This document shows positions 1-64,000 of a stretch of 64,000 bases of DNA, piece by piece. The stretch is from positions 2,656,001 to 2,720,000 of the forward strand of contig NZ_JAQNDL010000001.1 in the NCBI RefSeq assembly GCF_028368995.1. Direction: 5' to 3'. Within the stretch, counting starts at the first letter, position 1. Every line of letters begins with the position of its first letter. The notes below the pieces were generated by a model that did no database searches, had not been told where the DNA came from, and was given only the letters and a program-made list of their open reading frames with translations. The position numbers were made by a program, and so were the translations under genes. The stretch comes from Nannocystis bainbridge (GTDB lineage: Bacteria > Myxococcota_A > Polyangia > Nannocystales > Nannocystaceae).

Positions 1-1315
1 GGTCTTCGAGGCACGTGTTGGTCCAGTTGTAGGCGTCCTTGGTCGCCGACGGCGTCGCCGACACCTCGCGCCAGCGCGCCGCGTAGGCGTCGAGCGCCGT
101 CACCAGGATGTCGACCTCCACCCGTACCTGCGGCAGCGCCGCCCGCAGCGTCCGCTCCCGCTCCCCGTTCCACACCTCGTCGATGCTCTTGCCCGGCCGC
201 TCGTCGAGCTCGAAGGTCACCGTCTCCGGCAAGACCGCCGCCGCCGGCGTCGGCGGGTCGCCGGCGAAATACTGATATGCCCCGAAGGACATGGCCGCAG
301 AGACAGCCACGCCGGCGACCGCCAGCCCCGGCCGCCACACCCGTCGCCCGGCGGCCCGGGTCAGCGCAGCCAGCAGCGCTTCCATCGATCCGAACCGGGC
401 CTCCGGATCGGTCTGCAGCCCGCGCTCCAGCACCGCCTGCAGCGCCCGCGGCAGCGGCCGCGTCGGCTTGACCATCGCCTTGCGCTCGAACGCCTCGCAC
501 AGCTGGGCCACGTTGTCGCCGCGGAACGGCCGGTGCCCGTGCAACGCCTCGAACAACACCACGCAGAACGCGAACTGATCGCTGCGCGCGCTGGCCTGAC
601 GGCCCTGCAGCTGCTCCGGGGCCATGTACGCCGGCGTCCCGAGCACCGCGCCGGTGCGTGTCATCGGCTCGGCCAGGGCCGCCGCGTGGTCCTCGGTGGT
701 CTGCTCGGCCTCGGCGATCGCGTCCTCGCCGAGCCGGGCCAGGCCGAAGTCGGAGATACGGATCCGCCCGCCGCCGACGAGCACGTTGGCCGGCTTGAAG
801 TCGCGGTGCACCAGCCCCGCCGCGTGCGCCGCCGCCAGCCCGCGCCCGGCCTGCAGCAAGACCTCGACGATCTCCTGCCAGCGCCGCGGCCCGGCCCTGA
901 GCCAGTCGCCGAGGGTCCCGCCGCCCTCGTACTCCATCGCGATCCACACCTGCTCCGCGTGCACCCCGGCGTCGAACACCGCGAGCACGTTCGGGTGCTG
1001 CAGCCGCGCCATCGCCTGCGCCTCGCGCAGCAGTCGCTGCTGCCCCCGCGGCCCGAGCTGGCCCGGGTGCAGCAGCTTGAGCGCGACCGTGCGGTCGAGC
1101 TGCGGGTCGCGGGCCGCGTACACCACCCCCATCCCGCCGGCGCCGACCACCCGCAGCACTTGGAACCGGGCGATCGTGCTCGGCTCGTGCGGCTCGTCGA
1201 ACAGCGCCGCCGCGACCTGCCGGCGGATCTGCTCGAGCGGGCGCAGTGGTTCGTGGTCGGGCGCGTGCAACGTGTCGGAGCTCGGGGTCAAATCTTCGAA
1301 GGCGACGGCGGTCAT
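1..1315 (-). CDS. Hanks-type Ser/Thr protein kinase, 5' part only (runs off the left edge; absent from the ORF track)
   Basis: Manual minus-strand translation from ATG at 1315: MTAVAFEDLTP...RFQVLRVVGAGGMGVVYAARDPQLDRTVALK...HRDFKPANVLV...DFGLA...GTPAYMAPEQ. All catalytic motifs are intact. Confidence 0.93.
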   Translation of the reverse strand, partial: MTAVAFEDLTPSSDTLHAPDHEPLRPLEQIRRQVAAALFDEPHEPSTIARFQVLRVVGAGGMGVVYAARDPQLDRTVALKLLHPGQLGPRGQQRLLREAQAMARLQHPNVLAVFDAGVHAEQVWIAMEYEGGGTLGDWLRAGPRRWQEIVEVLLQAGRGLAAAHAAGLVHRDFKPANVLVGGGRIRISDFGLARLGEDAIAEAEQTTEDHAAALAEPMTRTGAVLGTPAYMAPEQLQGRQASARSDQFAFCVVLFEALHGHRPFRGDNVAQLCEAFERKAMVKPTRPLPRALQAVLERGLQTDPEARFGSMEALLAALTRAAGRRVWRPGLAVAGVAVSAAMSFGAYQYFAGDPPTPAAAVLPETVTFELDERPGKSIDEVWNGERERTLRAALPQVRVEVDILVTALDAYAARWREVSATPSATKDAYNWTNTCLED

Positions 1316-1414
1316 GGGAGGCTCTCTCCCGCGACGTTCCTCGAGCATGCCGCTCGATCACGACCGCGGACGATTTTTTTCACCGCCCGCGGCCGACCCG
1401 ACTACCATTCCCCC

Positions 1415-2026
1415 GTGGAGACCGACGAGGCGCTGGTGGCCGCGTGGCGCGGCGGGGACAAGCGGGCCGGCAGCCGGCTGTTCGCCCGCCACTTCGAGCC
1501 GATCGCCCGCTTCTTCTACAGCAAGGTCCAGACCGGCGTGGAGGACCTCGTGCAGCGCACCTTCCTCGCCCTCGTCGAGCGCAGCGACAGGCTGCCCGAG
1601 GGCGTGCCGGTCCGCGCCTACTTGTTCGGGATCGCGCGCCACCTGCTGCTCCGCCGCTTCCGCGACCAGTACCGCGACGGCATCTTCGACGGCGACACCG
1701 TCTCGGTCGCCGACCTCGGCGAGTCGCCCAGCGCGCTGATCGACCGCCGCGAGCACCTGCAGCTCCTCTACCAGGCCCTGCGCGCGCTGCCGCTCGAGCT
1801 GCAGATCGTCGTCGAGCTGTTCTACTGGGAGGGCTTCACCGCCCCGGCCATCGCCGCCGCGCTGGAGCTGCCCGAGGGCACCGTGCGCAGCCGCCTCCGC
1901 CGCGCCCGCGAGCTGCTCGGCGACCGCATCGCCGCCCTCGCCCCCGCCCCCGAGCTGGCCGCCGCGACCATGAACGACCTCGAGCGCTGGGCCCGCGAGC
2001 TGCGCGACCAGCTCGGCAAAGGTTGA
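1415..2026 (+). CDS. ECF (group 4) RNA polymerase sigma-70 factor
   Basis: C-terminal part of ORF 533..2026 from GTG 1415. Region 2: (V)ETDEALVAAWRGGD...EDLVQRTFL...RAYLFGIAR. Region 4 HTH: LPLELQIVVELFYWEG...IAAALELPEGTVRSRLRRARELL. Confidence 0.92.
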   Translation: METDEALVAAWRGGDKRAGSRLFARHFEPIARFFYSKVQTGVEDLVQRTFLALVERSDRLPEGVPVRAYLFGIARHLLLRRFRDQYRDGIFDGDTVSVADLGESPSALIDRREHLQLLYQALRALPLELQIVVELFYWEGFTAPAIAAALELPEGTVRSRLRRARELLGDRIAALAPAPELAAATMNDLERWARELRDQLGKG

Positions 2027-2104
2027 GCCTGTCCCTCGGAGCATGCCCTCCAGGACATGCCCCGGAGAGCATGTCCGCCAGGGCATGTCCCCGCGGCCAG
2101 CCTC
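2025..2104. repeat. 14-bp-period array of palindromic RRNCATGYCC decamers (6 units) between convergent genes
   Basis: Cores at 2028 (CCTG), 2042, 2056, 2070, 2084 (CATG) and 2098 (CAGC): GAGCCTGTCC-CTCG-GAGCATGCCC-TCCA-GGACATGCCC-CGGA-GAGCATGTCC-GCCA-GGGCATGTCC. Confidence 0.9.
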
Positions 2105-5100
2105 ACTCCTCGCGCGAGGTCTCGCGCCGGCGCGAGGCCGCCGCGATCAGGCGGAAGAACAGCGGCGTGGCGAAGATCGCCAGCACCGTCGCCGCCAGCA
2201 TCCCGCCGAGCACGCCGGTGCCGATCGCCCGCTGGCTGTTCGAGCTGGCCCCGGTGGCGATCGCCAGCGGGACCACGCCGAGGATGAACGCCAGCGAGGT
2301 CATCACGATCGGGCGGAAGCGCAGGCGGCACGCCTCGATCGCCGCGGCCTGGACCGAGCGGCCCTCGGCGACCAGCTCCTTGGCGACCTCGATGATGAGG
2401 ATCGCGTTCTTGGCGGTCAGGCCGATGATCGTGATGAGGCCGACCTTGAAGTAGACGTCGTTGGGCAGCTCGCGCCACAGGATGGCGAGCACCGAGCCGA
2501 GCACGCCGGTGGGGATGACGAGCAGGACGGCGAGCGGGATCGACCAGCTCTCGTAGAGCGCGGCGAGGCACAGGAACACGCACACGAGCGACAGCGCGAG
2601 CAAGTAGACCGCCTGGCTGCCCGACAGCTTCTCCTGCAGCGACTGCCCGGTCCACGCGTAGTCGAAGCCCGCCGGCAGCTGGCCGGCGAGGCGCTCCATC
2701 TCCGCCATCGCGTCGCCGCTGGCGCGCCCCGGCGCCGCGCTGCCGCTGAACTTGATGCTCTGGTAGCCGTTGAAGCTGACCACCTGCGACGGCCCCATCG
2801 TCCACGCCACCTCGGCGAACGCCCGCATCGGCACCATCTTGCCCTCGGCGTTGCGCACGAACAGCTCGAGCAGGTCCTCGGAATTCATCCGCCGGGCCGC
2901 GTCGGCCTGCACGATCACCCGCTGCATCCGCGCCTGGTTGGGGAAGTCGTTGACGTACGCCGAGCCCAGGCTGGTCGACAGCGTGTGGTTGATCGCCGCG
3001 AACCCGACCCCGAGCGCGCTGGCCTTGTCGCGGTCGATCCGCAGCTCGATCTGCGGCGCCGTCGGCAGGCCCTCGACGTACACGTTCGCCAGCACCGGGC
3101 TCTGCGAAGCGGCCGCCAACAGTTGGTCGCGCGCCGCCGCCAGGGCCGCGTAGCCCCGCTGCGCCTTGTCCTGCAGGCGAAAGCTGAACCCGCTCGAATT
3201 GCCGAGCGACTCGATCGCAGGCGGCGCGAGGGCGAACGCCATCGCGTCCGGCAGGCCGCCGAGCGCGGCGTTGGCCCGCCCGCCCACGGCCTCGGCGGAG
3301 TCCTCGGGCCCGCGCGCCGCCCAGTCGTCGAGCATGACGAACGCGAGCGCGGCGTTCTGCCCCTGCCCCGAGAACCCGAACCCGGCGATCGTCGAGGTGC
3401 TGGCCACCGCCGGCTCGCTGGCGAAGTACGCCTCGATGCGCTCGATGACGTCCAGCGTGCGCCCCTGCGACGCCTCGGGCGGGGTCTGCACGTCGATGAT
3501 CAGGTAGCCCTGATCCTCGGTCGGCAGGAAGCTCGACGGCAACCGCTGATAGCACCACGCCAGCGCGCCGAGCAGCGCGACATAGACCACGAGGAACCGC
3601 GCCGGCCGGCGCACCACCCCGCCGACGCCGGCGCGGTAGCCGTTCGTCAGCGCCTCGAAGCCGCGGTTGAACCACGCGAACGGCCCGCGCCGCGCTCGCC
3701 CGTGGCCCGCCTTGGCCGGCCGCAGCAAGGTGCCGCACAGCGCCGGCGTCAGCGACAGCGCCAGGAACGCCGAGAACGCGATCGAAGTCGCCATCGACAC
3801 CGCGAACTGACGATAGATGACGCCGACCGAGCCGGGGAAGAACGCCATCGGCAGGAACACCGCGACCAGCACCACCGTGATGCCGACGATCGCCCCGGTG
3901 ATCTGGCCCATCGCCTTGCGCGTCGCCTCGCGCGGCGGAAGCCCCTCCTCGGCCATGATGCGCTCGACGTTCTCGACCACCACGATCGCGTCGTCGACGA
4001 GGATGCCGATCGCCAGCACCATGCCGAACATGGTCAGCACGTTGATCGAGAACCCGGCCAGCAGCAGCGCCGCGCAGGTCCCGAGCAGCGCCACCGGCAC
4101 CACGATCGCGGGGATCACGGTGTAGCGGAGGTCCTGCAGGAACAGGAACATCACCGCGAACACCAGGCCCATCGCCTCGAGCAGGGTGACGACGACCTGG
4201 CGGATCGAGACCTCGACGAACGGCGTGGTGTCGTAGGGCACCGAGATCTCGACGTTGGCCGGCATCGTGCGCGTCAGCTCGGCGATCTTCGCGTGCACGC
4301 CGGTGGCCGTGGCCAGCGCGTTGCCGCCGGGCGCCAGCTGGATGCCGATGCCCGCCGCCGGCTTGCCGTCGAGGCGCGACTGCATGAAGTAGCTCTGGCC
4401 GCCGAGCTCGACGTCGGCGACGTCGCGCAGGCGCACGAACGAGCCGTCGAGGTTGGCGCGCAGGACGATCTGCTCGAACTCCTGCACGGTCCCGAGCTGG
4501 CCCTTCACCACCACGTTGGCGGCGATCCGCTGGCCCTCGACGGCCGGCGGCGCGCCGACGATGCCGGACGCGATCTGAGCGTTCTGGGCCTCGATCGCGC
4601 TGGTGACGTCGGCGGCGGTGAGGCCGAGGCCGACCAGGCGCGACGGATCGATCCACACCCGCAGCGCCTTCTCGGTCGAGAACAGCTGCGCGCGACCCAC
4701 GCCCGGCACGCGCCGCAGCTCGCCGACGATCCGCCGCGCCGCCAGGTCACCGAGCTCGATCTCCGACAGGCTGCCGTCGGTCGCTCGCACCGTGACAAAC
4801 TGCATGATCGCGGTGGTCGCCTCCTCGATCTGCAGGCCCTGCTGCGCCACCACCCGGGGCAGCCGCGCCTCGACCCGCTTGAGCCGGTTCTGCACCGCTA
4901 CCGTCGCCTTGGCCGGGTCATAGCCGGGCGCGAACGAGATCATGATCTGCGTCGTCCCCGAGGCGTCGCTGGTCGACTCGAAGTACATCACCCCGGGGAT
5001 GCCGTTGAGCTCCTCCTCGAGGATGCGCGTGACGCCCTCGAACAGCCGCTCGGCGGGCGCGCCCGGATAATTCGCGGTCACCGAGACCGTCACCGGCGCG

Positions 5101-5213
5101 ACGCTCGGGTACTGCGAGATCGGCAGGTACGTCAGCGAGATCGCCCCCGCCAGCATGATGAACAGCGAGATGGCCCAGGCGAAGATCGGGCGGTCGATGA
5201 AGAAGGAGATCAT
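2103..5213 (-). CDS. RND multidrug efflux permease, HAE1/AcrB family
   Basis: 1036 aa; MISFFIDRPIFAW start, LAIGILVDDAIVVVENVER, AKNAILI, RFRPIVMTSLAF. Confidence 0.97.
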   Translation of the reverse strand: MISFFIDRPIFAWAISLFIMLAGAISLTYLPISQYPSVAPVTVSVTANYPGAPAERLFEGVTRILEEELNGIPGVMYFESTSDASGTTQIMISFAPGYDPAKATVAVQNRLKRVEARLPRVVAQQGLQIEEATTAIMQFVTVRATDGSLSEIELGDLAARRIVGELRRVPGVGRAQLFSTEKALRVWIDPSRLVGLGLTAADVTSAIEAQNAQIASGIVGAPPAVEGQRIAANVVVKGQLGTVQEFEQIVLRANLDGSFVRLRDVADVELGGQSYFMQSRLDGKPAAGIGIQLAPGGNALATATGVHAKIAELTRTMPANVEISVPYDTTPFVEVSIRQVVVTLLEAMGLVFAVMFLFLQDLRYTVIPAIVVPVALLGTCAALLLAGFSINVLTMFGMVLAIGILVDDAIVVVENVERIMAEEGLPPREATRKAMGQITGAIVGITVVLVAVFLPMAFFPGSVGVIYRQFAVSMATSIAFSAFLALSLTPALCGTLLRPAKAGHGRARRGPFAWFNRGFEALTNGYRAGVGGVVRRPARFLVVYVALLGALAWCYQRLPSSFLPTEDQGYLIIDVQTPPEASQGRTLDVIERIEAYFASEPAVASTSTIAGFGFSGQGQNAALAFVMLDDWAARGPEDSAEAVGGRANAALGGLPDAMAFALAPPAIESLGNSSGFSFRLQDKAQRGYAALAAARDQLLAAASQSPVLANVYVEGLPTAPQIELRIDRDKASALGVGFAAINHTLSTSLGSAYVNDFPNQARMQRVIVQADAARRMNSEDLLELFVRNAEGKMVPMRAFAEVAWTMGPSQVVSFNGYQSIKFSGSAAPGRASGDAMAEMERLAGQLPAGFDYAWTGQSLQEKLSGSQAVYLLALSLVCVFLCLAALYESWSIPLAVLLVIPTGVLGSVLAILWRELPNDVYFKVGLITIIGLTAKNAILIIEVAKELVAEGRSVQAAAIEACRLRFRPIVMTSLAFILGVVPLAIATGASSNSQRAIGTGVLGGMLAATVLAIFATPLFFRLIAAASRRRETSREE

Positions 5214-5240
5214 GCCAATGCCCTCGAGCGAACGATGCGT

Positions 5241-6419
5241 TCAGCGCTGCGCGGTGGTCGGCGCTGCCTTCGACTCAGTCGTCGGCGGCGCTGCCTTCGT
5301 CTCAGTCGTCGGTGCGACCCATGGCACCGCCCTCGCGCTGCCGCCGGGGTGGATCTTCTGGAACCCCTCGACGACCAGCTGCTCGCCTGGCGCCAGCCCG
5401 TCCTCGACGATCCAGCCGTGCTCGGTCAGCGGCCCGGTGCGCAGTGGTTTGAGCGCGACCTTGCCGGCGTCGTCGACCACGAACGCCTGCGCCTCGCCGG
5501 CGCTGCTGCGCTGGATCGCCTGTGGCGGGACCACCACCGCCTCGGTGTCGCGCCCGCGAGCCAGGCGCACGCGCACGTACGTGCCCGGCAGCAGCGCCCC
5601 GTCCGGGTTGGGGAACGTCGCCCGCATCGTCACCTGCGCGGTGCCCGGGTCGACGTTGACGTCGGTGAACAGCAGCCTTCCGACATCCGGATGGCGGCTG
5701 CCGTCGGCGCGCAAGATCTCGACCTCGGCGCCCTCGCGGTCGCTCGCATCGAGCATGCCCGCCGGCTGCACGAAATCGACGTAGATCGGATCGATCTGCT
5801 GAATGGTCGCCAGGTGCGTCGCCGAGCCGTCGCCGACCAGCGCGCCCTCGGTCACCAGGGTGCGACCGATGCGTCCGCCGATCGGCGCGCGCACCGTCGC
5901 GTGGTCGAGGTCGATGCGGGCGCGGACCAGCCGGGCCTTGGCCGACGCGTAGTCGGCCTCGGCCTGCTTGAGCGCCGCGTCGGCGACGTCGTGCTGGGCC
6001 GTGCTCACCGTCTGCCGCTCGAGCAGCGTCAACTGGCGCTTCTCGTGCCGGCGCGCCTGCTCGAGCGTCGCCACCGCGCGCTCGAGCGCGGCCGACCGCT
6101 CGTCGCGGTCCGCCCGGTACACCGCGGGCTCGAGGCGGAACAGCACGTCACCCTGGCGCACGTCGCTGCCCTCCTCGAACACCCGCTCGAGCACGATGCC
6201 CGAGACGCGCGCCCGCACCTCGGCGACCCGCGACGCCACCAATCGTCCCGGCAGCTCGCGCACGCGAGGCACCGTGCGCGACGCGACGACGATCGTCGAC
6301 ACCTCGGGCGGCGGCGGCTCGCCCGCGGGAGCTACTTCGGCCGCCGCCGGCTCGCACGCGACGAACAGGACGAGCAGCGCCAAACACTGGACGAACGAGG
6401 AGAAGGAGCACGCTTGCAT
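5241..6419 (-). CDS. RND efflux periplasmic adaptor (MFP, AcrA/MexA-like lipoprotein)
   Basis: LLVLFVAC lipobox, ELPGRL..R.AEVRARVSGIV, VRAPIGGRIG, FPNPDGALLPG. ATG 6419 chosen as start; the track starts at 6458. Confidence 0.93.
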   Translation of the reverse strand: MQACSFSSFVQCLALLVLFVACEPAAAEVAPAGEPPPPEVSTIVVASRTVPRVRELPGRLVASRVAEVRARVSGIVLERVFEEGSDVRQGDVLFRLEPAVYRADRDERSAALERAVATLEQARRHEKRQLTLLERQTVSTAQHDVADAALKQAEADYASAKARLVRARIDLDHATVRAPIGGRIGRTLVTEGALVGDGSATHLATIQQIDPIYVDFVQPAGMLDASDREGAEVEILRADGSRHPDVGRLLFTDVNVDPGTAQVTMRATFPNPDGALLPGTYVRVRLARGRDTEAVVVPPQAIQRSSAGEAQAFVVDDAGKVALKPLRTGPLTEHGWIVEDGLAPGEQLVVEGFQKIHPGGSARAVPWVAPTTETKAAPPTTESKAAPTTAQR

Positions 6420-6540
6420 GATGGGCACCGCTCGCGCCCGCGACCTCCGTCCGGACAATGTCCGGACAGCAGCGCGGCGCGCATTCGTAGGAGTCAGTCG
6501 GGGACGATCGCAGACGCGGTGACGCGGCGTCGGGACGTCG

Positions 6541-7101
6541 TCACCGCTTTCGGGTGAGTTCGATCATCTGGTGGATCAGGGCTGGGCGGTCGATCGGGGG
6601 CTCACCGTCCTGAGCCAGCAGATCTGCCAACCATACGCCGTCGGTCGCGTAGCGGACGAGTTGCAGCTCGGGGTCGCCGTCGGTGTCGTGGTGACGCACG
6701 AGGCGCGCCTTGTACCATTGACCCCAGGCCCGCCGCAGGTCCGGGTCGGTGACCGTCGACATCGAGAGCGCCGCGCACGGACACGGGCCGTTGAGGTCGC
6801 CGCGCACGGTGCTGCGGACATACGCCCGGGTGAAGCTCCCGTACGCGACGGGATCCTTCGCCATCGCCTCGTCGATCTCGGCGTCGAGGGTGCGCAGCTG
6901 CTCGGCGAACAGCGCCGCGGTCAGCTTCTGCTTGCTGGCGAAATGATGTAAGAGTCCGCCCTTCGTCACCCCCGCGGCGTCGGCGACGGCCTGCACGGTG
7001 AGGTTGGCGAGGCCCCGGTCGACCAGGATCTGGGCCGCGCACTCGAGCAGCTTCTGCCGCACGACATCGGGCTCCTTCTTGCGCTGGTTGGCGAGCGACA
7101 C
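6541..7101 (-). CDS. TetR/AcrR-family transcriptional regulator
   Basis: HTH LTVQAVADAAGVTKGGLLHHFASKQKL. GTG 7101 lies just downstream of a predicted promoter; same strand as and upstream of the efflux genes. Confidence 0.93.
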   Translation of the reverse strand: MSLANQRKKEPDVVRQKLLECAAQILVDRGLANLTVQAVADAAGVTKGGLLHHFASKQKLTAALFAEQLRTLDAEIDEAMAKDPVAYGSFTRAYVRSTVRGDLNGPCPCAALSMSTVTDPDLRRAWGQWYKARLVRHHDTDGDPELQLVRYATDGVWLADLLAQDGEPPIDRPALIHQMIELTRKR

Positions 7102-7110
7102 GGGCGGCGA

Positions 7111-7139
7111 AACATACCGGCTGGTCGGTATCTTCGCAA
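7111..7139 (-). promoter_or_regulatory. Sigma70-type promoter (TTGCGA-17-TATGTT) overlapped by the inverted repeat ATACCG-N6-CGGTAT (probable TetR operator)
   Basis: Minus strand -35 at 7139-7134 and -10 at 7116-7111 with a 17-bp spacer; palindrome at 7114-7131. Confidence 0.75.
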
Positions 7140-7318
7140 GCAAAGACGCGCCCCGCGCGATGCGTTCGGTCGCAGTCAGACGCACAACAGGAGGCATGAT
7201 AACGCCGTTCCTGCCACCCGTGCCCACTCCCTGCTTGGTCCTCCTGCGGCCTTCGCGCCAGTCAAACGAGGCGTGACTTCGCCCCTCGGGGCCGAGGCCG
7301 GCAGCCGCGCGGGCACTC

Positions 7319-7415
7319 CGACATGGCGCTCACGATATGTCCGCAAGCACATGTCCCTTCGCACAGCCATGGACCTGCCGCGGAGAGCTCGTCACATGTC
7401 TCTCGGGACAGTTCG
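7319..7415. repeat. 14-bp-period decamer array (two sub-registers)
   Basis: Cores at 7322, 7336, 7350, 7364, then 7395 and 7409 (e.g. GCACATGTCC, TCACATGTCT-CTCG-GGACAG). Confidence 0.75.
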
Positions 7416-7433
7416 AACGGCGCTACCACCCCG

Positions 7434-8867
7434 TCACAGCGTGAGGAATTGCGGCCCGTCCTTCGCGCCGCGCAGGCGCCTCGCCGCGCAGCGGTGCCAG
7501 GCGTCGTCGTCGCGCAGCGGCTCGTAGTCGACGGCGATCAGCCGGCCGCCGCGGACATCGAGCACCACCGGCCCCGAAGGCGCGCCCGGGCAGCGGCGCA
7601 ATCGTTCGACCAGCGAGCCCCGCGGCCGACCTGTCGACGACGGCGCCACCGGTTGCTGCGCGGCCACGGATCGCACGTCGGGCACGCGCACGACCACCGG
7701 CATGGGCGCGGGACTCGGCGCCGGATCGTCGCTCACGGGCAATTGCGCCGGCACGACCGGTGTCACGCTCCACCACAGCGACCCGGCGAATATCAGCAGC
7801 ACCACCAATGGCGACCACCGCAGCGCGCGCCAGATCGGTAGCATCGCCTTCGCGGGCGTCGCCGGCGGCGGCGAGACCGGGTGCGACGATTCGCCGGCCT
7901 CACGGTCGGCCGCGGGTGGCCGCGCCGTCGCCACCTCCGGCAGCGGCTTCGAAGGCATCAACACCCGTCGCAGCTCGCGCGCGAACGTCAGCGCGGAGCT
8001 CGGCCGCTTGGAGGGATCGGTGCCGAGGGCGCGCTGCAGCAGGTCTTGCAGCTCGAACGGCACGCGCGTGCCGAGCCGCGACAGCGGGATCGGCGGGGTG
8101 CCGCCCGCGATCTCGGCCTGCTGCTGTTGCGCGGTGCGACCGTGCCACGGCAGCCGCCCCGTGATCAGCTTATAAAGCGTCACCCCGAGCGCGAACACCT
8201 CCGAGGCCTCCGAGAACGGCGAGATCGTGATCTCCTTGCCCGCCTGCGCGTACACCTCCGGCGCGCAATACCCGGGCGTGTGGGCGATCCACGCCGTCGG
8301 CTCCGACAGCTGTGACACGATCGGAGCCGCGAGCGGCCGCTGACGCACCAGCCCGAGATCGATGAGCACCACTCGCTCGTCGTCGCCGCCGCCGATGACC
8401 ATGAAGTTGTCGGGCTTGATGTCACGATGGAACCACCCCGCCGCGTGCAGGCTCGCCACCGCCTCGGCCGCCTTGGCCATCAGCTCGACCGCGCGCCGCC
8501 AGTACATCGGCCGGCCGTCGGCGAGCCCCTGCAGGCTCTTGCCGTCGAGCCACTCCATCACCAGGTATTCGACCTTGGCCTCGAGGCGGAAGTCGAGCAC
8601 GCGCACCACGTGAGGGTCGCGCAGGCGAAAGCCGAGGATCGCCTCGGTCTTGAAGTGCGCGAAGCAATAGTCGTCGTCGCGGGCGACGTTCTGCGGGGCG
8701 CCATCGAGGCCGACCGCGCGCCGCACCTTGACCGCGACCGGCGTCTCCAGCTCCTCGTGCCAGCCCTCGTAGAGATCGGCGAAGCCCCCGGTCGCGACGT
8801 GGCGCTTGAGCCGGTAGACGCCGCCCAGCGTGCGTCCCACGAGCGCCTTCGGATCCGGCCTGACCAT
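7434..8867 (-). CDS. Membrane-anchored Ser/Thr protein kinase
   Basis: TGGFADLY, VAVK, HRDIKPDN, DLG, TPGYCAPE; Pro-rich linker; TM WSPLVVLLIFAGSLWW; short C-terminal Cys-containing domain. Confidence 0.92.
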   Translation of the reverse strand: MVRPDPKALVGRTLGGVYRLKRHVATGGFADLYEGWHEELETPVAVKVRRAVGLDGAPQNVARDDDYCFAHFKTEAILGFRLRDPHVVRVLDFRLEAKVEYLVMEWLDGKSLQGLADGRPMYWRRAVELMAKAAEAVASLHAAGWFHRDIKPDNFMVIGGGDDERVVLIDLGLVRQRPLAAPIVSQLSEPTAWIAHTPGYCAPEVYAQAGKEITISPFSEASEVFALGVTLYKLITGRLPWHGRTAQQQQAEIAGGTPPIPLSRLGTRVPFELQDLLQRALGTDPSKRPSSALTFARELRRVLMPSKPLPEVATARPPAADREAGESSHPVSPPPATPAKAMLPIWRALRWSPLVVLLIFAGSLWWSVTPVVPAQLPVSDDPAPSPAPMPVVVRVPDVRSVAAQQPVAPSSTGRPRGSLVERLRRCPGAPSGPVVLDVRGGRLIAVDYEPLRDDDAWHRCAARRLRGAKDGPQFLTL

Positions 8868-8896
8868 GGCGTCTCATAGCACGGCCGCAGGTCTGC

Positions 8897-9027
8897 GGTA
8901 TACGAGGGCCCGTGACGCCTCGCCCGGCAAGACGATGTACACGCACATGTTTCCCCGGGGCTGCAAGTTCTTGGTATACGAAGGCAGCTTCGGCGCACGG
9001 GGGCGAGACGATGTACACGCACACGTT
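8897..9027 (+). repeat. Imperfect 76-bp-period direct repeat in the divergent promoter region
   Basis: GGTATACGA at 8897 and 8973; AGACGATGTACACGCACA at 8930 and 9006 (the second copy contains the ATG at 9011). Confidence 0.8.
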
Positions 9028-9796
9028 GTTGATCTTCATGCTGGTCGGGCCCCCTGACACCTGTCCCGAAGTTCTACTGCCGGTGTGCGACGCCGCCGAC
9101 CGTCCGCTCGAGGCCGCCGAGCTCGCCGCCCCGATCGCCCGCGACGCGTCCGTCGCGCCGCAAGAGCGACGCTTCGCCGCGGCCCTCGCCGCCGGCGCGT
9201 GGATCCGCCACGGCACGCCCGCGACCCGCTGCAAGGCCAAGGAGCTGCTGGGCGAATATTTCGCCGACCCGGCCCTGCCGCGCTCGCCGGCGCTCGAGCG
9301 TCACCGCCGTGACGTCGAGGCCGACCGCTGTGAAACGGCCCCCGACGCGTCGGCAGCGACGACCACGGCGTCGCCCCCGCCTCCGCCGCCGCCCCGGGCA
9401 CCTGCCCCCGAGGCCAGGCCACCCGCGGCGACCCACGACCGCAGCGCGAAGGTCCGCCTCGTCGCCGGCGGCACGCTGCTCGGCACCGGCGTCGGCCTCG
9501 CGGCGGCCACCCTCGGCGCCCTCGCGGTGATGGGCCATCAGCTCTCGACCGCCCGCGAGATCACGGCGCGAGTGACCGCAGAGGACCGCGACATGACGCG
9601 AGAAGAGGTGCTGCAGTTCCGCCTGGCGTACGGGGTCGCGGACGTGGCGCGATGGGTCTCGCTGGGCGTCGGCCTCGCCAGCGCGGCCACGCTTGCCGCC
9701 GCGATCCCGCTGTTCGTGTCGGCGAAGCGGCGGCTGCGGGCCGGGCCGTACGTGCGCGGCGCAGCGGCCGGTGTCATGTTCAGCGGGTCGTTCTGA
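9011..9796 (+). CDS. Hypothetical membrane protein (helical N-domain, Pro-rich linker, two C-terminal hydrophobic helices)
   Basis: MYTHTLLIFMLVG signal-like start; hydrophobic segments LVAGGTLLGTGVGLAAATLGALAVM and WVSLGVGLASAATLAAAIPLF; ends GVMFSGSF. Confidence 0.7.
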   Translation: MYTHTLLIFMLVGPPDTCPEVLLPVCDAADRPLEAAELAAPIARDASVAPQERRFAAALAAGAWIRHGTPATRCKAKELLGEYFADPALPRSPALERHRRDVEADRCETAPDASAATTTASPPPPPPPRAPAPEARPPAATHDRSAKVRLVAGGTLLGTGVGLAAATLGALAVMGHQLSTAREITARVTAEDRDMTREEVLQFRLAYGVADVARWVSLGVGLASAATLAAAIPLFVSAKRRLRAGPYVRGAAAGVMFSGSF

Positions 9797-9810
9797 TCGG
9801 AGCCGCGGAC

Positions 9811-11430
9811 ATGTCCCGAAGTACACTTCTGCTCCCGCTCGCGCTCGCGGCCGCCGGCTGCTTCGGACAGGTGTGGGCCGAGGGCTCGGCGCTGTTCCCC
9901 GCCGAGACCGAGGCCGACACCGACACCGACGCGACCACGACGACCGCGACGACCTCGGCCCCGGGCGAGGGCCCGGACGAGCCGATCCAGACCGCGACGG
10001 GCGAACCACCGGACGAGACCACCGGCCCGATCGGCTCGTCGACGACGCTGCCCGACCCGGTCGAAACGCCGCCGCAGATCCTCGCCTTCACGGTCGAGCC
10101 CGACACGCTCCACGAGGCCGGCGACGCGCAGGTGAGCGCGCTCGTCAGCGAGGACACGGTGGCGCTGCAGCTGCTCGTCGACGGGGAAGAGGTGTGGGCC
10201 GGTCCGCCGGAGGCGTTCGCGTGGAGCTTCGCGGCGACCTCGCAGGCCGCGTCCGAGGGCACCTACACGCTCGAGCTGATCGCCCGCGATGGCGAGGGCC
10301 TCAGCGCCAGCGCGACGGCGATGCTGTGGGTGTCGCTGCCGCCGACCGGCGCTGAAAAGTGCGCGAAGGACCTCGGTGCGGGCCTGCTGACCGCCGCTCG
10401 CTACACCGACGAGGCGCTGATCGTGGTCGGCACGCTGGCCGGCGCCGCGACCGTGTGGCGCCTCGATCCCGACAACTGCCAGCCGCAAGCCGGGTTCCCG
10501 TGGACGATCGCGCAGTGGACGGCCCTGCAGCAGGCGCTTCCCGCGTCGCAAGCGGTCGGCGTGGCGGTCGACGCCGACGGCCGCATGGCGATCGCCGCCA
10601 ACGTCGGCACCGGCCTCGCGCGCCAGCCCTACCTCGCGGTGCTGTCGCCCGCGGGCGCGCTGCAGTGGGAGCGCCTCGGTCCGCAAAAACAGACGTACAG
10701 CGGGATCGCGGCGGCGGAAGATCGCTTCGTGGTGATCGGCGAGACGCTGGTCGGCGAGGAACCGGCGCGCTTCGACGGGCTGGTCGAGAGCTTCGACGCG
10801 AAGGGCACCATGCTGTGGTCGGATGTGCTGGCCGCGCCGCTGCCCGGCGATGACTTCGTGGATAACACCAACAAACTCGACGAGCACCCACGCGCGATCT
10901 CATGGGACGAGGGTCGACAAGCGCTGGTGATCGTGGGCGAGCGTCGGGTCGAGAAATCGCCGCCCACGGAGTGGACCCGAGCGTTCTCGGCGCAGTACAC
11001 GCTGAACGGCGCCATCGTCGGCAGCTGGACCTCGAAGGGTCTCGAAGGCGATGAAGACGGCCTCTTCGCGGTTGCGAGGTGCGGCGCGAGCCACGTCGCG
11101 GGAGGCTGGGTTCGCACCGGCCCGAACAGCCACGCGCCCGTGACGCGCTGGCTCGATGCCCAGGGCAACGGCGACAAGCGTCGCCTCGACAACCTGGCGA
11201 ACGCGAGGATCCAAGGCATCGCGTGCGACCGGGAGCTCAAGATCACGGCCGCCGCCGTCTCGAACTCGGCCGCTCACTCGCTGGTCTTCAAGGGCAGCGA
11301 CGATTCGTTCGCCGACAACGAGTTGTTCGAAGATGCGACGTTGATGGCAGTCGACTGCGATGCACGCGGCTTCTGTGCCGCCGTCGGCCTCCAGGGCGAC
11401 CAGGCCTGGGTCCGCGTACAACACCCGTGA
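9811..11430 (+). CDS. Lipoprotein family A, copy 1 (Thr-rich linker, Ig-like domain, probable beta-propeller)
   Basis: Lipobox LALAAAGC; TETEADTDTDATTTT linker; repeated beta-strand units; ends AWVRVQHP; clear paralogue of 12807..14426. Confidence 0.85.
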   Translation: MSRSTLLLPLALAAAGCFGQVWAEGSALFPAETEADTDTDATTTTATTSAPGEGPDEPIQTATGEPPDETTGPIGSSTTLPDPVETPPQILAFTVEPDTLHEAGDAQVSALVSEDTVALQLLVDGEEVWAGPPEAFAWSFAATSQAASEGTYTLELIARDGEGLSASATAMLWVSLPPTGAEKCAKDLGAGLLTAARYTDEALIVVGTLAGAATVWRLDPDNCQPQAGFPWTIAQWTALQQALPASQAVGVAVDADGRMAIAANVGTGLARQPYLAVLSPAGALQWERLGPQKQTYSGIAAAEDRFVVIGETLVGEEPARFDGLVESFDAKGTMLWSDVLAAPLPGDDFVDNTNKLDEHPRAISWDEGRQALVIVGERRVEKSPPTEWTRAFSAQYTLNGAIVGSWTSKGLEGDEDGLFAVARCGASHVAGGWVRTGPNSHAPVTRWLDAQGNGDKRRLDNLANARIQGIACDRELKITAAAVSNSAAHSLVFKGSDDSFADNELFEDATLMAVDCDARGFCAAVGLQGDQAWVRVQHP

Positions 11431-11444
11431 CGGCGGCACGCCAA

Positions 11445-12560
11445 CTATCGGGGGATGAACTTGTTGCACAGCGGCGCCAGCTGGGCCGCTGTCTCCTTGA
11501 AGAACGGGCCGTAGGACGGGGCACAGATCGACTCGAGCCTGCCGTGCTCGAGGTAGTCGTCCATGAACAGCCGAATGCGGTGGGACGGCCCCGCAGGCTC
11601 GCCGGGAAAGCACACGCTCGGCGAGACGTCACCGTCGGTGATGATGGCGAGCCCGAACACGGCGTCCCTGTCGCCGCCCTTGACCTCGTAGATGGCCTTG
11701 CTCCACTGGTACGGCCCCCCCGCCGATTTTTGATCGTACATGGTCTGGATGACCACCAGCAGCAGCAGCGCGTCGTCTCGCAAGAAACCTTCGTTGCAGC
11801 CGCCAGGGCCGTTCAGCTCGACACCCGTCTCGATCAGCGGACGGTCCACCGCCGCGAGGATCGAGTCGAAGGCGACCGGAGTAGAGCTGTTGTAGCCGAC
11901 GCGGCCGAGGCAGTCGAACGCGGCCAGCAGGTCCGGCTCCTCGTCGGTGATGTAGCGATTACCCCCTGCGAGCTTGCAGCGACGACCCGAGGAGCCCAGC
12001 TCACTGGCGAACGTCTCGCCCGCGCCCAACGTGTAGTCGCACTCGTCGATCTTGGCGCCGCACAGCTCGGGCACGCCGTTCGGATCACAGTCGGCGGGAT
12101 CTTTACACAATGAACAATCGTCCATCGACCACGTGTACGAAGAATCGGTGACGAGGACGTGCAGATCGAACCCGCCGAGCTCCTCCTCGAGCGCCTTCAC
12201 GAACTCGGGGAACGCCGCGATCAACCGCGACTGATACGGCTCCATCGTGTGATGCGTAGAGATCGCGAAGATGATGTCGAGCTTGCCCTGACAGCCGACC
12301 GGCGCGACGTCACCGAAATCCGGCAGAAGCCCGCCAGTGGTCACGTGCGGCTCCGACGTCGCGGTCGACGCCTCGTCACTCGTGCTCGTCGTCGTCGTGC
12401 TCGAAGTCGGGGCAAGCGTCGTGCTGCTCGTGCTCGAGGACGGCGCCCCGCTCGAAGCCTCTCCGCCGCTCGCGCTGCCGAAAGCCCCCGGCCCGGCGTT
12501 GAACTCGGCGTGGCAGCCGAAGAGGACCATGACGGCGGCGAAAGCGAGGTGGCGCGACAT
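11445..12560 (-). CDS. Lipoprotein family B, copy 1 (Ser/Thr linker plus Cys-rich vWA-like domain)
   Basis: Lipobox VMVLFGC; CQGKLDIIFAIS, DLHVLVTDS, CNEGFLRDDALLLLVVIQ. Degenerate vWA-like pattern; the fold is inferred. Confidence 0.85.
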   Translation of the reverse strand: MSRHLAFAAVMVLFGCHAEFNAGPGAFGSASGGEASSGAPSSSTSSTTLAPTSSTTTTSTSDEASTATSEPHVTTGGLLPDFGDVAPVGCQGKLDIIFAISTHHTMEPYQSRLIAAFPEFVKALEEELGGFDLHVLVTDSSYTWSMDDCSLCKDPADCDPNGVPELCGAKIDECDYTLGAGETFASELGSSGRRCKLAGGNRYITDEEPDLLAAFDCLGRVGYNSSTPVAFDSILAAVDRPLIETGVELNGPGGCNEGFLRDDALLLLVVIQTMYDQKSAGGPYQWSKAIYEVKGGDRDAVFGLAIITDGDVSPSVCFPGEPAGPSHRIRLFMDDYLEHGRLESICAPSYGPFFKETAAQLAPLCNKFIPR

Positions 12561-12806
12561 CGCGCGTAAGGCTACCGGCCTGCTGTCGCGCGTGCTACCC
12601 ATTTGGCAGATCTTCGCGCCTCCATCTGAAGCAATTTATTTCGTTGCGTAGGCAAGGAACGACCTCGCCACGCAAGGTCGGCCTCGCCGCCGCGCTCGTG
12701 CGACGTGCCCGCACCGACTTCGACCGCCTCGCGGCTCGGCGAGTGCGTGCGCGGCGGTCCCGCCGGTATCATCTTTGCGCCGCGCCTTCGAACCGCGGCC
12801 GAGGAC

Positions 12807-14426
12807 ATGTCCCGAAGAACTCTTCTGCTCCCGCTCTTGCTCGCCGCCTGCTTCGAAGAGGTGTGGAAGGAAGGCTCGGACAAGTTCCCGGACACCGACA
12901 GCGGCGGCGCCTCGGGCACCTCGACGACCACGCTCGTCCCCGGCGGCGACGCGAGCAGCGGCACGCAGACGGTCACGAGCGAACCGCCGACCACGCTCGG
13001 GACGGCCGAGCCGTCGAGCACGACCACGGGCGCCCTCGAGAACGAGCCGCCGCAGATCATCAGCCTCCAGCTCGAGCCCGCCAGCCTCGACCAGGCCGGC
13101 GACGCGGAGGTGCTCGCGGTCGTCAGCAGCGATGTCGTGAAGCTGCGGCTCGAGGTCGACGACGAACAGGTCTGGACCGGCAAGCCCGCCGAGTTCGCGT
13201 GGACCTTCACGGCCACCTCGAAGGCCGCGTCGCAGGGCAAGCACTCGTTCGTGCTGTACGCCGAGGACGACGAGGGCCTCTCGGCCATGAAGTCGACGAC
13301 GCTGTGGGTGATGCTGCCCGAGACCGGCGCCGAGAAGTGTGAGTTCGAGGAGCCGAGCCACGACGGCTGGCTGACGGCCACGGCCTACGGCGCCGACGCG
13401 CTGATCGTCGCCGGCACGCTGGTGACCTCGCAGCTCGAGGCGACGCTGTGGCGCCTCGATCCGGAGTCGTGCGCACCGCAGGCCGGCTTCCCCCGCCAGA
13501 TCTCCCAGTGGACCGCGCTCGTCGAGGACTGGGAGCCCTCGCAAGCCGTCGGCGTGGCGATCGACGACGCCGGCCGCACGGCCCTCGCCGCCAACATCGG
13601 CGACGGCCTCGACCGCAGACCATACGTCGCAGTGTTCGCGCCCGACGGCGAACTCCTGGGCGAGCACCTCGGCAAGGAAGTAGGCGATACGTACAGCGGC
13701 ATCACGGCCGTGCCCGACGGTTTTTTCGTGGTCGGCGACACCCGCGTGAGCACCAACCCCCTGCGCTACGACGGCCTCATCGAGGGCTTCGACGCGGCGG
13801 GGTCGAAGATCTGGCACGACACGATCGCAGCGCCTCTGCCCGGCGACGACTGGAACGATCAATTCAATGTCTTCGACGAACACCCGCGCGCGGTGGTCTG
13901 GTCCGACGACCTGGACGCGCTGATCGTGGTCGGCGAGCGCGCTGTCCTGGAGGACAAGGACCCGCGGCAACGAGCCTTCTCGATCCAGTACACGCTCAAA
14001 GACGGGCTCGTGGAAGCCTGGACTTCCAGCGGCCTCGACGCTCCCCAGGACGGCCTCGTCGCTGTCACGGTCTGCGGAGACGAATGGGTGGCGGGCGGCT
14101 GGATTCAGGAGGATCAGAACCCGCGGTCCCCCGCAGCTCGCTGGCTCGGCCCGACAGGGAACGGGGGTGCCAAGCGGCGCCTGGATCCGCTCAAGGGCGC
14201 GACCTTCCACGGGTTGGCTTGCGACCGTGAGAACAAGTTCACCACCGCAGCCAGCACGGGCGTCAACGCCTCCGTGCTCGGTTTCCGGTCGAGTGACGAT
14301 CCCTTCCTTTTCAAGCAGGACTTCGGCCAGGCAGCGTTGACTGCGGCCGATTGCGACTCTCGCGGTTTCTGTGCCGTTGCAGGCGCACGCGGGGCGCGTG
14401 CCTGGGTGCGCGTGCACCACCCGTGA
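12807..14426 (+). CDS. Lipoprotein family A, copy 2
   Basis: MSRRTLLLPLLLAAC; shares WRLDP..C.PQAGFP, APLPGDD, DEHPRA, DCD.RGFCA and AWVRVHHP with 9811..11430. Confidence 0.85.
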   Translation: MSRRTLLLPLLLAACFEEVWKEGSDKFPDTDSGGASGTSTTTLVPGGDASSGTQTVTSEPPTTLGTAEPSSTTTGALENEPPQIISLQLEPASLDQAGDAEVLAVVSSDVVKLRLEVDDEQVWTGKPAEFAWTFTATSKAASQGKHSFVLYAEDDEGLSAMKSTTLWVMLPETGAEKCEFEEPSHDGWLTATAYGADALIVAGTLVTSQLEATLWRLDPESCAPQAGFPRQISQWTALVEDWEPSQAVGVAIDDAGRTALAANIGDGLDRRPYVAVFAPDGELLGEHLGKEVGDTYSGITAVPDGFFVVGDTRVSTNPLRYDGLIEGFDAAGSKIWHDTIAAPLPGDDWNDQFNVFDEHPRAVVWSDDLDALIVVGERAVLEDKDPRQRAFSIQYTLKDGLVEAWTSSGLDAPQDGLVAVTVCGDEWVAGGWIQEDQNPRSPAARWLGPTGNGGAKRRLDPLKGATFHGLACDRENKFTTAASTGVNASVLGFRSSDDPFLFKQDFGQAALTAADCDSRGFCAVAGARGARAWVRVHHP

Positions 14427-14452
14427 TCCGACCGCGACGGACGGCGCAGACT

Positions 14453-14546
14453 GAGCTCCCACGCTCGTCGCGTCACTCACGGTCGACAGGACCCCGCAGG
14501 CCCCGCAGGAAGCACCCGGTCAGACGATTTCAGCCGCTGGCGCCGC
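14453..14546. repeat. Non-coding element of about 95 bp, duplicated at 16190-16293 (part of the tandem duplication)
   Basis: GAGCTCCCACGCTCG..CGCGTCACTCACGGTCGACAGGA...CCCCGCAGGCCCCGCAGGAAGCACCCGG..CGATTTCAGCCGCTGGCGCCGC is present in both places. Confidence 0.85.
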
Positions 14547-14692
14547 GACAGGCGCTCGGATCCGTGGGTCTCCGGGCGGTGCCGATGCAGCGCGCTCTCA
14601 CGACCGAGGCCATGCGTTGCGAGGTTGGCGATGCCGCCCTCTCGCTCGCCGCCACTCGACCTCCCAGAAGCGAGTAACTGCGACCGTGCGAA

Positions 14693-15811
14693 TCAGCGTG
14701 GGATGAACTGATCGCACAGCGGCGCGAGCTGGGCCGCCACATCCTTAAAAAACTGCCCGTAGGCGGGCGCGCAGATCGACGCCATGTTGCCGTGCTTGAG
14801 CTGGTCCTCCATGAACAGCCGCATCCGGTTGGTATTTCCCTGCGGACCATCGGGCGCACACAAGCTCGGCACGAGGTCGTTGTCCGCGGTGATCGCCAGA
14901 GCGATCACTGCGTCCTCGTCCCCGCCCTTCACCGCGTACAGCGCCTTGCGCCACTGGTAGGGCCCGCCAAGCGACGCATATTCGTAGGAATCCTGGATGA
15001 TGACGAGCAGCAGCAACGCATCGTCGCGAAAGAACCCCTCGTTGCAGCCTCCCGGCGCGTTCAGCTCGATGCCCGACTCGATGAGCGGGTGGTCCAGCGC
15101 CGCCAGGATCGAGTCGAACGGCATCGGCGTCGCCACGCCGTAGCCCACCCGCGCGAGGCACGTGAACGCCTCCACCAGGTCCTCTTCTTCGTCGGTGATG
15201 TAGCGACGCCCGCCTGCCAGCTCGCAGCGACGCCCGGACGAGCCGATCCCGCTGCTGAACGTCTCGCCGGCGCCCATCGTCTTGTCGCACGCGTCGAGCT
15301 TCGCCCCGCACTGGCTCGGCTCTCCGTTCGGATCGCAGTCGTCGGGGTCCTTGCATTGCGAGCAGTCGCTCATCCCCCACACGAACGACGAGTCGGTCAC
15401 GAGGATGTGCAGGTCGAACCCGCCGAGCTCCTCTTCCAGAGCCTGCGCGAACTCGGGGAACGCCGCGATCAGCCGCGGCTGGTACTCCTTCATCGGGTAC
15501 TCCGTCGAGATCGCGAAGATGATGTCGATCTTGCCCTGGCAGCCCATCGGCGCCACGTCCCCGAAGTCGGGCAGCGCTCCACCGCTGCCTGTCACGCTCG
15601 CGTCGCTCGTGCTCGAGGTCGTCGATGTCGTCGAGGTCGTCACGTCGACCGCGCTCGTCGAGGACGTCGTAGTCAATGTCGTCGATGTCGAAGGGTTCGC
15701 GCTGCCCGTCCCCACCTCGCTGCTCGCGGTCCCGAACGGCGAGCCATCCGGCGCAGCGGCGTTGCAGCCAACAAAGTAGAGAGCAGCGACGGAGCCGATG
15801 AGGCGCGACAT
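14693..15811 (-). CDS. Lipoprotein family B, copy 2
   Basis: Lipobox ALYFVGC; CQGKIDIIFAIS; CNEGFFRDDALLLLVII; near-identical to 16333..17451. Confidence 0.88.
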   Translation of the reverse strand: MSRLIGSVAALYFVGCNAAAPDGSPFGTASSEVGTGSANPSTSTTLTTTSSTSAVDVTTSTTSTTSSTSDASVTGSGGALPDFGDVAPMGCQGKIDIIFAISTEYPMKEYQPRLIAAFPEFAQALEEELGGFDLHILVTDSSFVWGMSDCSQCKDPDDCDPNGEPSQCGAKLDACDKTMGAGETFSSGIGSSGRRCELAGGRRYITDEEEDLVEAFTCLARVGYGVATPMPFDSILAALDHPLIESGIELNAPGGCNEGFFRDDALLLLVIIQDSYEYASLGGPYQWRKALYAVKGGDEDAVIALAITADNDLVPSLCAPDGPQGNTNRMRLFMEDQLKHGNMASICAPAYGQFFKDVAAQLAPLCDQFIPR

Positions 15812-15910
15812 CGCGCTCGAAGCTACCGACCGTGCGCCACGATCGCTACTCGTTTGGCGCGTTTCGGGCCCCGAGACGGCCGTCTATAAAATTGCGTTTG
15901 CGACGAAGCA

Positions 15911-15934
15911 GTCGCTGCATAACCTTGCAGCGAC
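15911..15934. promoter_or_regulatory. Perfect inverted repeat GTCGCTGCA-TAACCT-TGCAGCGAC upstream of family B copy 2 (identical copy at 17552-17575)
   Basis: 9-bp arms in an AT-rich upstream region; conserved in both duplicated copies although adjacent DNA differs. Confidence 0.55.
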
Positions 15935-16332
15935 CGTCTGCTGGATCCTTGCGACGAGCACGCCGCAATCTAAACATTTGCTCCTCCGCTGCGCCAACCA
16001 TTCAGCACCGGGCTGCTTCAGCCGAGCGGCGGCGAAACTCGAAAACAAGAAAACACCGTCGAGCAGTGCACCAGCGCGTCCCACTGGGCGCCCGGTGACT
16101 GCGGTTGCGGATGCTCCAACGGAGCTACAAGCGGACGATAGCGCTCGATGTCCCCAACGCGCCGAGCCCGGTTGTGATGCAACGTTAGCGAGCTCCCACG
16201 CTCGCAGCGCGTCACTCACGGTCGACAGGATCGGGAGCCCCCGCAGGCCCCGCAGGAAGCACCCGGGCAGGCGATTTCAGCCGCTGGCGCCGCTACTGGG
16301 CTCCTTGGAAGCTGGCGGGCCAGGCGCTCGGA

Positions 16333-17451
16333 TCAGCGAGGGATGAACTGATCGCACAGCGGCCCGAGCTTGGCCGCCACATCCTTAAAAAACTGCCCGT
16401 AGGCGGGCGCGCAGATCGACGCCATGTTGCCGTGCTTGAGTTGGTCTTCCATGAACAGCCGCATGCGGTTGGTATACCCCTGCGGGCCGTCGGGCGCACA
16501 CAGGCTGGGTACGATGTCATTGTCCGCGGTGATCGCCAGCGCGATCACCGCGTCCTCGTCCCCGCCCTTCACCTCGTACAGCGCCTTGCGCCACTGGTAC
16601 GGCCCGCCCAGGGACACATACTCGTACGAGTTTTGAATGATGACGAGCAGCAGCAACGCATCGTCGCGAAAGAACCCCTCGTTGCAGCCGCCCGGCGCGT
16701 TCAGCTCGATCCCCGTCTCGATGAGCGGGTGGTCCAGCGCCGCCAGGATCGAGTCGAACGGCATCGGCGTCGCCACGGCGTAGCCCACCCGCGCGAGGCA
16801 CGTGAACGCCTCCACCAGGTCCTCTTCTTCGTCGGTGATGTAGCGACGTCCGCCTGCCAGCTCGCAGCGACGCCCGGACGAGCCGATCCCGCTGCTGAAC
16901 GTCTCGCCGGCGCCCATCGTCGTGTCGCACGCGTCGAGCTTCGCCCCGCACTGGCTCGGCTCTCCGTTCGGATCGCAGTCGTCGGGGTCCTTGCATTGCG
17001 AGCAGTCGCTCATCCCCCACACGAACGACGAGTCGGTCACGAGGATGTGCAGGTCGAACCCGCCGAGCTCCTCTTCCAGAGCCTGCGCGAACTCGGGGAA
17101 CGCCGCGATCAGCCGCGGCTGGTACTCCTTCATCGGGTACTCCGTCGAGATCGCGAAGATGATGTCGATCTTGCCCTGGCAGCCCATCGGCGCCACGTCC
17201 CCGAAGTCGGGCAGCGCTCCACCGCTGCCTGTCACGCTCGCGTCGCTCGTGCTCGAGGTCGTCGATGTCGTCGAGGTCGTCACGTCGACCGCGCTCGTCG
17301 AGGACGTCGTCGTCGATGTCGTCGATGTCGAAGGGTTCGCGCTGCCCGTCCCCACCTCGCTGCTCGCGGTCCCGAACGGCGAGCCATCCGGCGCAGCGGC
17401 GTTGCAGCCAACAAAGTAGAGAGCAGCGACGGAGCCGATGAGGCGCGACAT
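16333..17451 (-). CDS. Lipoprotein family B, copy 3 (tandem duplicate of copy 2, offset 1,640 bp)
   Basis: 372 aa, same length as copy 2; substitutions cluster in the C-terminal part. Confidence 0.88.
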   Translation of the reverse strand: MSRLIGSVAALYFVGCNAAAPDGSPFGTASSEVGTGSANPSTSTTSTTTSSTSAVDVTTSTTSTTSSTSDASVTGSGGALPDFGDVAPMGCQGKIDIIFAISTEYPMKEYQPRLIAAFPEFAQALEEELGGFDLHILVTDSSFVWGMSDCSQCKDPDDCDPNGEPSQCGAKLDACDTTMGAGETFSSGIGSSGRRCELAGGRRYITDEEEDLVEAFTCLARVGYAVATPMPFDSILAALDHPLIETGIELNAPGGCNEGFFRDDALLLLVIIQNSYEYVSLGGPYQWRKALYEVKGGDEDAVIALAITADNDIVPSLCAPDGPQGYTNRMRLFMEDQLKHGNMASICAPAYGQFFKDVAAKLGPLCDQFIPR

Positions 17452-17760
17452 CGCGCTCGAAGCTACCGACCGTGCGCCACGATCGCTACTCGTTTGGCGC
17501 GCACGCGCTCGCGCGGGGCCCTTTTTATAAAATTGCGTTTGCGACGAATGAGTCGCTGCATAACCTTGCAGCGACCGCCCAGCGTTTTATCGAACCACGC
17601 TCGCTGTAATCTAAATATTTGCGCCTTCGCTGACCATTGCGGCACACGCCACGCCCGCCCGCGGCCCTCGCATCAGCGATGTACCGTAAGGCTCAATTCG
17701 ATGACCGCGAAAGCAGGGTCATCGCTGTTACGAATTTGCGAGCCGTTCGCGGAACTCGCC

Positions 17761-18021
17761 CTACACGCGAATCAGTGGATCGGCGTGGGCCACGAGTTGG
17801 GCCGCAGCATCTTCAAGAAGCTGCCCGCCGGCCGGCCCTCGGATCGACGCCATGTTGCTCGCGTCGCTCGTCGAGGTCGACCTCGACAGCTCGCCCGGCG
17901 ACAGCGAAGTCGCCGCGCTGCTCGTCGCCGCCTCGCTGCCCCGCGGACGAACGACGCCCATCCTGGTACTGCGGCAAGAGCACAGGGCGCAGGGCGCAGC
18001 GGCGACGGTGACGCACGACAT
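17761..18021 (-). pseudogene. Internally deleted, decayed fourth copy of lipoprotein family B
   Basis: 86-aa ORF joins the linker end STSTSDAS directly to NMASIRGPAGGQLLEDAAAQL (cf. NMASICAPAYGQFFKDVAAQL); same upstream CAAACGAGTAGC...CGGTAGC motif. Confidence 0.8.
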
Positions 18022-18179
18022 GGACCCTGCGAGGCTACCGATCGCGCACCGGCAACGCTACTCGTTTGCGGCCCACACAGCGTCGCTCTTATAACGTTGC
18101 GTGCGCAACTACCTCCGCAGCGAGGCCGCCGCCCGACCCGTTTATACAGTTGCGCCTGCAATCACCGTTGCAGTCGCGC

Positions 18180-18623
18180 TCACGGCCGCCGGTTTTGCTT
18201 CCCGTTGGCGATCTTCAGCCGCAGCTCGAGCGTCTCCCAGTCCATCTTAAAATCCGGGACCTTGAGCTCGAGCGCCTCCTCGAGCGCCAGCAGCGTCGCG
18301 TAGAACACCAGCGGCGCCGTGGTCCCGCGGCTGCTCGTCGACACTCGCTTCAGCGTGACCACGAGCGCCCCCAGGTCGACGCGCCCCAGGCGGTGTAGCG
18401 CCTTCTCCTCGACGAAGCGGACCGCCGCCTCGATCGTGCTGCCGTGGGCCACCTCCCAGCCGCCGGCCGGCTCCTCGAGCTCGACCGTGAACGCATGCCG
18501 CTCGGCGGGCCGGACCTCGAGCGAGAGATCGACATAAAACCAGTGCCGGCCGAGCTCGCGCTGGACCCGTCCTCGGCCCCGCCGCCACGGCTGCGGCTGC
18601 GGGTCGCTCGGCTCGTCATGCAT
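18180..18623 (-). CDS. Hypothetical protein resembling a stand-alone EF-G domain IV (ribosomal S5 domain 2-like fold)
   Basis: From ATG 18623: GRGRVQRELGRHWFYVDLSLEVRP...IEAAVRFVEE...VVTLKRVSTSSRGTTAPLVFYATLLALEEAL. Resemblance judged by eye. Confidence 0.6.
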   Translation of the reverse strand: MHDEPSDPQPQPWRRGRGRVQRELGRHWFYVDLSLEVRPAERHAFTVELEEPAGGWEVAHGSTIEAAVRFVEEKALHRLGRVDLGALVVTLKRVSTSSRGTTAPLVFYATLLALEEALELKVPDFKMDWETLELRLKIANGKQNRRP

Positions 18624-18904
18624 GGGCCCTCGCGCTCGGATGTGCCACGCTCGCAGCCTACCCGAAACCGGCGCCGCCCCGCCCACGGCGCCGCTGGTGT
18701 GCTCGTCGGCGACGCCCGGGCCGACGAAATTTAGACCTGTCCCTCGGGCCATGTCCACGAGCGCGACCTCGCCCCGCGACGCGCTGTTCCCCCCCGCGCG
18801 ACCGCTTCGCCGCCCCCTGCAGGCCCCGCAGACCGACCTGCTCGCCTCCCTCGAGCGCCGCGCCACGCCTCCCCTCCGGCCGCCCGCGCGCGTAGACTCG
18901 CGCC

Positions 18905-19804
18905 GTGAAGGACCACCTCGGCGAGCTCGCGGCGCTCGGCACGGCCGTGTGCTGGGCGCTCGGCTCGCTCGCCTTCACGCGGGCCGGGCGGCGGATCGGC
19001 AGCTTGCCGCTCAACGTCATCCGCATGGCGCTCGCGCTGGTGTTCGCCGCGGTCGCCGGCCTCGCGCTGCGCGGGCGGGCCCTGCCGACCGACGCGACGG
19101 CGGACCAGTGGTGGTGGCTGGGGCTGTCCGGCTTCGTCGGCTATTTCCTCGGCGACCTGTGTCAGTTCCGGGCGTTCATCGAGATCGGTCCGCGCCTGAC
19201 GCTGCTGCTCATGGCGCTCGCTCCGCCGCTGACGGCCGTGATCGATTTCGCGGTGCTCGGCCAGCGGCTCGCCCCACTGTCGCTGACGGGCATGGCGATC
19301 ACCCTCGCGGGTGTCGCTTGGGTCCTGTCCGAAAGGACACCCGCAGGGGCGACGCCGGGGCCGGCCACGCCGCGGTTGCGGGGGATCTTGCTCGGGCTCG
19401 GGGGCGCGCTCGGGCAGGCGGTGGGGCTGGTGCTGAGCAAGCGCGGGATGGTCGGCTGCGAGCCGCTGGCGGGGGCGCAGATCCGGATGCTCGTCGGGCT
19501 CGGCTGCTTCGTCGCCCTGGTGCTGGCGACCTCGACCACGCCGCGCCTGCGAGCCGCCCTGCGCGACCGCGGCGCCCTCGGCTACGCCACCATCGGCGCG
19601 CTGCTCGGCCCCTTCCTCGGCGTCTCGCTGGCCCTGTTCGCGCTCCAGCGCACCTCCGCCGGGGTCGCAGCCAGCCTGCTCAGCACCTCGCCGATCTTCA
19701 TCATCCCGCTGGCCGCGCGCCTCGAGGGCGAGCGCGTCGGCGTGCGCGGGCTGCTCGGGGCCGTGGTCGCGGTCACCGGCGTGGCCCTGCTGTTCGCCGG
19801 CTGA
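18905..19804 (+). CDS. DMT/EamA-family transporter
   Basis: About 10 TM helices in two repeats; LSGFVGYFLGD..F.AF..IGPR; SLLSTSPIFIIPL. Confidence 0.92.
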   Translation: MKDHLGELAALGTAVCWALGSLAFTRAGRRIGSLPLNVIRMALALVFAAVAGLALRGRALPTDATADQWWWLGLSGFVGYFLGDLCQFRAFIEIGPRLTLLLMALAPPLTAVIDFAVLGQRLAPLSLTGMAITLAGVAWVLSERTPAGATPGPATPRLRGILLGLGGALGQAVGLVLSKRGMVGCEPLAGAQIRMLVGLGCFVALVLATSTTPRLRAALRDRGALGYATIGALLGPFLGVSLALFALQRTSAGVAASLLSTSPIFIIPLAARLEGERVGVRGLLGAVVAVTGVALLFAG

Positions 19805-19981
19805 GGCCCGCGTTCGCCAGTGGACCGTCGCCCGCGGCCCCCGCATGACGCCCGCGAAATCCTCGGAGCCCACCGCGGTCATCGGCCGAACCGCTGTCGG
19901 CCCGCCGGCACAATTCTCTCGTCGCCGGCGGCGCCGCGGGGCATTGCCCCTCGCCCGGTCCCCGCACAAAATTCACCCGCC

Positions 19982-20527
19982 ATGAGCACTCCCGACGCCG
20001 TCCTCGACTTCTGGTTCTCGCCGCCGGTCCGGCCCAAGTGGTTCGTCCGCTCCGACGACCTCGACCGGGACATCCGCGACCAGTTCGGCGAGCTGCACGC
20101 GCGGGCCGCCAGCGGCGCCCTCGACGGCTGGGCCGCCTCGTCGCGCGGCGCCCTCGCCCTCGTCATCCTGCTCGATCAGTTCCCGCGCAACATGTTCCGC
20201 GGCACCCCCGAGGCGTTCGCCACCGACGCCAAGGCCCGCGACGTCGCCAACGCCGCCCTGTCCGCCGGCCTCGAGCACGACCTGACCCAGGAGGAGCGGC
20301 TGTTCCTCTACCTGCCGCTCGAGCACAGCGAAGATCTGGCCGACCAGGAGCGCTGCGTCGAGTTGATGCGCGCCCTCGACGAGACGCCGATGTGGCTCGA
20401 CTACGCGATCCGCCACCGCGACATCATCGCCCGCTTCGGCCGCTTCCCCCACCGCAACTCCGTCCTCGGCCGCGAGAGCACCGGCGAGGAGTGTGAGTTC
20501 CTGATCCAGCCAGGCTCGTCGTTCTGA
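19982..20527 (+). CDS. DUF924-family protein
   Basis: VLDFWF, LALVILLDQFPRNMFRG, FLYLPLEHSEDL, HRDIIARFGRFPHRN.VLGREST. Confidence 0.95.
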   Translation: MSTPDAVLDFWFSPPVRPKWFVRSDDLDRDIRDQFGELHARAASGALDGWAASSRGALALVILLDQFPRNMFRGTPEAFATDAKARDVANAALSAGLEHDLTQEERLFLYLPLEHSEDLADQERCVELMRALDETPMWLDYAIRHRDIIARFGRFPHRNSVLGRESTGEECEFLIQPGSSF

Positions 20528-20542
20528 CGCGGCTGTGCTCCG

Positions 20543-20700
20543 GGACATGTCCGCCAGGGCATGTCTGAACGGGCATGGTTGATCGGGCATGTCCGAGAGG
20601 ACATGCCCGATGGTTCATTCACCGCGACGGGCCGGCTTCGCCCGACCCGGCTGGACGGTCAGCGACATGGCCTTTCGGTCATGTCCACTGGAACACGCGG
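20543..20700. repeat. 14-bp-period decamer arrays between convergent genes
   Basis: CATG cores at 20546, 20560, 20574, 20588, 20602 (CATT at 20616); second run at 20666, 20680, 20694. Confidence 0.9.
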
Positions 20701-21635
20701 CCGCGCTCGCCGTCCCAGCACCAGGGGGTCGCCGCGTCGAGCAGCGCCCCGCCGAGCCAGCGGGCCGGGGTGGCCCAGCGCGCGCGACCGGCCAGGGTCG
20801 CCAGGCCGGCCTCGGTGATCTCCGCCGTCAGCGCGCGCGGGTCCTCGCCAATGAGGCGCACCAGCGGCGCCTCGCCTCCGGCCAGCCGGCGCAGGCGGGC
20901 CAGCACCAGCAGGTCGGTGAGCCACGGGCGGGCCTCGGCGCGGCCGCAGGCCGCCAGCAGCTCCCCCACGTCGGCGCGGCCGCTGGCCAGCGCGGCCAGC
21001 AGCTGGCGCTCGGTGCGAGCCAGGCCGTCCTCACGACCTGGCCATTCGGCCAGGCTCAGCGCCAGCGCGGCGCGCAGCGCCGGCCAGACGACGAACGCCG
21101 CCGGATCGTCGACCAGCGCCTGCAGCCGCATCGGCGCCGGCGCGCGGTAGGCCGCCCAGGCGTGCACGGCCAGGGCGATCGCGGCCGGGTCGATGCGCTC
21201 GCGGGCCGCGAACGCCTGCGCCAGCGCGGCCTCGCCGAGCTCGCCCACGCTGCAGCCCGGGCGGACGGGGTCGTCGTCGGCGGTGACCCATGACAGCCGC
21301 GCTCCGGTCGGACCGAGCCGGGCGATCAGGGCCAGGGCCACCGCCTGGCAGAACCACTCGTTACCTGTCCAAAGGACCAGCTCGTCGCGCGCCGCCGCGG
21401 CCGCCAGCGCCTCGTCCTGGGCCCGCAGGCCGGCGCAGATCCGCGGCACGGCGTCGAGGTCGCCGATGTGGTCGGCCAGCCAGTCGGCGCGGATCTGGCG
21501 AAACGTCTCGTCGTCGACCTCCGCCGGGACCGGGCCCTCGCACAGCACCTCCGACCACTCGAGCCGCTCCCCGGGGACGCCGGCCTCGGCGAGCCGGGCC
21601 AGCAGCAAAGATCCGCCATGGACATGGATCGGCAC
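20679..21635 (-). CDS. DUF1835-domain protein
   Basis: (V)PIHVHGGS...WSEVLCEGPVP...R..WL...ELVLW..NEWFCQ...DGLARTERQLL; GTG 21635. Confidence 0.75.
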   Translation of the reverse strand: MPIHVHGGSLLLARLAEAGVPGERLEWSEVLCEGPVPAEVDDETFRQIRADWLADHIGDLDAVPRICAGLRAQDEALAAAAARDELVLWTGNEWFCQAVALALIARLGPTGARLSWVTADDDPVRPGCSVGELGEAALAQAFAARERIDPAAIALAVHAWAAYRAPAPMRLQALVDDPAAFVVWPALRAALALSLAEWPGREDGLARTERQLLAALASGRADVGELLAACGRAEARPWLTDLLVLARLRRLAGGEAPLVRLIGEDPRALTAEITEAGLATLAGRARWATPARWLGGALLDAATPWCWDGERGRVFQWT

Positions 21636-21776
21636 GCGCGAAGCATAGTGAACTCGCGCGCCCGCGCCCACCTCCACGCGGCGGACGGGCCACGGCCGAG
21701 CTCGCCGGCCTCGGTGCATGCACACCGAACTGGAGCCGGCGTCTCACCCGGGGAGCATGTCCCCCGGAGCGTGTCC

Positions 21777-24473
21777 TCAGTGCAGGCGGACCCGGCCCAT
21801 CATCAGCAGCAGCGCCGGCAGCACCAGGAGGCTGGCGAGCAGGCAGCTGGCGATGCCCATGACCATCACCGAGCCGAAGCTCTGCATGCCGCCGTAGTCG
21901 CTGAGGGTCAGCGAGGCGAAGCTGGCGATGGTGGTGAGGGCCGACAGCACCACCGCGCTGCCGGTGCCGCGGACCAGGTCGTCGAGGCGGGCGTGGCTGT
22001 GGTGCTGCTCGCTCTCCTGGCAGCGGTGCATCAGGTGGACGCCGAACGCGGTGCCGATGCCGATGACGAGCGGCAGCGAGACGATGTTGGCGACGTCGAA
22101 GGTGCGACCGACGGCGGCCATCAGCCCGAGCATCCACAGCCACCCGAGCACCGTCGGCACCAGCGCCAGCGCGCCGTCGCGGAGCGAGCGGAGCTGGAGG
22201 GTCACGACCGCGAGGATCAGCAGCGCCGCCCACAGCGCGGCCCGGCGGAAGCCGGCCACGATCATCGACGAGTGCAGCTCGATGTTGATCGCCAGGCCCG
22301 AGGCGTCGGGCGAGATGGCGGTGACGGCGTCGCGGAAGGCCGCCGCCGACTTCGACTCCCACGGCGACACGCCAGGAATCACGAACATCGCCAGGCCGCC
22401 GCCGTCGCGGGCGACGAAGCGGGTGCGGAACAGCGGCGGCAGGTCGCCCGGGGCGTAGCTGCCGCGCGCGGCCACGTTCTTGCCGGTGGTCCAGGCCCGG
22501 CCGAGCAGGTCGGCCATCTGCGGCTCGGCAGCGGCCAGCCGCTCGCGCTCCGCCGGCCCGGCCTTGTCGAGCCGCTCGCGCAGGGCGCGGAAGCTGGCCT
22601 GCGCCGCGTCGACCGCCTCGGTCGGCTGCCCGCCCTGCTGCAGAGCGAAGCGGACCTCGTCGAGCGCGTCGACGATCGCCTTGATCTTCGGCAGCAGCTC
22701 CTCCGGCGTGGTCTTGCGCGCGGCCAGCTTGGCGAAGTCGGGCAGCGGCCCGAGCTTGTCGATCGCCCGCAATTGCTCGAGCCGCGCGGCGTCGAGCGGC
22801 GGCAGCAGGTCGGTCGCCGTCTGCACCCCCGCGACCTCCGGCAGGGCCCGCAGCGCCTCGGCCTTGGCCCGCGCCGACTCGAGGTCGTCGGCCGCCACGT
22901 TGGCGTAGACCGGGCTCATAAGCGGGTCGCCCTCGAGCGCCTCGAGCGCGCGCACGGCCTCGCTGTTGCGCGGCAGGAAGTCGAAGTAGCGGCCGTTGAA
23001 GGCGATGCGCGACAGCCCCCAGCCGCCGCCGACAGCCGCCACCACCGCGAGAATGACGATGAACACCCGCGCGCTGGCGACGAAGCCGACCAGCCGGTGG
23101 ACCATCGGCGGCTCCTTCTTGACCGCCGCCAGCCCGGTCTTGCCGGCCAGGACCAGCAGCGAAGGCAACACGAACAGCGTCGCCAGGACCACGAACAGCA
23201 GGCCGATCGCGGTGATCACCCCGAGCTCGGCGTAGGCCGTGAAGTCGGAGCCCAGCGTGGTGAGGAACGCCAGCACCGTCACCAGCGCGCCGACCAGGAT
23301 CGGCGGCCCGGTGTGCAGCAGCGCCTCGCGGATCGCCGCCGTGACCGCCGAGCCCTTGCGCCGCTGCTCGTTGAAGCGGTGCATCATGTGCACGCCGAAA
23401 TCGATCCCGAGCCCGAGCAGCGTCGACACGAAGCTCGAGGTGATCAGGTTGAGGTAGCCGTAGATCCAGTAGACCGCGCCGAGCGTCAGCGCCAGCCCGG
23501 CCAGCAGCGGCACCAGGCTCAGCACCGTCTGCCGCAGCGACCGCAGCATCACCAGACACAGCACCACGATCGCCACGCCCGACCACACGCTCGACTGGAT
23601 GAGCCCGAGGCTGACGAGGTCTTGCTCCTCGCTGGCGAGCGCCGGCAGGCCGGTGATCGCGGCGGTGACGCCGACCGGCGCGCCCGCGACCGCCTCGTCG
23701 CGGATCTCCCGGATCTTCGCGATCATCGGCGCGAAGTCGCTGACCTCGTTGCCGATGAACTCGGGGAACACGCTGACGACGTGGTGCTGGCCGTCGACCG
23801 TCTGGAGGTAACCGGCCTCGTCGCGCCCGCGCACCGGCGCCTCGCCGGCCTGCGCCTGCATGGCCGCGCGCATGAGATCTTCGCCGGCGAGGTAGCGGTC
23901 GAACGTGCCCGCCAGCCCGCCCAGCTGCTTGAGGCCCTCGGCCGCGCGCGCCGGATCTTGCGGCGCGGCCTCGCCGTCGAGCCCCGCCTGCAGCTGCCCC
24001 TCGATCGCCCCGAACCACGCCGGCAGACCGCCCTCGACCAGCGGCGCGAGCGCGACGTCGGGCGGCAGGCCACCTGTCACTTGAGACAGGATCTCCGGGC
24101 GCTGGAGCAGCAGCACCTCCGCGACCTCGCTCGGACCTACGCGGGCGAGCACGCGGCCGTGCAGCTCCGGCACCGCCTCGAACCCGGCGATCAGGCGGTC
24201 GACGACCGCGCGGCGGTCCTCGGGCCGCTCGCCCGAGACCACCAGCACCGGCGCGTCGGGGTTGCCGAAGCGCTCGAAGAACCGCAGCATCCGCGCCTGG
24301 TCGGGGTTGTCGTCCGACACCAAGCCGTAGCGCGACGTCGACACTCGCAGCTGCGGCAGCGTCACCGCCGAGGCGGCCACCAACACACCCGCGACCGCCA
24401 GTACGAGCCCGGGGCGGCCCAGGCTGATGTCGGCGATGCGGGAGAAAAACCGGTGCGGGAGGGATTCGGGCAT
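21777..24473 (-). CDS. MMPL/RND lipid transporter (HpnN-like)
   Basis: From ATG 24473 MPESLPHR; two TM bundles with LLGLGIDFGVH and LVIGIGTAFGVH; SALTTIASFASL. Confidence 0.88.
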   Translation of the reverse strand: MPESLPHRFFSRIADISLGRPGLVLAVAGVLVAASAVTLPQLRVSTSRYGLVSDDNPDQARMLRFFERFGNPDAPVLVVSGERPEDRRAVVDRLIAGFEAVPELHGRVLARVGPSEVAEVLLLQRPEILSQVTGGLPPDVALAPLVEGGLPAWFGAIEGQLQAGLDGEAAPQDPARAAEGLKQLGGLAGTFDRYLAGEDLMRAAMQAQAGEAPVRGRDEAGYLQTVDGQHHVVSVFPEFIGNEVSDFAPMIAKIREIRDEAVAGAPVGVTAAITGLPALASEEQDLVSLGLIQSSVWSGVAIVVLCLVMLRSLRQTVLSLVPLLAGLALTLGAVYWIYGYLNLITSSFVSTLLGLGIDFGVHMMHRFNEQRRKGSAVTAAIREALLHTGPPILVGALVTVLAFLTTLGSDFTAYAELGVITAIGLLFVVLATLFVLPSLLVLAGKTGLAAVKKEPPMVHRLVGFVASARVFIVILAVVAAVGGGWGLSRIAFNGRYFDFLPRNSEAVRALEALEGDPLMSPVYANVAADDLESARAKAEALRALPEVAGVQTATDLLPPLDAARLEQLRAIDKLGPLPDFAKLAARKTTPEELLPKIKAIVDALDEVRFALQQGGQPTEAVDAAQASFRALRERLDKAGPAERERLAAAEPQMADLLGRAWTTGKNVAARGSYAPGDLPPLFRTRFVARDGGGLAMFVIPGVSPWESKSAAAFRDAVTAISPDASGLAINIELHSSMIVAGFRRAALWAALLILAVVTLQLRSLRDGALALVPTVLGWLWMLGLMAAVGRTFDVANIVSLPLVIGIGTAFGVHLMHRCQESEQHHSHARLDDLVRGTGSAVVLSALTTIASFASLTLSDYGGMQSFGSVMVMGIASCLLASLLVLPALLLMMGRVRLH

Positions 24474-24665
24474 CGACGGACCGCCCTGAGCTATACTCGG
24501 GCCCTGCTCTGGGCAACTTATCCAGGTTTTTTGCCCGCGCCGCGCGCCCCCAAGTGTGACGCGGAGCACATGTCGCCCCCTAACGCCGCGGGGCCCCACG
24601 TGAAAGCCCGTTCGGGCGGTCCGGCCGCGCGCGTGAGCGGGCCTCGTGGACGGTTCGGCTCGCGG

Positions 24666-25190
24666 GTGGCCCAGCGAGCGATCCTCCTGCTCGGCCTGCT
24701 CGCGGCCGGGTGCGGCTTCACCAGCAAGGATCGCCGCGCCGTCGAGGGCGTGCTGAGCGAGCAGGCCGAGGCGTGGAACCACGGCGACCTCGAGGGTTTC
24801 CTGCGCGCCTACGAACCGTCGGAGGCGCTGGTGTTCACCAGTGGTGGCGCGATCCGGCGCGGCTTCGTCGCCGCTCGCGCTCGCTATCTCGAGCGCTATG
24901 GCGCGCGCGGGATCGAGTCGATGGGCCACCTCGAATTCACGGTCGTCGACGTCCGCGGCATCGGCCGCGACGCCGCGGTGGTCCTCGGGCGCTGGCGTCT
25001 CACGCAGACGGAAGCGGCCGGCGCGGGTGTCTTCACGCTGGTGCTCCAGCGCGACGCTCGCGGCTGGACCATCGTCCACGACCACACCTCTGTCGACAGC
25101 GCCGGCCCACCTCCCGCGGCCGGCGCCGACACGTCCGCGTCCACGTCGTCGCGAAAACAGTCGCACACGGACAGTCGCCCTGAGCTATAG
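24666..25190 (+). CDS. NTF2/SnoaL-like (DUF4440/YybH) lipoprotein
   Basis: Lipobox LLGLLAAGC; QAEAWNHGDLEGFL..Y, MGHLEF, G.FTLV, WTIVHDHTS. Start could be 24570. Confidence 0.85.
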   Translation: MAQRAILLLGLLAAGCGFTSKDRRAVEGVLSEQAEAWNHGDLEGFLRAYEPSEALVFTSGGAIRRGFVAARARYLERYGARGIESMGHLEFTVVDVRGIGRDAAVVLGRWRLTQTEAAGAGVFTLVLQRDARGWTIVHDHTSVDSAGPPPAAGADTSASTSSRKQSHTDSRPEL

Positions 25191-25234
25191 TCGCGGTCGA
25201 CCTTAAACCTCTGTTTTCGCGCGGGAGAGTGGTG

Positions 25235-26545
25235 ATGCGACGTTTTTCGGGTGTTCTGTTCTTGGCAACTTTCGGGCTCGTGGGCGGCTGTGGCGACAAC
25301 GGTAGCGACACGCAGGGCGCGACCGGCAACATGATGACGACGACGTTGCCGCCGCTGACGACGACCGACCCGGGCACCAGCACCGGCACGGTCACGGACA
25401 CCGAGCCGACCACCACCGAGGGCACCGTCAGCGCCACCGACTCGAGCACCGCGCCGACCACCACCGAGGGCCCGACCAGCACCACCGAGCCGGTCGACAC
25501 CACCGCGGGTCCGACCACCGAGCCGCTGACGACGACCACGCTGTCGACGATGGGCACCACCGGCGACACGCCGTGTCAGGAGATCTCCGTCACCGTCCAG
25601 CCGGTCAAGCCGAACACCATGCTCGTGCTCGACAAGTCGGGCTCGATGCTGCAGAAGTGGGACGCCGACGCCGACCCCGCCACGCCCGACGTGACCCGCT
25701 GGTACAGCCTCTACGGGGTCGTCAACCAGGTCCTGACCGACTTCAACGGCAGCTTCAACTTCGGCATGAACCTGTTCCCGTCGAAGAGCGCGCTCGGCGA
25801 GTACAAGAACACCGCCTGCCTCGTCAACGACATGGTCGAGGTGCCGGTCGCCGAGAACAACAAGGACGCGATCATCGCGGTCCTGCCGGGCCAGAGCAAC
25901 ATGACGATCGCCGGCGGCACCCCGACCGCGCTCGGCATGACGGCCGCGCTGACCCACCTCAAGTCGCTCGACCCGACGGTGCCGCGCATCGTCATGCTCG
26001 TCACCGACGGCGCCGCCAACTGCAGCACCACCGCCGACACGCTGACCAAGCTGTTCGAGGAGTACGACGCCAACCTGGCCCCGATCGTCGGCGACGCCTT
26101 CACGGTCGACAGCATCCCGACCTACGTCATCGGCATCGCCATCGACAACGCGCCGAACCCGAACGTCCAGGACGGCAACCCCAACATGATCAACCCGTAC
26201 GAGAAGCTCAACGAGCTGGCGACGCTCGGCGGGACGGCCAAGGCGGGCGACGAGAAGTTCTACAGCGCCAAGAACGCCATCGAGCTCAGCGACGCGCTCA
26301 ACGCCATCGTCGCCGACGCGCAGAGCTGCATCATCCCGCTCGACTCGCCGCCGGCGTTCCCCGACAAGACGATCGTCAAGCTCGGCGCCACCGAGGTGCC
26401 GCTGATCGCCGACTGCGCCACCGAGAACGGCTGGCACTACGTCGAGCCGATGCCGTACATGGCGATCGAGCTGTGCGGCACCGCCTGCGGCGACCTCAAG
26501 ATCGCCGGCGAAGCCGACGTCGAGTACTACTGCGACGCCGGCTGA
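25235..26545 (+). CDS. vWA-domain lipoprotein with Thr-rich linker (CglB-like architecture)
   Basis: Lipobox GLVGGC; intact MIDAS VLDKSGSM, GGTPT, LVTDG; Cys-rich C-terminal cap (IELCGTAC). Confidence 0.9.
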   Translation: MRRFSGVLFLATFGLVGGCGDNGSDTQGATGNMMTTTLPPLTTTDPGTSTGTVTDTEPTTTEGTVSATDSSTAPTTTEGPTSTTEPVDTTAGPTTEPLTTTTLSTMGTTGDTPCQEISVTVQPVKPNTMLVLDKSGSMLQKWDADADPATPDVTRWYSLYGVVNQVLTDFNGSFNFGMNLFPSKSALGEYKNTACLVNDMVEVPVAENNKDAIIAVLPGQSNMTIAGGTPTALGMTAALTHLKSLDPTVPRIVMLVTDGAANCSTTADTLTKLFEEYDANLAPIVGDAFTVDSIPTYVIGIAIDNAPNPNVQDGNPNMINPYEKLNELATLGGTAKAGDEKFYSAKNAIELSDALNAIVADAQSCIIPLDSPPAFPDKTIVKLGATEVPLIADCATENGWHYVEPMPYMAIELCGTACGDLKIAGEADVEYYCDAG

Positions 26546-26772
26546 TCGTGTTGCCGCCGCAGCCACGAGCCGCACGCCCCCCGGGCGCGCGGCTCGTCTG
26601 CTTTCTGCGCCATGACCTCGCACCTCGGCCCGGCGCGCGGCCCTGAGCCGCACCCTCGGCGCGCGGCTCGTCCGCTCTCTGCCCCCCGACCCGGCGGGCC
26701 GACCTCACGACCCGCGCGAGCCCTGCTCAGTGAGCCGAAGAGGCCGACGGGCGCGGCCCGCCGCGCTCCCGG

Positions 26773-26838
26773 CCGAGTGTCCCGCAGGACATGCCCCATC
26801 AAGCATGTCCTCGACGCCATGTCCCCCAGGACATGCCC
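26773..26838. repeat. 14-bp-period decamer array between convergent genes
   Basis: Cores at 26776, 26790, 26804, 26818, 26832. Confidence 0.9.
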
Positions 26839-26842
26839 CTTA

Positions 26843-28363
26843 TCAGCCGGCTTCGACTTCGTCGGTGATCCCGGCCAGCGCGCGGGCCAGCGCCTTTTTG
26901 TCCTCGACCTGCATCTGCCGGGCGATCTGGATCCGCTGGGCCTGCGGCGAGCCGGCCCCGTGCATCGACTCCGTCAAGTAGCCGACGGCGTTGCGCCCCA
27001 TCGTCAGGTTCTCGATCAGCCGCAGCGCCCGCGCCCGCGCCTCGGCTGACACCCCGTCGCGCCCGCGCAGGTATTTTTTCAACAGCGGCCCGATCTCCGG
27101 GTCGGCGAAGTCGTGCTCCGACGGCAGCGTCGCCAGCAGCCCGCCGGCCAGGTCCTGGGCCAGGCGGGCCAGCTCGTAGGGGAAGCGGGTGACGTTGTGC
27201 TTGCACACGTTGGCCAGCAGCGGGTCGTTCTGCCAGTTGCCCGCCGGCGTGGCCGTCGACTCGTGCGACGCCGCGATCCCGGCGCCGTAGATCGTCTCGT
27301 TGAGGTGGGCCATCTCGACCAGCTTGTCGCGCACGTGCGAGACCTGCGGCACCCCGTTGTAGTCGGCGATCAGCGCCGCCGCGCCGATCAGCACGTCGCC
27401 GACCCCCGCCTTGCACACGTAGCTGCGGCGGTGGTACGCGGTGAACCGCTCGACCAGGTCGGCCGCGAACTCGAACTCGCCGTCCATGAAGATCAGCTCG
27501 TCCGGCACGAACACGTCGTCGAGGATGATGAGCGCCTCCTGGCCGCCGTAGCGAGCGTTGCCGACGTCGACCGACCCGCCCTCGAGCGCCCGCGTGTCGC
27601 ACGACTGGCGCCCGACCACGAAGGTCAGCCCCGGGTGGTCGACCGGCAGCGCGCACACGATCGCGTGGTCGCGGTCGCGCGGCCCGAGCCGCATCGTCGG
27701 CATCACCACGATCCAGTGCGAGTTGATGCACCCGGTCTGGTGCGCCTTGGCCCCGCGGATCACCACCCCGCCCGGCTCGCGCCGGACCACCCGCACGAAC
27801 ATGTCGGGGTCGCTCTGCTCGTGCGGCGCCTTGCCGCGGTCGCCCTTGACGTCGGTCATCGCCCCGCCGACCACCAGGTTCTGCCGCTGCATCGCCCGCA
27901 CGAACGCGCGCAGGCGGCTGTGGTAGGGCGTCCCGCGCGCCTGGTCGATGAGCCAGGTGGTGGTGTGCAGCGCGTTGATCGCGTCCATGCCGACGCAGCG
28001 CTGGAAGCACGTGCCCGTCAGCTGGCCGAGCCGGCGCTGCATCTTGTTCTGCTGCACGACGTCGGCCGCCGACTCGGTGACGTGGAGGAAGCGGTTGACC
28101 CGCTCGCCGGTCGCGGCGACGGTCGCCGTCGCCAGCTCGGGCCGCTCGAGCGCGAGGTCGTAGGTACGCGCGACCGCCTCGATCGACGGCCGCAAGATCG
28201 GGTGGTCGACCGGCTCCGCCACCCGCTTGCCGAGCAGGAACACCCGCAGCTCGCGCCCGCGCAGGCTGGCGACGTAGTCGGCGCCGCTGACGATCGGCGG
28301 TCGCGGCGGCAGCCACGGAGGGGACGGCTCGGTCTCGCTGGACGATGCGGCGGCGCCGGACAT
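26843..28363 (-). CDS. abfD: 4-hydroxybutyryl-CoA dehydratase-like protein (HpaB/AbfD flavoprotein family)
   Basis: TCFQRCVGMDA, GAMTDVKGDR, GAKAHQTG, YHRRSYVCKAGVGD, TESMHGAGSPQAQR; Cys/His [4Fe-4S] ligand pattern of AbfD. Confidence 0.85.
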   Translation of the reverse strand: MSGAAASSSETEPSPPWLPPRPPIVSGADYVASLRGRELRVFLLGKRVAEPVDHPILRPSIEAVARTYDLALERPELATATVAATGERVNRFLHVTESAADVVQQNKMQRRLGQLTGTCFQRCVGMDAINALHTTTWLIDQARGTPYHSRLRAFVRAMQRQNLVVGGAMTDVKGDRGKAPHEQSDPDMFVRVVRREPGGVVIRGAKAHQTGCINSHWIVVMPTMRLGPRDRDHAIVCALPVDHPGLTFVVGRQSCDTRALEGGSVDVGNARYGGQEALIILDDVFVPDELIFMDGEFEFAADLVERFTAYHRRSYVCKAGVGDVLIGAAALIADYNGVPQVSHVRDKLVEMAHLNETIYGAGIAASHESTATPAGNWQNDPLLANVCKHNVTRFPYELARLAQDLAGGLLATLPSEHDFADPEIGPLLKKYLRGRDGVSAEARARALRLIENLTMGRNAVGYLTESMHGAGSPQAQRIQIARQMQVEDKKALARALAGITDEVEAG

Positions 28364-28406
28364 GACGGCAGGATAACCCGAGCCGCCCGCCGCCCGCACG
28401 CGGCGC

Positions 28407-29582
28407 CTAGGCCGGGTTCGGCAGCGTCGCCGCTTGCGCCCGTCGCGGCAGGGTGCAGGTGAAGGTCGTGCCGCGCTCGGCGCTCGAGCACACGTCGATC
28501 GTGCCGCCGTGCGCGAGCACGATCTGGCGCGAGATGTGGAGCCCGAGCCCCAGCGAGGCCCGCGTCGGCAGCGACGGGTCGCCGCAGTGGAACGCCTCGA
28601 AGATCGAGCCGCGCCGGTCCGGGGGGATCGGCGGGCCCCAGTTGTGCACCTCGATCACCACCACGTCGCCGTCGACGTCGACTCGCGTGGTCACCCGCAC
28701 CACCGTGCCGGCGGGGCTGAACTTGAGCGCGTTCGTCAGCAGGTTCGAGAGCACCTGGGCGATCCGGTCGGGGTCGACGCGGGCCTCGATCGGGTCTTCG
28801 CAGGCGTACTCGATGATGCGCTCGGGGAACATGGCGGCGACCTCGTCGATGGCCTCGCGCACGAGCACCCGCAGCGACACGACCTGCGGCCTGACGGGGA
28901 TCCGGCCCGACTTGCGCTCGTGGGTGTAGTCGAGCAGATCGTTGATGAGCCGGGTCGCCCGCTGCGCGCCGGTCTGGATCCGCAGCAACAGCCGCTCGGT
29001 CCGCTGCTCGACCGCGCCGCGCCGCGCCGCCGCCTCGGCCGCCAGCAAGATCGCAGCCAGCGGGCTGCGCAGGTCGTGCGAGACGATCGCGATCAACTGC
29101 CGCTCGAATTCGCTGGCGCGCTCGCGCTCGGCGGCGCCGGCCTCCAGGTCGCGCTCGTGCTCGCAGAAGAACTGGTCGACGGCCTCGGCGATGCCGACGG
29201 CGAACGCGGCGCACAGGGCCCGCACGTCGGCGATCCGCAGCGGCAGGCCCGACGCTTCGACGACGTCGAGCAGCACCTCGCGCAGCAGGTCGTACTCGAT
29301 CACCAGCGTGCGCAGGTCGAAGCCCACCCGGTAGCGCTGGCGGCCGTGCTCGCGGGCGATGTCGCTGGCGCCGTCAGGCATCCGGCGCAGCGCCGCGGCC
29401 ACCTCCTGGAGGAACTCGGGCAGGCTGTCGCGCAGCGCCGACTTGCTGAGCCGGGCGCCGGCGGGCGCCGTGGCCCGCATGCGCTCGGACCAGCGCTCGA
29501 TGATGGCGTCGCGCTGGCGCTCCAGCAGCTCGGCGAGCGCATCGGCCTGCGGCGAGAGGGGCGTCATGGTCCCATCGAACAT
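28407..29582 (-). CDS. Cytoplasmic sensor histidine kinase with RsbRD-N-like N-terminal domain
   Basis: AREHGRQRYRVGFDLRTLVIEY; H-box VSHDLRSPL; N-box SNLLTNALKF; G-box SLGLGL. Confidence 0.9.
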   Translation of the reverse strand: MFDGTMTPLSPQADALAELLERQRDAIIERWSERMRATAPAGARLSKSALRDSLPEFLQEVAAALRRMPDGASDIAREHGRQRYRVGFDLRTLVIEYDLLREVLLDVVEASGLPLRIADVRALCAAFAVGIAEAVDQFFCEHERDLEAGAAERERASEFERQLIAIVSHDLRSPLAAILLAAEAAARRGAVEQRTERLLLRIQTGAQRATRLINDLLDYTHERKSGRIPVRPQVVSLRVLVREAIDEVAAMFPERIIEYACEDPIEARVDPDRIAQVLSNLLTNALKFSPAGTVVRVTTRVDVDGDVVVIEVHNWGPPIPPDRRGSIFEAFHCGDPSLPTRASLGLGLHISRQIVLAHGGTIDVCSSAERGTTFTCTLPRRAQAATLPNPA

Positions 29583-29727
29583 AGCCCAGGTCTCTCTCCC
29601 GCGATTCGGACCCGGGCGGCCCCCCGCCCGCCGTGTCACGGAAGCTCGGCCGCACCCGAGGCGCGCCGCCGCCGCCGGGCGCCGCGCTCGCCAGCAGCGC
29701 TGGAGCCCGGGCGCCGTGCTCGCCGCG

Positions 29728-31038
29728 TCAGCGCTGGAACGCGTAGACCGAGCCGAGCGCCAGCAGCTGCGTCAGCGCGTCGAGGGCCGTCTGGACCTCG
29801 CGCAGCAGCTGTGGGTCGGCCAGGTCGTCGGGCGTGAGGCGGTCGCGGTAGTGCTTCTCGACCCAGGCGACCAGCGCCGCCTCGAGCGCGTCGTCGACGA
29901 TCACCCGCCCGCCGAGCGCCGCCTCCTCGCGCTCGTCGAGCGGCACCCGCAGGCGCAGCGACGCCGGGCCGCCGCCGTGGCGCAGCGCCGGCCGCAGGTC
30001 GACCTCGCGGATCTGGGCCACGTGGCCGTCGGCCACCAGGCGATCGAGGTAGCCGCGGGCCGCCGCGTTCTCGCGGCTCTCGGCGGCCACCAGCAGACCG
30101 AGCTGTCCGTCGGGACAGGTGTAGAACTGCCCGCCGAACACGCTGCTGCCGACCGCGTCCTGCAGCGGCAGGTCGGCGGCGCGGGCCAGCGCGACCTGCA
30201 GCGCCGAGCCGAGCCGCCGCCGCAGCTCGGTCAGCACGTTGCCGACGTCGCGCAGCGCCAGCTCGTGGATCAGCAGCAGCGAGCCGTGAGCCAGCGCCAG
30301 CGTGTCCGAGTGCGAGGCGCCACCGTCGAGGCCGTCCGGGTGCTGCTGCGGGAACAGCACCCGCGCCGGGTCGAGCTGCAGCAGCCGCACCTGCGCCTGC
30401 GAGGCCTCGACCGTCTGCCGCGCCGGGAACCGCGAGGCCGCGTGGCGGGCGTACGCACCGCGGCCCCACGCGAACACGTGGACCGCCGGCCGCTCGCCGA
30501 CCTGCAGCCGCAGCGTGTTGGCCGCGCCCTCGTCGCCGAGCTGGTGCACCGCCGGCAGCGCCGCGTGCACGGCGAAGCGCGCCTCGTCGCGGAAGATCGC
30601 CGACAGCACCGAGTGGGTCGTCTCGGCCTCCTGCGCGCGGTGCAGCATGTGCTGCAGGTTGGCGACGACGATGTGCACGCGGCCGTCGCGCGTGTCGCTG
30701 CTCGGCGCCACCGTCGCCGCGTTGGCGGCCCACATCGACGACGGGTTGCTGCACAGGCGCAGCCACATGCCGTCGCCCTCGGCCGCGGCGCGCAGGACCC
30801 GCTCGTCGTCGCCGGTGAAGCCGATCCGGCGCAGCCAGTCGACGTTCGGCCGCGGCTGCGGCGGCAGCACCGCCTGCTTGAGCCCGAGCGAGCGGGCCAG
30901 CCGGATCTTCGCCAGACCGGCGAGCGCCGCCGCTTTCGGGTTGGTGGTCGAGCCGGCGCGCTGACTCGGCGCGACGCCGGCGGCGAGCCCATCGTTGTAG
31001 GTCGGCCCGATCAGCCCGTCGAAGTTGACCTCGCCCAT
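29728..31038 (-). CDS. astB: N-succinylarginine dihydrolase (AstB) homologue with the catalytic Cys replaced by Ser
   Basis: MGEVNFDGLIGPT, SSMWAANAATVAPSSDT.DGRVH..VANL, LGDEGAAN, FPARQT.EAS, HGGGPASLRLRV. Confidence 0.88.
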   Translation of the reverse strand: MGEVNFDGLIGPTYNDGLAAGVAPSQRAGSTTNPKAAALAGLAKIRLARSLGLKQAVLPPQPRPNVDWLRRIGFTGDDERVLRAAAEGDGMWLRLCSNPSSMWAANAATVAPSSDTRDGRVHIVVANLQHMLHRAQEAETTHSVLSAIFRDEARFAVHAALPAVHQLGDEGAANTLRLQVGERPAVHVFAWGRGAYARHAASRFPARQTVEASQAQVRLLQLDPARVLFPQQHPDGLDGGASHSDTLALAHGSLLLIHELALRDVGNVLTELRRRLGSALQVALARAADLPLQDAVGSSVFGGQFYTCPDGQLGLLVAAESRENAAARGYLDRLVADGHVAQIREVDLRPALRHGGGPASLRLRVPLDEREEAALGGRVIVDDALEAALVAWVEKHYRDRLTPDDLADPQLLREVQTALDALTQLLALGSVYAFQR

Positions 31039-31108
31039 GCCCTCGCGGTTTTGGCACCACCCGGGGCCGTGGCGCAAGCGCCGGCGCGCGCGGTATAGTG
31101 GCCGCGCG

Positions 31109-31615
31109 TTGACGCAGCTCGGCAGCATCTTCGAACCCGAGGCGCCCGGACCCCGCGGCCGCGACCTCCACGCCGACGTCACGGTCCCCGCCTGGGCGCT
31201 CGGCCTCCCCTTCCCGTTCGAGGTCCGCGTCCCGCTCGACCTGGCCGCCGAGGGCGGATACGCGCGCCGCACCGTGTCCTCGCTCGACAGCGACGACCGC
31301 GTGCGCCTGTCGCTGCCTGCCGACTTCCCCACCGGCGGGGTCCTGCGCCTGCGCGGCCAGGGCGAGGCGCTCGACGGCGGCCGCCCCGGCGATCTCCTGG
31401 TCCACGTCGAGGTCGACCCGCGCCGCGGCGAACCGCCGCCCGAGGTCAAGCTGGCCCTGGCGGCGATGCCGAGCCCCGCGCCGCCCGCCGCCGCCGACGA
31501 GGCCACCGCCCTCGCCTACCGCCTGCCGGCCCAGAGCCCCGCGCTCGACGCCAACACCCTGACCTGGATGGCCGCCCTGCTGGCCCTGGTCGCCGCGGCG
31601 ATGATGTTCGGCTGA
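31109..31615 (+). CDS. DnaJ C-terminal-like domain protein with C-terminal TM helix
   Basis: RGRDLHADVTV, LRLRGQG...GGRPGDLLVHV; TM WMAALLALVAAAMMFG; TTG start inferred. Confidence 0.7.
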   Translation: MTQLGSIFEPEAPGPRGRDLHADVTVPAWALGLPFPFEVRVPLDLAAEGGYARRTVSSLDSDDRVRLSLPADFPTGGVLRLRGQGEALDGGRPGDLLVHVEVDPRRGEPPPEVKLALAAMPSPAPPAAADEATALAYRLPAQSPALDANTLTWMAALLALVAAAMMFG

Positions 31616-31721
31616 GCCTGGCGGCCAGGACATGTCTTCAGGCGCATGTCCTCGGGGACATGGCGCCGAGGACATTCCCCATGCGACATGTCCCGAGCGA
31701 CCTGTCGCAAGCGACAGATCG
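31614..31721. repeat. Longest 14-bp-period decamer array (8 units) between convergent genes
   Basis: Cores at 31617, 31631, 31645, 31659, 31673, 31687, 31701, 31715. Confidence 0.92.
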
Positions 31722-31732
31722 GCGCCGTCCGC

Positions 31733-32713
31733 TCACGACCCGAAGTAGAAGCCGACGTACAGCCCGAGGTACAGCGTGTGCGACATCGGCCGGCCCTTGG
31801 CCGCCGGCATGAAGCCGATGTAGCCGAGCTCCGGGCCGAGCGAGAAGCCGCCGCCGCGGGTCGGCCGTCGCTTCGCCGCCCCGGGGAAGAACTCGTAGCG
31901 GACCGCGGCGGTGAACACCGCCCCGCCGAAGCCCGAGCGGTCGGTCCGGCCGCGCTCGCGCACCGCCCCGCCGCCGGCGCCGAAACCCGCGCGCAGCGAC
32001 AGCGGGATCTGCTTCTTGGCCCCCGGATAGAACCCGAAATCGACCAGGAACGCGCCCTGCAGCAGGCGCTGCCGCGGGTCGGCGCCGCGGTAGGCGAGGT
32101 TGCCGGAGATCTCGACGCCGATGCTCAGCCAGGGATAGATGACCTCGCCGACGCGAAAAGTACCGCCGCCGCCGACGAACGCATTGGGCGTCGGGAAATC
32201 GTTGACCCGGGCGAAGCTGACGCCCGGCCCGAGCGTGACGCCGACGTAAGTCCCGTCGACCCGCGGCGGCTTGACCCCGGTCGCGCTGGCCATCGGCAGG
32301 GCCTCGGCCGGCGTCTCCACCGTCGCCGCGTCGGCCGGACCCTCGAGCTTGCGCGCCGATCGCGAGCTGTCCTCGGGGTCAGCCTCCGGGTCCGCGCTGT
32401 CCGCCGGAGCGGGCACCACCGGCGCGGAGCCGCCCGCATTCACGGAGGTCGGCGCCGCGGCAGCGCCCGGGCCGCTCGCCGGGCCAGCGGCCGTCGCCGA
32501 GCTGTCCGAAGGGGCAGATCCCTCCGGCGCCGCCGCCGAGCTGTCCGAAGGGCCAGGTGCCGGCGCCGCAGCCGCGGCCGCCTCCGCCGACAGCGCGAGG
32601 ACCACCGCGATCGCCGACGGCCCGAGCCGGCCGGCGCGACGTCCCGGTGCGAGGACGGGAGCGGGCGCGGGTCGCCGGGGCGGCGCGGGGACGAAGGTCA
32701 CGGCGGAGAGCAT
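31733..32713 (-). CDS. Hypothetical exported protein with Pro/Ala/Ser linker and probable C-terminal outer-membrane beta-barrel
   Basis: From ATG 32713; alternating beta-strands GTYVGVTLGPG...WLSIGVEISG...AVRYEFF...LYLGLYVGFYFGS. Confidence 0.7.
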   Translation of the reverse strand: MLSAVTFVPAPPRRPAPAPVLAPGRRAGRLGPSAIAVVLALSAEAAAAAAPAPGPSDSSAAAPEGSAPSDSSATAAGPASGPGAAAAPTSVNAGGSAPVVPAPADSADPEADPEDSSRSARKLEGPADAATVETPAEALPMASATGVKPPRVDGTYVGVTLGPGVSFARVNDFPTPNAFVGGGGTFRVGEVIYPWLSIGVEISGNLAYRGADPRQRLLQGAFLVDFGFYPGAKKQIPLSLRAGFGAGGGAVRERGRTDRSGFGGAVFTAAVRYEFFPGAAKRRPTRGGGFSLGPELGYIGFMPAAKGRPMSHTLYLGLYVGFYFGS

Positions 32714-32791
32714 GGACGAGCCCCTGCGTTTGGAGCAAGCGGGTTGCCACCGCCGGGCCGCACGGCTATCGTCCGCGGCACCTTCGGCGAC

Positions 32792-34384
32792 ATGCAGCGC
32801 AGGCGGCTCATCGAGGGCGTCGGGAGCTTTCTCTGCGGCGTCGTGCTCTCGGCGGCGGTGTACGAGACCGGCTTGCGCCAGCCCGTCGTCGGACCCGCGG
32901 CCCCCGCGGGCGACGCCGATCCGCCCGCCGACCTCGCCCCGCCCGCGGCCGACCCCGAGGCGCCGGCGATCTCTCCGGAAGACGCCCCGGCCGACGCGCC
33001 CGCGATCGCCGCGGACACGCCCGCCACGCCTGGCGATCCCTACACCCCGGACGCCAACGGCAGCTTCACCGCCTACCCGCCGATCCACGTCCCGCTGCCC
33101 GAGTGGACCCCCGAGCTCGCGGCCAAATATCCCAAGCACGGCCTCGTCACCGGCCTCGCCGCCGTCGTGCGCGAGCGGACCGAGCGCGACGCCCCGATCC
33201 TCGGCATCCTGCGCGCCGGCACCCGCGTGCGCACCGACGCCGAGCTGAGCTTCGGCGGCGGCTGCACCAAGGGCTGGCACAAGGTCTACCCCGGCGGGTG
33301 GATCTGCCTCAACGCCGGGCTCGAGGTCGGCGACCAGCCGCCCGACGACGGCACCGTCGCCACCCCGCGCCCGCGCCTCGACGCCGCCATGCCCTACGAG
33401 TACTGGCGCGTCTCGCACGACGGCACCCCGTTCTTCCACCGCCTGCCCGGCTTCAGCGAGCAGGACCAGGCTGACATGGCCGCCAAGACATGGCTCTCGG
33501 AACATGGCCGATCGCTCATGCCGACCGCGACCGCCGACCGTCCGCCCGAGGTCCCGGCGGTGGTCAAGGAGTACCTCAACGCCGGCTTCTACGTCACCGT
33601 CGCCGGCGAGGCCGTCAAGAGCGAGCGCAAGTTCCTCCGCACCCTGCGCGGCACCTTCGCCCGCAAGTACCAGCTCGAGCAGCGCGAGGGCTCGAACTTC
33701 CAGGGCGTGGTGCTGCGCGGCGAGGAGGACCTGCCGGTCCACTGGATCGTGCGCGAGACCCCGCTGCAGCGCCGCTCGGGCGAGGGCGAGGCGCTGATCA
33801 AGCTCGAGGACAAGAAGCCGGTCCGGCGCTCGCGCTACCCGTTCGTGCGCAAGGTGACGATCGGCACCACTCGCTTCTACGAGGACGCCGAGGGCAACCT
33901 GATGCCCGAGTATGCGATCGGCCAGTCGTACAAGCTGAAGCGCCCGCCCGGCGTCGGCCCCGAGGAGAAGTGGGTCCACGTCGACCTGTCCGAGCAGACC
34001 CTCGTGGCCTACGCCGGCGACCGCCCGGTGTTCACCACCATCATCTCGACCGGCAAAGAGCCCGGCATGACCCCGGTCGGCGTCCACCGCCTGCAGAGCA
34101 AGCACATCGCCACCTCGATGCGCGACCAGCCGGTCGAGGACGACGCTTACTCGATCGAGGACGTGCCGTGGACGCAGTACTTCCACAACAACGTCGCCCT
34201 CCACGGCGCCTTCTGGCACGGCGGCTTCGGCCTGGTGCGCAGCCACGGCTGCGTCAACCTGTCCCCGCCCGACGCCCGCTGGCTGTTCGGCTTCACCGAG
34301 CCGGCGCTGCCCGACGGCTGGCACTCGGTCACCCCCGCGACCGGCCCGTTCGGCAAGGGCTCGGCCGTGGTGGTCACCGAGTGA
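32792..34384 (+). CDS. L,D-transpeptidase (YkuD) with SH3-like domain
   Basis: WVHVDLSEQTLVAY, ISTGK..TP.G, VALHGAFWH..FG..RSHGCVNLSP.DA.WLF; ATG 32792. Confidence 0.92.
   Translation: MQRRRLIEGVGSFLCGVVLSAAVYETGLRQPVVGPAAPAGDADPPADLAPPAADPEAPAISPEDAPADAPAIAADTPATPGDPYTPDANGSFTAYPPIHVPLPEWTPELAAKYPKHGLVTGLAAVVRERTERDAPILGILRAGTRVRTDAELSFGGGCTKGWHKVYPGGWICLNAGLEVGDQPPDDGTVATPRPRLDAAMPYEYWRVSHDGTPFFHRLPGFSEQDQADMAAKTWLSEHGRSLMPTATADRPPEVPAVVKEYLNAGFYVTVAGEAVKSERKFLRTLRGTFARKYQLEQREGSNFQGVVLRGEEDLPVHWIVRETPLQRRSGEGEALIKLEDKKPVRRSRYPFVRKVTIGTTRFYEDAEGNLMPEYAIGQSYKLKRPPGVGPEEKWVHVDLSEQTLVAYAGDRPVFTTIISTGKEPGMTPVGVHRLQSKHIATSMRDQPVEDDAYSIEDVPWTQYFHNNVALHGAFWHGGFGLVRSHGCVNLSPPDARWLFGFTEPALPDGWHSVTPATGPFGKGSAVVVTE
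33472..33523. repeat. 14-bp-period decamer array embedded in the L,D-transpeptidase CDS
   Basis: CATG cores at 33475, 33489, 33503, 33517; codons GCT, ACA, GAA, CAT, CGA are atypical for this gene. Confidence 0.8.
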
Positions 34385-34399
34385 TCCGCGCGCGGGTCC

Positions 34400-34663
34400 A
34401 TGTTCGAGAGCGCGTTGCGACTCGAGCTGCAGCAGCGCGCGGCAGCCGGAGCCGGCGTCGCCGAATCGGTCGCGCGGATCTGCGAGAGCTGTGAAGAACA
34501 CGGCGAGGTCGCCGGCCGCTTCTTCGTCGTCCGCACCATGATCGCCGCGTTCGCGCTGCCTATGCGCCTCGCCCACGACATCGCCCCATGTCTCGAGGAC
34601 CGCGCCTCGTCCTGCGATTCGCTGGATGGCGAACTCGCACCGTACCTCCGCCCCTCTCGCTGA
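34400..34663 (+). CDS. Small hypothetical protein
   Basis: 87-aa ORF 15 bp after the transpeptidase stop on the same strand; no recognisable motif. Confidence 0.45.
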   Translation: MFESALRLELQQRAAAGAGVAESVARICESCEEHGEVAGRFFVVRTMIAAFALPMRLAHDIAPCLEDRASSCDSLDGELAPYLRPSR

Positions 34664-34812
34664 GTCCGATGTCGCCGTTCACCCGACCTCGTGCGCACGG
34701 ACGCGTGCGCACGGCGTTCACCTCGCTGCAGTCATGCGGCCTCGCGCGGACATGCGCGCGACGCTCGTGATACACATGGCGCCCACTTCCTGAAGCAGGA
34801 GACGCGAGTTCG

Positions 34813-35448
34813 ATGAAGGTCTACGGACACCCGATGAGTACGTGTACGCGCAAGGTCCTGATGACGCTGGCCGAGAAGGGCCACCGGGCCGAATTCGTCA
34901 TGGTCGACATCATGAAGGGCGAGGGACACGCCGCCGAGCACCTCGCGCGGCAGCCGTTCGGCCAGATCCCCGTGTTCGAGGACGACGACGGCTGGCAGCT
35001 CTACGAGTCGCGGGCCATCTGCCGCTACCTCGACGCCAAGCTCTCGGGCCCCTCCCTGATGCCCGCCGACCTGCGCCAGCGGGCCCAGGCCGAGCAGTGG
35101 ATCTCGATCGAGACCTCCAACTTCACCGGCCCGGCGATGAAGATCATCTACAACCTCGTGTTCGGCAAGTTCTTCGGCAAGGACCCCGACATGGCCGCCG
35201 TCGAGGAGGGTCGCAAGGGCGTGGCCAAGGCCGTCGCGGTCATGGATCGCCAGCTCGAGGGTCGCAACTTCATGGTCGGCGACGGCTTCACGCTCGCCGA
35301 CATCGGCTTCATGCCGTACATCGAGTACCTCGCCGCCGCCGGCGAGATCGGCCTCATCGACGCCAGCGAGCGCGTCGGTCACTGGTGGCGCCGGATCAGC
35401 GAGCGGCCCACCTGGCAGCAGGTCATCGGCCGCTCCAGCGCCGCGTGA
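34813..35448 (+). CDS. Glutathione S-transferase (phi-like)
   Basis: MKVYGHPMSTCTRKV, QPFGQIP, LYESRAICRY, FTLAD; AGGAG RBS. Confidence 0.95.
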   Translation: MKVYGHPMSTCTRKVLMTLAEKGHRAEFVMVDIMKGEGHAAEHLARQPFGQIPVFEDDDGWQLYESRAICRYLDAKLSGPSLMPADLRQRAQAEQWISIETSNFTGPAMKIIYNLVFGKFFGKDPDMAAVEEGRKGVAKAVAVMDRQLEGRNFMVGDGFTLADIGFMPYIEYLAAAGEIGLIDASERVGHWWRRISERPTWQQVIGRSSAA

Positions 35449-35563
35449 TTCACCGGGCGCCTGACCTTTCAGCGCCCGCCACGGCCGCGGCCGGACCTGT
35501 CCCTTCAGACATGTCCGCCGCGGCCGCGCTCGTTTCGCCCCCGTCGCTGCGGTCTCTTCGGAC

Positions 35564-36703
35564 ATGTCCCATCCACCATCCTCGCTCGTCCGACCTGTGC
35601 TCGCGGCCATCCTCGCCTGCGCCCCCGCCTGCGACCGCGCCCCCGAGCCCACGCCCGCGCCTCCGCCTCCGCCTCCGTCGCCGCCCGCGACCGCCGTGCA
35701 GCCGGTCGGCGTCTCCAATTTAAAAACCGACGAGGACCTGCGCCTCTTGCCCGCCCTCGCAGTGCGCGACGGCGACGGCTGGCGCGTCGACCTGCGCGTC
35801 TGGGTGTTCGAGCCCGAGGCTGACTCCTGGCGCCGCGGCGCCGCGGTCGAGGCCTTAGCGACCGCGCTCGAGCTCCCGCCCGGCAGCGCGGCGAGCGAGG
35901 TGTTCCGTAAGCGGGCCCGCACCTTCCTCGTCGACAACGAGAGCGGCAAGCGGGTCGTCGTCCAGATCGGCGGCAAGGTCCACCCCCTCGCCGTCACCGG
36001 CGCCAACGGCCACAGCGTCACCGAGCTGCGCCTCGCCGACGCCGACCTGCCCGCGCCCCTCAACGCCGTGACCGCCGTCCTGCAGCCCGGCGACGCTCGC
36101 AGCTTCGTCGGCACCATCGTCCGCCTCGACCCCGCCGGTATCTCGGTCGTCAGCGACGTCGACGACACCATCAAGCTCAGCGACGTGCGCGACAAGCAGC
36201 GCCTGCTCGAGCGGACCTTTTTAAAAGAGTTCGAGGCCGTGCCGGCGATGGCCGCGACCTATCAGCGCTGGGCCTCGGCCGGCGCCAGCTTCCACTACCT
36301 CTCCGCCAGCCCGTGGCAGCTCCACGACGCCCTGCGCGAGTTCACCGACGCCGCGGGTTTCCCGGCCGGCAGCGCGCACCTCAAGCTGTTCCGCGCCAAG
36401 GACGCGAGCTTCTTCGCCCTGTTTCAGGACCCGCAGGCCTACAAGGCCCCGCTGCTGCGCCAGCTCCTCACCGGCGCGCCGGGCCGGCGCTTCGTGCTCG
36501 TCGGCGACTCGGGCGAGCTCGACCCCGAGGTCTACGGCGCCGCCTACCGTGAGTTCCCCGACCAGGTCGTCGCCATCTACATCCGTGACGTCACCGACGA
36601 GGCCCGCGAGGCCCCGCGCTATCGCACGGCCTTCGAGGGCGTCCCTGCGGCGCGCTGGCAGATCTTCGACGACCCCGCGGAGCTGCCGCCGACCTTGCCC
36701 TGA
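35564..36703 (+). CDS. App1/DUF2183 phosphatidate phosphatase-like lipoprotein
   Basis: HAD-like VSDVDDTIK, FHYLSASPWQL, FVLVGDSGELDPEVY; lipobox-like LACAPAC. Confidence 0.9.
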   Translation: MSHPPSSLVRPVLAAILACAPACDRAPEPTPAPPPPPPSPPATAVQPVGVSNLKTDEDLRLLPALAVRDGDGWRVDLRVWVFEPEADSWRRGAAVEALATALELPPGSAASEVFRKRARTFLVDNESGKRVVVQIGGKVHPLAVTGANGHSVTELRLADADLPAPLNAVTAVLQPGDARSFVGTIVRLDPAGISVVSDVDDTIKLSDVRDKQRLLERTFLKEFEAVPAMAATYQRWASAGASFHYLSASPWQLHDALREFTDAAGFPAGSAHLKLFRAKDASFFALFQDPQAYKAPLLRQLLTGAPGRRFVLVGDSGELDPEVYGAAYREFPDQVVAIYIRDVTDEAREAPRYRTAFEGVPAARWQIFDDPAELPPTLP

Positions 36704-36772
36704 AGACGACAGCCGGGCACTTCGGTTGACGCGGACTTGCGGGCGCGGCTAGCGTGCTTTGCCAGGAAGTCC

Positions 36773-39697
36773 ATGTTCAGCCGTCTCCTGAGCTCCGCCA
36801 GTCTCGTTGTGATTCTTGCTCTCGGCGCCGCCGGCGAGGCTCAGGCCCGCCGCGTCGAGCCGGGCGCCTGGCAGCCCGCTCCGGGGGTCGGGATGCGCCT
36901 GCAGCGAGCCGTCGACCTCGGGGGTGCCCCGCCACGCGTCGCTGCGGCTGCCTGGCGCCGCCTCGCCGCCGAGCTCGGCCCGACCGCCCAGGCCATCTGG
37001 GACGCCGACACCCACGTCCCCACGCGCGTGTGGGGCGCAGGTCTGCCGGCCGCCGGCGCCGTCACCTCGAGCCTGGTCGCCCGCCGGATCGCCGACGAGT
37101 TCCTCGCCACCCACCTCGACCTGCTCGCCCCTGGCGCCCGGCCGGCCGATCTCGCGCTGATCGGCGACGACCTCTCGGCCGGCATTCGCAGCCTCGGCTT
37201 CGCCCAGACCTACCACGGCCGCCGCGTCGTCGGCGGTCAGCTCAGCCTCCGCTTCAAGGGCGACCGCCTGACCCTGATCGCCAGCGAGGCCCTGCCGCAC
37301 GTGCGAGCTGTCCTTTCGGACAGCCCGATCGCCGACGAGCAGGCCCGCGCCCGCGCCCTCGACTGGCTGCGCGGCGAGTACCCGGCCGCCACCGCCGGCG
37401 CCGTCTCGACCCCCGTCATCCTCCCGCTCGTCGGCCACGGCCCGATCCGCTACCTCGAGGCGCGCGCCGTCGAAGTCGCCTCCGACCAGCCGCTCGGCGG
37501 CTGGACCGTCTACGTCGACGCCGCCACCGGAACCCCGCTGGCCCGCGTCTCGAAGTTCATCTCCGCCACCGGCACCGTCCTCTACGACGTCCCCGAGCGC
37601 AGCCCGAGCTACGGCGAGCGGGTCCTGCGGCCGGCGCCCTTCCTCGACATCACCATCGACGACGTGCCCGCCGTCACCGACGCCGCCGGGACTGTCACGT
37701 TCGACGCCGCCACCGTGCAGGTCGGCCTCGGCGTGCGCGGCCAGTTCGTCCGCATCATCAACAAGGCCGGCGCGCTGGCCAGCCAGGTGTTCGCGCTCGA
37801 CGAGGGCAGCGAGGTCCAGTGGAGCGGCGACGGCGACCCGCACCTCGACGCCCAGCTCACCGCCTACGTCGCCGGCAACTTCGCCAAGGACTACGTGCGG
37901 GCGATCGCCAGCGAGCCGCTCGCCTGGCTCGACGGCCAGGTCGACGTCACCGTCAGCGACAACAGCGGCGCCTGCAACGCGATGTCGAACGGCGACGACC
38001 TGTTCTTCTTCGACGGCAACGAGAACTGCGAGAACACCGCGCGGATCCCCGACGTCGTCTATCACGAGGCCGGTCACAGCGTGCACAACCAGTCGCTGAT
38101 CCCCGGCGTCGGCCTGTTCGAGGGCGCCCTGTCCGAGGGCATCTCCGACTACCTCAGCGCCACCATCACCGGCGACCCGGCGATGGCCCGCGGCTTCTTC
38201 CTCAACAGCCAGCCGCTGCGCGACCTCGACCCCGACGGTTACGAGTGGCACTGGCCCGAGCACCGCGGCGAGTCGCACGACGAGGGCCGCATCATCGGCG
38301 GCACGCTGTGGGACCTGCGGACCGAGCTCATCGCCGAGATGGGCGAGGCCGAGGGCATCGCCCACGCCGACAAGATCTGGTACGAGGCGACCCGCCGCGC
38401 CAGCGACATCCCGACCATGTACCCCGAGGCGCTGCTGGTCGACGACGACGACGGCGACCTCGCCAACGGCACCCCGCACAGCTGTCTCATCGACCAGGTG
38501 TTCTATCGCCACGGCCTGGTCGGCGCCGCCATCCTCGGCGGCGAGGTCCGCACGCTCGCGGCCGAGGCCGACGGCAGCGTCCCGGTCGCGCTCGACATCC
38601 AGGCCGCGCAGAGCTCGTGCATCGACCTCTCGCCGACCGGCGCGAAGCTCGAGTGGCGCGTGCGCGGCACCCCGACGATCACCGAGATCGCGATGACGAG
38701 CACGCCCGAGGGCTTCGCCGGCGCCCTGCCGCCGCAGCAGGACGGCACGGTGATCGAGTACCGCGTGACCGCCGACCTCAGCAACGACACCGAGGCCCAG
38801 TTCCCGGCCAACCCGGCCTATCCGTGGTACCAGCGCTACTACGGCGAGGTCGTGCCGATCTGGTGCGAGGGCTTCGAGGGCGACGTGGCGAGCTGGACGC
38901 TCGGCAGCGAGTGGGAGATCGGTGCACCGCTCGGCAAGTCGGGCGACGCCGATGCCGCGTTCGCCGGCGACAAGGTCGCGGGCATCGACCTCTCGAGCGA
39001 CGGCCGCTACTCGCCGCAGCGGGTCATGAACCTGACCGGCCCGATCGTCGAGCTGCCGCCGGGCTTCGCCTCCTACCGCCTGCAATACCAGCGCTGGCTC
39101 AACGTCGAGGACGCCTACTTCGACCGCGCCGAGATCCTCGTCAACGGCGAGCTCGGGTGGCGCAACTTCAACAGCATGATGGGCGACAACAACAGCGACG
39201 TGCATCATCGCGACAGCGAGTGGAGCTTCCACGACGTCGACATCACCCCGGTCGCGTTCTCCGGCACCGCCCAGCTGGTGTTCCGCCTGTCGTCCGACGG
39301 CGGCCTCGAGCTCGGCGGCTGGAACCTCGACGACGTGTGCATCGTCGGCGTCGAGGAGCCGCCGCCGGCGGTCTGCGGCGACGGGGTGATCGCCGCGGGT
39401 GAGGGATGTGACGACGGGAATTCCGAGGACGGTGACGGATGCAGCGCCACGTGCACCGTCGAATCGCCGGAAGACCCCACCGAAGGGGCCCTGTCGACCA
39501 CCGGCAGCGCCGATCCGGACTCCGACACCGGCACCTCCGACGATTCGGACAGCACCGGCGGCGCGAGCGAAATGGGCGGTTGTGGTTGCCGTGGCGCGGG
39601 GGGCGCGGGTGGCTCCAGCGCATGGATGCTCGGCCTGGTCGGACTGGCCTGGCGGCGGCGGACGCGTCGCCGGCCGACGTCCGCGCTCCGCGCTTGA
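36773..39697 (+). CDS. Secreted zinc metallopeptidase (M4/M36-like) with Cys-rich repeat and MYXO-CTERM anchor
   Basis: YHEAGH...EGISD; DDDDGDLANGTPH.C; CGDGVI..EGCDDGN..DGDGCS; GCGC + TM + RRR. Confidence 0.9.
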   Translation: MFSRLLSSASLVVILALGAAGEAQARRVEPGAWQPAPGVGMRLQRAVDLGGAPPRVAAAAWRRLAAELGPTAQAIWDADTHVPTRVWGAGLPAAGAVTSSLVARRIADEFLATHLDLLAPGARPADLALIGDDLSAGIRSLGFAQTYHGRRVVGGQLSLRFKGDRLTLIASEALPHVRAVLSDSPIADEQARARALDWLRGEYPAATAGAVSTPVILPLVGHGPIRYLEARAVEVASDQPLGGWTVYVDAATGTPLARVSKFISATGTVLYDVPERSPSYGERVLRPAPFLDITIDDVPAVTDAAGTVTFDAATVQVGLGVRGQFVRIINKAGALASQVFALDEGSEVQWSGDGDPHLDAQLTAYVAGNFAKDYVRAIASEPLAWLDGQVDVTVSDNSGACNAMSNGDDLFFFDGNENCENTARIPDVVYHEAGHSVHNQSLIPGVGLFEGALSEGISDYLSATITGDPAMARGFFLNSQPLRDLDPDGYEWHWPEHRGESHDEGRIIGGTLWDLRTELIAEMGEAEGIAHADKIWYEATRRASDIPTMYPEALLVDDDDGDLANGTPHSCLIDQVFYRHGLVGAAILGGEVRTLAAEADGSVPVALDIQAAQSSCIDLSPTGAKLEWRVRGTPTITEIAMTSTPEGFAGALPPQQDGTVIEYRVTADLSNDTEAQFPANPAYPWYQRYYGEVVPIWCEGFEGDVASWTLGSEWEIGAPLGKSGDADAAFAGDKVAGIDLSSDGRYSPQRVMNLTGPIVELPPGFASYRLQYQRWLNVEDAYFDRAEILVNGELGWRNFNSMMGDNNSDVHHRDSEWSFHDVDITPVAFSGTAQLVFRLSSDGGLELGGWNLDDVCIVGVEEPPPAVCGDGVIAAGEGCDDGNSEDGDGCSATCTVESPEDPTEGALSTTGSADPDSDTGTSDDSDSTGGASEMGGCGCRGAGGAGGSSAWMLGLVGLAWRRRTRRRPTSALRA

Positions 39698-39728
39698 CGG
39701 CCTGGTGAGGAGCGCGTAAGCGAGTAAT

Positions 39729-42611
39729 GTGCGTTTAAAGAATATTGCTGCGGGTAGTGTCTCGGCGACGATCGTGACAGCGCTCTGCTGGCTCGCACCG
39801 GAGCCAGCCGAGGCGTTCGCCCCGCAAGCAGGCCGGCGCGCGAGCGTCGAGCTCAGCGCCGCGGCCGGCGGCAGCGCGAGGACCTCGCGCGCCGTGATTC
39901 ACGCCGCCCCGCCGGTCGCCCAGGCCGCCTATCGCCGCTTCGCTGCCGCCCTCGAGCCCGGCGACGTGGTCTGGGATCGGGCCACCGGCGTGCCGCTGCG
40001 GCTGTGGGGCCTGAGGGGCGCGGCTGTCCCGAGGGCCATGCCGAGCCGCGACCTCGAGCTGCGCAGCGCCCACGACCTGCTCGCGCGCCACCTCGACCTG
40101 CTCGCCCCGGGCAGCGCCGCCGCCGACTTCGTGCTCGTCGGCGACGACCTCTCCTCCGGCATCCACAGCCTCGGCTTCGCCCAGCACTACCGCGGCCGCC
40201 CGGTCCTCGGCGGTCAGGTCAGCTTCCGCTTCAAGGCCGGGCGCCTGGCCATGATCGGCAGCGAGGCCCTGCCCAGGGTCCAGGCTGTGCTCACGGACAG
40301 CCCCGTGCCCGAGCCCGTCGCGCGCGAGCGGGCCCGCGAATGGATCGGCGGCGACGCTCGCCCCGATCGCGTCGAGGGCCCCTTCATCCTCCCGCTCGTC
40401 GACGACGAGCGCGTCCGCGGCTACCGCGAGGTCCTGCGGGTCACCGTGCACACCACCGCCCCGATCGGTCGCTGGGCCGTCTACGTCGACGCCGCCACCG
40501 GCGAGCCGCTGGCGCGTGAACAGCTGCTGCGCTTCGCCTCCGGCAACCTCAAGATCGACGCCCCGGTGCGCGGGCCCGGCGGTCAGCGGCTCGAGTTCGC
40601 GGCCGCCAACCTCGGCGTGGTCGTCAACGGCGCCCCCGCCGTCACCACCATCACCGGCGCGGTCAGCTTCGCCGACGGCAGCCCGGCCACCGTCGCCACC
40701 ACCGTGCTCGGCTCGTTCGTCGCCGTCGCCAGCGAGGCCGGCGCCCCGGCGGCCACCAACCTGGCCCTTCCGCCAGGTGGTCAAGCCACCTGGAGCGTCG
40801 CCGCCGACGAGTTCCTCGACGCCCAGCTGACCACCTACGTGCACGCCGACCGGGTCAAGCAGATGGTCCGCGCCATCGCCCCCGACTTCGCCTTCGTCGA
40901 CCAGCAGATGCCGGCGATCGTCAACATCAATGACGTCTGCAACGCCTTCGCCGACGGCGAATCGATCAACTTCTTCCAGTCCGACGCCCAGTGCGAGAAC
41001 ACCGGCCGGATCGCCGACGTGGTCTATCACGAGTTCGGCCACAACGTGCACTTCCAGGGCATCATCCCCGGCGTCGGCTTCCCCGACGGCGCGCTGTCCG
41101 AGGGCATCTCCGACTTCCTGAGCGCGACCATCACCGACTCGCCCGACCTCGCGCCCGGCTTCTTCAAGGGCGACCCCGGCCCGCTGCGCGCCCTCGATCC
41201 GCAGGGCTCCGAGTGGCACTGGCCCGAGGACAACACCGAGATCCACGACGCCGGCCGGATCATCGGCGGCGCCCTCTGGGACCTGCGCAAGGCCCTGCGG
41301 AACAAGCTCGGCGCCGGCCCCGGCGTGGCCCAGGTCAACAAGCTGTGGTTCGAGTCGATCCGCCGCGCGGTCGACATGCCGAGCATGTACCCCGAGGTCT
41401 TGCTGGCCGACGACGACGACGGCGACCTGTCCAACGGGACACCCAACGAGTGCGAGATCAACGTCGCCTTCGACGCCCACGGCCTCGTCGGTCCGTCGGC
41501 GGTCGCGGCCGACGTCGTCACCTCGGCGCCGACCCCCGACGGCGTGCTCGTCGACCTGATCGTGTCGGGCCAGCAAAAGGCCTGTCTCAACCTCAGCCCG
41601 CTCGGCGCCGAGCTGCACTGGCGCGTGCGCGGCGAGCAGCAGAACGGCATGGTGCCGATGAACCCGAGCGCCGGCGGCTTCGCCGGCATCATGCCCAACG
41701 TCGGCGACGGCAAGGTGCTCGAGTATCAGGTGCGCCTCGTGCTGCAGGGCGGCACCACCGTGGTGTTCCCGACCAACGCGGCCGACCCGACCTACGAGCT
41801 CTACCTCGGCCCCGTCACCAACATCTTCTGCGAGGACTTCGAGTCGGGCCCGGCGGCGCAGGGCTGGCAGCTCAACGGCGATTGGGCGTTCGGCCCGCCC
41901 GCCGGTGGCCCCGACCCCGCCGCCGCGTTCAACGGCAGCAGCGTCGCCGGCAACGGCCTGGCCCCGCCCGGCACCTACGAGAGCTTCCTCGAGAGCCACA
42001 TGCTCGGGCCCGTCATCAACGTCGCCGGCCACAACACCGTGCGCCTGCAGCTGCGCCGCTGGCTCGAGGTCGAGGACGCCAACTTCGACCAGGCGCTCGT
42101 GCTCGCCAACGGCAGCGAGGCGTGGCGCAACGCCACCAACGACGCCGGCAAGCTGCACCACATCGACGGCGAGTGGCGGTTCCAGGACATCGACCTCACC
42201 CCGTTCGTCAGCAACGGTCAGGTCCAGCTCGAGTTCATCCTCGAGGGCGACGAGGCGCTCGAGTTCGGCGGCTGGAACATCGACGAGCTGTGCGTCGTCG
42301 GCACCGGCTCCGTCACCCAGGGCGTGTGCGGCGACGGCATCATCAGCGGCATCGAGGCCTGCGACGACGGCAACCTCGACGCCGGCGACGGCTGCAGCCC
42401 GAGCTGCACCATCGAGTCGATCGACCCGACCACCGGCCCCGGCGGCCCCGTCTTCACCGACACCGACACCGACACTGACACCGACACCGACTCGGCCACC
42501 GGCGGCGGCGACAAAGAGTCGGGTTGCGGCTGCAATCAGGGGGCGGGGGACCTCGGCGCCGCCGTGCTCGCCCTCGCCGGCCTCGTCATGCTCCGCCGCC
42601 GTCGCTCGTAG
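39729..42611 (+). CDS. Paralogous secreted zinc metallopeptidase with MYXO-CTERM anchor
   Basis: YHEFGH...EGISD; DDDDGDLSNGTPN.C; CGDG..EACDDGN; (TD)n linker; SGCGC + TM + RRRRS. Confidence 0.9.
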   Translation: MRLKNIAAGSVSATIVTALCWLAPEPAEAFAPQAGRRASVELSAAAGGSARTSRAVIHAAPPVAQAAYRRFAAALEPGDVVWDRATGVPLRLWGLRGAAVPRAMPSRDLELRSAHDLLARHLDLLAPGSAAADFVLVGDDLSSGIHSLGFAQHYRGRPVLGGQVSFRFKAGRLAMIGSEALPRVQAVLTDSPVPEPVARERAREWIGGDARPDRVEGPFILPLVDDERVRGYREVLRVTVHTTAPIGRWAVYVDAATGEPLAREQLLRFASGNLKIDAPVRGPGGQRLEFAAANLGVVVNGAPAVTTITGAVSFADGSPATVATTVLGSFVAVASEAGAPAATNLALPPGGQATWSVAADEFLDAQLTTYVHADRVKQMVRAIAPDFAFVDQQMPAIVNINDVCNAFADGESINFFQSDAQCENTGRIADVVYHEFGHNVHFQGIIPGVGFPDGALSEGISDFLSATITDSPDLAPGFFKGDPGPLRALDPQGSEWHWPEDNTEIHDAGRIIGGALWDLRKALRNKLGAGPGVAQVNKLWFESIRRAVDMPSMYPEVLLADDDDGDLSNGTPNECEINVAFDAHGLVGPSAVAADVVTSAPTPDGVLVDLIVSGQQKACLNLSPLGAELHWRVRGEQQNGMVPMNPSAGGFAGIMPNVGDGKVLEYQVRLVLQGGTTVVFPTNAADPTYELYLGPVTNIFCEDFESGPAAQGWQLNGDWAFGPPAGGPDPAAAFNGSSVAGNGLAPPGTYESFLESHMLGPVINVAGHNTVRLQLRRWLEVEDANFDQALVLANGSEAWRNATNDAGKLHHIDGEWRFQDIDLTPFVSNGQVQLEFILEGDEALEFGGWNIDELCVVGTGSVTQGVCGDGIISGIEACDDGNLDAGDGCSPSCTIESIDPTTGPGGPVFTDTDTDTDTDTDSATGGGDKESGCGCNQGAGDLGAAVLALAGLVMLRRRRS

Positions 42612-42847
42612 AACCGCATCGGCGCGCCGCTCGAGACACTCTCGAGGCGCGCGCCCCCCTGATCCCTCGCGACCCCGACCACACCGGCCGGGGTCGCGTC
42701 GTTTCGCCCTCCGACTGCGCCTGCGCGATCCCAAGCGGCCGATTTCAGCGGCCTGAACCTTGGCTGCGGACACCTGACCGGTATGCTGTCCTCGGCACTA
42801 TTTGCGCAGGGCAACGAGGCCGGGCGAACGCCCGGGAGGAGGTTGGA

Positions 42848-44080
42848 ATGCAGCTGGACATCTTCACCGAGATTCAGGACCCCCGGCCGTGGACGCCGGA
42901 CCACGAGCACCGCCGGATCATGGAGGCGCTCGAGCAGGCCAAGCTGGCCGACGAGATGGGCTACGGGACGTGGTGGCAGGTCGAGCACCACGGGGGCGAG
43001 GAGTTCAGCCTGTCGTCGGCGCCGGAGATCCTGCTGACCGCGATCTCGCAACACACGAAGAACATCCGCCTCGGCCACTCGGCCGCGCTGGCCCCGTACC
43101 GCTTCAACCACCCGATCCGGATCGCCGAGCGGGCCGCCTTCCTCGACCACCTCAGCAACGGTCGCGTCGAGCTCGGCCTGGCCCGCTCGACCATCCCCGA
43201 GTGGCGCACCTTCAACATCGCCGCCGACGAGGCGCGCGACCAGATGCAGCAAGCGTTCGAGATGATCCCGAAGATGTGGACGCAAGAGCGCTTCTCTTGG
43301 AAGAGCCAGTACTTCGACATCAACAACGTGCCGATCGTGCCCAAGCCGCTGCAGAAGCCGCACCCGGCGCTGTGGCAGGCGTGCTCGTCGCCGGCCTCGT
43401 TCGAGCAGGCCGGCCGCAACGGCGTCGGCGCGCTCGGGGTCACGCTGTGGGCCCCGCCCGAGCAGGTCAAGGCGTGGATCGAGCTCTACCGCAAGGCGAT
43501 CGCGCAGTGCACGAAGCCGGTCGGCGAGTTCATCAACGACAAGGTCGCGTTCTTCACCTTCGTCCACTGCGCCGACACCGACGAGGAGGCGATGCAGAAC
43601 GGCGCCGCCACGGCGGCCGCCTGGTACACCAACCGCTCGTTCACCTTCTTCGAGGCCAAGGAGCAGTTCCTGCAGGTCGCCGCCGAGCAGGAGAAGCGGC
43701 TCAAGGACCCGGCCGGCAGCGCCCTGCTCGGCCAATTCCTCAACAATGAGCAGGCCCGCACCGGCGGCCGCGTCAACCGGGCCCAGATCGTCATCGGCCG
43801 CATCATGCAGGGCGAGGAAGTCTCGCCGGCCGAGGTCTACGAGGCGCTCGCCGACCAGGACTCGCTGATCGTCGGCAGCCCCGAGACCTGCCTGCGCAAG
43901 ATGCAGGTCTACGCCGACCTCGGCATCGACCGCCTGATGTGCTTCCAGCAGGTCGGCCAGCTGACCCACGAGCAGGTGATGAAGAGCATCCGCCTGGTCG
44001 GCGGGCTGATCCCCAAGCTGGCGAAACAGCCCGCGCCGGCGCCCCTCCACGGCGAGGGCACGCTGCTCGCCGAGGTGTGA
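42848..44080 (+). CDS. LLM-class (luciferase-like) flavin-dependent oxidoreductase
   Basis: W.VEHH..EEFS.SSAPE, HPIRIAERAA.LD.LSNGRVELG, PKPLQKPHP; GGAGGAGG RBS before ATG 42848. Confidence 0.93.
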   Translation: MQLDIFTEIQDPRPWTPDHEHRRIMEALEQAKLADEMGYGTWWQVEHHGGEEFSLSSAPEILLTAISQHTKNIRLGHSAALAPYRFNHPIRIAERAAFLDHLSNGRVELGLARSTIPEWRTFNIAADEARDQMQQAFEMIPKMWTQERFSWKSQYFDINNVPIVPKPLQKPHPALWQACSSPASFEQAGRNGVGALGVTLWAPPEQVKAWIELYRKAIAQCTKPVGEFINDKVAFFTFVHCADTDEEAMQNGAATAAAWYTNRSFTFFEAKEQFLQVAAEQEKRLKDPAGSALLGQFLNNEQARTGGRVNRAQIVIGRIMQGEEVSPAEVYEALADQDSLIVGSPETCLRKMQVYADLGIDRLMCFQQVGQLTHEQVMKSIRLVGGLIPKLAKQPAPAPLHGEGTLLAEV

Positions 44081-44222
44081 CCCGCCCGCGCGTCCGCGCC
44101 CGCTCCTGGGGCCGACGAGCCTCGGAGCGGTCGCGGACGCGCGAGATGAATAAATTTTCATGTTCCCCTGGCATCGGCCGGATACCGCTGCCACGCTCAA
44201 CGGAGCAAAGGATCCCTTCGCC

Positions 44223-45206
44223 GTGCAGCGCTCCCTGCTCTCCGCCTTGACCCTGTCGTTCGGCCTCTGTGCCTGTGGCCCCGAGCTCAACCCGCCGCGG
44301 CCGCCCCCGGCCCACAGCGAGCTGGCCCCGGGCGGCGTCTGGGTCGCCTACAACCTCGGCTGCGAGGTCGGCTGCGAGGAGATCAAGCGCGGCGACCGGA
44401 TCCTCGCCGTCGACGGCCGCCCGGTCTCGAGCGGCGCGGAGCTCGACCAGATCAACCTGGCCCGCAGCGCCCCGCTCACCCTGCAGGTCGCCAAGTACGG
44501 CGGCAACGAGATCCGCGACGTCACGATCGTCGCCAAGCCCAACGAGCTGCTGCCGCCGATCGCCGCCGCCCCGCCGCTGTTCACCGTCGGCGCCGACGCC
44601 CTCGACCGCGCCCCCGAGTGGGCCCGCAGCAAGCTGTTCGGCCACGCGATCCCGGCGATCCGCTTCTACCGGGCCGACGAGCCGCGCGGCTACATCAGCG
44701 GCCGCGAGCTGTACGGCCGCGCCGCCCTGCTGGTGATCTGGGAGCTGCCCCAGTACATCGAGGAGTACCGCCGCTCGCTGGTCCTCGCCCCCTCCGTGTA
44801 CGCGCACATGCAGCAGTTCAGCGACGAGCTGGCCGCCGCCGGCGTCGACAGCTACTTCATCACCGACTTCCGCGCCGAGCCGGCCATCCGCGACATGCTG
44901 CGCAAGACCGCAGACCCCGGCCCCGACGGCTTCATCCCGATCTTCCAGCTGTCGTCGGCCCCGAACAACGGCTTCACGGTCGGCCTCGAGGGCCCCGCCG
45001 CCGACATCCGCGAGTCGATCTTCGACTACTCCCAAGCCCCGGTGGTCCTCATCTTCGACCGCCGCGGCATCGTCCGCTTCCACACCCGCGGCTTCCCGGC
45101 CGGCCCCGTCGACACCCTGTCCGTCGCCATCGACTTCGCCCTCCACTCCCTCACCGACGCCCCCACCCCCGCCGCGCTGGCCTCGATCCCGTCCGGCGCG
45201 CAGTGA
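44223..45206 (+). CDS. Lipoprotein with PDZ-like domain and degenerate thioredoxin-like C-terminal fold
   Basis: SFGLCAC lipobox; IKRGDRILAVDGRPV (PDZ); APVVLIFDRRGIVRF (redoxin-like strand); no CxxC. Confidence 0.7.
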   Translation: MQRSLLSALTLSFGLCACGPELNPPRPPPAHSELAPGGVWVAYNLGCEVGCEEIKRGDRILAVDGRPVSSGAELDQINLARSAPLTLQVAKYGGNEIRDVTIVAKPNELLPPIAAAPPLFTVGADALDRAPEWARSKLFGHAIPAIRFYRADEPRGYISGRELYGRAALLVIWELPQYIEEYRRSLVLAPSVYAHMQQFSDELAAAGVDSYFITDFRAEPAIRDMLRKTADPGPDGFIPIFQLSSAPNNGFTVGLEGPAADIRESIFDYSQAPVVLIFDRRGIVRFHTRGFPAGPVDTLSVAIDFALHSLTDAPTPAALASIPSGAQ

Positions 45207-45251
45207 AGGCGTCTCCTCGCGCCGGCCTCGGTCTCGTCCGGCGCGCAGTGA
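45179..45251 (+). repeat. Direct duplication of the last 28 bp of the PDZ gene (period 45)
   Basis: GGCCTCGATCCCGTCCGGCGCGCAGTGA (45179-45206) versus GGCCTCGGTCTCGTCCGGCGCGCAGTGA (45224-45251). Confidence 0.8.
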
Positions 45252-45315
45252 GGGTGTCCTCGAGAGCATGTCCGAGGGAACATGCCTGAGAGACCATGTC
45301 TTTCAGGACATGACG
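45250..45315. repeat. 14-bp-period decamer array between convergent genes
   Basis: Cores at 45253, 45267, 45281, 45295, 45309. Confidence 0.9.
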
Positions 45316-45452
45316 TATAGTACATACTCTCAAGCATTGCTCTAAACGCCGCCTTCCATGCGGCGACGAGTGACGAGCCTCGGCTGCCCCGAACACGGCC
45401 GGCCCGCGCCGGCCTCCGAGTCACCCTGCCCAGGGCAGCGAGCGCCGCCGGT

Positions 45453-46628
45453 TCACGACAAGCGACCGCCGCGCCAGCGCACGCGATGCTTCTTGTCGAT
45501 CGCCCGGGCTCGCTCGCCCGGGGCGAGCCCGAGGAATTCGACCTCGCCCGCGTCCCTCCACGCGTTTAGCCAGTCCTTGACGTCGGCCAGGCAGGTCATC
45601 GGTAGCCGCAAGCCGTCCCCGACGAGCGTGGGGAATTCGACCTCGCCGGCGTCGCGCAACCGGTCCGCCAGCGCCGCGCGGGCCCTCCGGTGATAGCGCT
45701 GCTGCAGCTCGGCCATGTACGACGTCTCCATCACGGGCGCCTCGAACATCTCGGTCTGCCCTCTTTGCAGCCGCTCGCGCTGCTTCGCCTCGGCCCGCGC
45801 CGCTCGTTGCTCGGGCGTCACCTCTCGCTCGGTGTCACGAAACGCGACCAGGCCGTGAAGGCTTCGCGTCGCGTAGACCAGGTGATAACAGGTCCGATCG
45901 TGGCGCGGGTTGAGCACGACCGTCGGCACGCAGTGCGCGAAGCCTCCCGCCCTGAGCACCCGATCGCAGTACGTCTCGACGATCCGGTCCTCCCGGTCGA
46001 GGTCCGCCAATCCCCGCCACGCCTCGCGGTAGGTCGCGTCGCCGAACAGGTCGATGAACGACTGGAGCGCGACCGACTCACCGTCGTCGACGAAGCGGGT
46101 GATGTCCTTGGTCATGAAGTTGATCAGCACCTCGCTGCGGCGGATCTTCAGCAGCGGCGTGATCGCCTTCAGCCCGTAGCCCGTCCAGCCGGTCGGATCG
46201 ATGAAGACGAAGGCGAACGGCTGCGGTCCCTGCTCGGCGAACCGACACGCCTGCTGGATATGCGCCTCGAACTCGCCGTTGTGGGCCGCGCTCTCGACCG
46301 ACGCGAATTGCTCGTCCAGTAACCCCTGCAGCAGCGCAAACGCCTCGCGGCCGGTCTCGACGAACATCCCGCGGACCCGCAGCTCGATCTGCCGCGCCCG
46401 CAACAGGTCTCGCGCCGCGCACAGCTGGGTGAGCGCCACGTGCGGCGAGGTGTCCCGCAGCGCCTCGGTGGCCTGCTGCCACGGCCCCGAGAACCCGTCG
46501 ATATAGTTGAGCGTCGTCCCCGGTCGGTAATGCCCGATCTTCAGGGCGAGCTGCTGCAGATAGTGCTCGAGCACGTAATGTTTGACATACGCCTGCTCGC
46601 GGCGTCGATAGTCTTGACGATGTACCAC
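45453..46628 (-). CDS. tcmP: Three-Cys-motif partner protein (TcmP; SAM-dependent methyltransferase-like fold)
   Basis: KH..L..YL, YIDGFSGP, FVFIDPTGW, SEVLINFM, YHLVYATR; immediately downstream of DUF5131; GGAGG RBS before GTG. Confidence 0.85.
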   Translation of the reverse strand: MVHRQDYRRREQAYVKHYVLEHYLQQLALKIGHYRPGTTLNYIDGFSGPWQQATEALRDTSPHVALTQLCAARDLLRARQIELRVRGMFVETGREAFALLQGLLDEQFASVESAAHNGEFEAHIQQACRFAEQGPQPFAFVFIDPTGWTGYGLKAITPLLKIRRSEVLINFMTKDITRFVDDGESVALQSFIDLFGDATYREAWRGLADLDREDRIVETYCDRVLRAGGFAHCVPTVVLNPRHDRTCYHLVYATRSLHGLVAFRDTEREVTPEQRAARAEAKQRERLQRGQTEMFEAPVMETSYMAELQQRYHRRARAALADRLRDAGEVEFPTLVGDGLRLPMTCLADVKDWLNAWRDAGEVEFLGLAPGERARAIDKKHRVRWRGGRLS

Positions 46629-46649
46629 GGCCCCCTCCAGGGAACCCGA

Positions 46650-47441
46650 TCATGCTAGCACTTCGAGACGCACGGGCTCGCGCGACCGGACCGGGCGCGC
46701 CTGCGAGCGCTCGCGGGCGCTCGCGGGCAGCTCGTCGAAAGTCCGACCGAGCAGCGTGCGACCGTGACGGCTCTTCTGCACGCCGCCCCACTGCTTGAAG
46801 AAGAACGGCACTCCGGCGTCGCGCGCCTGCTCGAGCAGCGAGAGGACCCACGCTTCCTGCATCGGCCGCGCCTTTGGGCCGCTCTCACCGCCGACGATTA
46901 CCCAGTCGATCCCGCGCAGGTCGACCCGCCCGAGATCCTCGAGCAGCGGCTCGATCGAGAGGAAGCGCAGCGCCGCCGGCGTCTCGCGCAGCACGTCGAT
47001 CCGCGGCAGCCCGAACTTGCGATCCTCGACGCTGACCCCGAGCCAGATCTGCGGCTGTCGGACCAGCGCATCCGGCAACTCCGAGCACACCTGCCGCATG
47101 CGTGCGGCTCGCTTGGTCAGCACCTGGTACGTGTGCCACGGCGCCCGGTTCATCGTCGTGAACACGCTGCGGATGAACTCGATCGGCACGCCCTCCTGAA
47201 ACAGGTCGCTCATCGAGTTGACGAAGATCCGCCGGCTCTTGCGCCACCGCAGCGGCTCCGCCAACTTCTCGGGCACGAGCCGCAGATCGAACCCCTGGCC
47301 GTACGGATGATCCGGCAGGCCGCGCCAGCGCTCGGCGAACGTCTCGGCGTAGCAGTGCTTGCAGCCCGGGCTGATCTTGGTGCACCCCCGCACCGGGTTC
47401 CAGGTGGCGTCGGTCCACTCGATCGCGCTGCCGTCGCTCAT
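46650..47441 (-). CDS. DUF5131 / phage Gp37-Gp68 family protein (radical-SAM-like three-Cys motif)
   Basis: MSDGSAIEWTDATWNPVRGCTKISPGCKHCYAE, FVNSMSDLF, LTKR, FLSIEPLL, WVIVGGESG, FFFKQWGG. Confidence 0.95.
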   Translation of the reverse strand: MSDGSAIEWTDATWNPVRGCTKISPGCKHCYAETFAERWRGLPDHPYGQGFDLRLVPEKLAEPLRWRKSRRIFVNSMSDLFQEGVPIEFIRSVFTTMNRAPWHTYQVLTKRAARMRQVCSELPDALVRQPQIWLGVSVEDRKFGLPRIDVLRETPAALRFLSIEPLLEDLGRVDLRGIDWVIVGGESGPKARPMQEAWVLSLLEQARDAGVPFFFKQWGGVQKSRHGRTLLGRTFDELPASARERSQARPVRSREPVRLEVLA

Positions 47442-47671
47442 TCGTCGGGGATAGCACAGGCCCCGGATCGGCACGAGGTCGCAGCGAGCTGAGCAAACAC
47501 GCGAAGTCTCGTGGGGCCCCCCCAGCGCACCTTGCTGGACCCATTGAAGCGAGCGCGACGACGATCGCTCGCAGATGACGCGAGACCGACGCGCGGGCAT
47601 ACTCTTCGAGCTGCATCACGGCCGCTATGCCGACGCTGCAGCATCCGCTATCCCCGCCCCGAACACCGCTC

Positions 47672-48376
47672 ATGCCCCACGCTCTCGCCCGCCTCGACCT
47701 CCTCGCCGTCACGCTGCTCGCCGTCCTCCCCGCCTGTCCCGGCGCCGAGAAGACGACCGCCGGCGACGCCACCAGCGACACCTCGACCACCACCACCGGC
47801 ACACCGACCTCGACCGGCACCCCGACCTCGACTGACGCCTCGACCGACACCGACGCCGGCACCGGCACCGAGACCGGCGAGCCGAGCGCGCTGTGCCCTG
47901 ACCACACCGTCGCCGACGCCTGTTGCTGCTTCGAGGCCCACGTCAACCTCTCCTCCACCGTCGAGAACGTGTGTGGCACCACCAGCCTGTGTCCGGCGGT
48001 CGAGTTCGAGTGCAGCGACATCGACCAGACCTGCGCCGCCGCCGACGAGGCCGCCGTGAATTGCGTGCTCGAGGCGCTCGCCGACGGCACCGCGATCGGC
48101 TCGCTGAGCGTGCACTACGACATCGACAACGGCTACGGCCAGCGCAAGATCGACGTCTACCTGCAGGGCGACCGCACCGCCTACGTCGCCCACAAGGAGG
48201 AGCTCGACGCCAGCGGCTATTTTAAAGATGTCGGCCGCTATGAGCTCCGCGACGCCGCGCACTTCGACGACTGCCGGGCCGAGGTCGACATCCAGGCCAA
48301 GGCCGACTGCCTCGAGGAGGTCGTCAGCGGCGAGGTCGGCGAGGTCTGTATCGCGTCGTTCGGGTACGAGACCTGA
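47672..48376 (+). CDS. Cys-rich lipoprotein with Thr-rich linker
   Basis: Lipobox LLAVLPAC; TTTTGTPTST linker; many Cys including CCC. Confidence 0.8.
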   Translation: MPHALARLDLLAVTLLAVLPACPGAEKTTAGDATSDTSTTTTGTPTSTGTPTSTDASTDTDAGTGTETGEPSALCPDHTVADACCCFEAHVNLSSTVENVCGTTSLCPAVEFECSDIDQTCAAADEAAVNCVLEALADGTAIGSLSVHYDIDNGYGQRKIDVYLQGDRTAYVAHKEELDASGYFKDVGRYELRDAAHFDDCRAEVDIQAKADCLEEVVSGEVGEVCIASFGYET

Positions 48377-48573
48377 CCGCAGCCCGTGGCGTGGAGCGCG
48401 ACGGTCCTCCGCGCACCGCCGCCTGCCTGGCGACGCGAGCGTCCCGAGCTGCCGCGCCTCGCGTCGTGGGCGCCGCATCCCGCACCGCGTGCCCCGCGTC
48501 CGCGTGACGCGAAGCCTCGCCCGGCCATGGCCCCGCCGCGCGCGCTCCGCCTGTCACGCCTCGCATCCCGCAT

Positions 48574-48675
48574 CCCACGTGACGCCAGCCGCGCGCGCAG
48601 GCATGCCCACGCGTGACGCCAGCGCCGCGCGCATGCATGCCCACGCGTGACGTCAGCCCTGCGCGCAGGCATGCT
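48574..48675 (+). repeat. 34-bp tandem repeat, 3 copies
   Basis: GTGACG at 48579, 48613, 48647; unit approximately CCCACGCGTGACGCCAGC..CGCGCGCAGGCATG. Confidence 0.75.
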
Positions 48676-48731
48676 CGAAGTGCCTGCCCGACTTCGCCGC
48701 CCTGCTCCCGCCCGCCGAGGCCTCGCTGCTG

Positions 48732-49127
48732 GTGCTGCTGGTCGTCAGCTTCCTCGCGGCCACGCTCGTGCCGCTCGCCTCCGAGGTGTGGCTGCTCGCG
48801 CTCCTGGCGGCCCGGCCCGATCTATGGCCCGCGGCCCTCGCCGTCGCCACCCTCGGCAACACGGCCGGCAGCCTCACCACCTACGCGCTCGGTCGGCTCG
48901 GCCGTGTCGCAATCGACCCTGCCAGGCTCGCCTCGCGCCCGGCCCGGTGGCTGCAGCGCCGCGGCGCCCCGGTGCTCCTGCTCGCCTGGCTCCCGTTCGG
49001 CGGCGACGCCCTGTGCCTGGTCGCAGGCTGGCTCAAGCTGCCCGTCCTGCCCGCCCTGCTGTGGATCGCCCTCGGCAAGCTGGCCCGCTACGCCGCCCTC
49101 GTCTGGCTCTGTTTGACAGCGGCCTGA
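48732..49127 (+). CDS. YqaA/DedA (VTT-domain) membrane protein
   Basis: SFLAATLVPLASE, ATLGNTAGS...Y.LGR, LLLAWLP.GGD.LC..AGWLK, GKLARY; start uncertain. Confidence 0.88.
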   Translation: MLLVVSFLAATLVPLASEVWLLALLAARPDLWPAALAVATLGNTAGSLTTYALGRLGRVAIDPARLASRPARWLQRRGAPVLLLAWLPFGGDALCLVAGWLKLPVLPALLWIALGKLARYAALVWLCLTAA

Positions 49128-49211
49128 CGCACGCTCACCGCGCGATCAGACTTCACGTCGACACCCGCTGCTCGCGTCTCGCCTCACGCAGGTCAGGCCC
49201 GACCGCGATCA

Positions 49212-49305
49212 TGACCTGCCTGTTCGGTCATGGCCTCGAGGACATGCCTTTAAAAGCATGTCCATGAGCACATGGCCTTTCGAACATGCCTGAACGGTCA
49301 GCTGA
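49212..49305. repeat. 14-bp-period decamer array (7 units) between convergent genes
   Basis: Cores at 49215, 49229, 49243, 49257, 49271, 49285, 49299. Confidence 0.92.
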
Positions 49306-50278
49306 CCTTGTCGCGTCCCAGGCTGCTGTACACGTCTTCGAGGTCCGAGCGGACCTTGCTCAGCGAGATCACCTCGACATCGCCCAGCACCAGTTCCTTG
49401 AGCAGGTGGGCCGCCCGCTCCTCGCTGCCGTGGATCCGCACGCGCAGCAGCCCGCGCTCGTCCTTCTCCGGGTCCGGCTGGACCTCGCCCTTGTGCAGCG
49501 GCAGCACCGCCTCGATCAGGCCCTCGTGCTTGCGCAGGATCTCGATCGCGCGCCCCAGCCCGCGCGTCACCTGCACCTCGTGCAGGCGGCGGCCCACCTC
49601 GTAGCGGTTGATCACCTCGTCGACCGGCCCGTGGACCTCGAGCTTGCCCTGCTGGATCACCGCTACCGCGTCGCAGAAGCCGTCGAGCTCGCGCAGGATG
49701 TGGCTGCTGATCACGATCCCGACCCCCTCGCCGGCGACCTGGCGCAGCACCTCGCGCAGCTGCCTGCGCGCCAGTGGGTCGAGGCCGTCGGCTGGCTCGT
49801 CGAGCAGCAGCAATTCCGGCCGGTGGACCAGCGTGCGCGCGATCGCCAGCCGCTGGCGCATGCCCTTGCTCATGTCGGACACGCGCGCGTGCGCCTTGCT
49901 GGCGAGGTCGAACACCTGCAGCAGCTCGTCGACGCGCGCCTTCGCGGCCTTGTCGTCCTGGCCGTAGCACTCGGCGAAGAACGTCAGGTAGCCGGCCGCG
50001 GTCATGCCCGGGTAGAGCGCGGTGCCGTCGCCGAGGAAGCCGATCTTCTGGCGGATCGCGTAGCGTTCGCCCCAGGCGTCGCGGCCGTCCCACAGCACCG
50101 TCCCGCGGTCGGGCTTCTGCAGGGTGGCGAGGATCCGCAGCGTCGTGCTCTTGCCGGCGCCGTTGGGGCCGATGAGGGCCAGCACTTCGCCGGCGCGGAT
50201 CTCGAGGCGGAGGTCGCGGACGGCGTCGCGGACCCCGTCGTACGAGTGATTGACATCGACACAGACGACGCGCTGCAT
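49298..50278 (-). CDS. ABC transporter ATP-binding protein (ABC-2/DrrA-like)
   Basis: GPNGAGKST, MSKGMRQR, LLLDEP, ISSHIL; ATG 50278. Confidence 0.93.
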   Translation of the reverse strand: MQRVVCVDVNHSYDGVRDAVRDLRLEIRAGEVLALIGPNGAGKSTTLRILATLQKPDRGTVLWDGRDAWGERYAIRQKIGFLGDGTALYPGMTAAGYLTFFAECYGQDDKAAKARVDELLQVFDLASKAHARVSDMSKGMRQRLAIARTLVHRPELLLLDEPADGLDPLARRQLREVLRQVAGEGVGIVISSHILRELDGFCDAVAVIQQGKLEVHGPVDEVINRYEVGRRLHEVQVTRGLGRAIEILRKHEGLIEAVLPLHKGEVQPDPEKDERGLLRVRIHGSEERAAHLLKELVLGDVEVISLSKVRSDLEDVYSSLGRDKVS

Positions 50279-50387
50279 AGGTCTTGGGCTCCCGTGGTGG
50301 TTCGCGGAGAAGACGCGGCCGCCGCCGGCCGATGTTCCCGCCAGCCTACCAGGCATCATCCGCGCTCGCGCGGTACACTGGCGGCCG

Positions 50388-51803
50388 ATGCCGCGTCCCT
50401 CGCTCCGCACCGCGCTCCTCGGCGCCTCGCTCGCGCTCCTGTCCTGCTCGCGCCCCAAGGCGAGCGCCGAGGCCCCCGCGGAGGCGCAGGCGACCGGCGA
50501 GAGCCCGCTGGCGCAGGCCGCCGCCGGGCTGCCCGGCTTCGAGACCGGCGGCATCGCGCGCGACGTGCCCCACGAGCGCTTCTACGTCGAGGTCGGCGAC
50601 GCGCCGGTGCGCGGGCCCGCCGACGCCCCCGTCACCATCGTCGCCTTCTCCGACTTCGAGTGCCCCTACTGCGAGAAGGGCCACCGGAGCATGCTCGCGC
50701 TCGAGCAGGAGTTCGCCGGCCAGCTGCGCTTCGCCTACAAGGCCTTCCCGCTCGAGTTCCACGGCTACGCCCTCGTCGCCGCGCTGATGGCCCGCTCCGC
50801 GCTCGAGCAGGGCAAGTTCTGGGGCTTCTACGACCGCATCTTCGGCCAGAAGGGCATGGACCTCGAGAGCCTGCAGGACGCCGCGCGCGCCGCCGAGCTC
50901 GACCTGAGCAAGATCCAGGACGACCTCGAGGCCCTGCGCTGGGGCACCGCCGTGCAGAAAGACCTGCGTCAGGGCCGGCGCCTCGGCGTCACCGGCACCC
51001 CGGCCTACTTCATCAACGGCCGCCACATCAACGGCGCCAAGCCGCTCGAGCTGCTGCGCTCGGTCGTCCGCGAGGAGCTCGAGCTGGCCGCCAAGTGGCG
51101 CGAGCAGGGCGTCAAGCCCGACCGGATCTACGCCCACGCCATCCAGGACGGCTACCGCGAGGTCCAGGTGCGCAAGCCTCGGCCCGGGCTCAAGCCGGAC
51201 GTCATTTATCCGGTGCCGATCGACGACTCGCCGCAGCGCGGCCCGGCCACCGCCCTGGTCACCATCGTCGAGTTCGCCGACTTCGAGTGCGGCTTCTGCG
51301 TGCGCGGCCACGAGACCGTGGAGAAGCTGCGCCGCCGCTACGGCGACAAGGTCCGCGTGGTGTTCAAGCACTACCCGCTGCCGTTCCACAGCCACGCGTT
51401 CATGGCCGCGCGCGCGGCCATGGCGGCCCAGGCCGAGGGCAAGTTCTGGGAGTTCCACGACCGCCTCTACGGCGAAAAGGCCCGGTTCGACGAGGACACG
51501 CTGCTGCAGATCGCCCGCGAGCTGAAGCTCGACCCCAAGAAGTTCAAGCAGCGTCTGCACGGCGCCGAGGCCGACGCGCGGATCGTCACCGACCAGGATC
51601 TCGGCACCACCCTTGGGGTCCGCGGCACGCCGGCGTACTTCGTCAACGGCCGCGCGGTCGACGGCGCCGTGCCGGAGCTCGAGTTCCGCCTCGTCATCCA
51701 GGAGGAGCTCGAGCGCGCCGAGGCCCTGCTGCGCGAGGGAGTCCCCCCGGCGGCCCTGTATCACCGCCTGGTGACGCCACCGGCCCCGAGCGCGGCCCGC
51801 TGA
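50388..51803 (+). CDS. Lipoprotein with two DsbA/Com1-like thioredoxin domains
   Basis: ALLSC lipobox; FSDFECPYC...GVTGTP and FADFECGFC...GVRGTP. Confidence 0.92.
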   Translation: MPRPSLRTALLGASLALLSCSRPKASAEAPAEAQATGESPLAQAAAGLPGFETGGIARDVPHERFYVEVGDAPVRGPADAPVTIVAFSDFECPYCEKGHRSMLALEQEFAGQLRFAYKAFPLEFHGYALVAALMARSALEQGKFWGFYDRIFGQKGMDLESLQDAARAAELDLSKIQDDLEALRWGTAVQKDLRQGRRLGVTGTPAYFINGRHINGAKPLELLRSVVREELELAAKWREQGVKPDRIYAHAIQDGYREVQVRKPRPGLKPDVIYPVPIDDSPQRGPATALVTIVEFADFECGFCVRGHETVEKLRRRYGDKVRVVFKHYPLPFHSHAFMAARAAMAAQAEGKFWEFHDRLYGEKARFDEDTLLQIARELKLDPKKFKQRLHGAEADARIVTDQDLGTTLGVRGTPAYFVNGRAVDGAVPELEFRLVIQEELERAEALLREGVPPAALYHRLVTPPAPSAAR

Positions 51804-51884
51804 TCCGGCGCGGAACCGCCCCGCGCGGCCTTGCGCCGGCCGCCCGCGGCGCGAAGCGGCCGCCGATTGGGTGATACTTCCGCG

Positions 51885-54800
51885 GTGCCGGACACACCGA
51901 CTGCGCAGCTGCCGGGCGTGCAGCTCCTCGAGGAGGTCGGCCGCAGCGCGCGGAGCGTGGTCTATCGGGCCCGGCGCGGCGACTTCGTGGTCGCGGTCAA
52001 GCTGCTGCGCACCGACGCCGGCGAGCTCGAGACCGCGGCGCTGAGCTTCCGCCGCGAGGCCGCCACTCTGGCGACGCTGTCGCACCCGTGCGTGGTCCAG
52101 GTGTTCGAGATCGGCGACGCCGCCGGCCTGCCGTACGTGATCATGGAGTACGTCGAGGGCCGGACCCTGGCCGCGCGGCTGGCCGCCGGCCCGCTGTCCG
52201 AGGCCGAGGCGATCCAGCTCGGCCTGCAGCTCGCCGGCGTGCTCGGCGAGATCCACCGCCGGCGCCTGCTCCACCGCGAGATGCGGCCGCAGAACGTGCT
52301 GCTGCTGCCGAACGCCAGCGGCCTGGTCAAGCTGGTCGACTTCGACCTCCGCGACGGCGCGCCGCCGGGCGCCGCCGGGCCCGCGGCCTATCGCGCGCCC
52401 GAGCAGGGCGGCCTGCTCGACCGCACCGTCGACGCCCGCTCCGACCTCTACGCGCTCGGGGCCATGCTGTTCGAGGCGGTCTCCGGCCGCCCGCCGTTCC
52501 TCGCCCGCGAGCCCGACGAGCTGCTGCGCCAGCACGCCGTGCTCGCCCCGCCGCCGCTGCGCGAGCTGGTCCCGCGCTGCTCGCCCGCGTTCGCGGCGGT
52601 GGTCGCCCGCCTGCTGGCCAAGGACCCGGACGACCGGTTCCAGACCGGCGAGGCCACCGCCGCCGCCCTGCTGGCGATCGACGAGTCCATTGGGACAGGT
52701 CCCTTCGGACATTTCGCAAAGGACAGGCTCGACGGCCCGCTGGTCGGCCGCGAGCCCGAGCTCCGCCGGCTCGAGGAGGCTCACGCGCGCGCCCGCGAGG
52801 GCCTCGGCGGCGGCGTGCTCGTCACCGGCGAGCCGGGCAGCGGCAAGTCGCGGCTGCTCGCCGCGTTCGCGGCCGCGCGCGCGGGCGACGGCGTGCCTGT
52901 CCTTTCAGTCAGGTGCCAGCCCGACGCGCGCCCGCTCGCCGGCCTGCGCGCCGCCGTCGACCCGCACCTGCGGCGGCTGCGGCCCGACACCGCGGCCCTG
53001 GCCGGCGGCGACGGCGGCGAGCTGGTGTCGGCCACCGTCGACGCGCTGGCCCTGATCGCCGAGGCCAACCCGGGCGCGGTGCTGTGGGTCGACGACGCCG
53101 AGGTCATCGACGACGCCACCCTCGCCGCCCTGCGCCTGCTCGTCGGCCGGATCGCCGAGCTGCCGCTCCTGCTGGTCACCGTCGGCCGGTTCGAGCGCTG
53201 GGCCGGCGAGCTCGATCGCGACGGCGCCTGCGAATTTTTGGCCCTCGAGGCGCTGTCCGAGCCCGCCGTCGCCGCCTTGATGGCGGCCATGCTCGGCCAG
53301 CGGCGCGTCGACGACGAGCTGGTGCGCCTGGTCGAGAGCCGCAGCGGCGGCCTGCCGCTCGGCGTCATCGAGTACGTGCGCGCCATGCTCGACGGCGGGG
53401 TCCTGCGGCCGTTCTGGGACGTCTGGCAGGTCGAGGTCGCCGGCCTCGCCAACCTCCACCTGCCTGGCGACGTCCAGCAGTTGCTGCTCACCCGCGTCGC
53501 CCGCCTGCGCGAGCGCACCCGCGACGCCCTGCGCGCCGCCGCGGTGCTCGGGCCCGACGTGAAGCCGGCGCTGCTGGCCCGCGTGCTCGGCCGCGACCCG
53601 CTCGGCGTGTCGCAGGCGCTGTCCGAGGCCGCCGCCGCCCGCCTGCTCGAGCGCGGCCCGCTCGGCGACTACGTGTTCGTCCACAACCGCGTGCGCGAGG
53701 CCCTGCTGGCCGGCCTCGACGGCGCCGGCCTGGCCTCGTACCACCAGCGCGTCGCCGAGGCGCTCGACAATGTCGACATCGACGGCGACGGCCTGCACCG
53801 CCTGGCCCACCACTACCTCGCCGGCGACCACTCCAAGCCCGAGCGCGCGATCGAGGTCTGCCTGCGCGCCGGTCGCCTGGCCCAGGCCGAATCGGCCGAC
53901 GAGGACGCCTACCGCTACTTCCGCCGCGCCGACGAGCTGCGCGCCCGCGTCGGCCTGCCGCCCGACCCGCGCCTCGACGAGGGCCTCAGCGAGGTCTGCA
54001 GCCGCACCGGTCGCCACGAAGAGGCCGAAGTACATGTCTCTCGGGCCATGTCGCAAGAGACAGACCCGGCCCGGCGCGCCCAGCTGCTGCGCCGGCGCGC
54101 CCGCGTCGAGCTGTTCCGGCTCGAGCACAAGCGCGCCCTCGCCAGCCTGGCCGCCGCGTTCGCCGAGGTCGGCGCGACCATGCCGTCGCGCAGCCCGCTG
54201 GCGCTGCTGCTCAGCTTCGGCATGGTCCTCGCCGCCGCGCTGATCGCCGCCACCGGGGTCGGCCGCGCCGTCGGTCCGCGCCGCGCCCGCGCCACCCTGC
54301 TCGCCCAGCTCTACGACGACGCCGTGCGCGTCGCCTACTTCGACATCCGCACCGCCACCCTGCTGCAGGCCGTCGGCCGCCTGCGCTACTACGGCGAGCG
54401 CCTCGGCCCATCGGCCGAGCTGGCGCGGGCCAAGATCGCCCTCGGCATCATCTACGCCGCCGTCGGCCGCTCGCACGCCGCCCGCCGCTGCGCCGCCGAG
54501 GGCGTGGCCATGGCCACCGCCGTCGGCGACCGCCGCACCCTCGCGCGCGTCAGCTTCTACGCCGCCGCGATCCACGAGTCGTGCGGCGACGTGCTGGCCT
54601 CCGAGCAGATGCTCGCGCGCACCCTCGCCGATCATCACCGCTGGCTCGAGAACTGGGGCCTGGTGTTCACCCACCAGCTGCTCGCGCTCAACCTGTGGGT
54701 GCGCGGGCACGACGGCCGGGCCCTCGCCGTCCTGCGCCGCCTGACCGCCGAGCTCGAGCTCGAGGGCGACCGCACCACCCGCCAGGCCACCGTCTTCACG

Positions 54801-57155
54801 CACGGCCTGCACGCCGTCGTCCTGGCCGGCACCGGCCGCCGCGACGACGCCTTGCGCCACCTCGGTCGGGCCCGCGGCGGCGCGGCCAGCTTCGCCGAGG
54901 ACCGCGGCCAGCTGGCCAACCTCTACGGCCTCGAGGTCGTCACGCTCGTCCTCCTCGGCGAGACCTCGGCCGTCGTCGACGACGCCATCGCCCGCTTCGA
55001 CGCCCTGTCGCTGCGCCCGCGCGAGGTCCCCTACCACGTCCGCTACGCCTACGCCTTCGTCGTCCACGCCCGCCTCCACCAGGCCCTGGCCGCCCCGCCG
55101 GCCCTGCGCGGGCCTCACCTCGTCCGCCTGCGCGCCGCCCTCGACACCCTCACCCTGCTGCCGAACCACCCGGTCCTGCGCGGCTTCCTCCTACTTGGCC
55201 GATCGGGCATGTCCTGGATGACAGGTCTCTTCGACCATGCCCTCACGGACCTGTCCGAAGCGGAGCAGCTCGCGTTCGCCAGCGAGAACCGGTGGCTGCG
55301 CTGCGAGGCGCTGCACCACCGGGCCCACGCGCTGTGCGGCGCCGGGCGGGTCGACGCCGGCCGCCGCGAGGCCCGGGCCGCCGCCGCGCTGGCCGAGGAG
55401 CTGGGCTGGCGCCCGCGCGCCGAGGCCATCCGCCGCACCTTCGACCTCGGCGCCGTCCACGAGCCGCGGGGCACCAGCGACGGCCACCTCGGCGACGTCC
55501 AGGCCGCCCGCCTGCGCCGGCACCTCGACGCATTGCTCGAGCTCAGCCTCGCCTCCGCCACCGCGCGCGCCTTCGAGGAGCAGGCGCGGATCGCCATCGA
55601 CGAGCTCGCGCGCCTGCTGGCCGCCGAGCGCTGCGCCCTGTTCCTGTGCGACGACACCGGCAAGCTCGAGTTCAAGGTCGGCCGCGACGCCCGCGGCGGC
55701 GAGCTCGCGGCCGACTTCGGCGTCGTCCGCGACGTCGTCGAGCAGGTCCAGAGCACGCGCGAGCCGATCGTCGTGTCCGGCGAGGACCGCGGCGGCCGCG
55801 GCCGTCACAGCGCCATGGCGGCCCCGCTGATCCTCAAGGATCGCATGATCGGCATCGTCTACCTCGACAACCGCCTGGTCCGCGGCGCCTTCACCAGCGG
55901 TGACGTCGAGATCTTGTGCGCCATCGCCGGTCACATCGCCATCGCCCTCGAGACCGCCCGCGCCGCCCAGCTCGAGGCCCAGGTCGTCGCCGCCGCGCAG
56001 GAGAAGTCCGCCCTGCTCGAGCACGCCACCAGCGCCGTCGGCATCGGCATCGCCGTCCTCCAGCCCGACGGCGAGCTCGCCCGGCACAGCCCGATCCTCG
56101 CCGACATGACCAGCCGCTGGCCCTCCGTCGCCGACTGGTGGGCCGGCGCCGCCCGTCAGCTGCTCCTGCCCGAGCCGCGCCCGTGCCCCCACTGCGGCGA
56201 GGTCCAGTCGCTCGGCCGCAGCGTCGCCGACCTCGTCCAGGACGGCGAGCGCCAGGTGTTCGAGATCACCTTCACCGGCCACTTCCACGAGCTCGACCTC
56301 GCCACCCCCGGACATGTCCTTTTGGTCAGCGACATCACCTCGCGCAAGATCTCCGAGGAGAACCTGCTGCGGCTCAACGAGGAGCTGACCTCCGCGCGCG
56401 ACCAGGCCCTGGCCGCCAGCCGGGCCAAGAGCACCTTCCTCGCCAACATGAGCCACGAGCTGCGGACCCCGCTCAACGCCATCATCGGCTTCAGCGAGAT
56501 GTTGGTCGAGGACGCCGAGCACGTCGGCAGCCGGCAGATGGTCACCGACCTCGGCAAGATCCGCATGTCGGGCTCGCACCTGCTCGACCTCATCAGCACC
56601 ATCCTCGACCTCTCCAAGGTCGAGACCGGCAAGATGCAGCTCGAGATCGTCGAGTTCTCGCTGCCCGCGCTGGTCGCCCGGGTCGCCGCCATGATCACGC
56701 CGATGATCGCCAAGAACCGCAACATGCTGGCACAGGCGATCCAGACCGACATCCACACCATGGTCGGCGACGAGACCAAGGTGAAGCAGATCCTCTTCAA
56801 CCTGCTGTCGAACGCCGCCAAGTTCACCACCGACGGCGTCATCACGCTCGGGGTCGAGCACGAGTTCGACGAGGCCCTGGGGCGCGACGACATCGTCTTC
56901 ACCGTCGAGGACACTGGCATCGGGTTCCGCCCCGACCAGATCGACAAGCTGTTCCAGGACTTCTACCAGGCCGACATGTCGACCACCCGCAAGTACGGCG
57001 GCACCGGCCTCGGACTCGCCATCGTCCATCGCTTCTGTCGCCTCATGGGCGGCGAGATCGGCGTGTCGAGCGAGCCCGGGATCGGCTCGACCTTCCGCGT
57101 CCGGTTGCCGCGCCACCTGGTCGAAGTGCCGCACAGCGAGGCGCCCGCGGCCTGA
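51885..57155 (+). CDS. Hybrid signalling protein: degenerate Ser/Thr kinase - AAA/STAND ATPase - helical repeats - GAF - histidine kinase
   Basis: Kinase-like N-terminus ([18 protein letters not shown]); Walker A GEPGSGKS; GAF (GIVYLDN...AFT); [16 protein letters not shown]; [10 protein letters not shown]; GGTGLGL. Confidence 0.92.
55191..55256. repeat. 14-bp-period decamer array (5 units) embedded in the hybrid kinase CDS
   Basis: Cores at 55194, 55208, 55222, 55236, 55250; further in-gene arrays at 52693-52730, 52893-52916, 54030-54067, 56310-56333. Confidence 0.8.
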
Positions 57156-57285
57156 AGGGCGGCGCGCGCACCCGTCGCGCTGCGCCGGACCCGCAGCCTG
57201 GAGAAAGCCCGCGAGGGACCTCCCGTGGCCGCACGAGCGGACACTAGTCCGCGAGGGCCTCTTTTGGCGACAATCTCAGGGCCTG

Positions 57286-58707
<1,422 letters not shown>

Positions 58708-58814
58708 GCCCCGTTCTGCCTCCGGGTGCGCCCGGCTCGCCGTCCTCGCCCTGTGTGCTGGGGCACGAGTCCGCGCGTGACCCTCTCCGCTCCGCCTGGT
58801 AGATTCCGCGCGCC

Positions 58815-60008
58815 ATGACGAAGGGCACCACGTCGCTGCTCCTCCTCGCCTGCTTCACCGTCGCTGCCGGAGCCGCGGCGTGCAAGCGCCCCAACACCGG
58901 CTACGCGCTGTCGCCCTGGGACGCCACCGCGATGGCGAGCTGCGACCAGCACGGCCAGCTCGCGCGCACCTGCAACGAGTGTAACGGCCGCGACCTCAAG
59001 GCCTGCCTCACCGTCGCCCACGACTACGAGGCGCGCCACGACGTCTCGCGCGGCTATCGCGACCTCAACACCGCGATCAGCTTCTACGGCCGCGCCTGCG
59101 AGCTCAACTACATCCCGGCCTGCGTGCTGCTCGGCAATCACTACTCGGTGGTCCGCCCCGAGCCGCCGGCCCGCCAGGACGCGGTCAAGGTGCGTGACGA
59201 GTCGTGCGCCGAGGTGGCCGCCGCGTGCAACAAGAAGGACGCGCTCGCCTGCCGGATCGAGGGCATGTGTCTGAGCGACGACTGGCACGCTCGCAAGAGC
59301 CCGCTGGATATCCCGAAGGCCATCACCGCCCTGACCTCCGCCTGCGACCTCGGCGACGCCATCGGCTGCGCTCGCCTCGGCTGGCTGCAAGCCGCCGAAA
59401 GCAAGGACGAGTCGGGCCTGACCCAGGCGTACGGCGCCTACCAAAAGTCCTGCGACCTCGGGCTCGCCGAGGGCTGCATCGGCCTCGCCGCCTACCTGCA
59501 ACACGGCATCGGCACCCCCGCCGATCCCGACAAGGCCCGCGCCATCGCCAGCGAGTGGTGCGCCCGCGGCTCGCGCGAGGCCTGCCACGCCGAGTCGGGC
59601 CACTACACCGCCCTGTGGGCCCTGCTGACCGACGACGCCGCCACCAAGACCTGGGCCCCGCCGGACGCCAAGCGCCTGGGCGCGCTCGACCTGCAGGTCG
59701 CCTGGTCGCAGGGCATCGGCCGCACCGGCTTCTGCATCGAGTCCACCGGCGCCGTCGACAAGATCACCACCCTCGACTCGGTCGGTGACCCGGCCGTCGA
59801 CCAGGTCCTGCGCGACACCGTCAAGGCGTGGAAATTCCCGCGCCACCCGAGCACCCCGATCTGCGTCACCCACGAGCACAACTTCGTGTTCGCGGTGCGC
59901 CCGTGGATCTTCCGCTCGTACTACATCGTCACGAACCAGTGGGTCACCGCCCGCGGCGGCGTCACGATGCTCGACCACGACTGGCAGCGCCCCGCCCGCA
60001 ACCGCTGA
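58815..60008 (+). CDS. Cys-rich Sel1-like repeat lipoprotein with TonB-C-like C-terminal domain
   Basis: AGAAAC lipobox; repeats RACELNYIPAC, SACDLGDAIGC, KSCDLGLAEGC; FCI..TG.V...SVGDP.VD......VKAWKF. Confidence 0.75.
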   Translation: MTKGTTSLLLLACFTVAAGAAACKRPNTGYALSPWDATAMASCDQHGQLARTCNECNGRDLKACLTVAHDYEARHDVSRGYRDLNTAISFYGRACELNYIPACVLLGNHYSVVRPEPPARQDAVKVRDESCAEVAAACNKKDALACRIEGMCLSDDWHARKSPLDIPKAITALTSACDLGDAIGCARLGWLQAAESKDESGLTQAYGAYQKSCDLGLAEGCIGLAAYLQHGIGTPADPDKARAIASEWCARGSREACHAESGHYTALWALLTDDAATKTWAPPDAKRLGALDLQVAWSQGIGRTGFCIESTGAVDKITTLDSVGDPAVDQVLRDTVKAWKFPRHPSTPICVTHEHNFVFAVRPWIFRSYYIVTNQWVTARGGVTMLDHDWQRPARNR

Positions 60009-60176
60009 GCGCCCGCCTCCTCGCGGCCGCGTCCTCGCGGCTGCGTCTGCGCCCCGCATCCCGCTCGCCGAGCGGGAGGCCCGCCGCGACTGTCGTGCTC
60101 CCATGCTCCGCCTGCCCCGGCTCGGGCCCGCGAGCTGGACACGCCGCGAGCTCGCGTGCTCCCATGAGCGTCGCCC

Positions 60177-63017
60177 ATGTCCGCGCTCGCGCAGCGACTG
60201 GCCGAGTTCGCGGCCCGCGTCGGCTCGCTCGTGGGCGCCGGGCCGGGCGACGCCCGGGCCTTCTGCGACGGCCTGCTGCGCGCCTTCGGCTGGCCTGACC
60301 TTCACCATGCCGGCGGCCAGTTCGAGCCGCCGAACCGGCTGCTCCTCGGCTCGACCTTGCTGCTCGAGCTGCACCCGCGCGGCACCGACCTCGCCCGCCA
60401 TCGCGCGCCGCTGTTCGAGCACTGGCAGTATCACACCGCCCACCCGCGCTACGTCGCCCTGTGCGAGTTCACCGGGCTCGAGCTCCACGAGTTCGCCGTG
60501 CAGCTGCACGAGCCCGTCGATCGCCTCGCCGTCGCCGACCTCCCGCGCGACCACGCCGCCCTGACCTTCCTCCTGCCCGAGCCGCAGCCGCCGCGGTTTC
60601 GCAACGATCGCGTCGCCGTCACCCGCGACGCTGCCGCGCGGATCACCGCCGTGTTCGACCGGCTCGTCGCCCGCGGCGTCGACCGCGACCGCGCCCGCCG
60701 CTGCAGCCTGCGCATCGTCCACGCCCTGTTCGCCGCCGACCTCGGCCTCCTCCCGCGCACGTCCCTCGAGTCGCACCTGCACGAAGACGCCGCTCTCGAC
60801 CCCCTCTCGGCCGACGAGCGCGACCTGCTCGCCCACGCCGCCGCTGCCGACTGGTCGCGCGTCCAGCTGCCCGTGTTCGGCGCCCTGTTTCAGGCCGGCA
60901 TGGACCCAGGCCGCCGCCACGCCCAGGGCGCGCACTTCACCGGCGAGGCCGACATCCAGCGCCTCGTCCTGCCGACCCTCGTCCGTCCCTGGCGCGAGCG
61001 CATCGCCGCCGCCGACTCGCCTGCGGCCTGGCTCGCCCTCCACGCCGAGCTCACCGCCCTGCGCGTGCTCGACCCCGCGTGCGGCAGCGGCGACATCCTC
61101 CACGTCGCCTACCGCGAGCTGCTCCGGCTCGAGGCCGAGCTGCTGGCCCGGCTCCACGCCGAGCTCGGCCCCGTCCCGCTCCCGGCCCGCGTCTCGCTGG
61201 CCAACCTCGCCGGCATCGACCGCGACCCCTTCGCCATCGAGCTCGCGCGCACCACCCTGCACCTCGCCGACGCCTATGCCCGCCGCGACCCCGGCCTGTC
61301 CCTCGAGACATCTGATTCCCGCGAGCTCGGCCTGTCCCTCGAGACATCTGATACCCGCGACCCCGGCCTGTCCCTCGAGACATCTGATGCCCGCGAGCTC
61401 GCCCTGTCCCTCGAGACATCTGATTCCAGCGTGCCCGGCGACCTCCGCCGCGCCGACGCTCGCCACGCGATCGGCCTGTCCCGGGAGACATCCGCGCGCC
61501 CCGACCTGCGGATCGCCGACGCCCTCTTCACCGACTGGCCCCCTGCCTCCGTGATCCTCGGCAACCCGCCGTTTCAGGCCAAGAACAAGATGCAGCGCGC
61601 CTTCGGCCCCGAGTATCTCCGCCGCCTGCGCGCCGCCTACCCGCAGGTCTCCGGCCGCGCCGACTACTGCGTCTACTGGTTCCGCAGGGCCCACGACCTG
61701 CTGCCGCCTGGCGGTCGCGCCGGCCTCGTCGGCACCAACACCATCCGTCAGAACGAATCACGCGACGGCGGCCTCGGCCACATCGTCGCCACCGGCAGCA
61801 TCACCGAGGCCGTCGCCGCCGAGGTGTGGTCCGGCGACGCCGCCGTCAACGTCTCCATCGTCAGCTGGGTCAAGCAGAGCGAAGTCCGCGGGAAAAAATA
61901 CCTCTCGTGGCAGACCGGCGACGCCGCCCACAGCCCGTGGCAGACCGTCATCGTCGACCGCATCGGCCCCGCGCTCAGCCCCGACACCGACGTCAGCGCC
62001 GCCACCCCGCTGCGCGCCAACCTCGTCGCCGGCTGCTATCAGGGCCAGACCGTCGGCCACGACGGCTTCCTGCTCGCGCCTGCCGAGGCCCGCCGCATGC
62101 TCGCCGGGGCCCCTGGCGACGCCGCAGTGCTGTTCCCCTACCTCGGCGGCGACGACCTGCTCGGCCGCAAGGACGGCGGCCCTGGCCGCTGCGTCATCGA
62201 CTTCGGCGAGCGCGACCTGCCCGCGGCCCGGGCCTTCGCCGCCCCGTTCGCGCGCGTCGCCGCGGCCGTCTTGCCCGACCGTCGCCGCGCCGCCGCCGAT
62301 GAGCTGCGGCGCAACGCCGAGGTCGCGCAGGGCCACCCTCGCGCCCGCGTCAATCGCCACCACGCCGGCTTCCTCGATCGCTGGTGGCAGCTGTCCTGGC
62401 GGCGCGGCGAGATGCTGGCCGCGATCGCTGCGCTGACCCGCTTCATCGCCTGCGTGCGCGTCACCCGGCGCCCGATCTTCGAGTTCGTCAGCCCGCAGAT
62501 CCGTCCGAGCGACGCCCTGGTGGTGTTCGCCCGCGACGACGACTACTCGTTCGGCGTCCTGCAATCGGCCCTGCACTGGCAGTGGTTCGCTGCCCGCGGC
62601 TCCACCCTCAAGCGCGACTCTCGTTACACCTCGAGCACCGTGTGGGGCGCCTTCCCCTGGCCGCAGGCCCCGAGCGCCGCGCAGGTCCGCCAGATCGCCG
62701 TGGCCGCCCGCCAGCTCCGCACGATCCGCGCCGCCGCCCTGCAGCAGCACAGCCTGTCGCGCCGCCAGCTCTACCGCACGCTCGACCGCCCCGACCGCAC
62801 CCCGCTGCGCGACGCCCACGAGGCGCTCGACGCGGCCGTGCGCGCCGCCTACGACCTGCGCGGCGACCCGCTCGGATTCCTCCTCGAGCTCAACCGCGAC
62901 CTCGCCGCCCAGGAAGCGTCCGGCGCCGCGATCGTCGGCCCCGGCCTCGACGCCCTGAGCCCGAGCCCCGAGCTACGCGCCGCCTGCACCTCGAGCGACT
63001 GCATCACCCCGGCCTGA
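60177..63017 (+). CDS. MmeI-like (Type IIL/IIG) N6-adenine DNA methyltransferase with degenerate nuclease domain and a repeat insertion
   Basis: GAHFT, VLDPACGSGD (motif I), ILGNPPF (motif IV), ADYCVYWF, GLVGTNTI.Q, FGVLQS..H..W, RYTSSTV...FPWP. Confidence 0.88.
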   Translation: MSALAQRLAEFAARVGSLVGAGPGDARAFCDGLLRAFGWPDLHHAGGQFEPPNRLLLGSTLLLELHPRGTDLARHRAPLFEHWQYHTAHPRYVALCEFTGLELHEFAVQLHEPVDRLAVADLPRDHAALTFLLPEPQPPRFRNDRVAVTRDAAARITAVFDRLVARGVDRDRARRCSLRIVHALFAADLGLLPRTSLESHLHEDAALDPLSADERDLLAHAAAADWSRVQLPVFGALFQAGMDPGRRHAQGAHFTGEADIQRLVLPTLVRPWRERIAAADSPAAWLALHAELTALRVLDPACGSGDILHVAYRELLRLEAELLARLHAELGPVPLPARVSLANLAGIDRDPFAIELARTTLHLADAYARRDPGLSLETSDSRELGLSLETSDTRDPGLSLETSDARELALSLETSDSSVPGDLRRADARHAIGLSRETSARPDLRIADALFTDWPPASVILGNPPFQAKNKMQRAFGPEYLRRLRAAYPQVSGRADYCVYWFRRAHDLLPPGGRAGLVGTNTIRQNESRDGGLGHIVATGSITEAVAAEVWSGDAAVNVSIVSWVKQSEVRGKKYLSWQTGDAAHSPWQTVIVDRIGPALSPDTDVSAATPLRANLVAGCYQGQTVGHDGFLLAPAEARRMLAGAPGDAAVLFPYLGGDDLLGRKDGGPGRCVIDFGERDLPAARAFAAPFARVAAAVLPDRRRAAADELRRNAEVAQGHPRARVNRHHAGFLDRWWQLSWRRGEMLAAIAALTRFIACVRVTRRPIFEFVSPQIRPSDALVVFARDDDYSFGVLQSALHWQWFAARGSTLKRDSRYTSSTVWGAFPWPQAPSAAQVRQIAVAARQLRTIRAAALQQHSLSRRQLYRTLDRPDRTPLRDAHEALDAAVRAAYDLRGDPLGFLLELNRDLAAQEASGAAIVGPGLDALSPSPELRAACTSSDCITPA
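61284..61496 (+). repeat. In-frame 36-bp tandem repeat inside the methyltransferase; each unit carries a CCTGTCC-N4-AGACATC dyad
   Basis: Units start at 61284, 61320, 61356, 61392 (A-B-A-B), plus an in-register degenerate unit at 61464; encodes (RD/RE)xGLSLETSD. Confidence 0.92.
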
Positions 63018-63248
63018 CTCGCTCGACCGTTCCGACCCACGACCGATCGGCATGCGCACCCTCGCAGCCCGACCCGAACTCGTGTCGCCTGCGAATCACC
63101 CTCGGCCCGCCCAGCCACGGGCTCCGAAGTCGTGCCGACCGTGAATCCGTCGCGCGCGCCTCACGGCCCCACACCGGGCCGCCCGTGCATCCGACTCTCG
63201 GGCCTCGCGCCCTCCACCAAACCCGCGAATCGCCCGCTCGCGGCCCGC

Positions 63249-63944
63249 TCAGCCGCGGGGCCACATCTTCGTGCCCTTGCGGCCCCACACGAACGACACC
63301 CCGAACGTGAACTCGCCGTGGTGCCCGTAGCTCAGCTCTCCGCCGGCCGCCTTCGCGTACGACGGCGTCACGATGTCGCGGCCGTCGACGCGGATCGCCA
63401 CCCACTTGCTGACGTAGATCTTCAGGCCGCCGCCGACGTGGAGCGCCCCGTCGACCTTCTTGCCGATCAGCTCGTCCTTCGACGAGCCGCCGAACATCCC
63501 GCCGCCGGCCACCAGGAACGGCGTGATGCGGGTCGGCAGCTGCAGGATCACGTGGGCGCGCAAGCCGAACAGCACCGCTCGCTTGCCGTCCTCGACGTCG
63601 ACCTTGGTCGGCGACACGTTGCCCTCGACCTCGACGCCGACGAAGCGGACCGGCAGGTACGCCAGGCGCAGGCCGATGTCGAAGCCGGTCTTGAACGGGC
63701 GCGCCGGGATCGGCGGCTCGACCCCGTAGAGCCCGTGGTCCTTGGCCGGGAACAGCGCCCCCATCAGCCAGCCGACCTCGATCATGTGCAGCTCTTTGCG
63801 CCACGCCGGCAGCGGCTTCTCGGGCTTGGCCTCGACCTCCGCTTCGGCCTCTGCGGCCGGCTCGTCGGCGCGGGCCAGCGACGGCAGGGCCAGGGCGGGA
63901 ACCAGGACGGAGGCCAGTACGAGGACTTTCGGCATTCGCGGCAT
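63249..63944 (-). CDS. Outer-membrane beta-barrel protein (OmpA-membrane-domain-like)
   Basis: Signal peptide ...ALPSLARA; amphipathic strands GLRLAY, VGVEVEG, RITPFLVAGGG, HVGGGLK, WVAIRVDGR, FTFGVSF. Confidence 0.8.
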   Translation of the reverse strand: MPRMPKVLVLASVLVPALALPSLARADEPAAEAEAEVEAKPEKPLPAWRKELHMIEVGWLMGALFPAKDHGLYGVEPPIPARPFKTGFDIGLRLAYLPVRFVGVEVEGNVSPTKVDVEDGKRAVLFGLRAHVILQLPTRITPFLVAGGGMFGGSSKDELIGKKVDGALHVGGGLKIYVSKWVAIRVDGRDIVTPSYAKAAGGELSYGHHGEFTFGVSFVWGRKGTKMWPRG

Positions 63945-64000
63945 GCGGGCTCCGGGCGAGGCGGACCATCATGTACCGCGAAGCCGGGCAAAAGACGAGC

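What the first reader, a model, noticed from the sequence alone, without database searches (positions are those of the whole stretch)
273..61496. Window-wide 14-bp-periodic palindromic DNA code (GGACATGTCC-N4)n: candidate undescribed chromosome-binding system
Seen: a decamer of consensus RRNCATGYCC (best GGACATGTCC) recurs in runs whose centres are exactly 14 bp apart, so neighbours form a dyad TGTCC-N4-GGACA. By manual scan I find about 30 loci, for example near 273, 2025, 7319, 9807, 18733, 19321, 20543, 20663, 21034, 21361, 21753, 24070, 26773, 30099, 31614, 32498, 32537, 33472, 35493, 37304, 40020, 40281, 41423, 45250, 49212, 52693, 52893, 54030, 55191, 56310 and 61292. The 4-nt spacers differ between units and the decamers drift, but the spacing is held. 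That is not the signature of slippage repeats, an IS/MITE or CRISPR. Inference: these are sites for a protein that binds cooperatively or polymerises along DNA, analogous to (but not matching) parS, matS, SlmA/Noc sites, REP/BIME or HIP1. I do not recognise this motif as described, but I cannot search the literature.
Basis: partly seen in the sequence, partly recalled or inferred. Interest (0 to 1): 0.92.

Follow-up and report, generated by a model that had tools for sequence, protein, structure and literature searches.

The report
Nannocystis 14-bp dyad arrays at gene ends
A soil myxobacterium (genus Nannocystis) carries thousands of short arrays of the half-site GGACA, repeated in alternating orientation every 14 bp just after stop codons, which look like a new kind of REP-like gene-end element whose reader is still unknown.

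Summary
TGTCC-N4-GGACA (up to 1 mismatch) occurs 40 times in the window against 1.5 expected. Genome-wide, CATG pairs at lag 14 number 3736 against about 100 at neighbouring lags. A PWM chain finds 3334 arrays of 2-12 units, 1.24% of the 11-Mb genome. The element is restricted to Nannocystis: 10 of 10 other genus genomes have it, and essentially none of about 420 other Myxococcota genomes do.

The arrays are gene-end elements, not chromosome-domain sites. They start 0-20 bp after stop codons. They occupy 52% of convergent, 23% of tandem and 13% of divergent intergenic regions. About 10% lie inside genes.

The basic unit is the dyad TGTCC-N4-GGACA, and only the N4 and N0 spacings are used. Arrays grow by tandem duplication. 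Constraints are strand-symmetric and hairpin covariation is weak, which favours double-stranded DNA read by a symmetric protein. No reader was found: there is no RAYT and no PadR.

Function is inferred only: a transcription-unit end or insulator element. The whole family also appears to lack Rho. I found nothing in print on this motif.

The parts
271..298 (.). 2-unit array
   Evidence: PWM chain; dyad at 278 with 1 mismatch
2023..2092 (.). 5-unit array that ends 11 bp from the stop of the AcrB-family gene 2103-5213(-)
7317..7358 (.). 3-unit array 3' of the Ser/Thr kinase gene 7434-8867(-); a further dyad lies at 7397
18731..18758 (.). 2-unit array
19326..19339 (.). single perfect dyad
20541..20610 (.). 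5-unit array that starts 14 bp after the stop of the DUF924 gene 19820-20527(+), in a convergent intergenic region
   Evidence: arrays at the same intergenic region in 3 other species
20661..20688 (.). 2-unit array that overlaps the stop of ORF 20679-21725(-)
21751..21778 (.). 2-unit array that overlaps the stop of the MMPL-family gene 21777-25166(-)
26785..26840 (.). 4-unit array that ends 3 bp from the stop of the HpaB-like gene 26843-28399(-), convergent; kept in place and register in 4 other Nannocystis species
30104..30117 (.). single perfect dyad
31626..31709 (.). 6-unit array between a + strand stop (TGA at 31613-31615) and the stop of ORF 31733-34576(-)
33470..33511 (.). 3-unit array (4 CATG at 14-bp spacing) inside a coding region, conserved in 4 species
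35491..35518 (.). 2-unit array between the GST gene 34813-35448(+) and the APP1-like gene 35564-36703(+)
37309..37322 (.). single perfect dyad
41428..41441 (.). single perfect dyad
45262..45331 (.). 5-unit array 56 bp after the stop of gene 44160-45206(+), convergent with 45453-46628(-)
49210..49293 (.). 6-unit array; arrays of 3-6 units lie at the same intergenic region, beside a conserved TCA (reverse-strand stop), in 5 other genus genomes, but spacers and unit numbers differ
52691..52732 (.). 3-unit degenerate array inside the kinase/AAA/GAF/histidine-kinase gene 51831-57155(+), in the linker between the kinase and AAA_16 domains
54028..54055 (.). 2-unit array inside the same gene
55203..55258 (.). 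4-unit array inside the same gene, conserved in 5 genus genomes
61283..61439 (.). 36-bp tandem repeat (4.4 copies), each copy with one dyad of the CCTGTCC-N4-(G/A)GACATC subtype; lies inside the MmeI-family gene 60177-63017(+)

Best explanation
SHOWN. This is a Nannocystis-specific, high-copy family of short repeat arrays built from the 5-bp half-site GGACA in alternating orientation: head-to-head with no gap (GGACA|TGTCC, which makes the CATG core) and tail-to-tail across exactly 4 bp (TGTCC-N4-GGACA). That gives a 14-bp period. There are about 3300 arrays of 2-12 units, mostly no more than 6. They sit at the 3' ends of protein-coding transcription units, often touching or overlapping the TGA stop, and they fill about half of all convergent intergenic regions. 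Arrays lengthen by tandem duplication of 14-bp units or multiples. Spacers then randomise while half-sites and spacing are kept.

INFERRED. The half-sites are kept because a symmetric (dimeric), sequence-specific protein reads them on double-stranded DNA. It would bind each TGTCC-N4-GGACA dyad, so neighbouring dimers sit 14 bp (about 120 degrees of helix) apart.

INFERRED, weaker. The bound arrays mark or insulate the ends of transcription units, as a roadblock, pause or topological barrier. Such a barrier would be passed while a ribosome follows RNA polymerase and would act once the ribosome leaves at the stop codon. This lineage has no detectable Rho.

In kind it is a REP/BIME-like gene-end element, but it is not a member of the REP-RAYT family.
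For: Reality and scale: (3334 arrays of at least 2 units against 40 in a reversed-sequence control; 1380 against 3 for at least 3 units).

Genus restriction: pattern found in 10 of 10 other genus genomes (7-532 hits; own genome 848), 1 of 8 other genera of the family (2 hits) and 0 of 12 other families. In a phylum sample, 2 of 400 other genomes had 1 hit each. Genus name from 95% identical flanking genes.

Gene-end placement (my own GC3-based ORF calls, 7443 genes):
- Arrays of at least 3 units: 499 convergent, 421 tandem, 60 divergent, 400 inside ORF calls.
- Median 21 bp from the upstream stop.
- Occupancy 52%, 23% and 13% of convergent, tandem and divergent intergenic regions.
- Distance peaks at -8, -3, 6 and 11 bp show the TGA stop embedded in a unit.

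Strict geometry: TGTCC-N4-GGACA 1987 against no more than 16 for the other spacings N0-N12. GGACA-N0-TGTCC 956 against no more than 19. GTCC-N4-GGAC 2651 against 124-317.

Reading at the double-stranded DNA level:
- The unit logo is mirror-symmetric when oriented by transcription.
- The central spacer dinucleotide is strongly non-random and symmetric: CG 2.25, GA 2.14, TC 1.88, AA 1.56, TT 1.44 against TA 0.29, AC 0.21, GT 0.22.
- It is also symmetric in oriented tandem contexts: TT 137 / AA 133, TC 104 / GA 101.
- Loop strand asymmetry is not significant (p = 0.19).
- The G:U over A:C excess is no larger than in non-pairing controls (1.27 against 1.17 and 1.18).
- Neighbouring spacers are not complementary.

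Growth by duplication.

Maintenance: arrays are present at the same intergenic regions in other species, with different spacers and unit numbers.

Tolerated in genes: 142-185 arrays lie deep inside ORFs, and window examples lie in inter-domain linkers.

Rho RNA-binding domain: not found in 0 of 19 genomes of the family, found in 10 of 12 other families. Full-length Rho was not found in 4 of 5 family genomes queried, including the own genome; the fifth gave only a weak ATPase-domain match.
Against: - No reader protein was identified. Binding and function are inference only.
- There is a weak but real hairpin-type signal. Non-consensus Watson-Crick combinations across the spacer are 1.27x expected, and 1.25x for the outer arm, against 1.02x for a skip control. 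Real arrays fold about 1 kcal/mol better than order-permuted ones.
- Placement directly after stop codons is in itself a transcript-level clue.
- Highly expressed units (three rRNA operons, groEL, atpC) end in classical hairpin plus T-run terminators, not arrays.
- 37 of 112 crude classical terminators also have an array, so arrays are not simple substitutes for them.
- Only 7 of 102 tRNA genes have an array within 150 bp downstream.
- Sister genera equally lack Rho but have no arrays.
- Gene calls are home-made and noisy. PWM thresholding biases within-unit statistics.
Confidence: 0.45

Rival explanations
1. RNA-level element. The arrays are transcribed as 3' UTRs and fold into runs of 5-bp-stem, 4-nt-loop hairpins, or longer decamer-decamer helices. 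These would terminate or pause RNA polymerase without a U-tract, or protect mRNA 3' ends from exonucleases as E. coli REPs do. A hairpin-specific RNA-binding protein might be involved.
For: - Placement 0-20 bp after the stops of protein-coding genes and in convergent intergenic regions.
- The dyad is the commonest unit.
- Arrays of at least 4 units fold at a mean of -31 kcal/mol, slightly better than synthetic (-29.2) or order-permuted (-30.2) arrays.
- Compensatory excess of 1.27x.
- Classical terminators are rare after protein genes: 112 of 7443 by a crude scan.
- No Rho was found.
Against: - Loop length is fixed at 4 while loop sequence shows no strand-specific preference. UUCG 54 against CGAA 37 and GAAA 30 against UUUC 28.
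- G:U tolerance is not above the compositional control.
- Pairing is only 48-60% at three of the five stem positions.
- No T-run follows arrays.
- Strong operons use classical terminators.
- Arrays are rare after tRNA genes.
- No Rfam family matches the window.
Confidence: 0.25
2. Selfish or near-neutral repeat. An unknown sequence-specific enzyme, or slippage combined with template-switch correction of near-palindromes, seeds and extends arrays. They persist where they do least harm: downstream of genes and in protein linkers. There would be no host function.
For: - Recent tandem duplications.
- About 10% of arrays lie inside genes, at inter-domain linkers.
- Strong depletion from divergent (promoter) regions.
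- Fast turnover of unit number and spacers between species.
- Weak arm-to-arm correction signal.
- Genus-limited, as many REP/REPIN families are.
Against: - No RAYT/Y1 transposase in 0 of 11 genus genomes.
- Half-sites stay near consensus while spacers within an array are close to random (mean 1.31 of 4 identical against 1.11 for the control). Drift after duplication cannot give that.
- Arrays persist at the same intergenic regions across species.
- In tandem regions with a median length of 360-390 bp they hug the upstream stop (21 bp) rather than lying anywhere.
Confidence: 0.2
3. Methylation- or restriction-linked hyper-abundant palindrome, comparable to cyanobacterial HIP1. The CATG or GGAC cores would be kept because a DNA methyltransferase or repair system acts on them.
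For: - A palindromic core with CATG at its centre.
- CATG is not avoided genome-wide: 39,940 seen against about 28,700 expected from base composition (expectation is my arithmetic).
- An MmeI-family restriction-modification gene lies in the window and carries dyad repeats.
Against: - A methylase target would not need a 14-bp register or the N4 rule.
- Conservation spans 10 bp.
- CAGG/CCTG variants of the core are common: 345 against 956.
- No methylome data were available.
Confidence: 0.07

Closest known systems
REP/BIME elements with RAYT transposases (Enterobacteria, Pseudomonas, Stenotrophomonas, Xanthomonas)
   Same: High-copy, mostly extragenic palindromic units. Clusters of regularly spaced units in alternating orientation. 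Located after genes and between convergent genes. Lineage-specific sequences. Proposed roles in protein binding, chromosome organisation and termination (abstract and passages of PMC2817692).
   Different: - No GT(A/G)G head (logos).
- No RAYT gene in 0 of 11 genus genomes.
- The unit is a 14-bp dyad with a free 4-bp spacer, not a 20-40-bp imperfect palindrome.
- The register is exact and units abut.
- Stems are held by consensus rather than by covariation.
- About 10% of arrays lie within genes.
Tandem operator arrays for cooperative repressors (MetJ met-boxes, omega heptads, Fur hexamers) and 14-bp dyad operators of the CRP/FNR type; PadR operators ATGT-N8-ACAT
   Same: Short symmetric half-sites at fixed spacing, repeated head to tail. 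Each adjacent pair of decamers reads ATGT-N8-ACAT, the PadR consensus (passages of PMC4517056). The MetJ, omega, Fur and CRP/FNR comparisons are recalled, not tested.
   Different: Those arrays occur at a few promoters. Here there are thousands of arrays at gene 3' ends, and they are depleted from divergent promoter regions. The PadR family PF03551 was not found in the genome.
Hyper-abundant lineage-specific short motifs: Neisseria DUS and Haemophilus USS inverted pairs at terminators, cyanobacterial HIP1, TAACTGA heptamer arrays of Beggiatoaceae
   Same: Genus- or family-specific 'dialect', thousands of copies, partly at gene ends, function unresolved for some. For the TAACTGA arrays I saw only the search listing and the start of the abstract (PMC4679880). 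DUS, USS and HIP1 are recalled.
   Different: None has a palindromic half-site pair with alternating N0/N4 spacing and a 14-bp register. DUS/USS and HIP1 are mostly solitary and frequent in coding DNA. TAACTGA repeats are direct repeats.
Classical intrinsic terminators
   Same: Position after genes, and dyad symmetry.
   Different: No U-tract follows arrays. The same genome uses textbook hairpin plus T-run terminators at rRNA operons, groEL and atpC.

Membership tests
REP/BIME-RAYT | High-copy (more than 100), mostly extragenic palindromic repeat | tested here: met
   3334 arrays. 980 of 1380 arrays of at least 3 units lie outside ORF calls.
REP/BIME-RAYT | Conserved GT(A/G)G head next to the palindrome (PMC2817692) | tested here: not met
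   Unit and flank logos show no such head. Flanks carry about 0 bits.
REP/BIME-RAYT | Cognate RAYT (Y1 transposase) gene flanked by REPs | tested here: not met
   PF01797 found in 0 of 11 Nannocystis genomes. The search works in 6 control genomes and in 8 other relatives.
REP/BIME-RAYT | Clusters of regularly spaced units in alternating orientation (BIME) | tested here: inconclusive
   Half-sites alternate at N0/N4, but at a scale of 5 bp, not whole REPs separated by linkers.
CRISPR | Identical repeats of 23-47 bp separated by unique spacers of similar length | tested here: not met
   10-bp degenerate cores and 4-bp spacers. A real CRISPR array in a sister genus looks quite different (72-bp period).
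PadR operator/regulator | ATGT-N8-ACAT operator together with a PadR-family protein | tested here: not met
   The motif fits, but PF03551 gave 0 matches in the genome and rang in all 14 controls.
Intrinsic (Rho-independent) terminator | GC-rich hairpin immediately followed by a U-tract | tested here: not met
   No T enrichment after the last unit. Classical examples exist elsewhere in the genome.
Chromosome-organising sites (parS, matS, Noc/SlmA sites) | Tens of sites with a regional (ori or ter) bias | tested here: not met
   About 30 arrays per 100 kb on all five contigs, with a few deserts. Placement follows gene ends. Ori and ter were not located.
DNA uptake sequences (DUS/USS) | Motif bound by a competence receptor and biased uptake | not testable with these tools
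   No test run. The strict 14-bp register is not a DUS/USS feature (recalled).

The most novel reading that the evidence does not exclude
A genus-specific dimeric DNA-binding protein polymerises on the arrays, one dimer per TGTCC-N4-GGACA and each turned about 120 degrees from the last, up to about six units or eight helical turns. It forms a bidirectional roadblock or insulator at the ends of transcription units. Ribosome-coupled RNA polymerase passes it inside genes, but it stops polymerase once the ribosome leaves at the stop codon. This would be a protein-and-array termination system that evolved in a lineage without Rho.
Probability: 0.15. Interest if true: 0.9.

Novelty: new variant of a known kind. 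Interest (0 to 1): 0.74.

Why it matters
The arrays make up 1.2% of an 11-Mb genome and lie at most convergent gene junctions in an entire genus, yet they are built to a simple, exact rule (GGACA half-sites, N0/N4, 14-bp period) that I could not find described.

If a protein reads them, it is a new abundant DNA-binding system tied to gene ends. It could explain how a large, GC-rich, apparently Rho-less bacterium ends or insulates transcription.

If they are selfish, they are a REP-like family that spreads without a RAYT.

Either way the motif is a practical marker. It flags transcription-unit ends in Nannocystis, a producer of natural products, and it is a ready-made bait for pull-down experiments.

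Tried and rejected
- RAYT/REP membership: PF01797 absent from the 11 genus genomes searched.
- PadR reader: the operator consensus fits, but there is no PadR family hit in the genome.
- Long hairpins through complementary spacers: neighbouring spacers are no more complementary than random pairs (1.10 against 1.11).
- RNA wobble test: an apparent G:U excess (413:326) was also present in non-pairing controls, so I dropped it as evidence.
- 'Dialects' in sister genera:
  - No non-codon periodic 4-mer in 200 kb of G011 or 41 kb of G013.
  - No over-represented 5-bp dyad in G011 (200 kb), G237 (120 kb) or G017 (60 kb).
  - The one strong signal, in G013, was a CRISPR array confined to one locus.
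- Viral contigs: one record with one small array at its end and 6 dyad matches with up to 1 mismatch in 59 kb. Uninformative.
- Rfam: no family at gathering score in the window.
- RNA evidence: no RNA holder listed for window 18001-28000. The listed runs are contigs with small shares, so I did not use read laying.
- Reader by autoregulation: I listed 109 perfect dyads in divergent regions. That gave no candidate, only a subfamily, gACCTGTCC-N4-GGACATCC (421 sites), without a clear gene-relative orientation.
- Reader by phylogenetic profile: not feasible with the caps. No candidate protein is proposed.
- Orthologous alignments show invariant CATG columns. Because aligners line up periodic cores, I do not count that as independent proof of site-by-site conservation.
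- Literature searches that found nothing on this motif. Supplements were not consulted.

Full report
OBSERVATION. The window is 70-75% G+C. It lies at C1:2656001-2720000 of an 11.05-Mb, 5-contig genome. The cited example at 31626-31709 reads as six decamer-like cores spaced 14 bp apart.

- TGTCC-N4-GGACA with up to 1 mismatch occurs 40 times against 1.54 expected, with a largest shuffle value of 4.
- CATG-N10-CATG occurs 24 times against 0.56.
- The CATG autocorrelation peaks only at lags 14, 28 and 42 (24, 19, 12; all other lags no more than 4).
- Genome-wide, the 39,940 CATG give 3736 pairs at lag 14, 2073 at 28, 1586 at 42 and 751 at 56. Lags 13 and 16 give 72 and 79.

A PWM built from 5802 periodic units (consensus GGACATGTCC with an AT-enriched 4-bp spacer) chains into arrays of these sizes:

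| Units | 2 | 3 | 4 | 5 | 6 | 7 | 8 | 9 | 10 | 12 |
|---|---|---|---|---|---|---|---|---|---|---|
| Arrays | 1954 | 494 | 352 | 287 | 178 | 52 | 11 | 3 | 1 | 2 |

The reversed-sequence control gives 37, 2 and 1 arrays of 2, 3 and 4 units. In all there are 3334 arrays and 9814 units, 1.24% of the genome.

WHAT THE UNIT IS. The exact dyad TGTCC-N4-GGACA occurs 1987 times against 9.5 expected. No other spacing from 0 to 12 exceeds 16. The head-to-head form GGACA-N0-TGTCC (the decamer) occurs 956 times, and other spacings no more than 19. Of the dyads, 888 have neither a CA nor a TG flank, so they stand alone. GTCC-N4-GGAC occurs 2651 times against 124-317 for other spacings. The middle of the decamer is AT in 956 cases and CT or AG in 345.

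The CATG is the junction of two half-sites. No conserved flank, head or terminal repeat exists.

WHERE IT IS. I called genes myself from long ORFs with high third-position G+C: 7443 calls with 81-83% coverage, and some errors such as shadow ORFs and over-long starts.

- Arrays of at least 3 units: 499 between convergent genes, 421 between tandem genes, 60 between divergent genes and 400 inside ORF calls. Of those 400, 148 lie in the first tenth of the ORF, which indicates over-extended starts.
- In tandem regions the array sits a median 21 bp from the upstream gene's stop and 180-200 bp from the next start.
- Among intergenic regions of 40-1000 bp, 52% of 1195 convergent, 23% of 2635 tandem and 13% of 1056 divergent regions hold an array.
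- Of the 7443 genes, 2225 have an array within 400 bp downstream, with a sharp peak at 0-20 bp. Phase peaks at -8, -3, 6 and 11 bp mean that the TGA stop is often part of a unit, as CATGA or TGACATG.
- Density is about 30 arrays per 100 kb on all contigs, with a few deserts.
- Only 7 of 102 predicted tRNA genes have an array within 150 bp downstream.
- 185 arrays of at least 3 units lie at least 200 bp inside ORFs. Of these, 142 have coding-type G+C on both sides, the same rate as random positions in those genes (77% against 72%).
- In the window, three arrays lie in inter-domain linkers of a real kinase/AAA/GAF/histidine-kinase gene and are conserved in five genus genomes.

WHO HAS IT. A flanking HpaB-like gene is 94-95% identical to four named Nannocystis genomes.

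- The two-decamer pattern with up to 2 mismatches is found in 10 of 10 other genus genomes (7-532 hits; 848 in the own genome). The low counts are in fragmented assemblies.
- It is found in 1 of 8 other genera of the family (2 hits) and in 0 of 12 other families.
- In a 400-genome sample of the phylum, two genomes have one hit each.
- Samples of four sister genera (60-200 kb each) show no analogous periodic or dyad motif. One strong signal was a CRISPR array.

HOW IT EVOLVES. Several of the longest arrays are obvious recent tandem duplications with periods of 14, 42 or 56 bp. Within an array, spacers are only slightly more alike than random (1.31 against 1.11 matches of 4).

At orthologous intergenic regions every species examined has an array: four species downstream of the HpaB-like gene, four at 31626, five at 49210, three at 20541. 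Unit numbers and spacers differ, and most arrays cannot be aligned beyond the cores. One 2-unit array (21751) has no counterpart in N. exedens.

Duplication explains the exact register. It does not explain why half-sites stay near consensus while spacers randomise. That needs selection, or drive, by something that reads the half-sites.

DNA OR RNA.

For a hairpin:
- Non-consensus but complementary base pairs across the spacer are 1.27x expected, and 1.25x for the outer arm. Non-complementary double changes are 0.84-0.93x, and a skip-one control gives 1.02x.
- Real arrays fold 1-2 kcal/mol better than shuffled-unit or order-permuted arrays.

Against an RNA reading:
- Pairing at three of the five stem positions is only 48-60%.
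- Loop length is fixed, but loops show no strand preference in tandem contexts (chi-square p = 0.19). TT/AA are 137/133 and TC/GA are 104/101.
- The unit logo is mirror-symmetric when oriented by transcription.
- The G:U excess equals that of non-pairing controls.
- No T-run follows arrays.
- The central spacer step has strong, strand-symmetric preferences. That is what indirect readout of double-stranded DNA by a symmetric protein would give.

I therefore favour a dimeric DNA-binding reader. The hairpin signal is possibly a by-product of template-switch correction between adjacent arms.

FUNCTION (inferred). The genome uses textbook hairpin plus T-run terminators at all three rRNA operons, at groEL and at atpC. 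A crude scan finds such terminators after only 112 of 7443 genes, against arrays after 1867 genes, and 37 genes have both.

The Rho RNA-binding domain was not found in any of 19 genomes of the family, but was found in 10 of 12 other families of the class. A full-length Rho query found nothing in four family genomes: the own genome, a closed one-contig genus genome, one further genus genome and one sister genus. A second sister genus gave only a weak ATPase-domain match.

An array-bound barrier that ribosome-coupled polymerase can pass, but uncoupled polymerase cannot, would fit three things: the placement at stops, the tolerance inside genes and the bidirectional symmetry. This is conjecture. 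Sister genera without Rho have no arrays, which weakens it.

COMPARISON AND NOVELTY. The closest known kind is REP/BIME (features from PMC2817692, abstract and passages). The defining GT(A/G)G head and RAYT gene are absent, and the architecture is different. The PadR operator consensus fits the sequence (PMC4517056, passages), but no PadR protein is encoded. Six literature searches found no description of the motif. I rate it a new variant of a known kind (a gene-end palindromic repeat family), with a fair chance of hiding a new protein-DNA system.

LIMITS.
- No expression, methylation or binding data.
- Home-made gene calls.
- PWM ascertainment.
- Orthology examined only around this window.

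Noticed in passing
whole genome and relatives (G000-G018): The Rho RNA-binding domain PF07497 was not found in any of 19 genomes of the family, including 11 Nannocystis genomes, one of them a closed one-contig genome. It was found in 10 of 12 other families of the class. A full-length Rho query also found nothing in the three Nannocystis genomes and one sister genus queried; a second sister genus gave only a weak ATPase-domain match. The family may lack Rho.
   Followed up: partly
window 60177-63017 (+), repeat at 61283-61439: This is an MmeI-family type IIL restriction-modification gene (N-terminal, methyltransferase, target-recognition and C-terminal domains). It carries an in-frame 36-bp tandem repeat of 4.4 copies, each with one dyad, inside the methyltransferase region. 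The gene may be disrupted or variable.
   Followed up: no
genome-wide, e.g. C2:1484190-1484467, C2:2171017-2171322, C1:3223467-3223591: A subfamily of single dyads has asymmetric flanks, gACCTGTCC-N4-GGACATCC (421 sites). Some are repeated at 36-100-bp intervals upstream of genes. No clear orientation rule was found.
   Followed up: partly
G000 C1:2062846, C1:4463069, C5:64878 (5S rRNA); L129; L130: Identical classical terminators (a GC hairpin followed by TTTTTTATTT) follow all three 5S rRNA genes. groEL and atpC also end in hairpin plus T-run terminators.
   Followed up: yes
L114 (G013:C19:20001-40000): A large CRISPR array in a sister genus: 83 repeats that contain TCCCT-N6-AGGGA, with a period of about 72 bp.
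   Followed up: partly
window 32495-32575 and 48578-48674: Other tandem repeats lie in the window: a 39-bp unit in 2.1 copies that holds two 1-mismatch dyads, and a 34-bp unit in 2.9 copies with a GCATGCCC core. Neither was examined further.
   Followed up: no
window 36737-39697 and 39729-42611: Two adjacent large paralogous-looking genes each carry a DUF4215 cysteine-rich repeat, a domain I recall as typical of myxobacteria.
   Followed up: no
array size distribution, whole genome: Array counts fall slowly from 3 to 6 units (494, 352, 287, 178) and then drop sharply (52, 11, 3). This suggests an upper limit near 6 units, about 84 bp or eight helical turns. PWM chaining may split longer degenerate arrays.
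   Followed up: no
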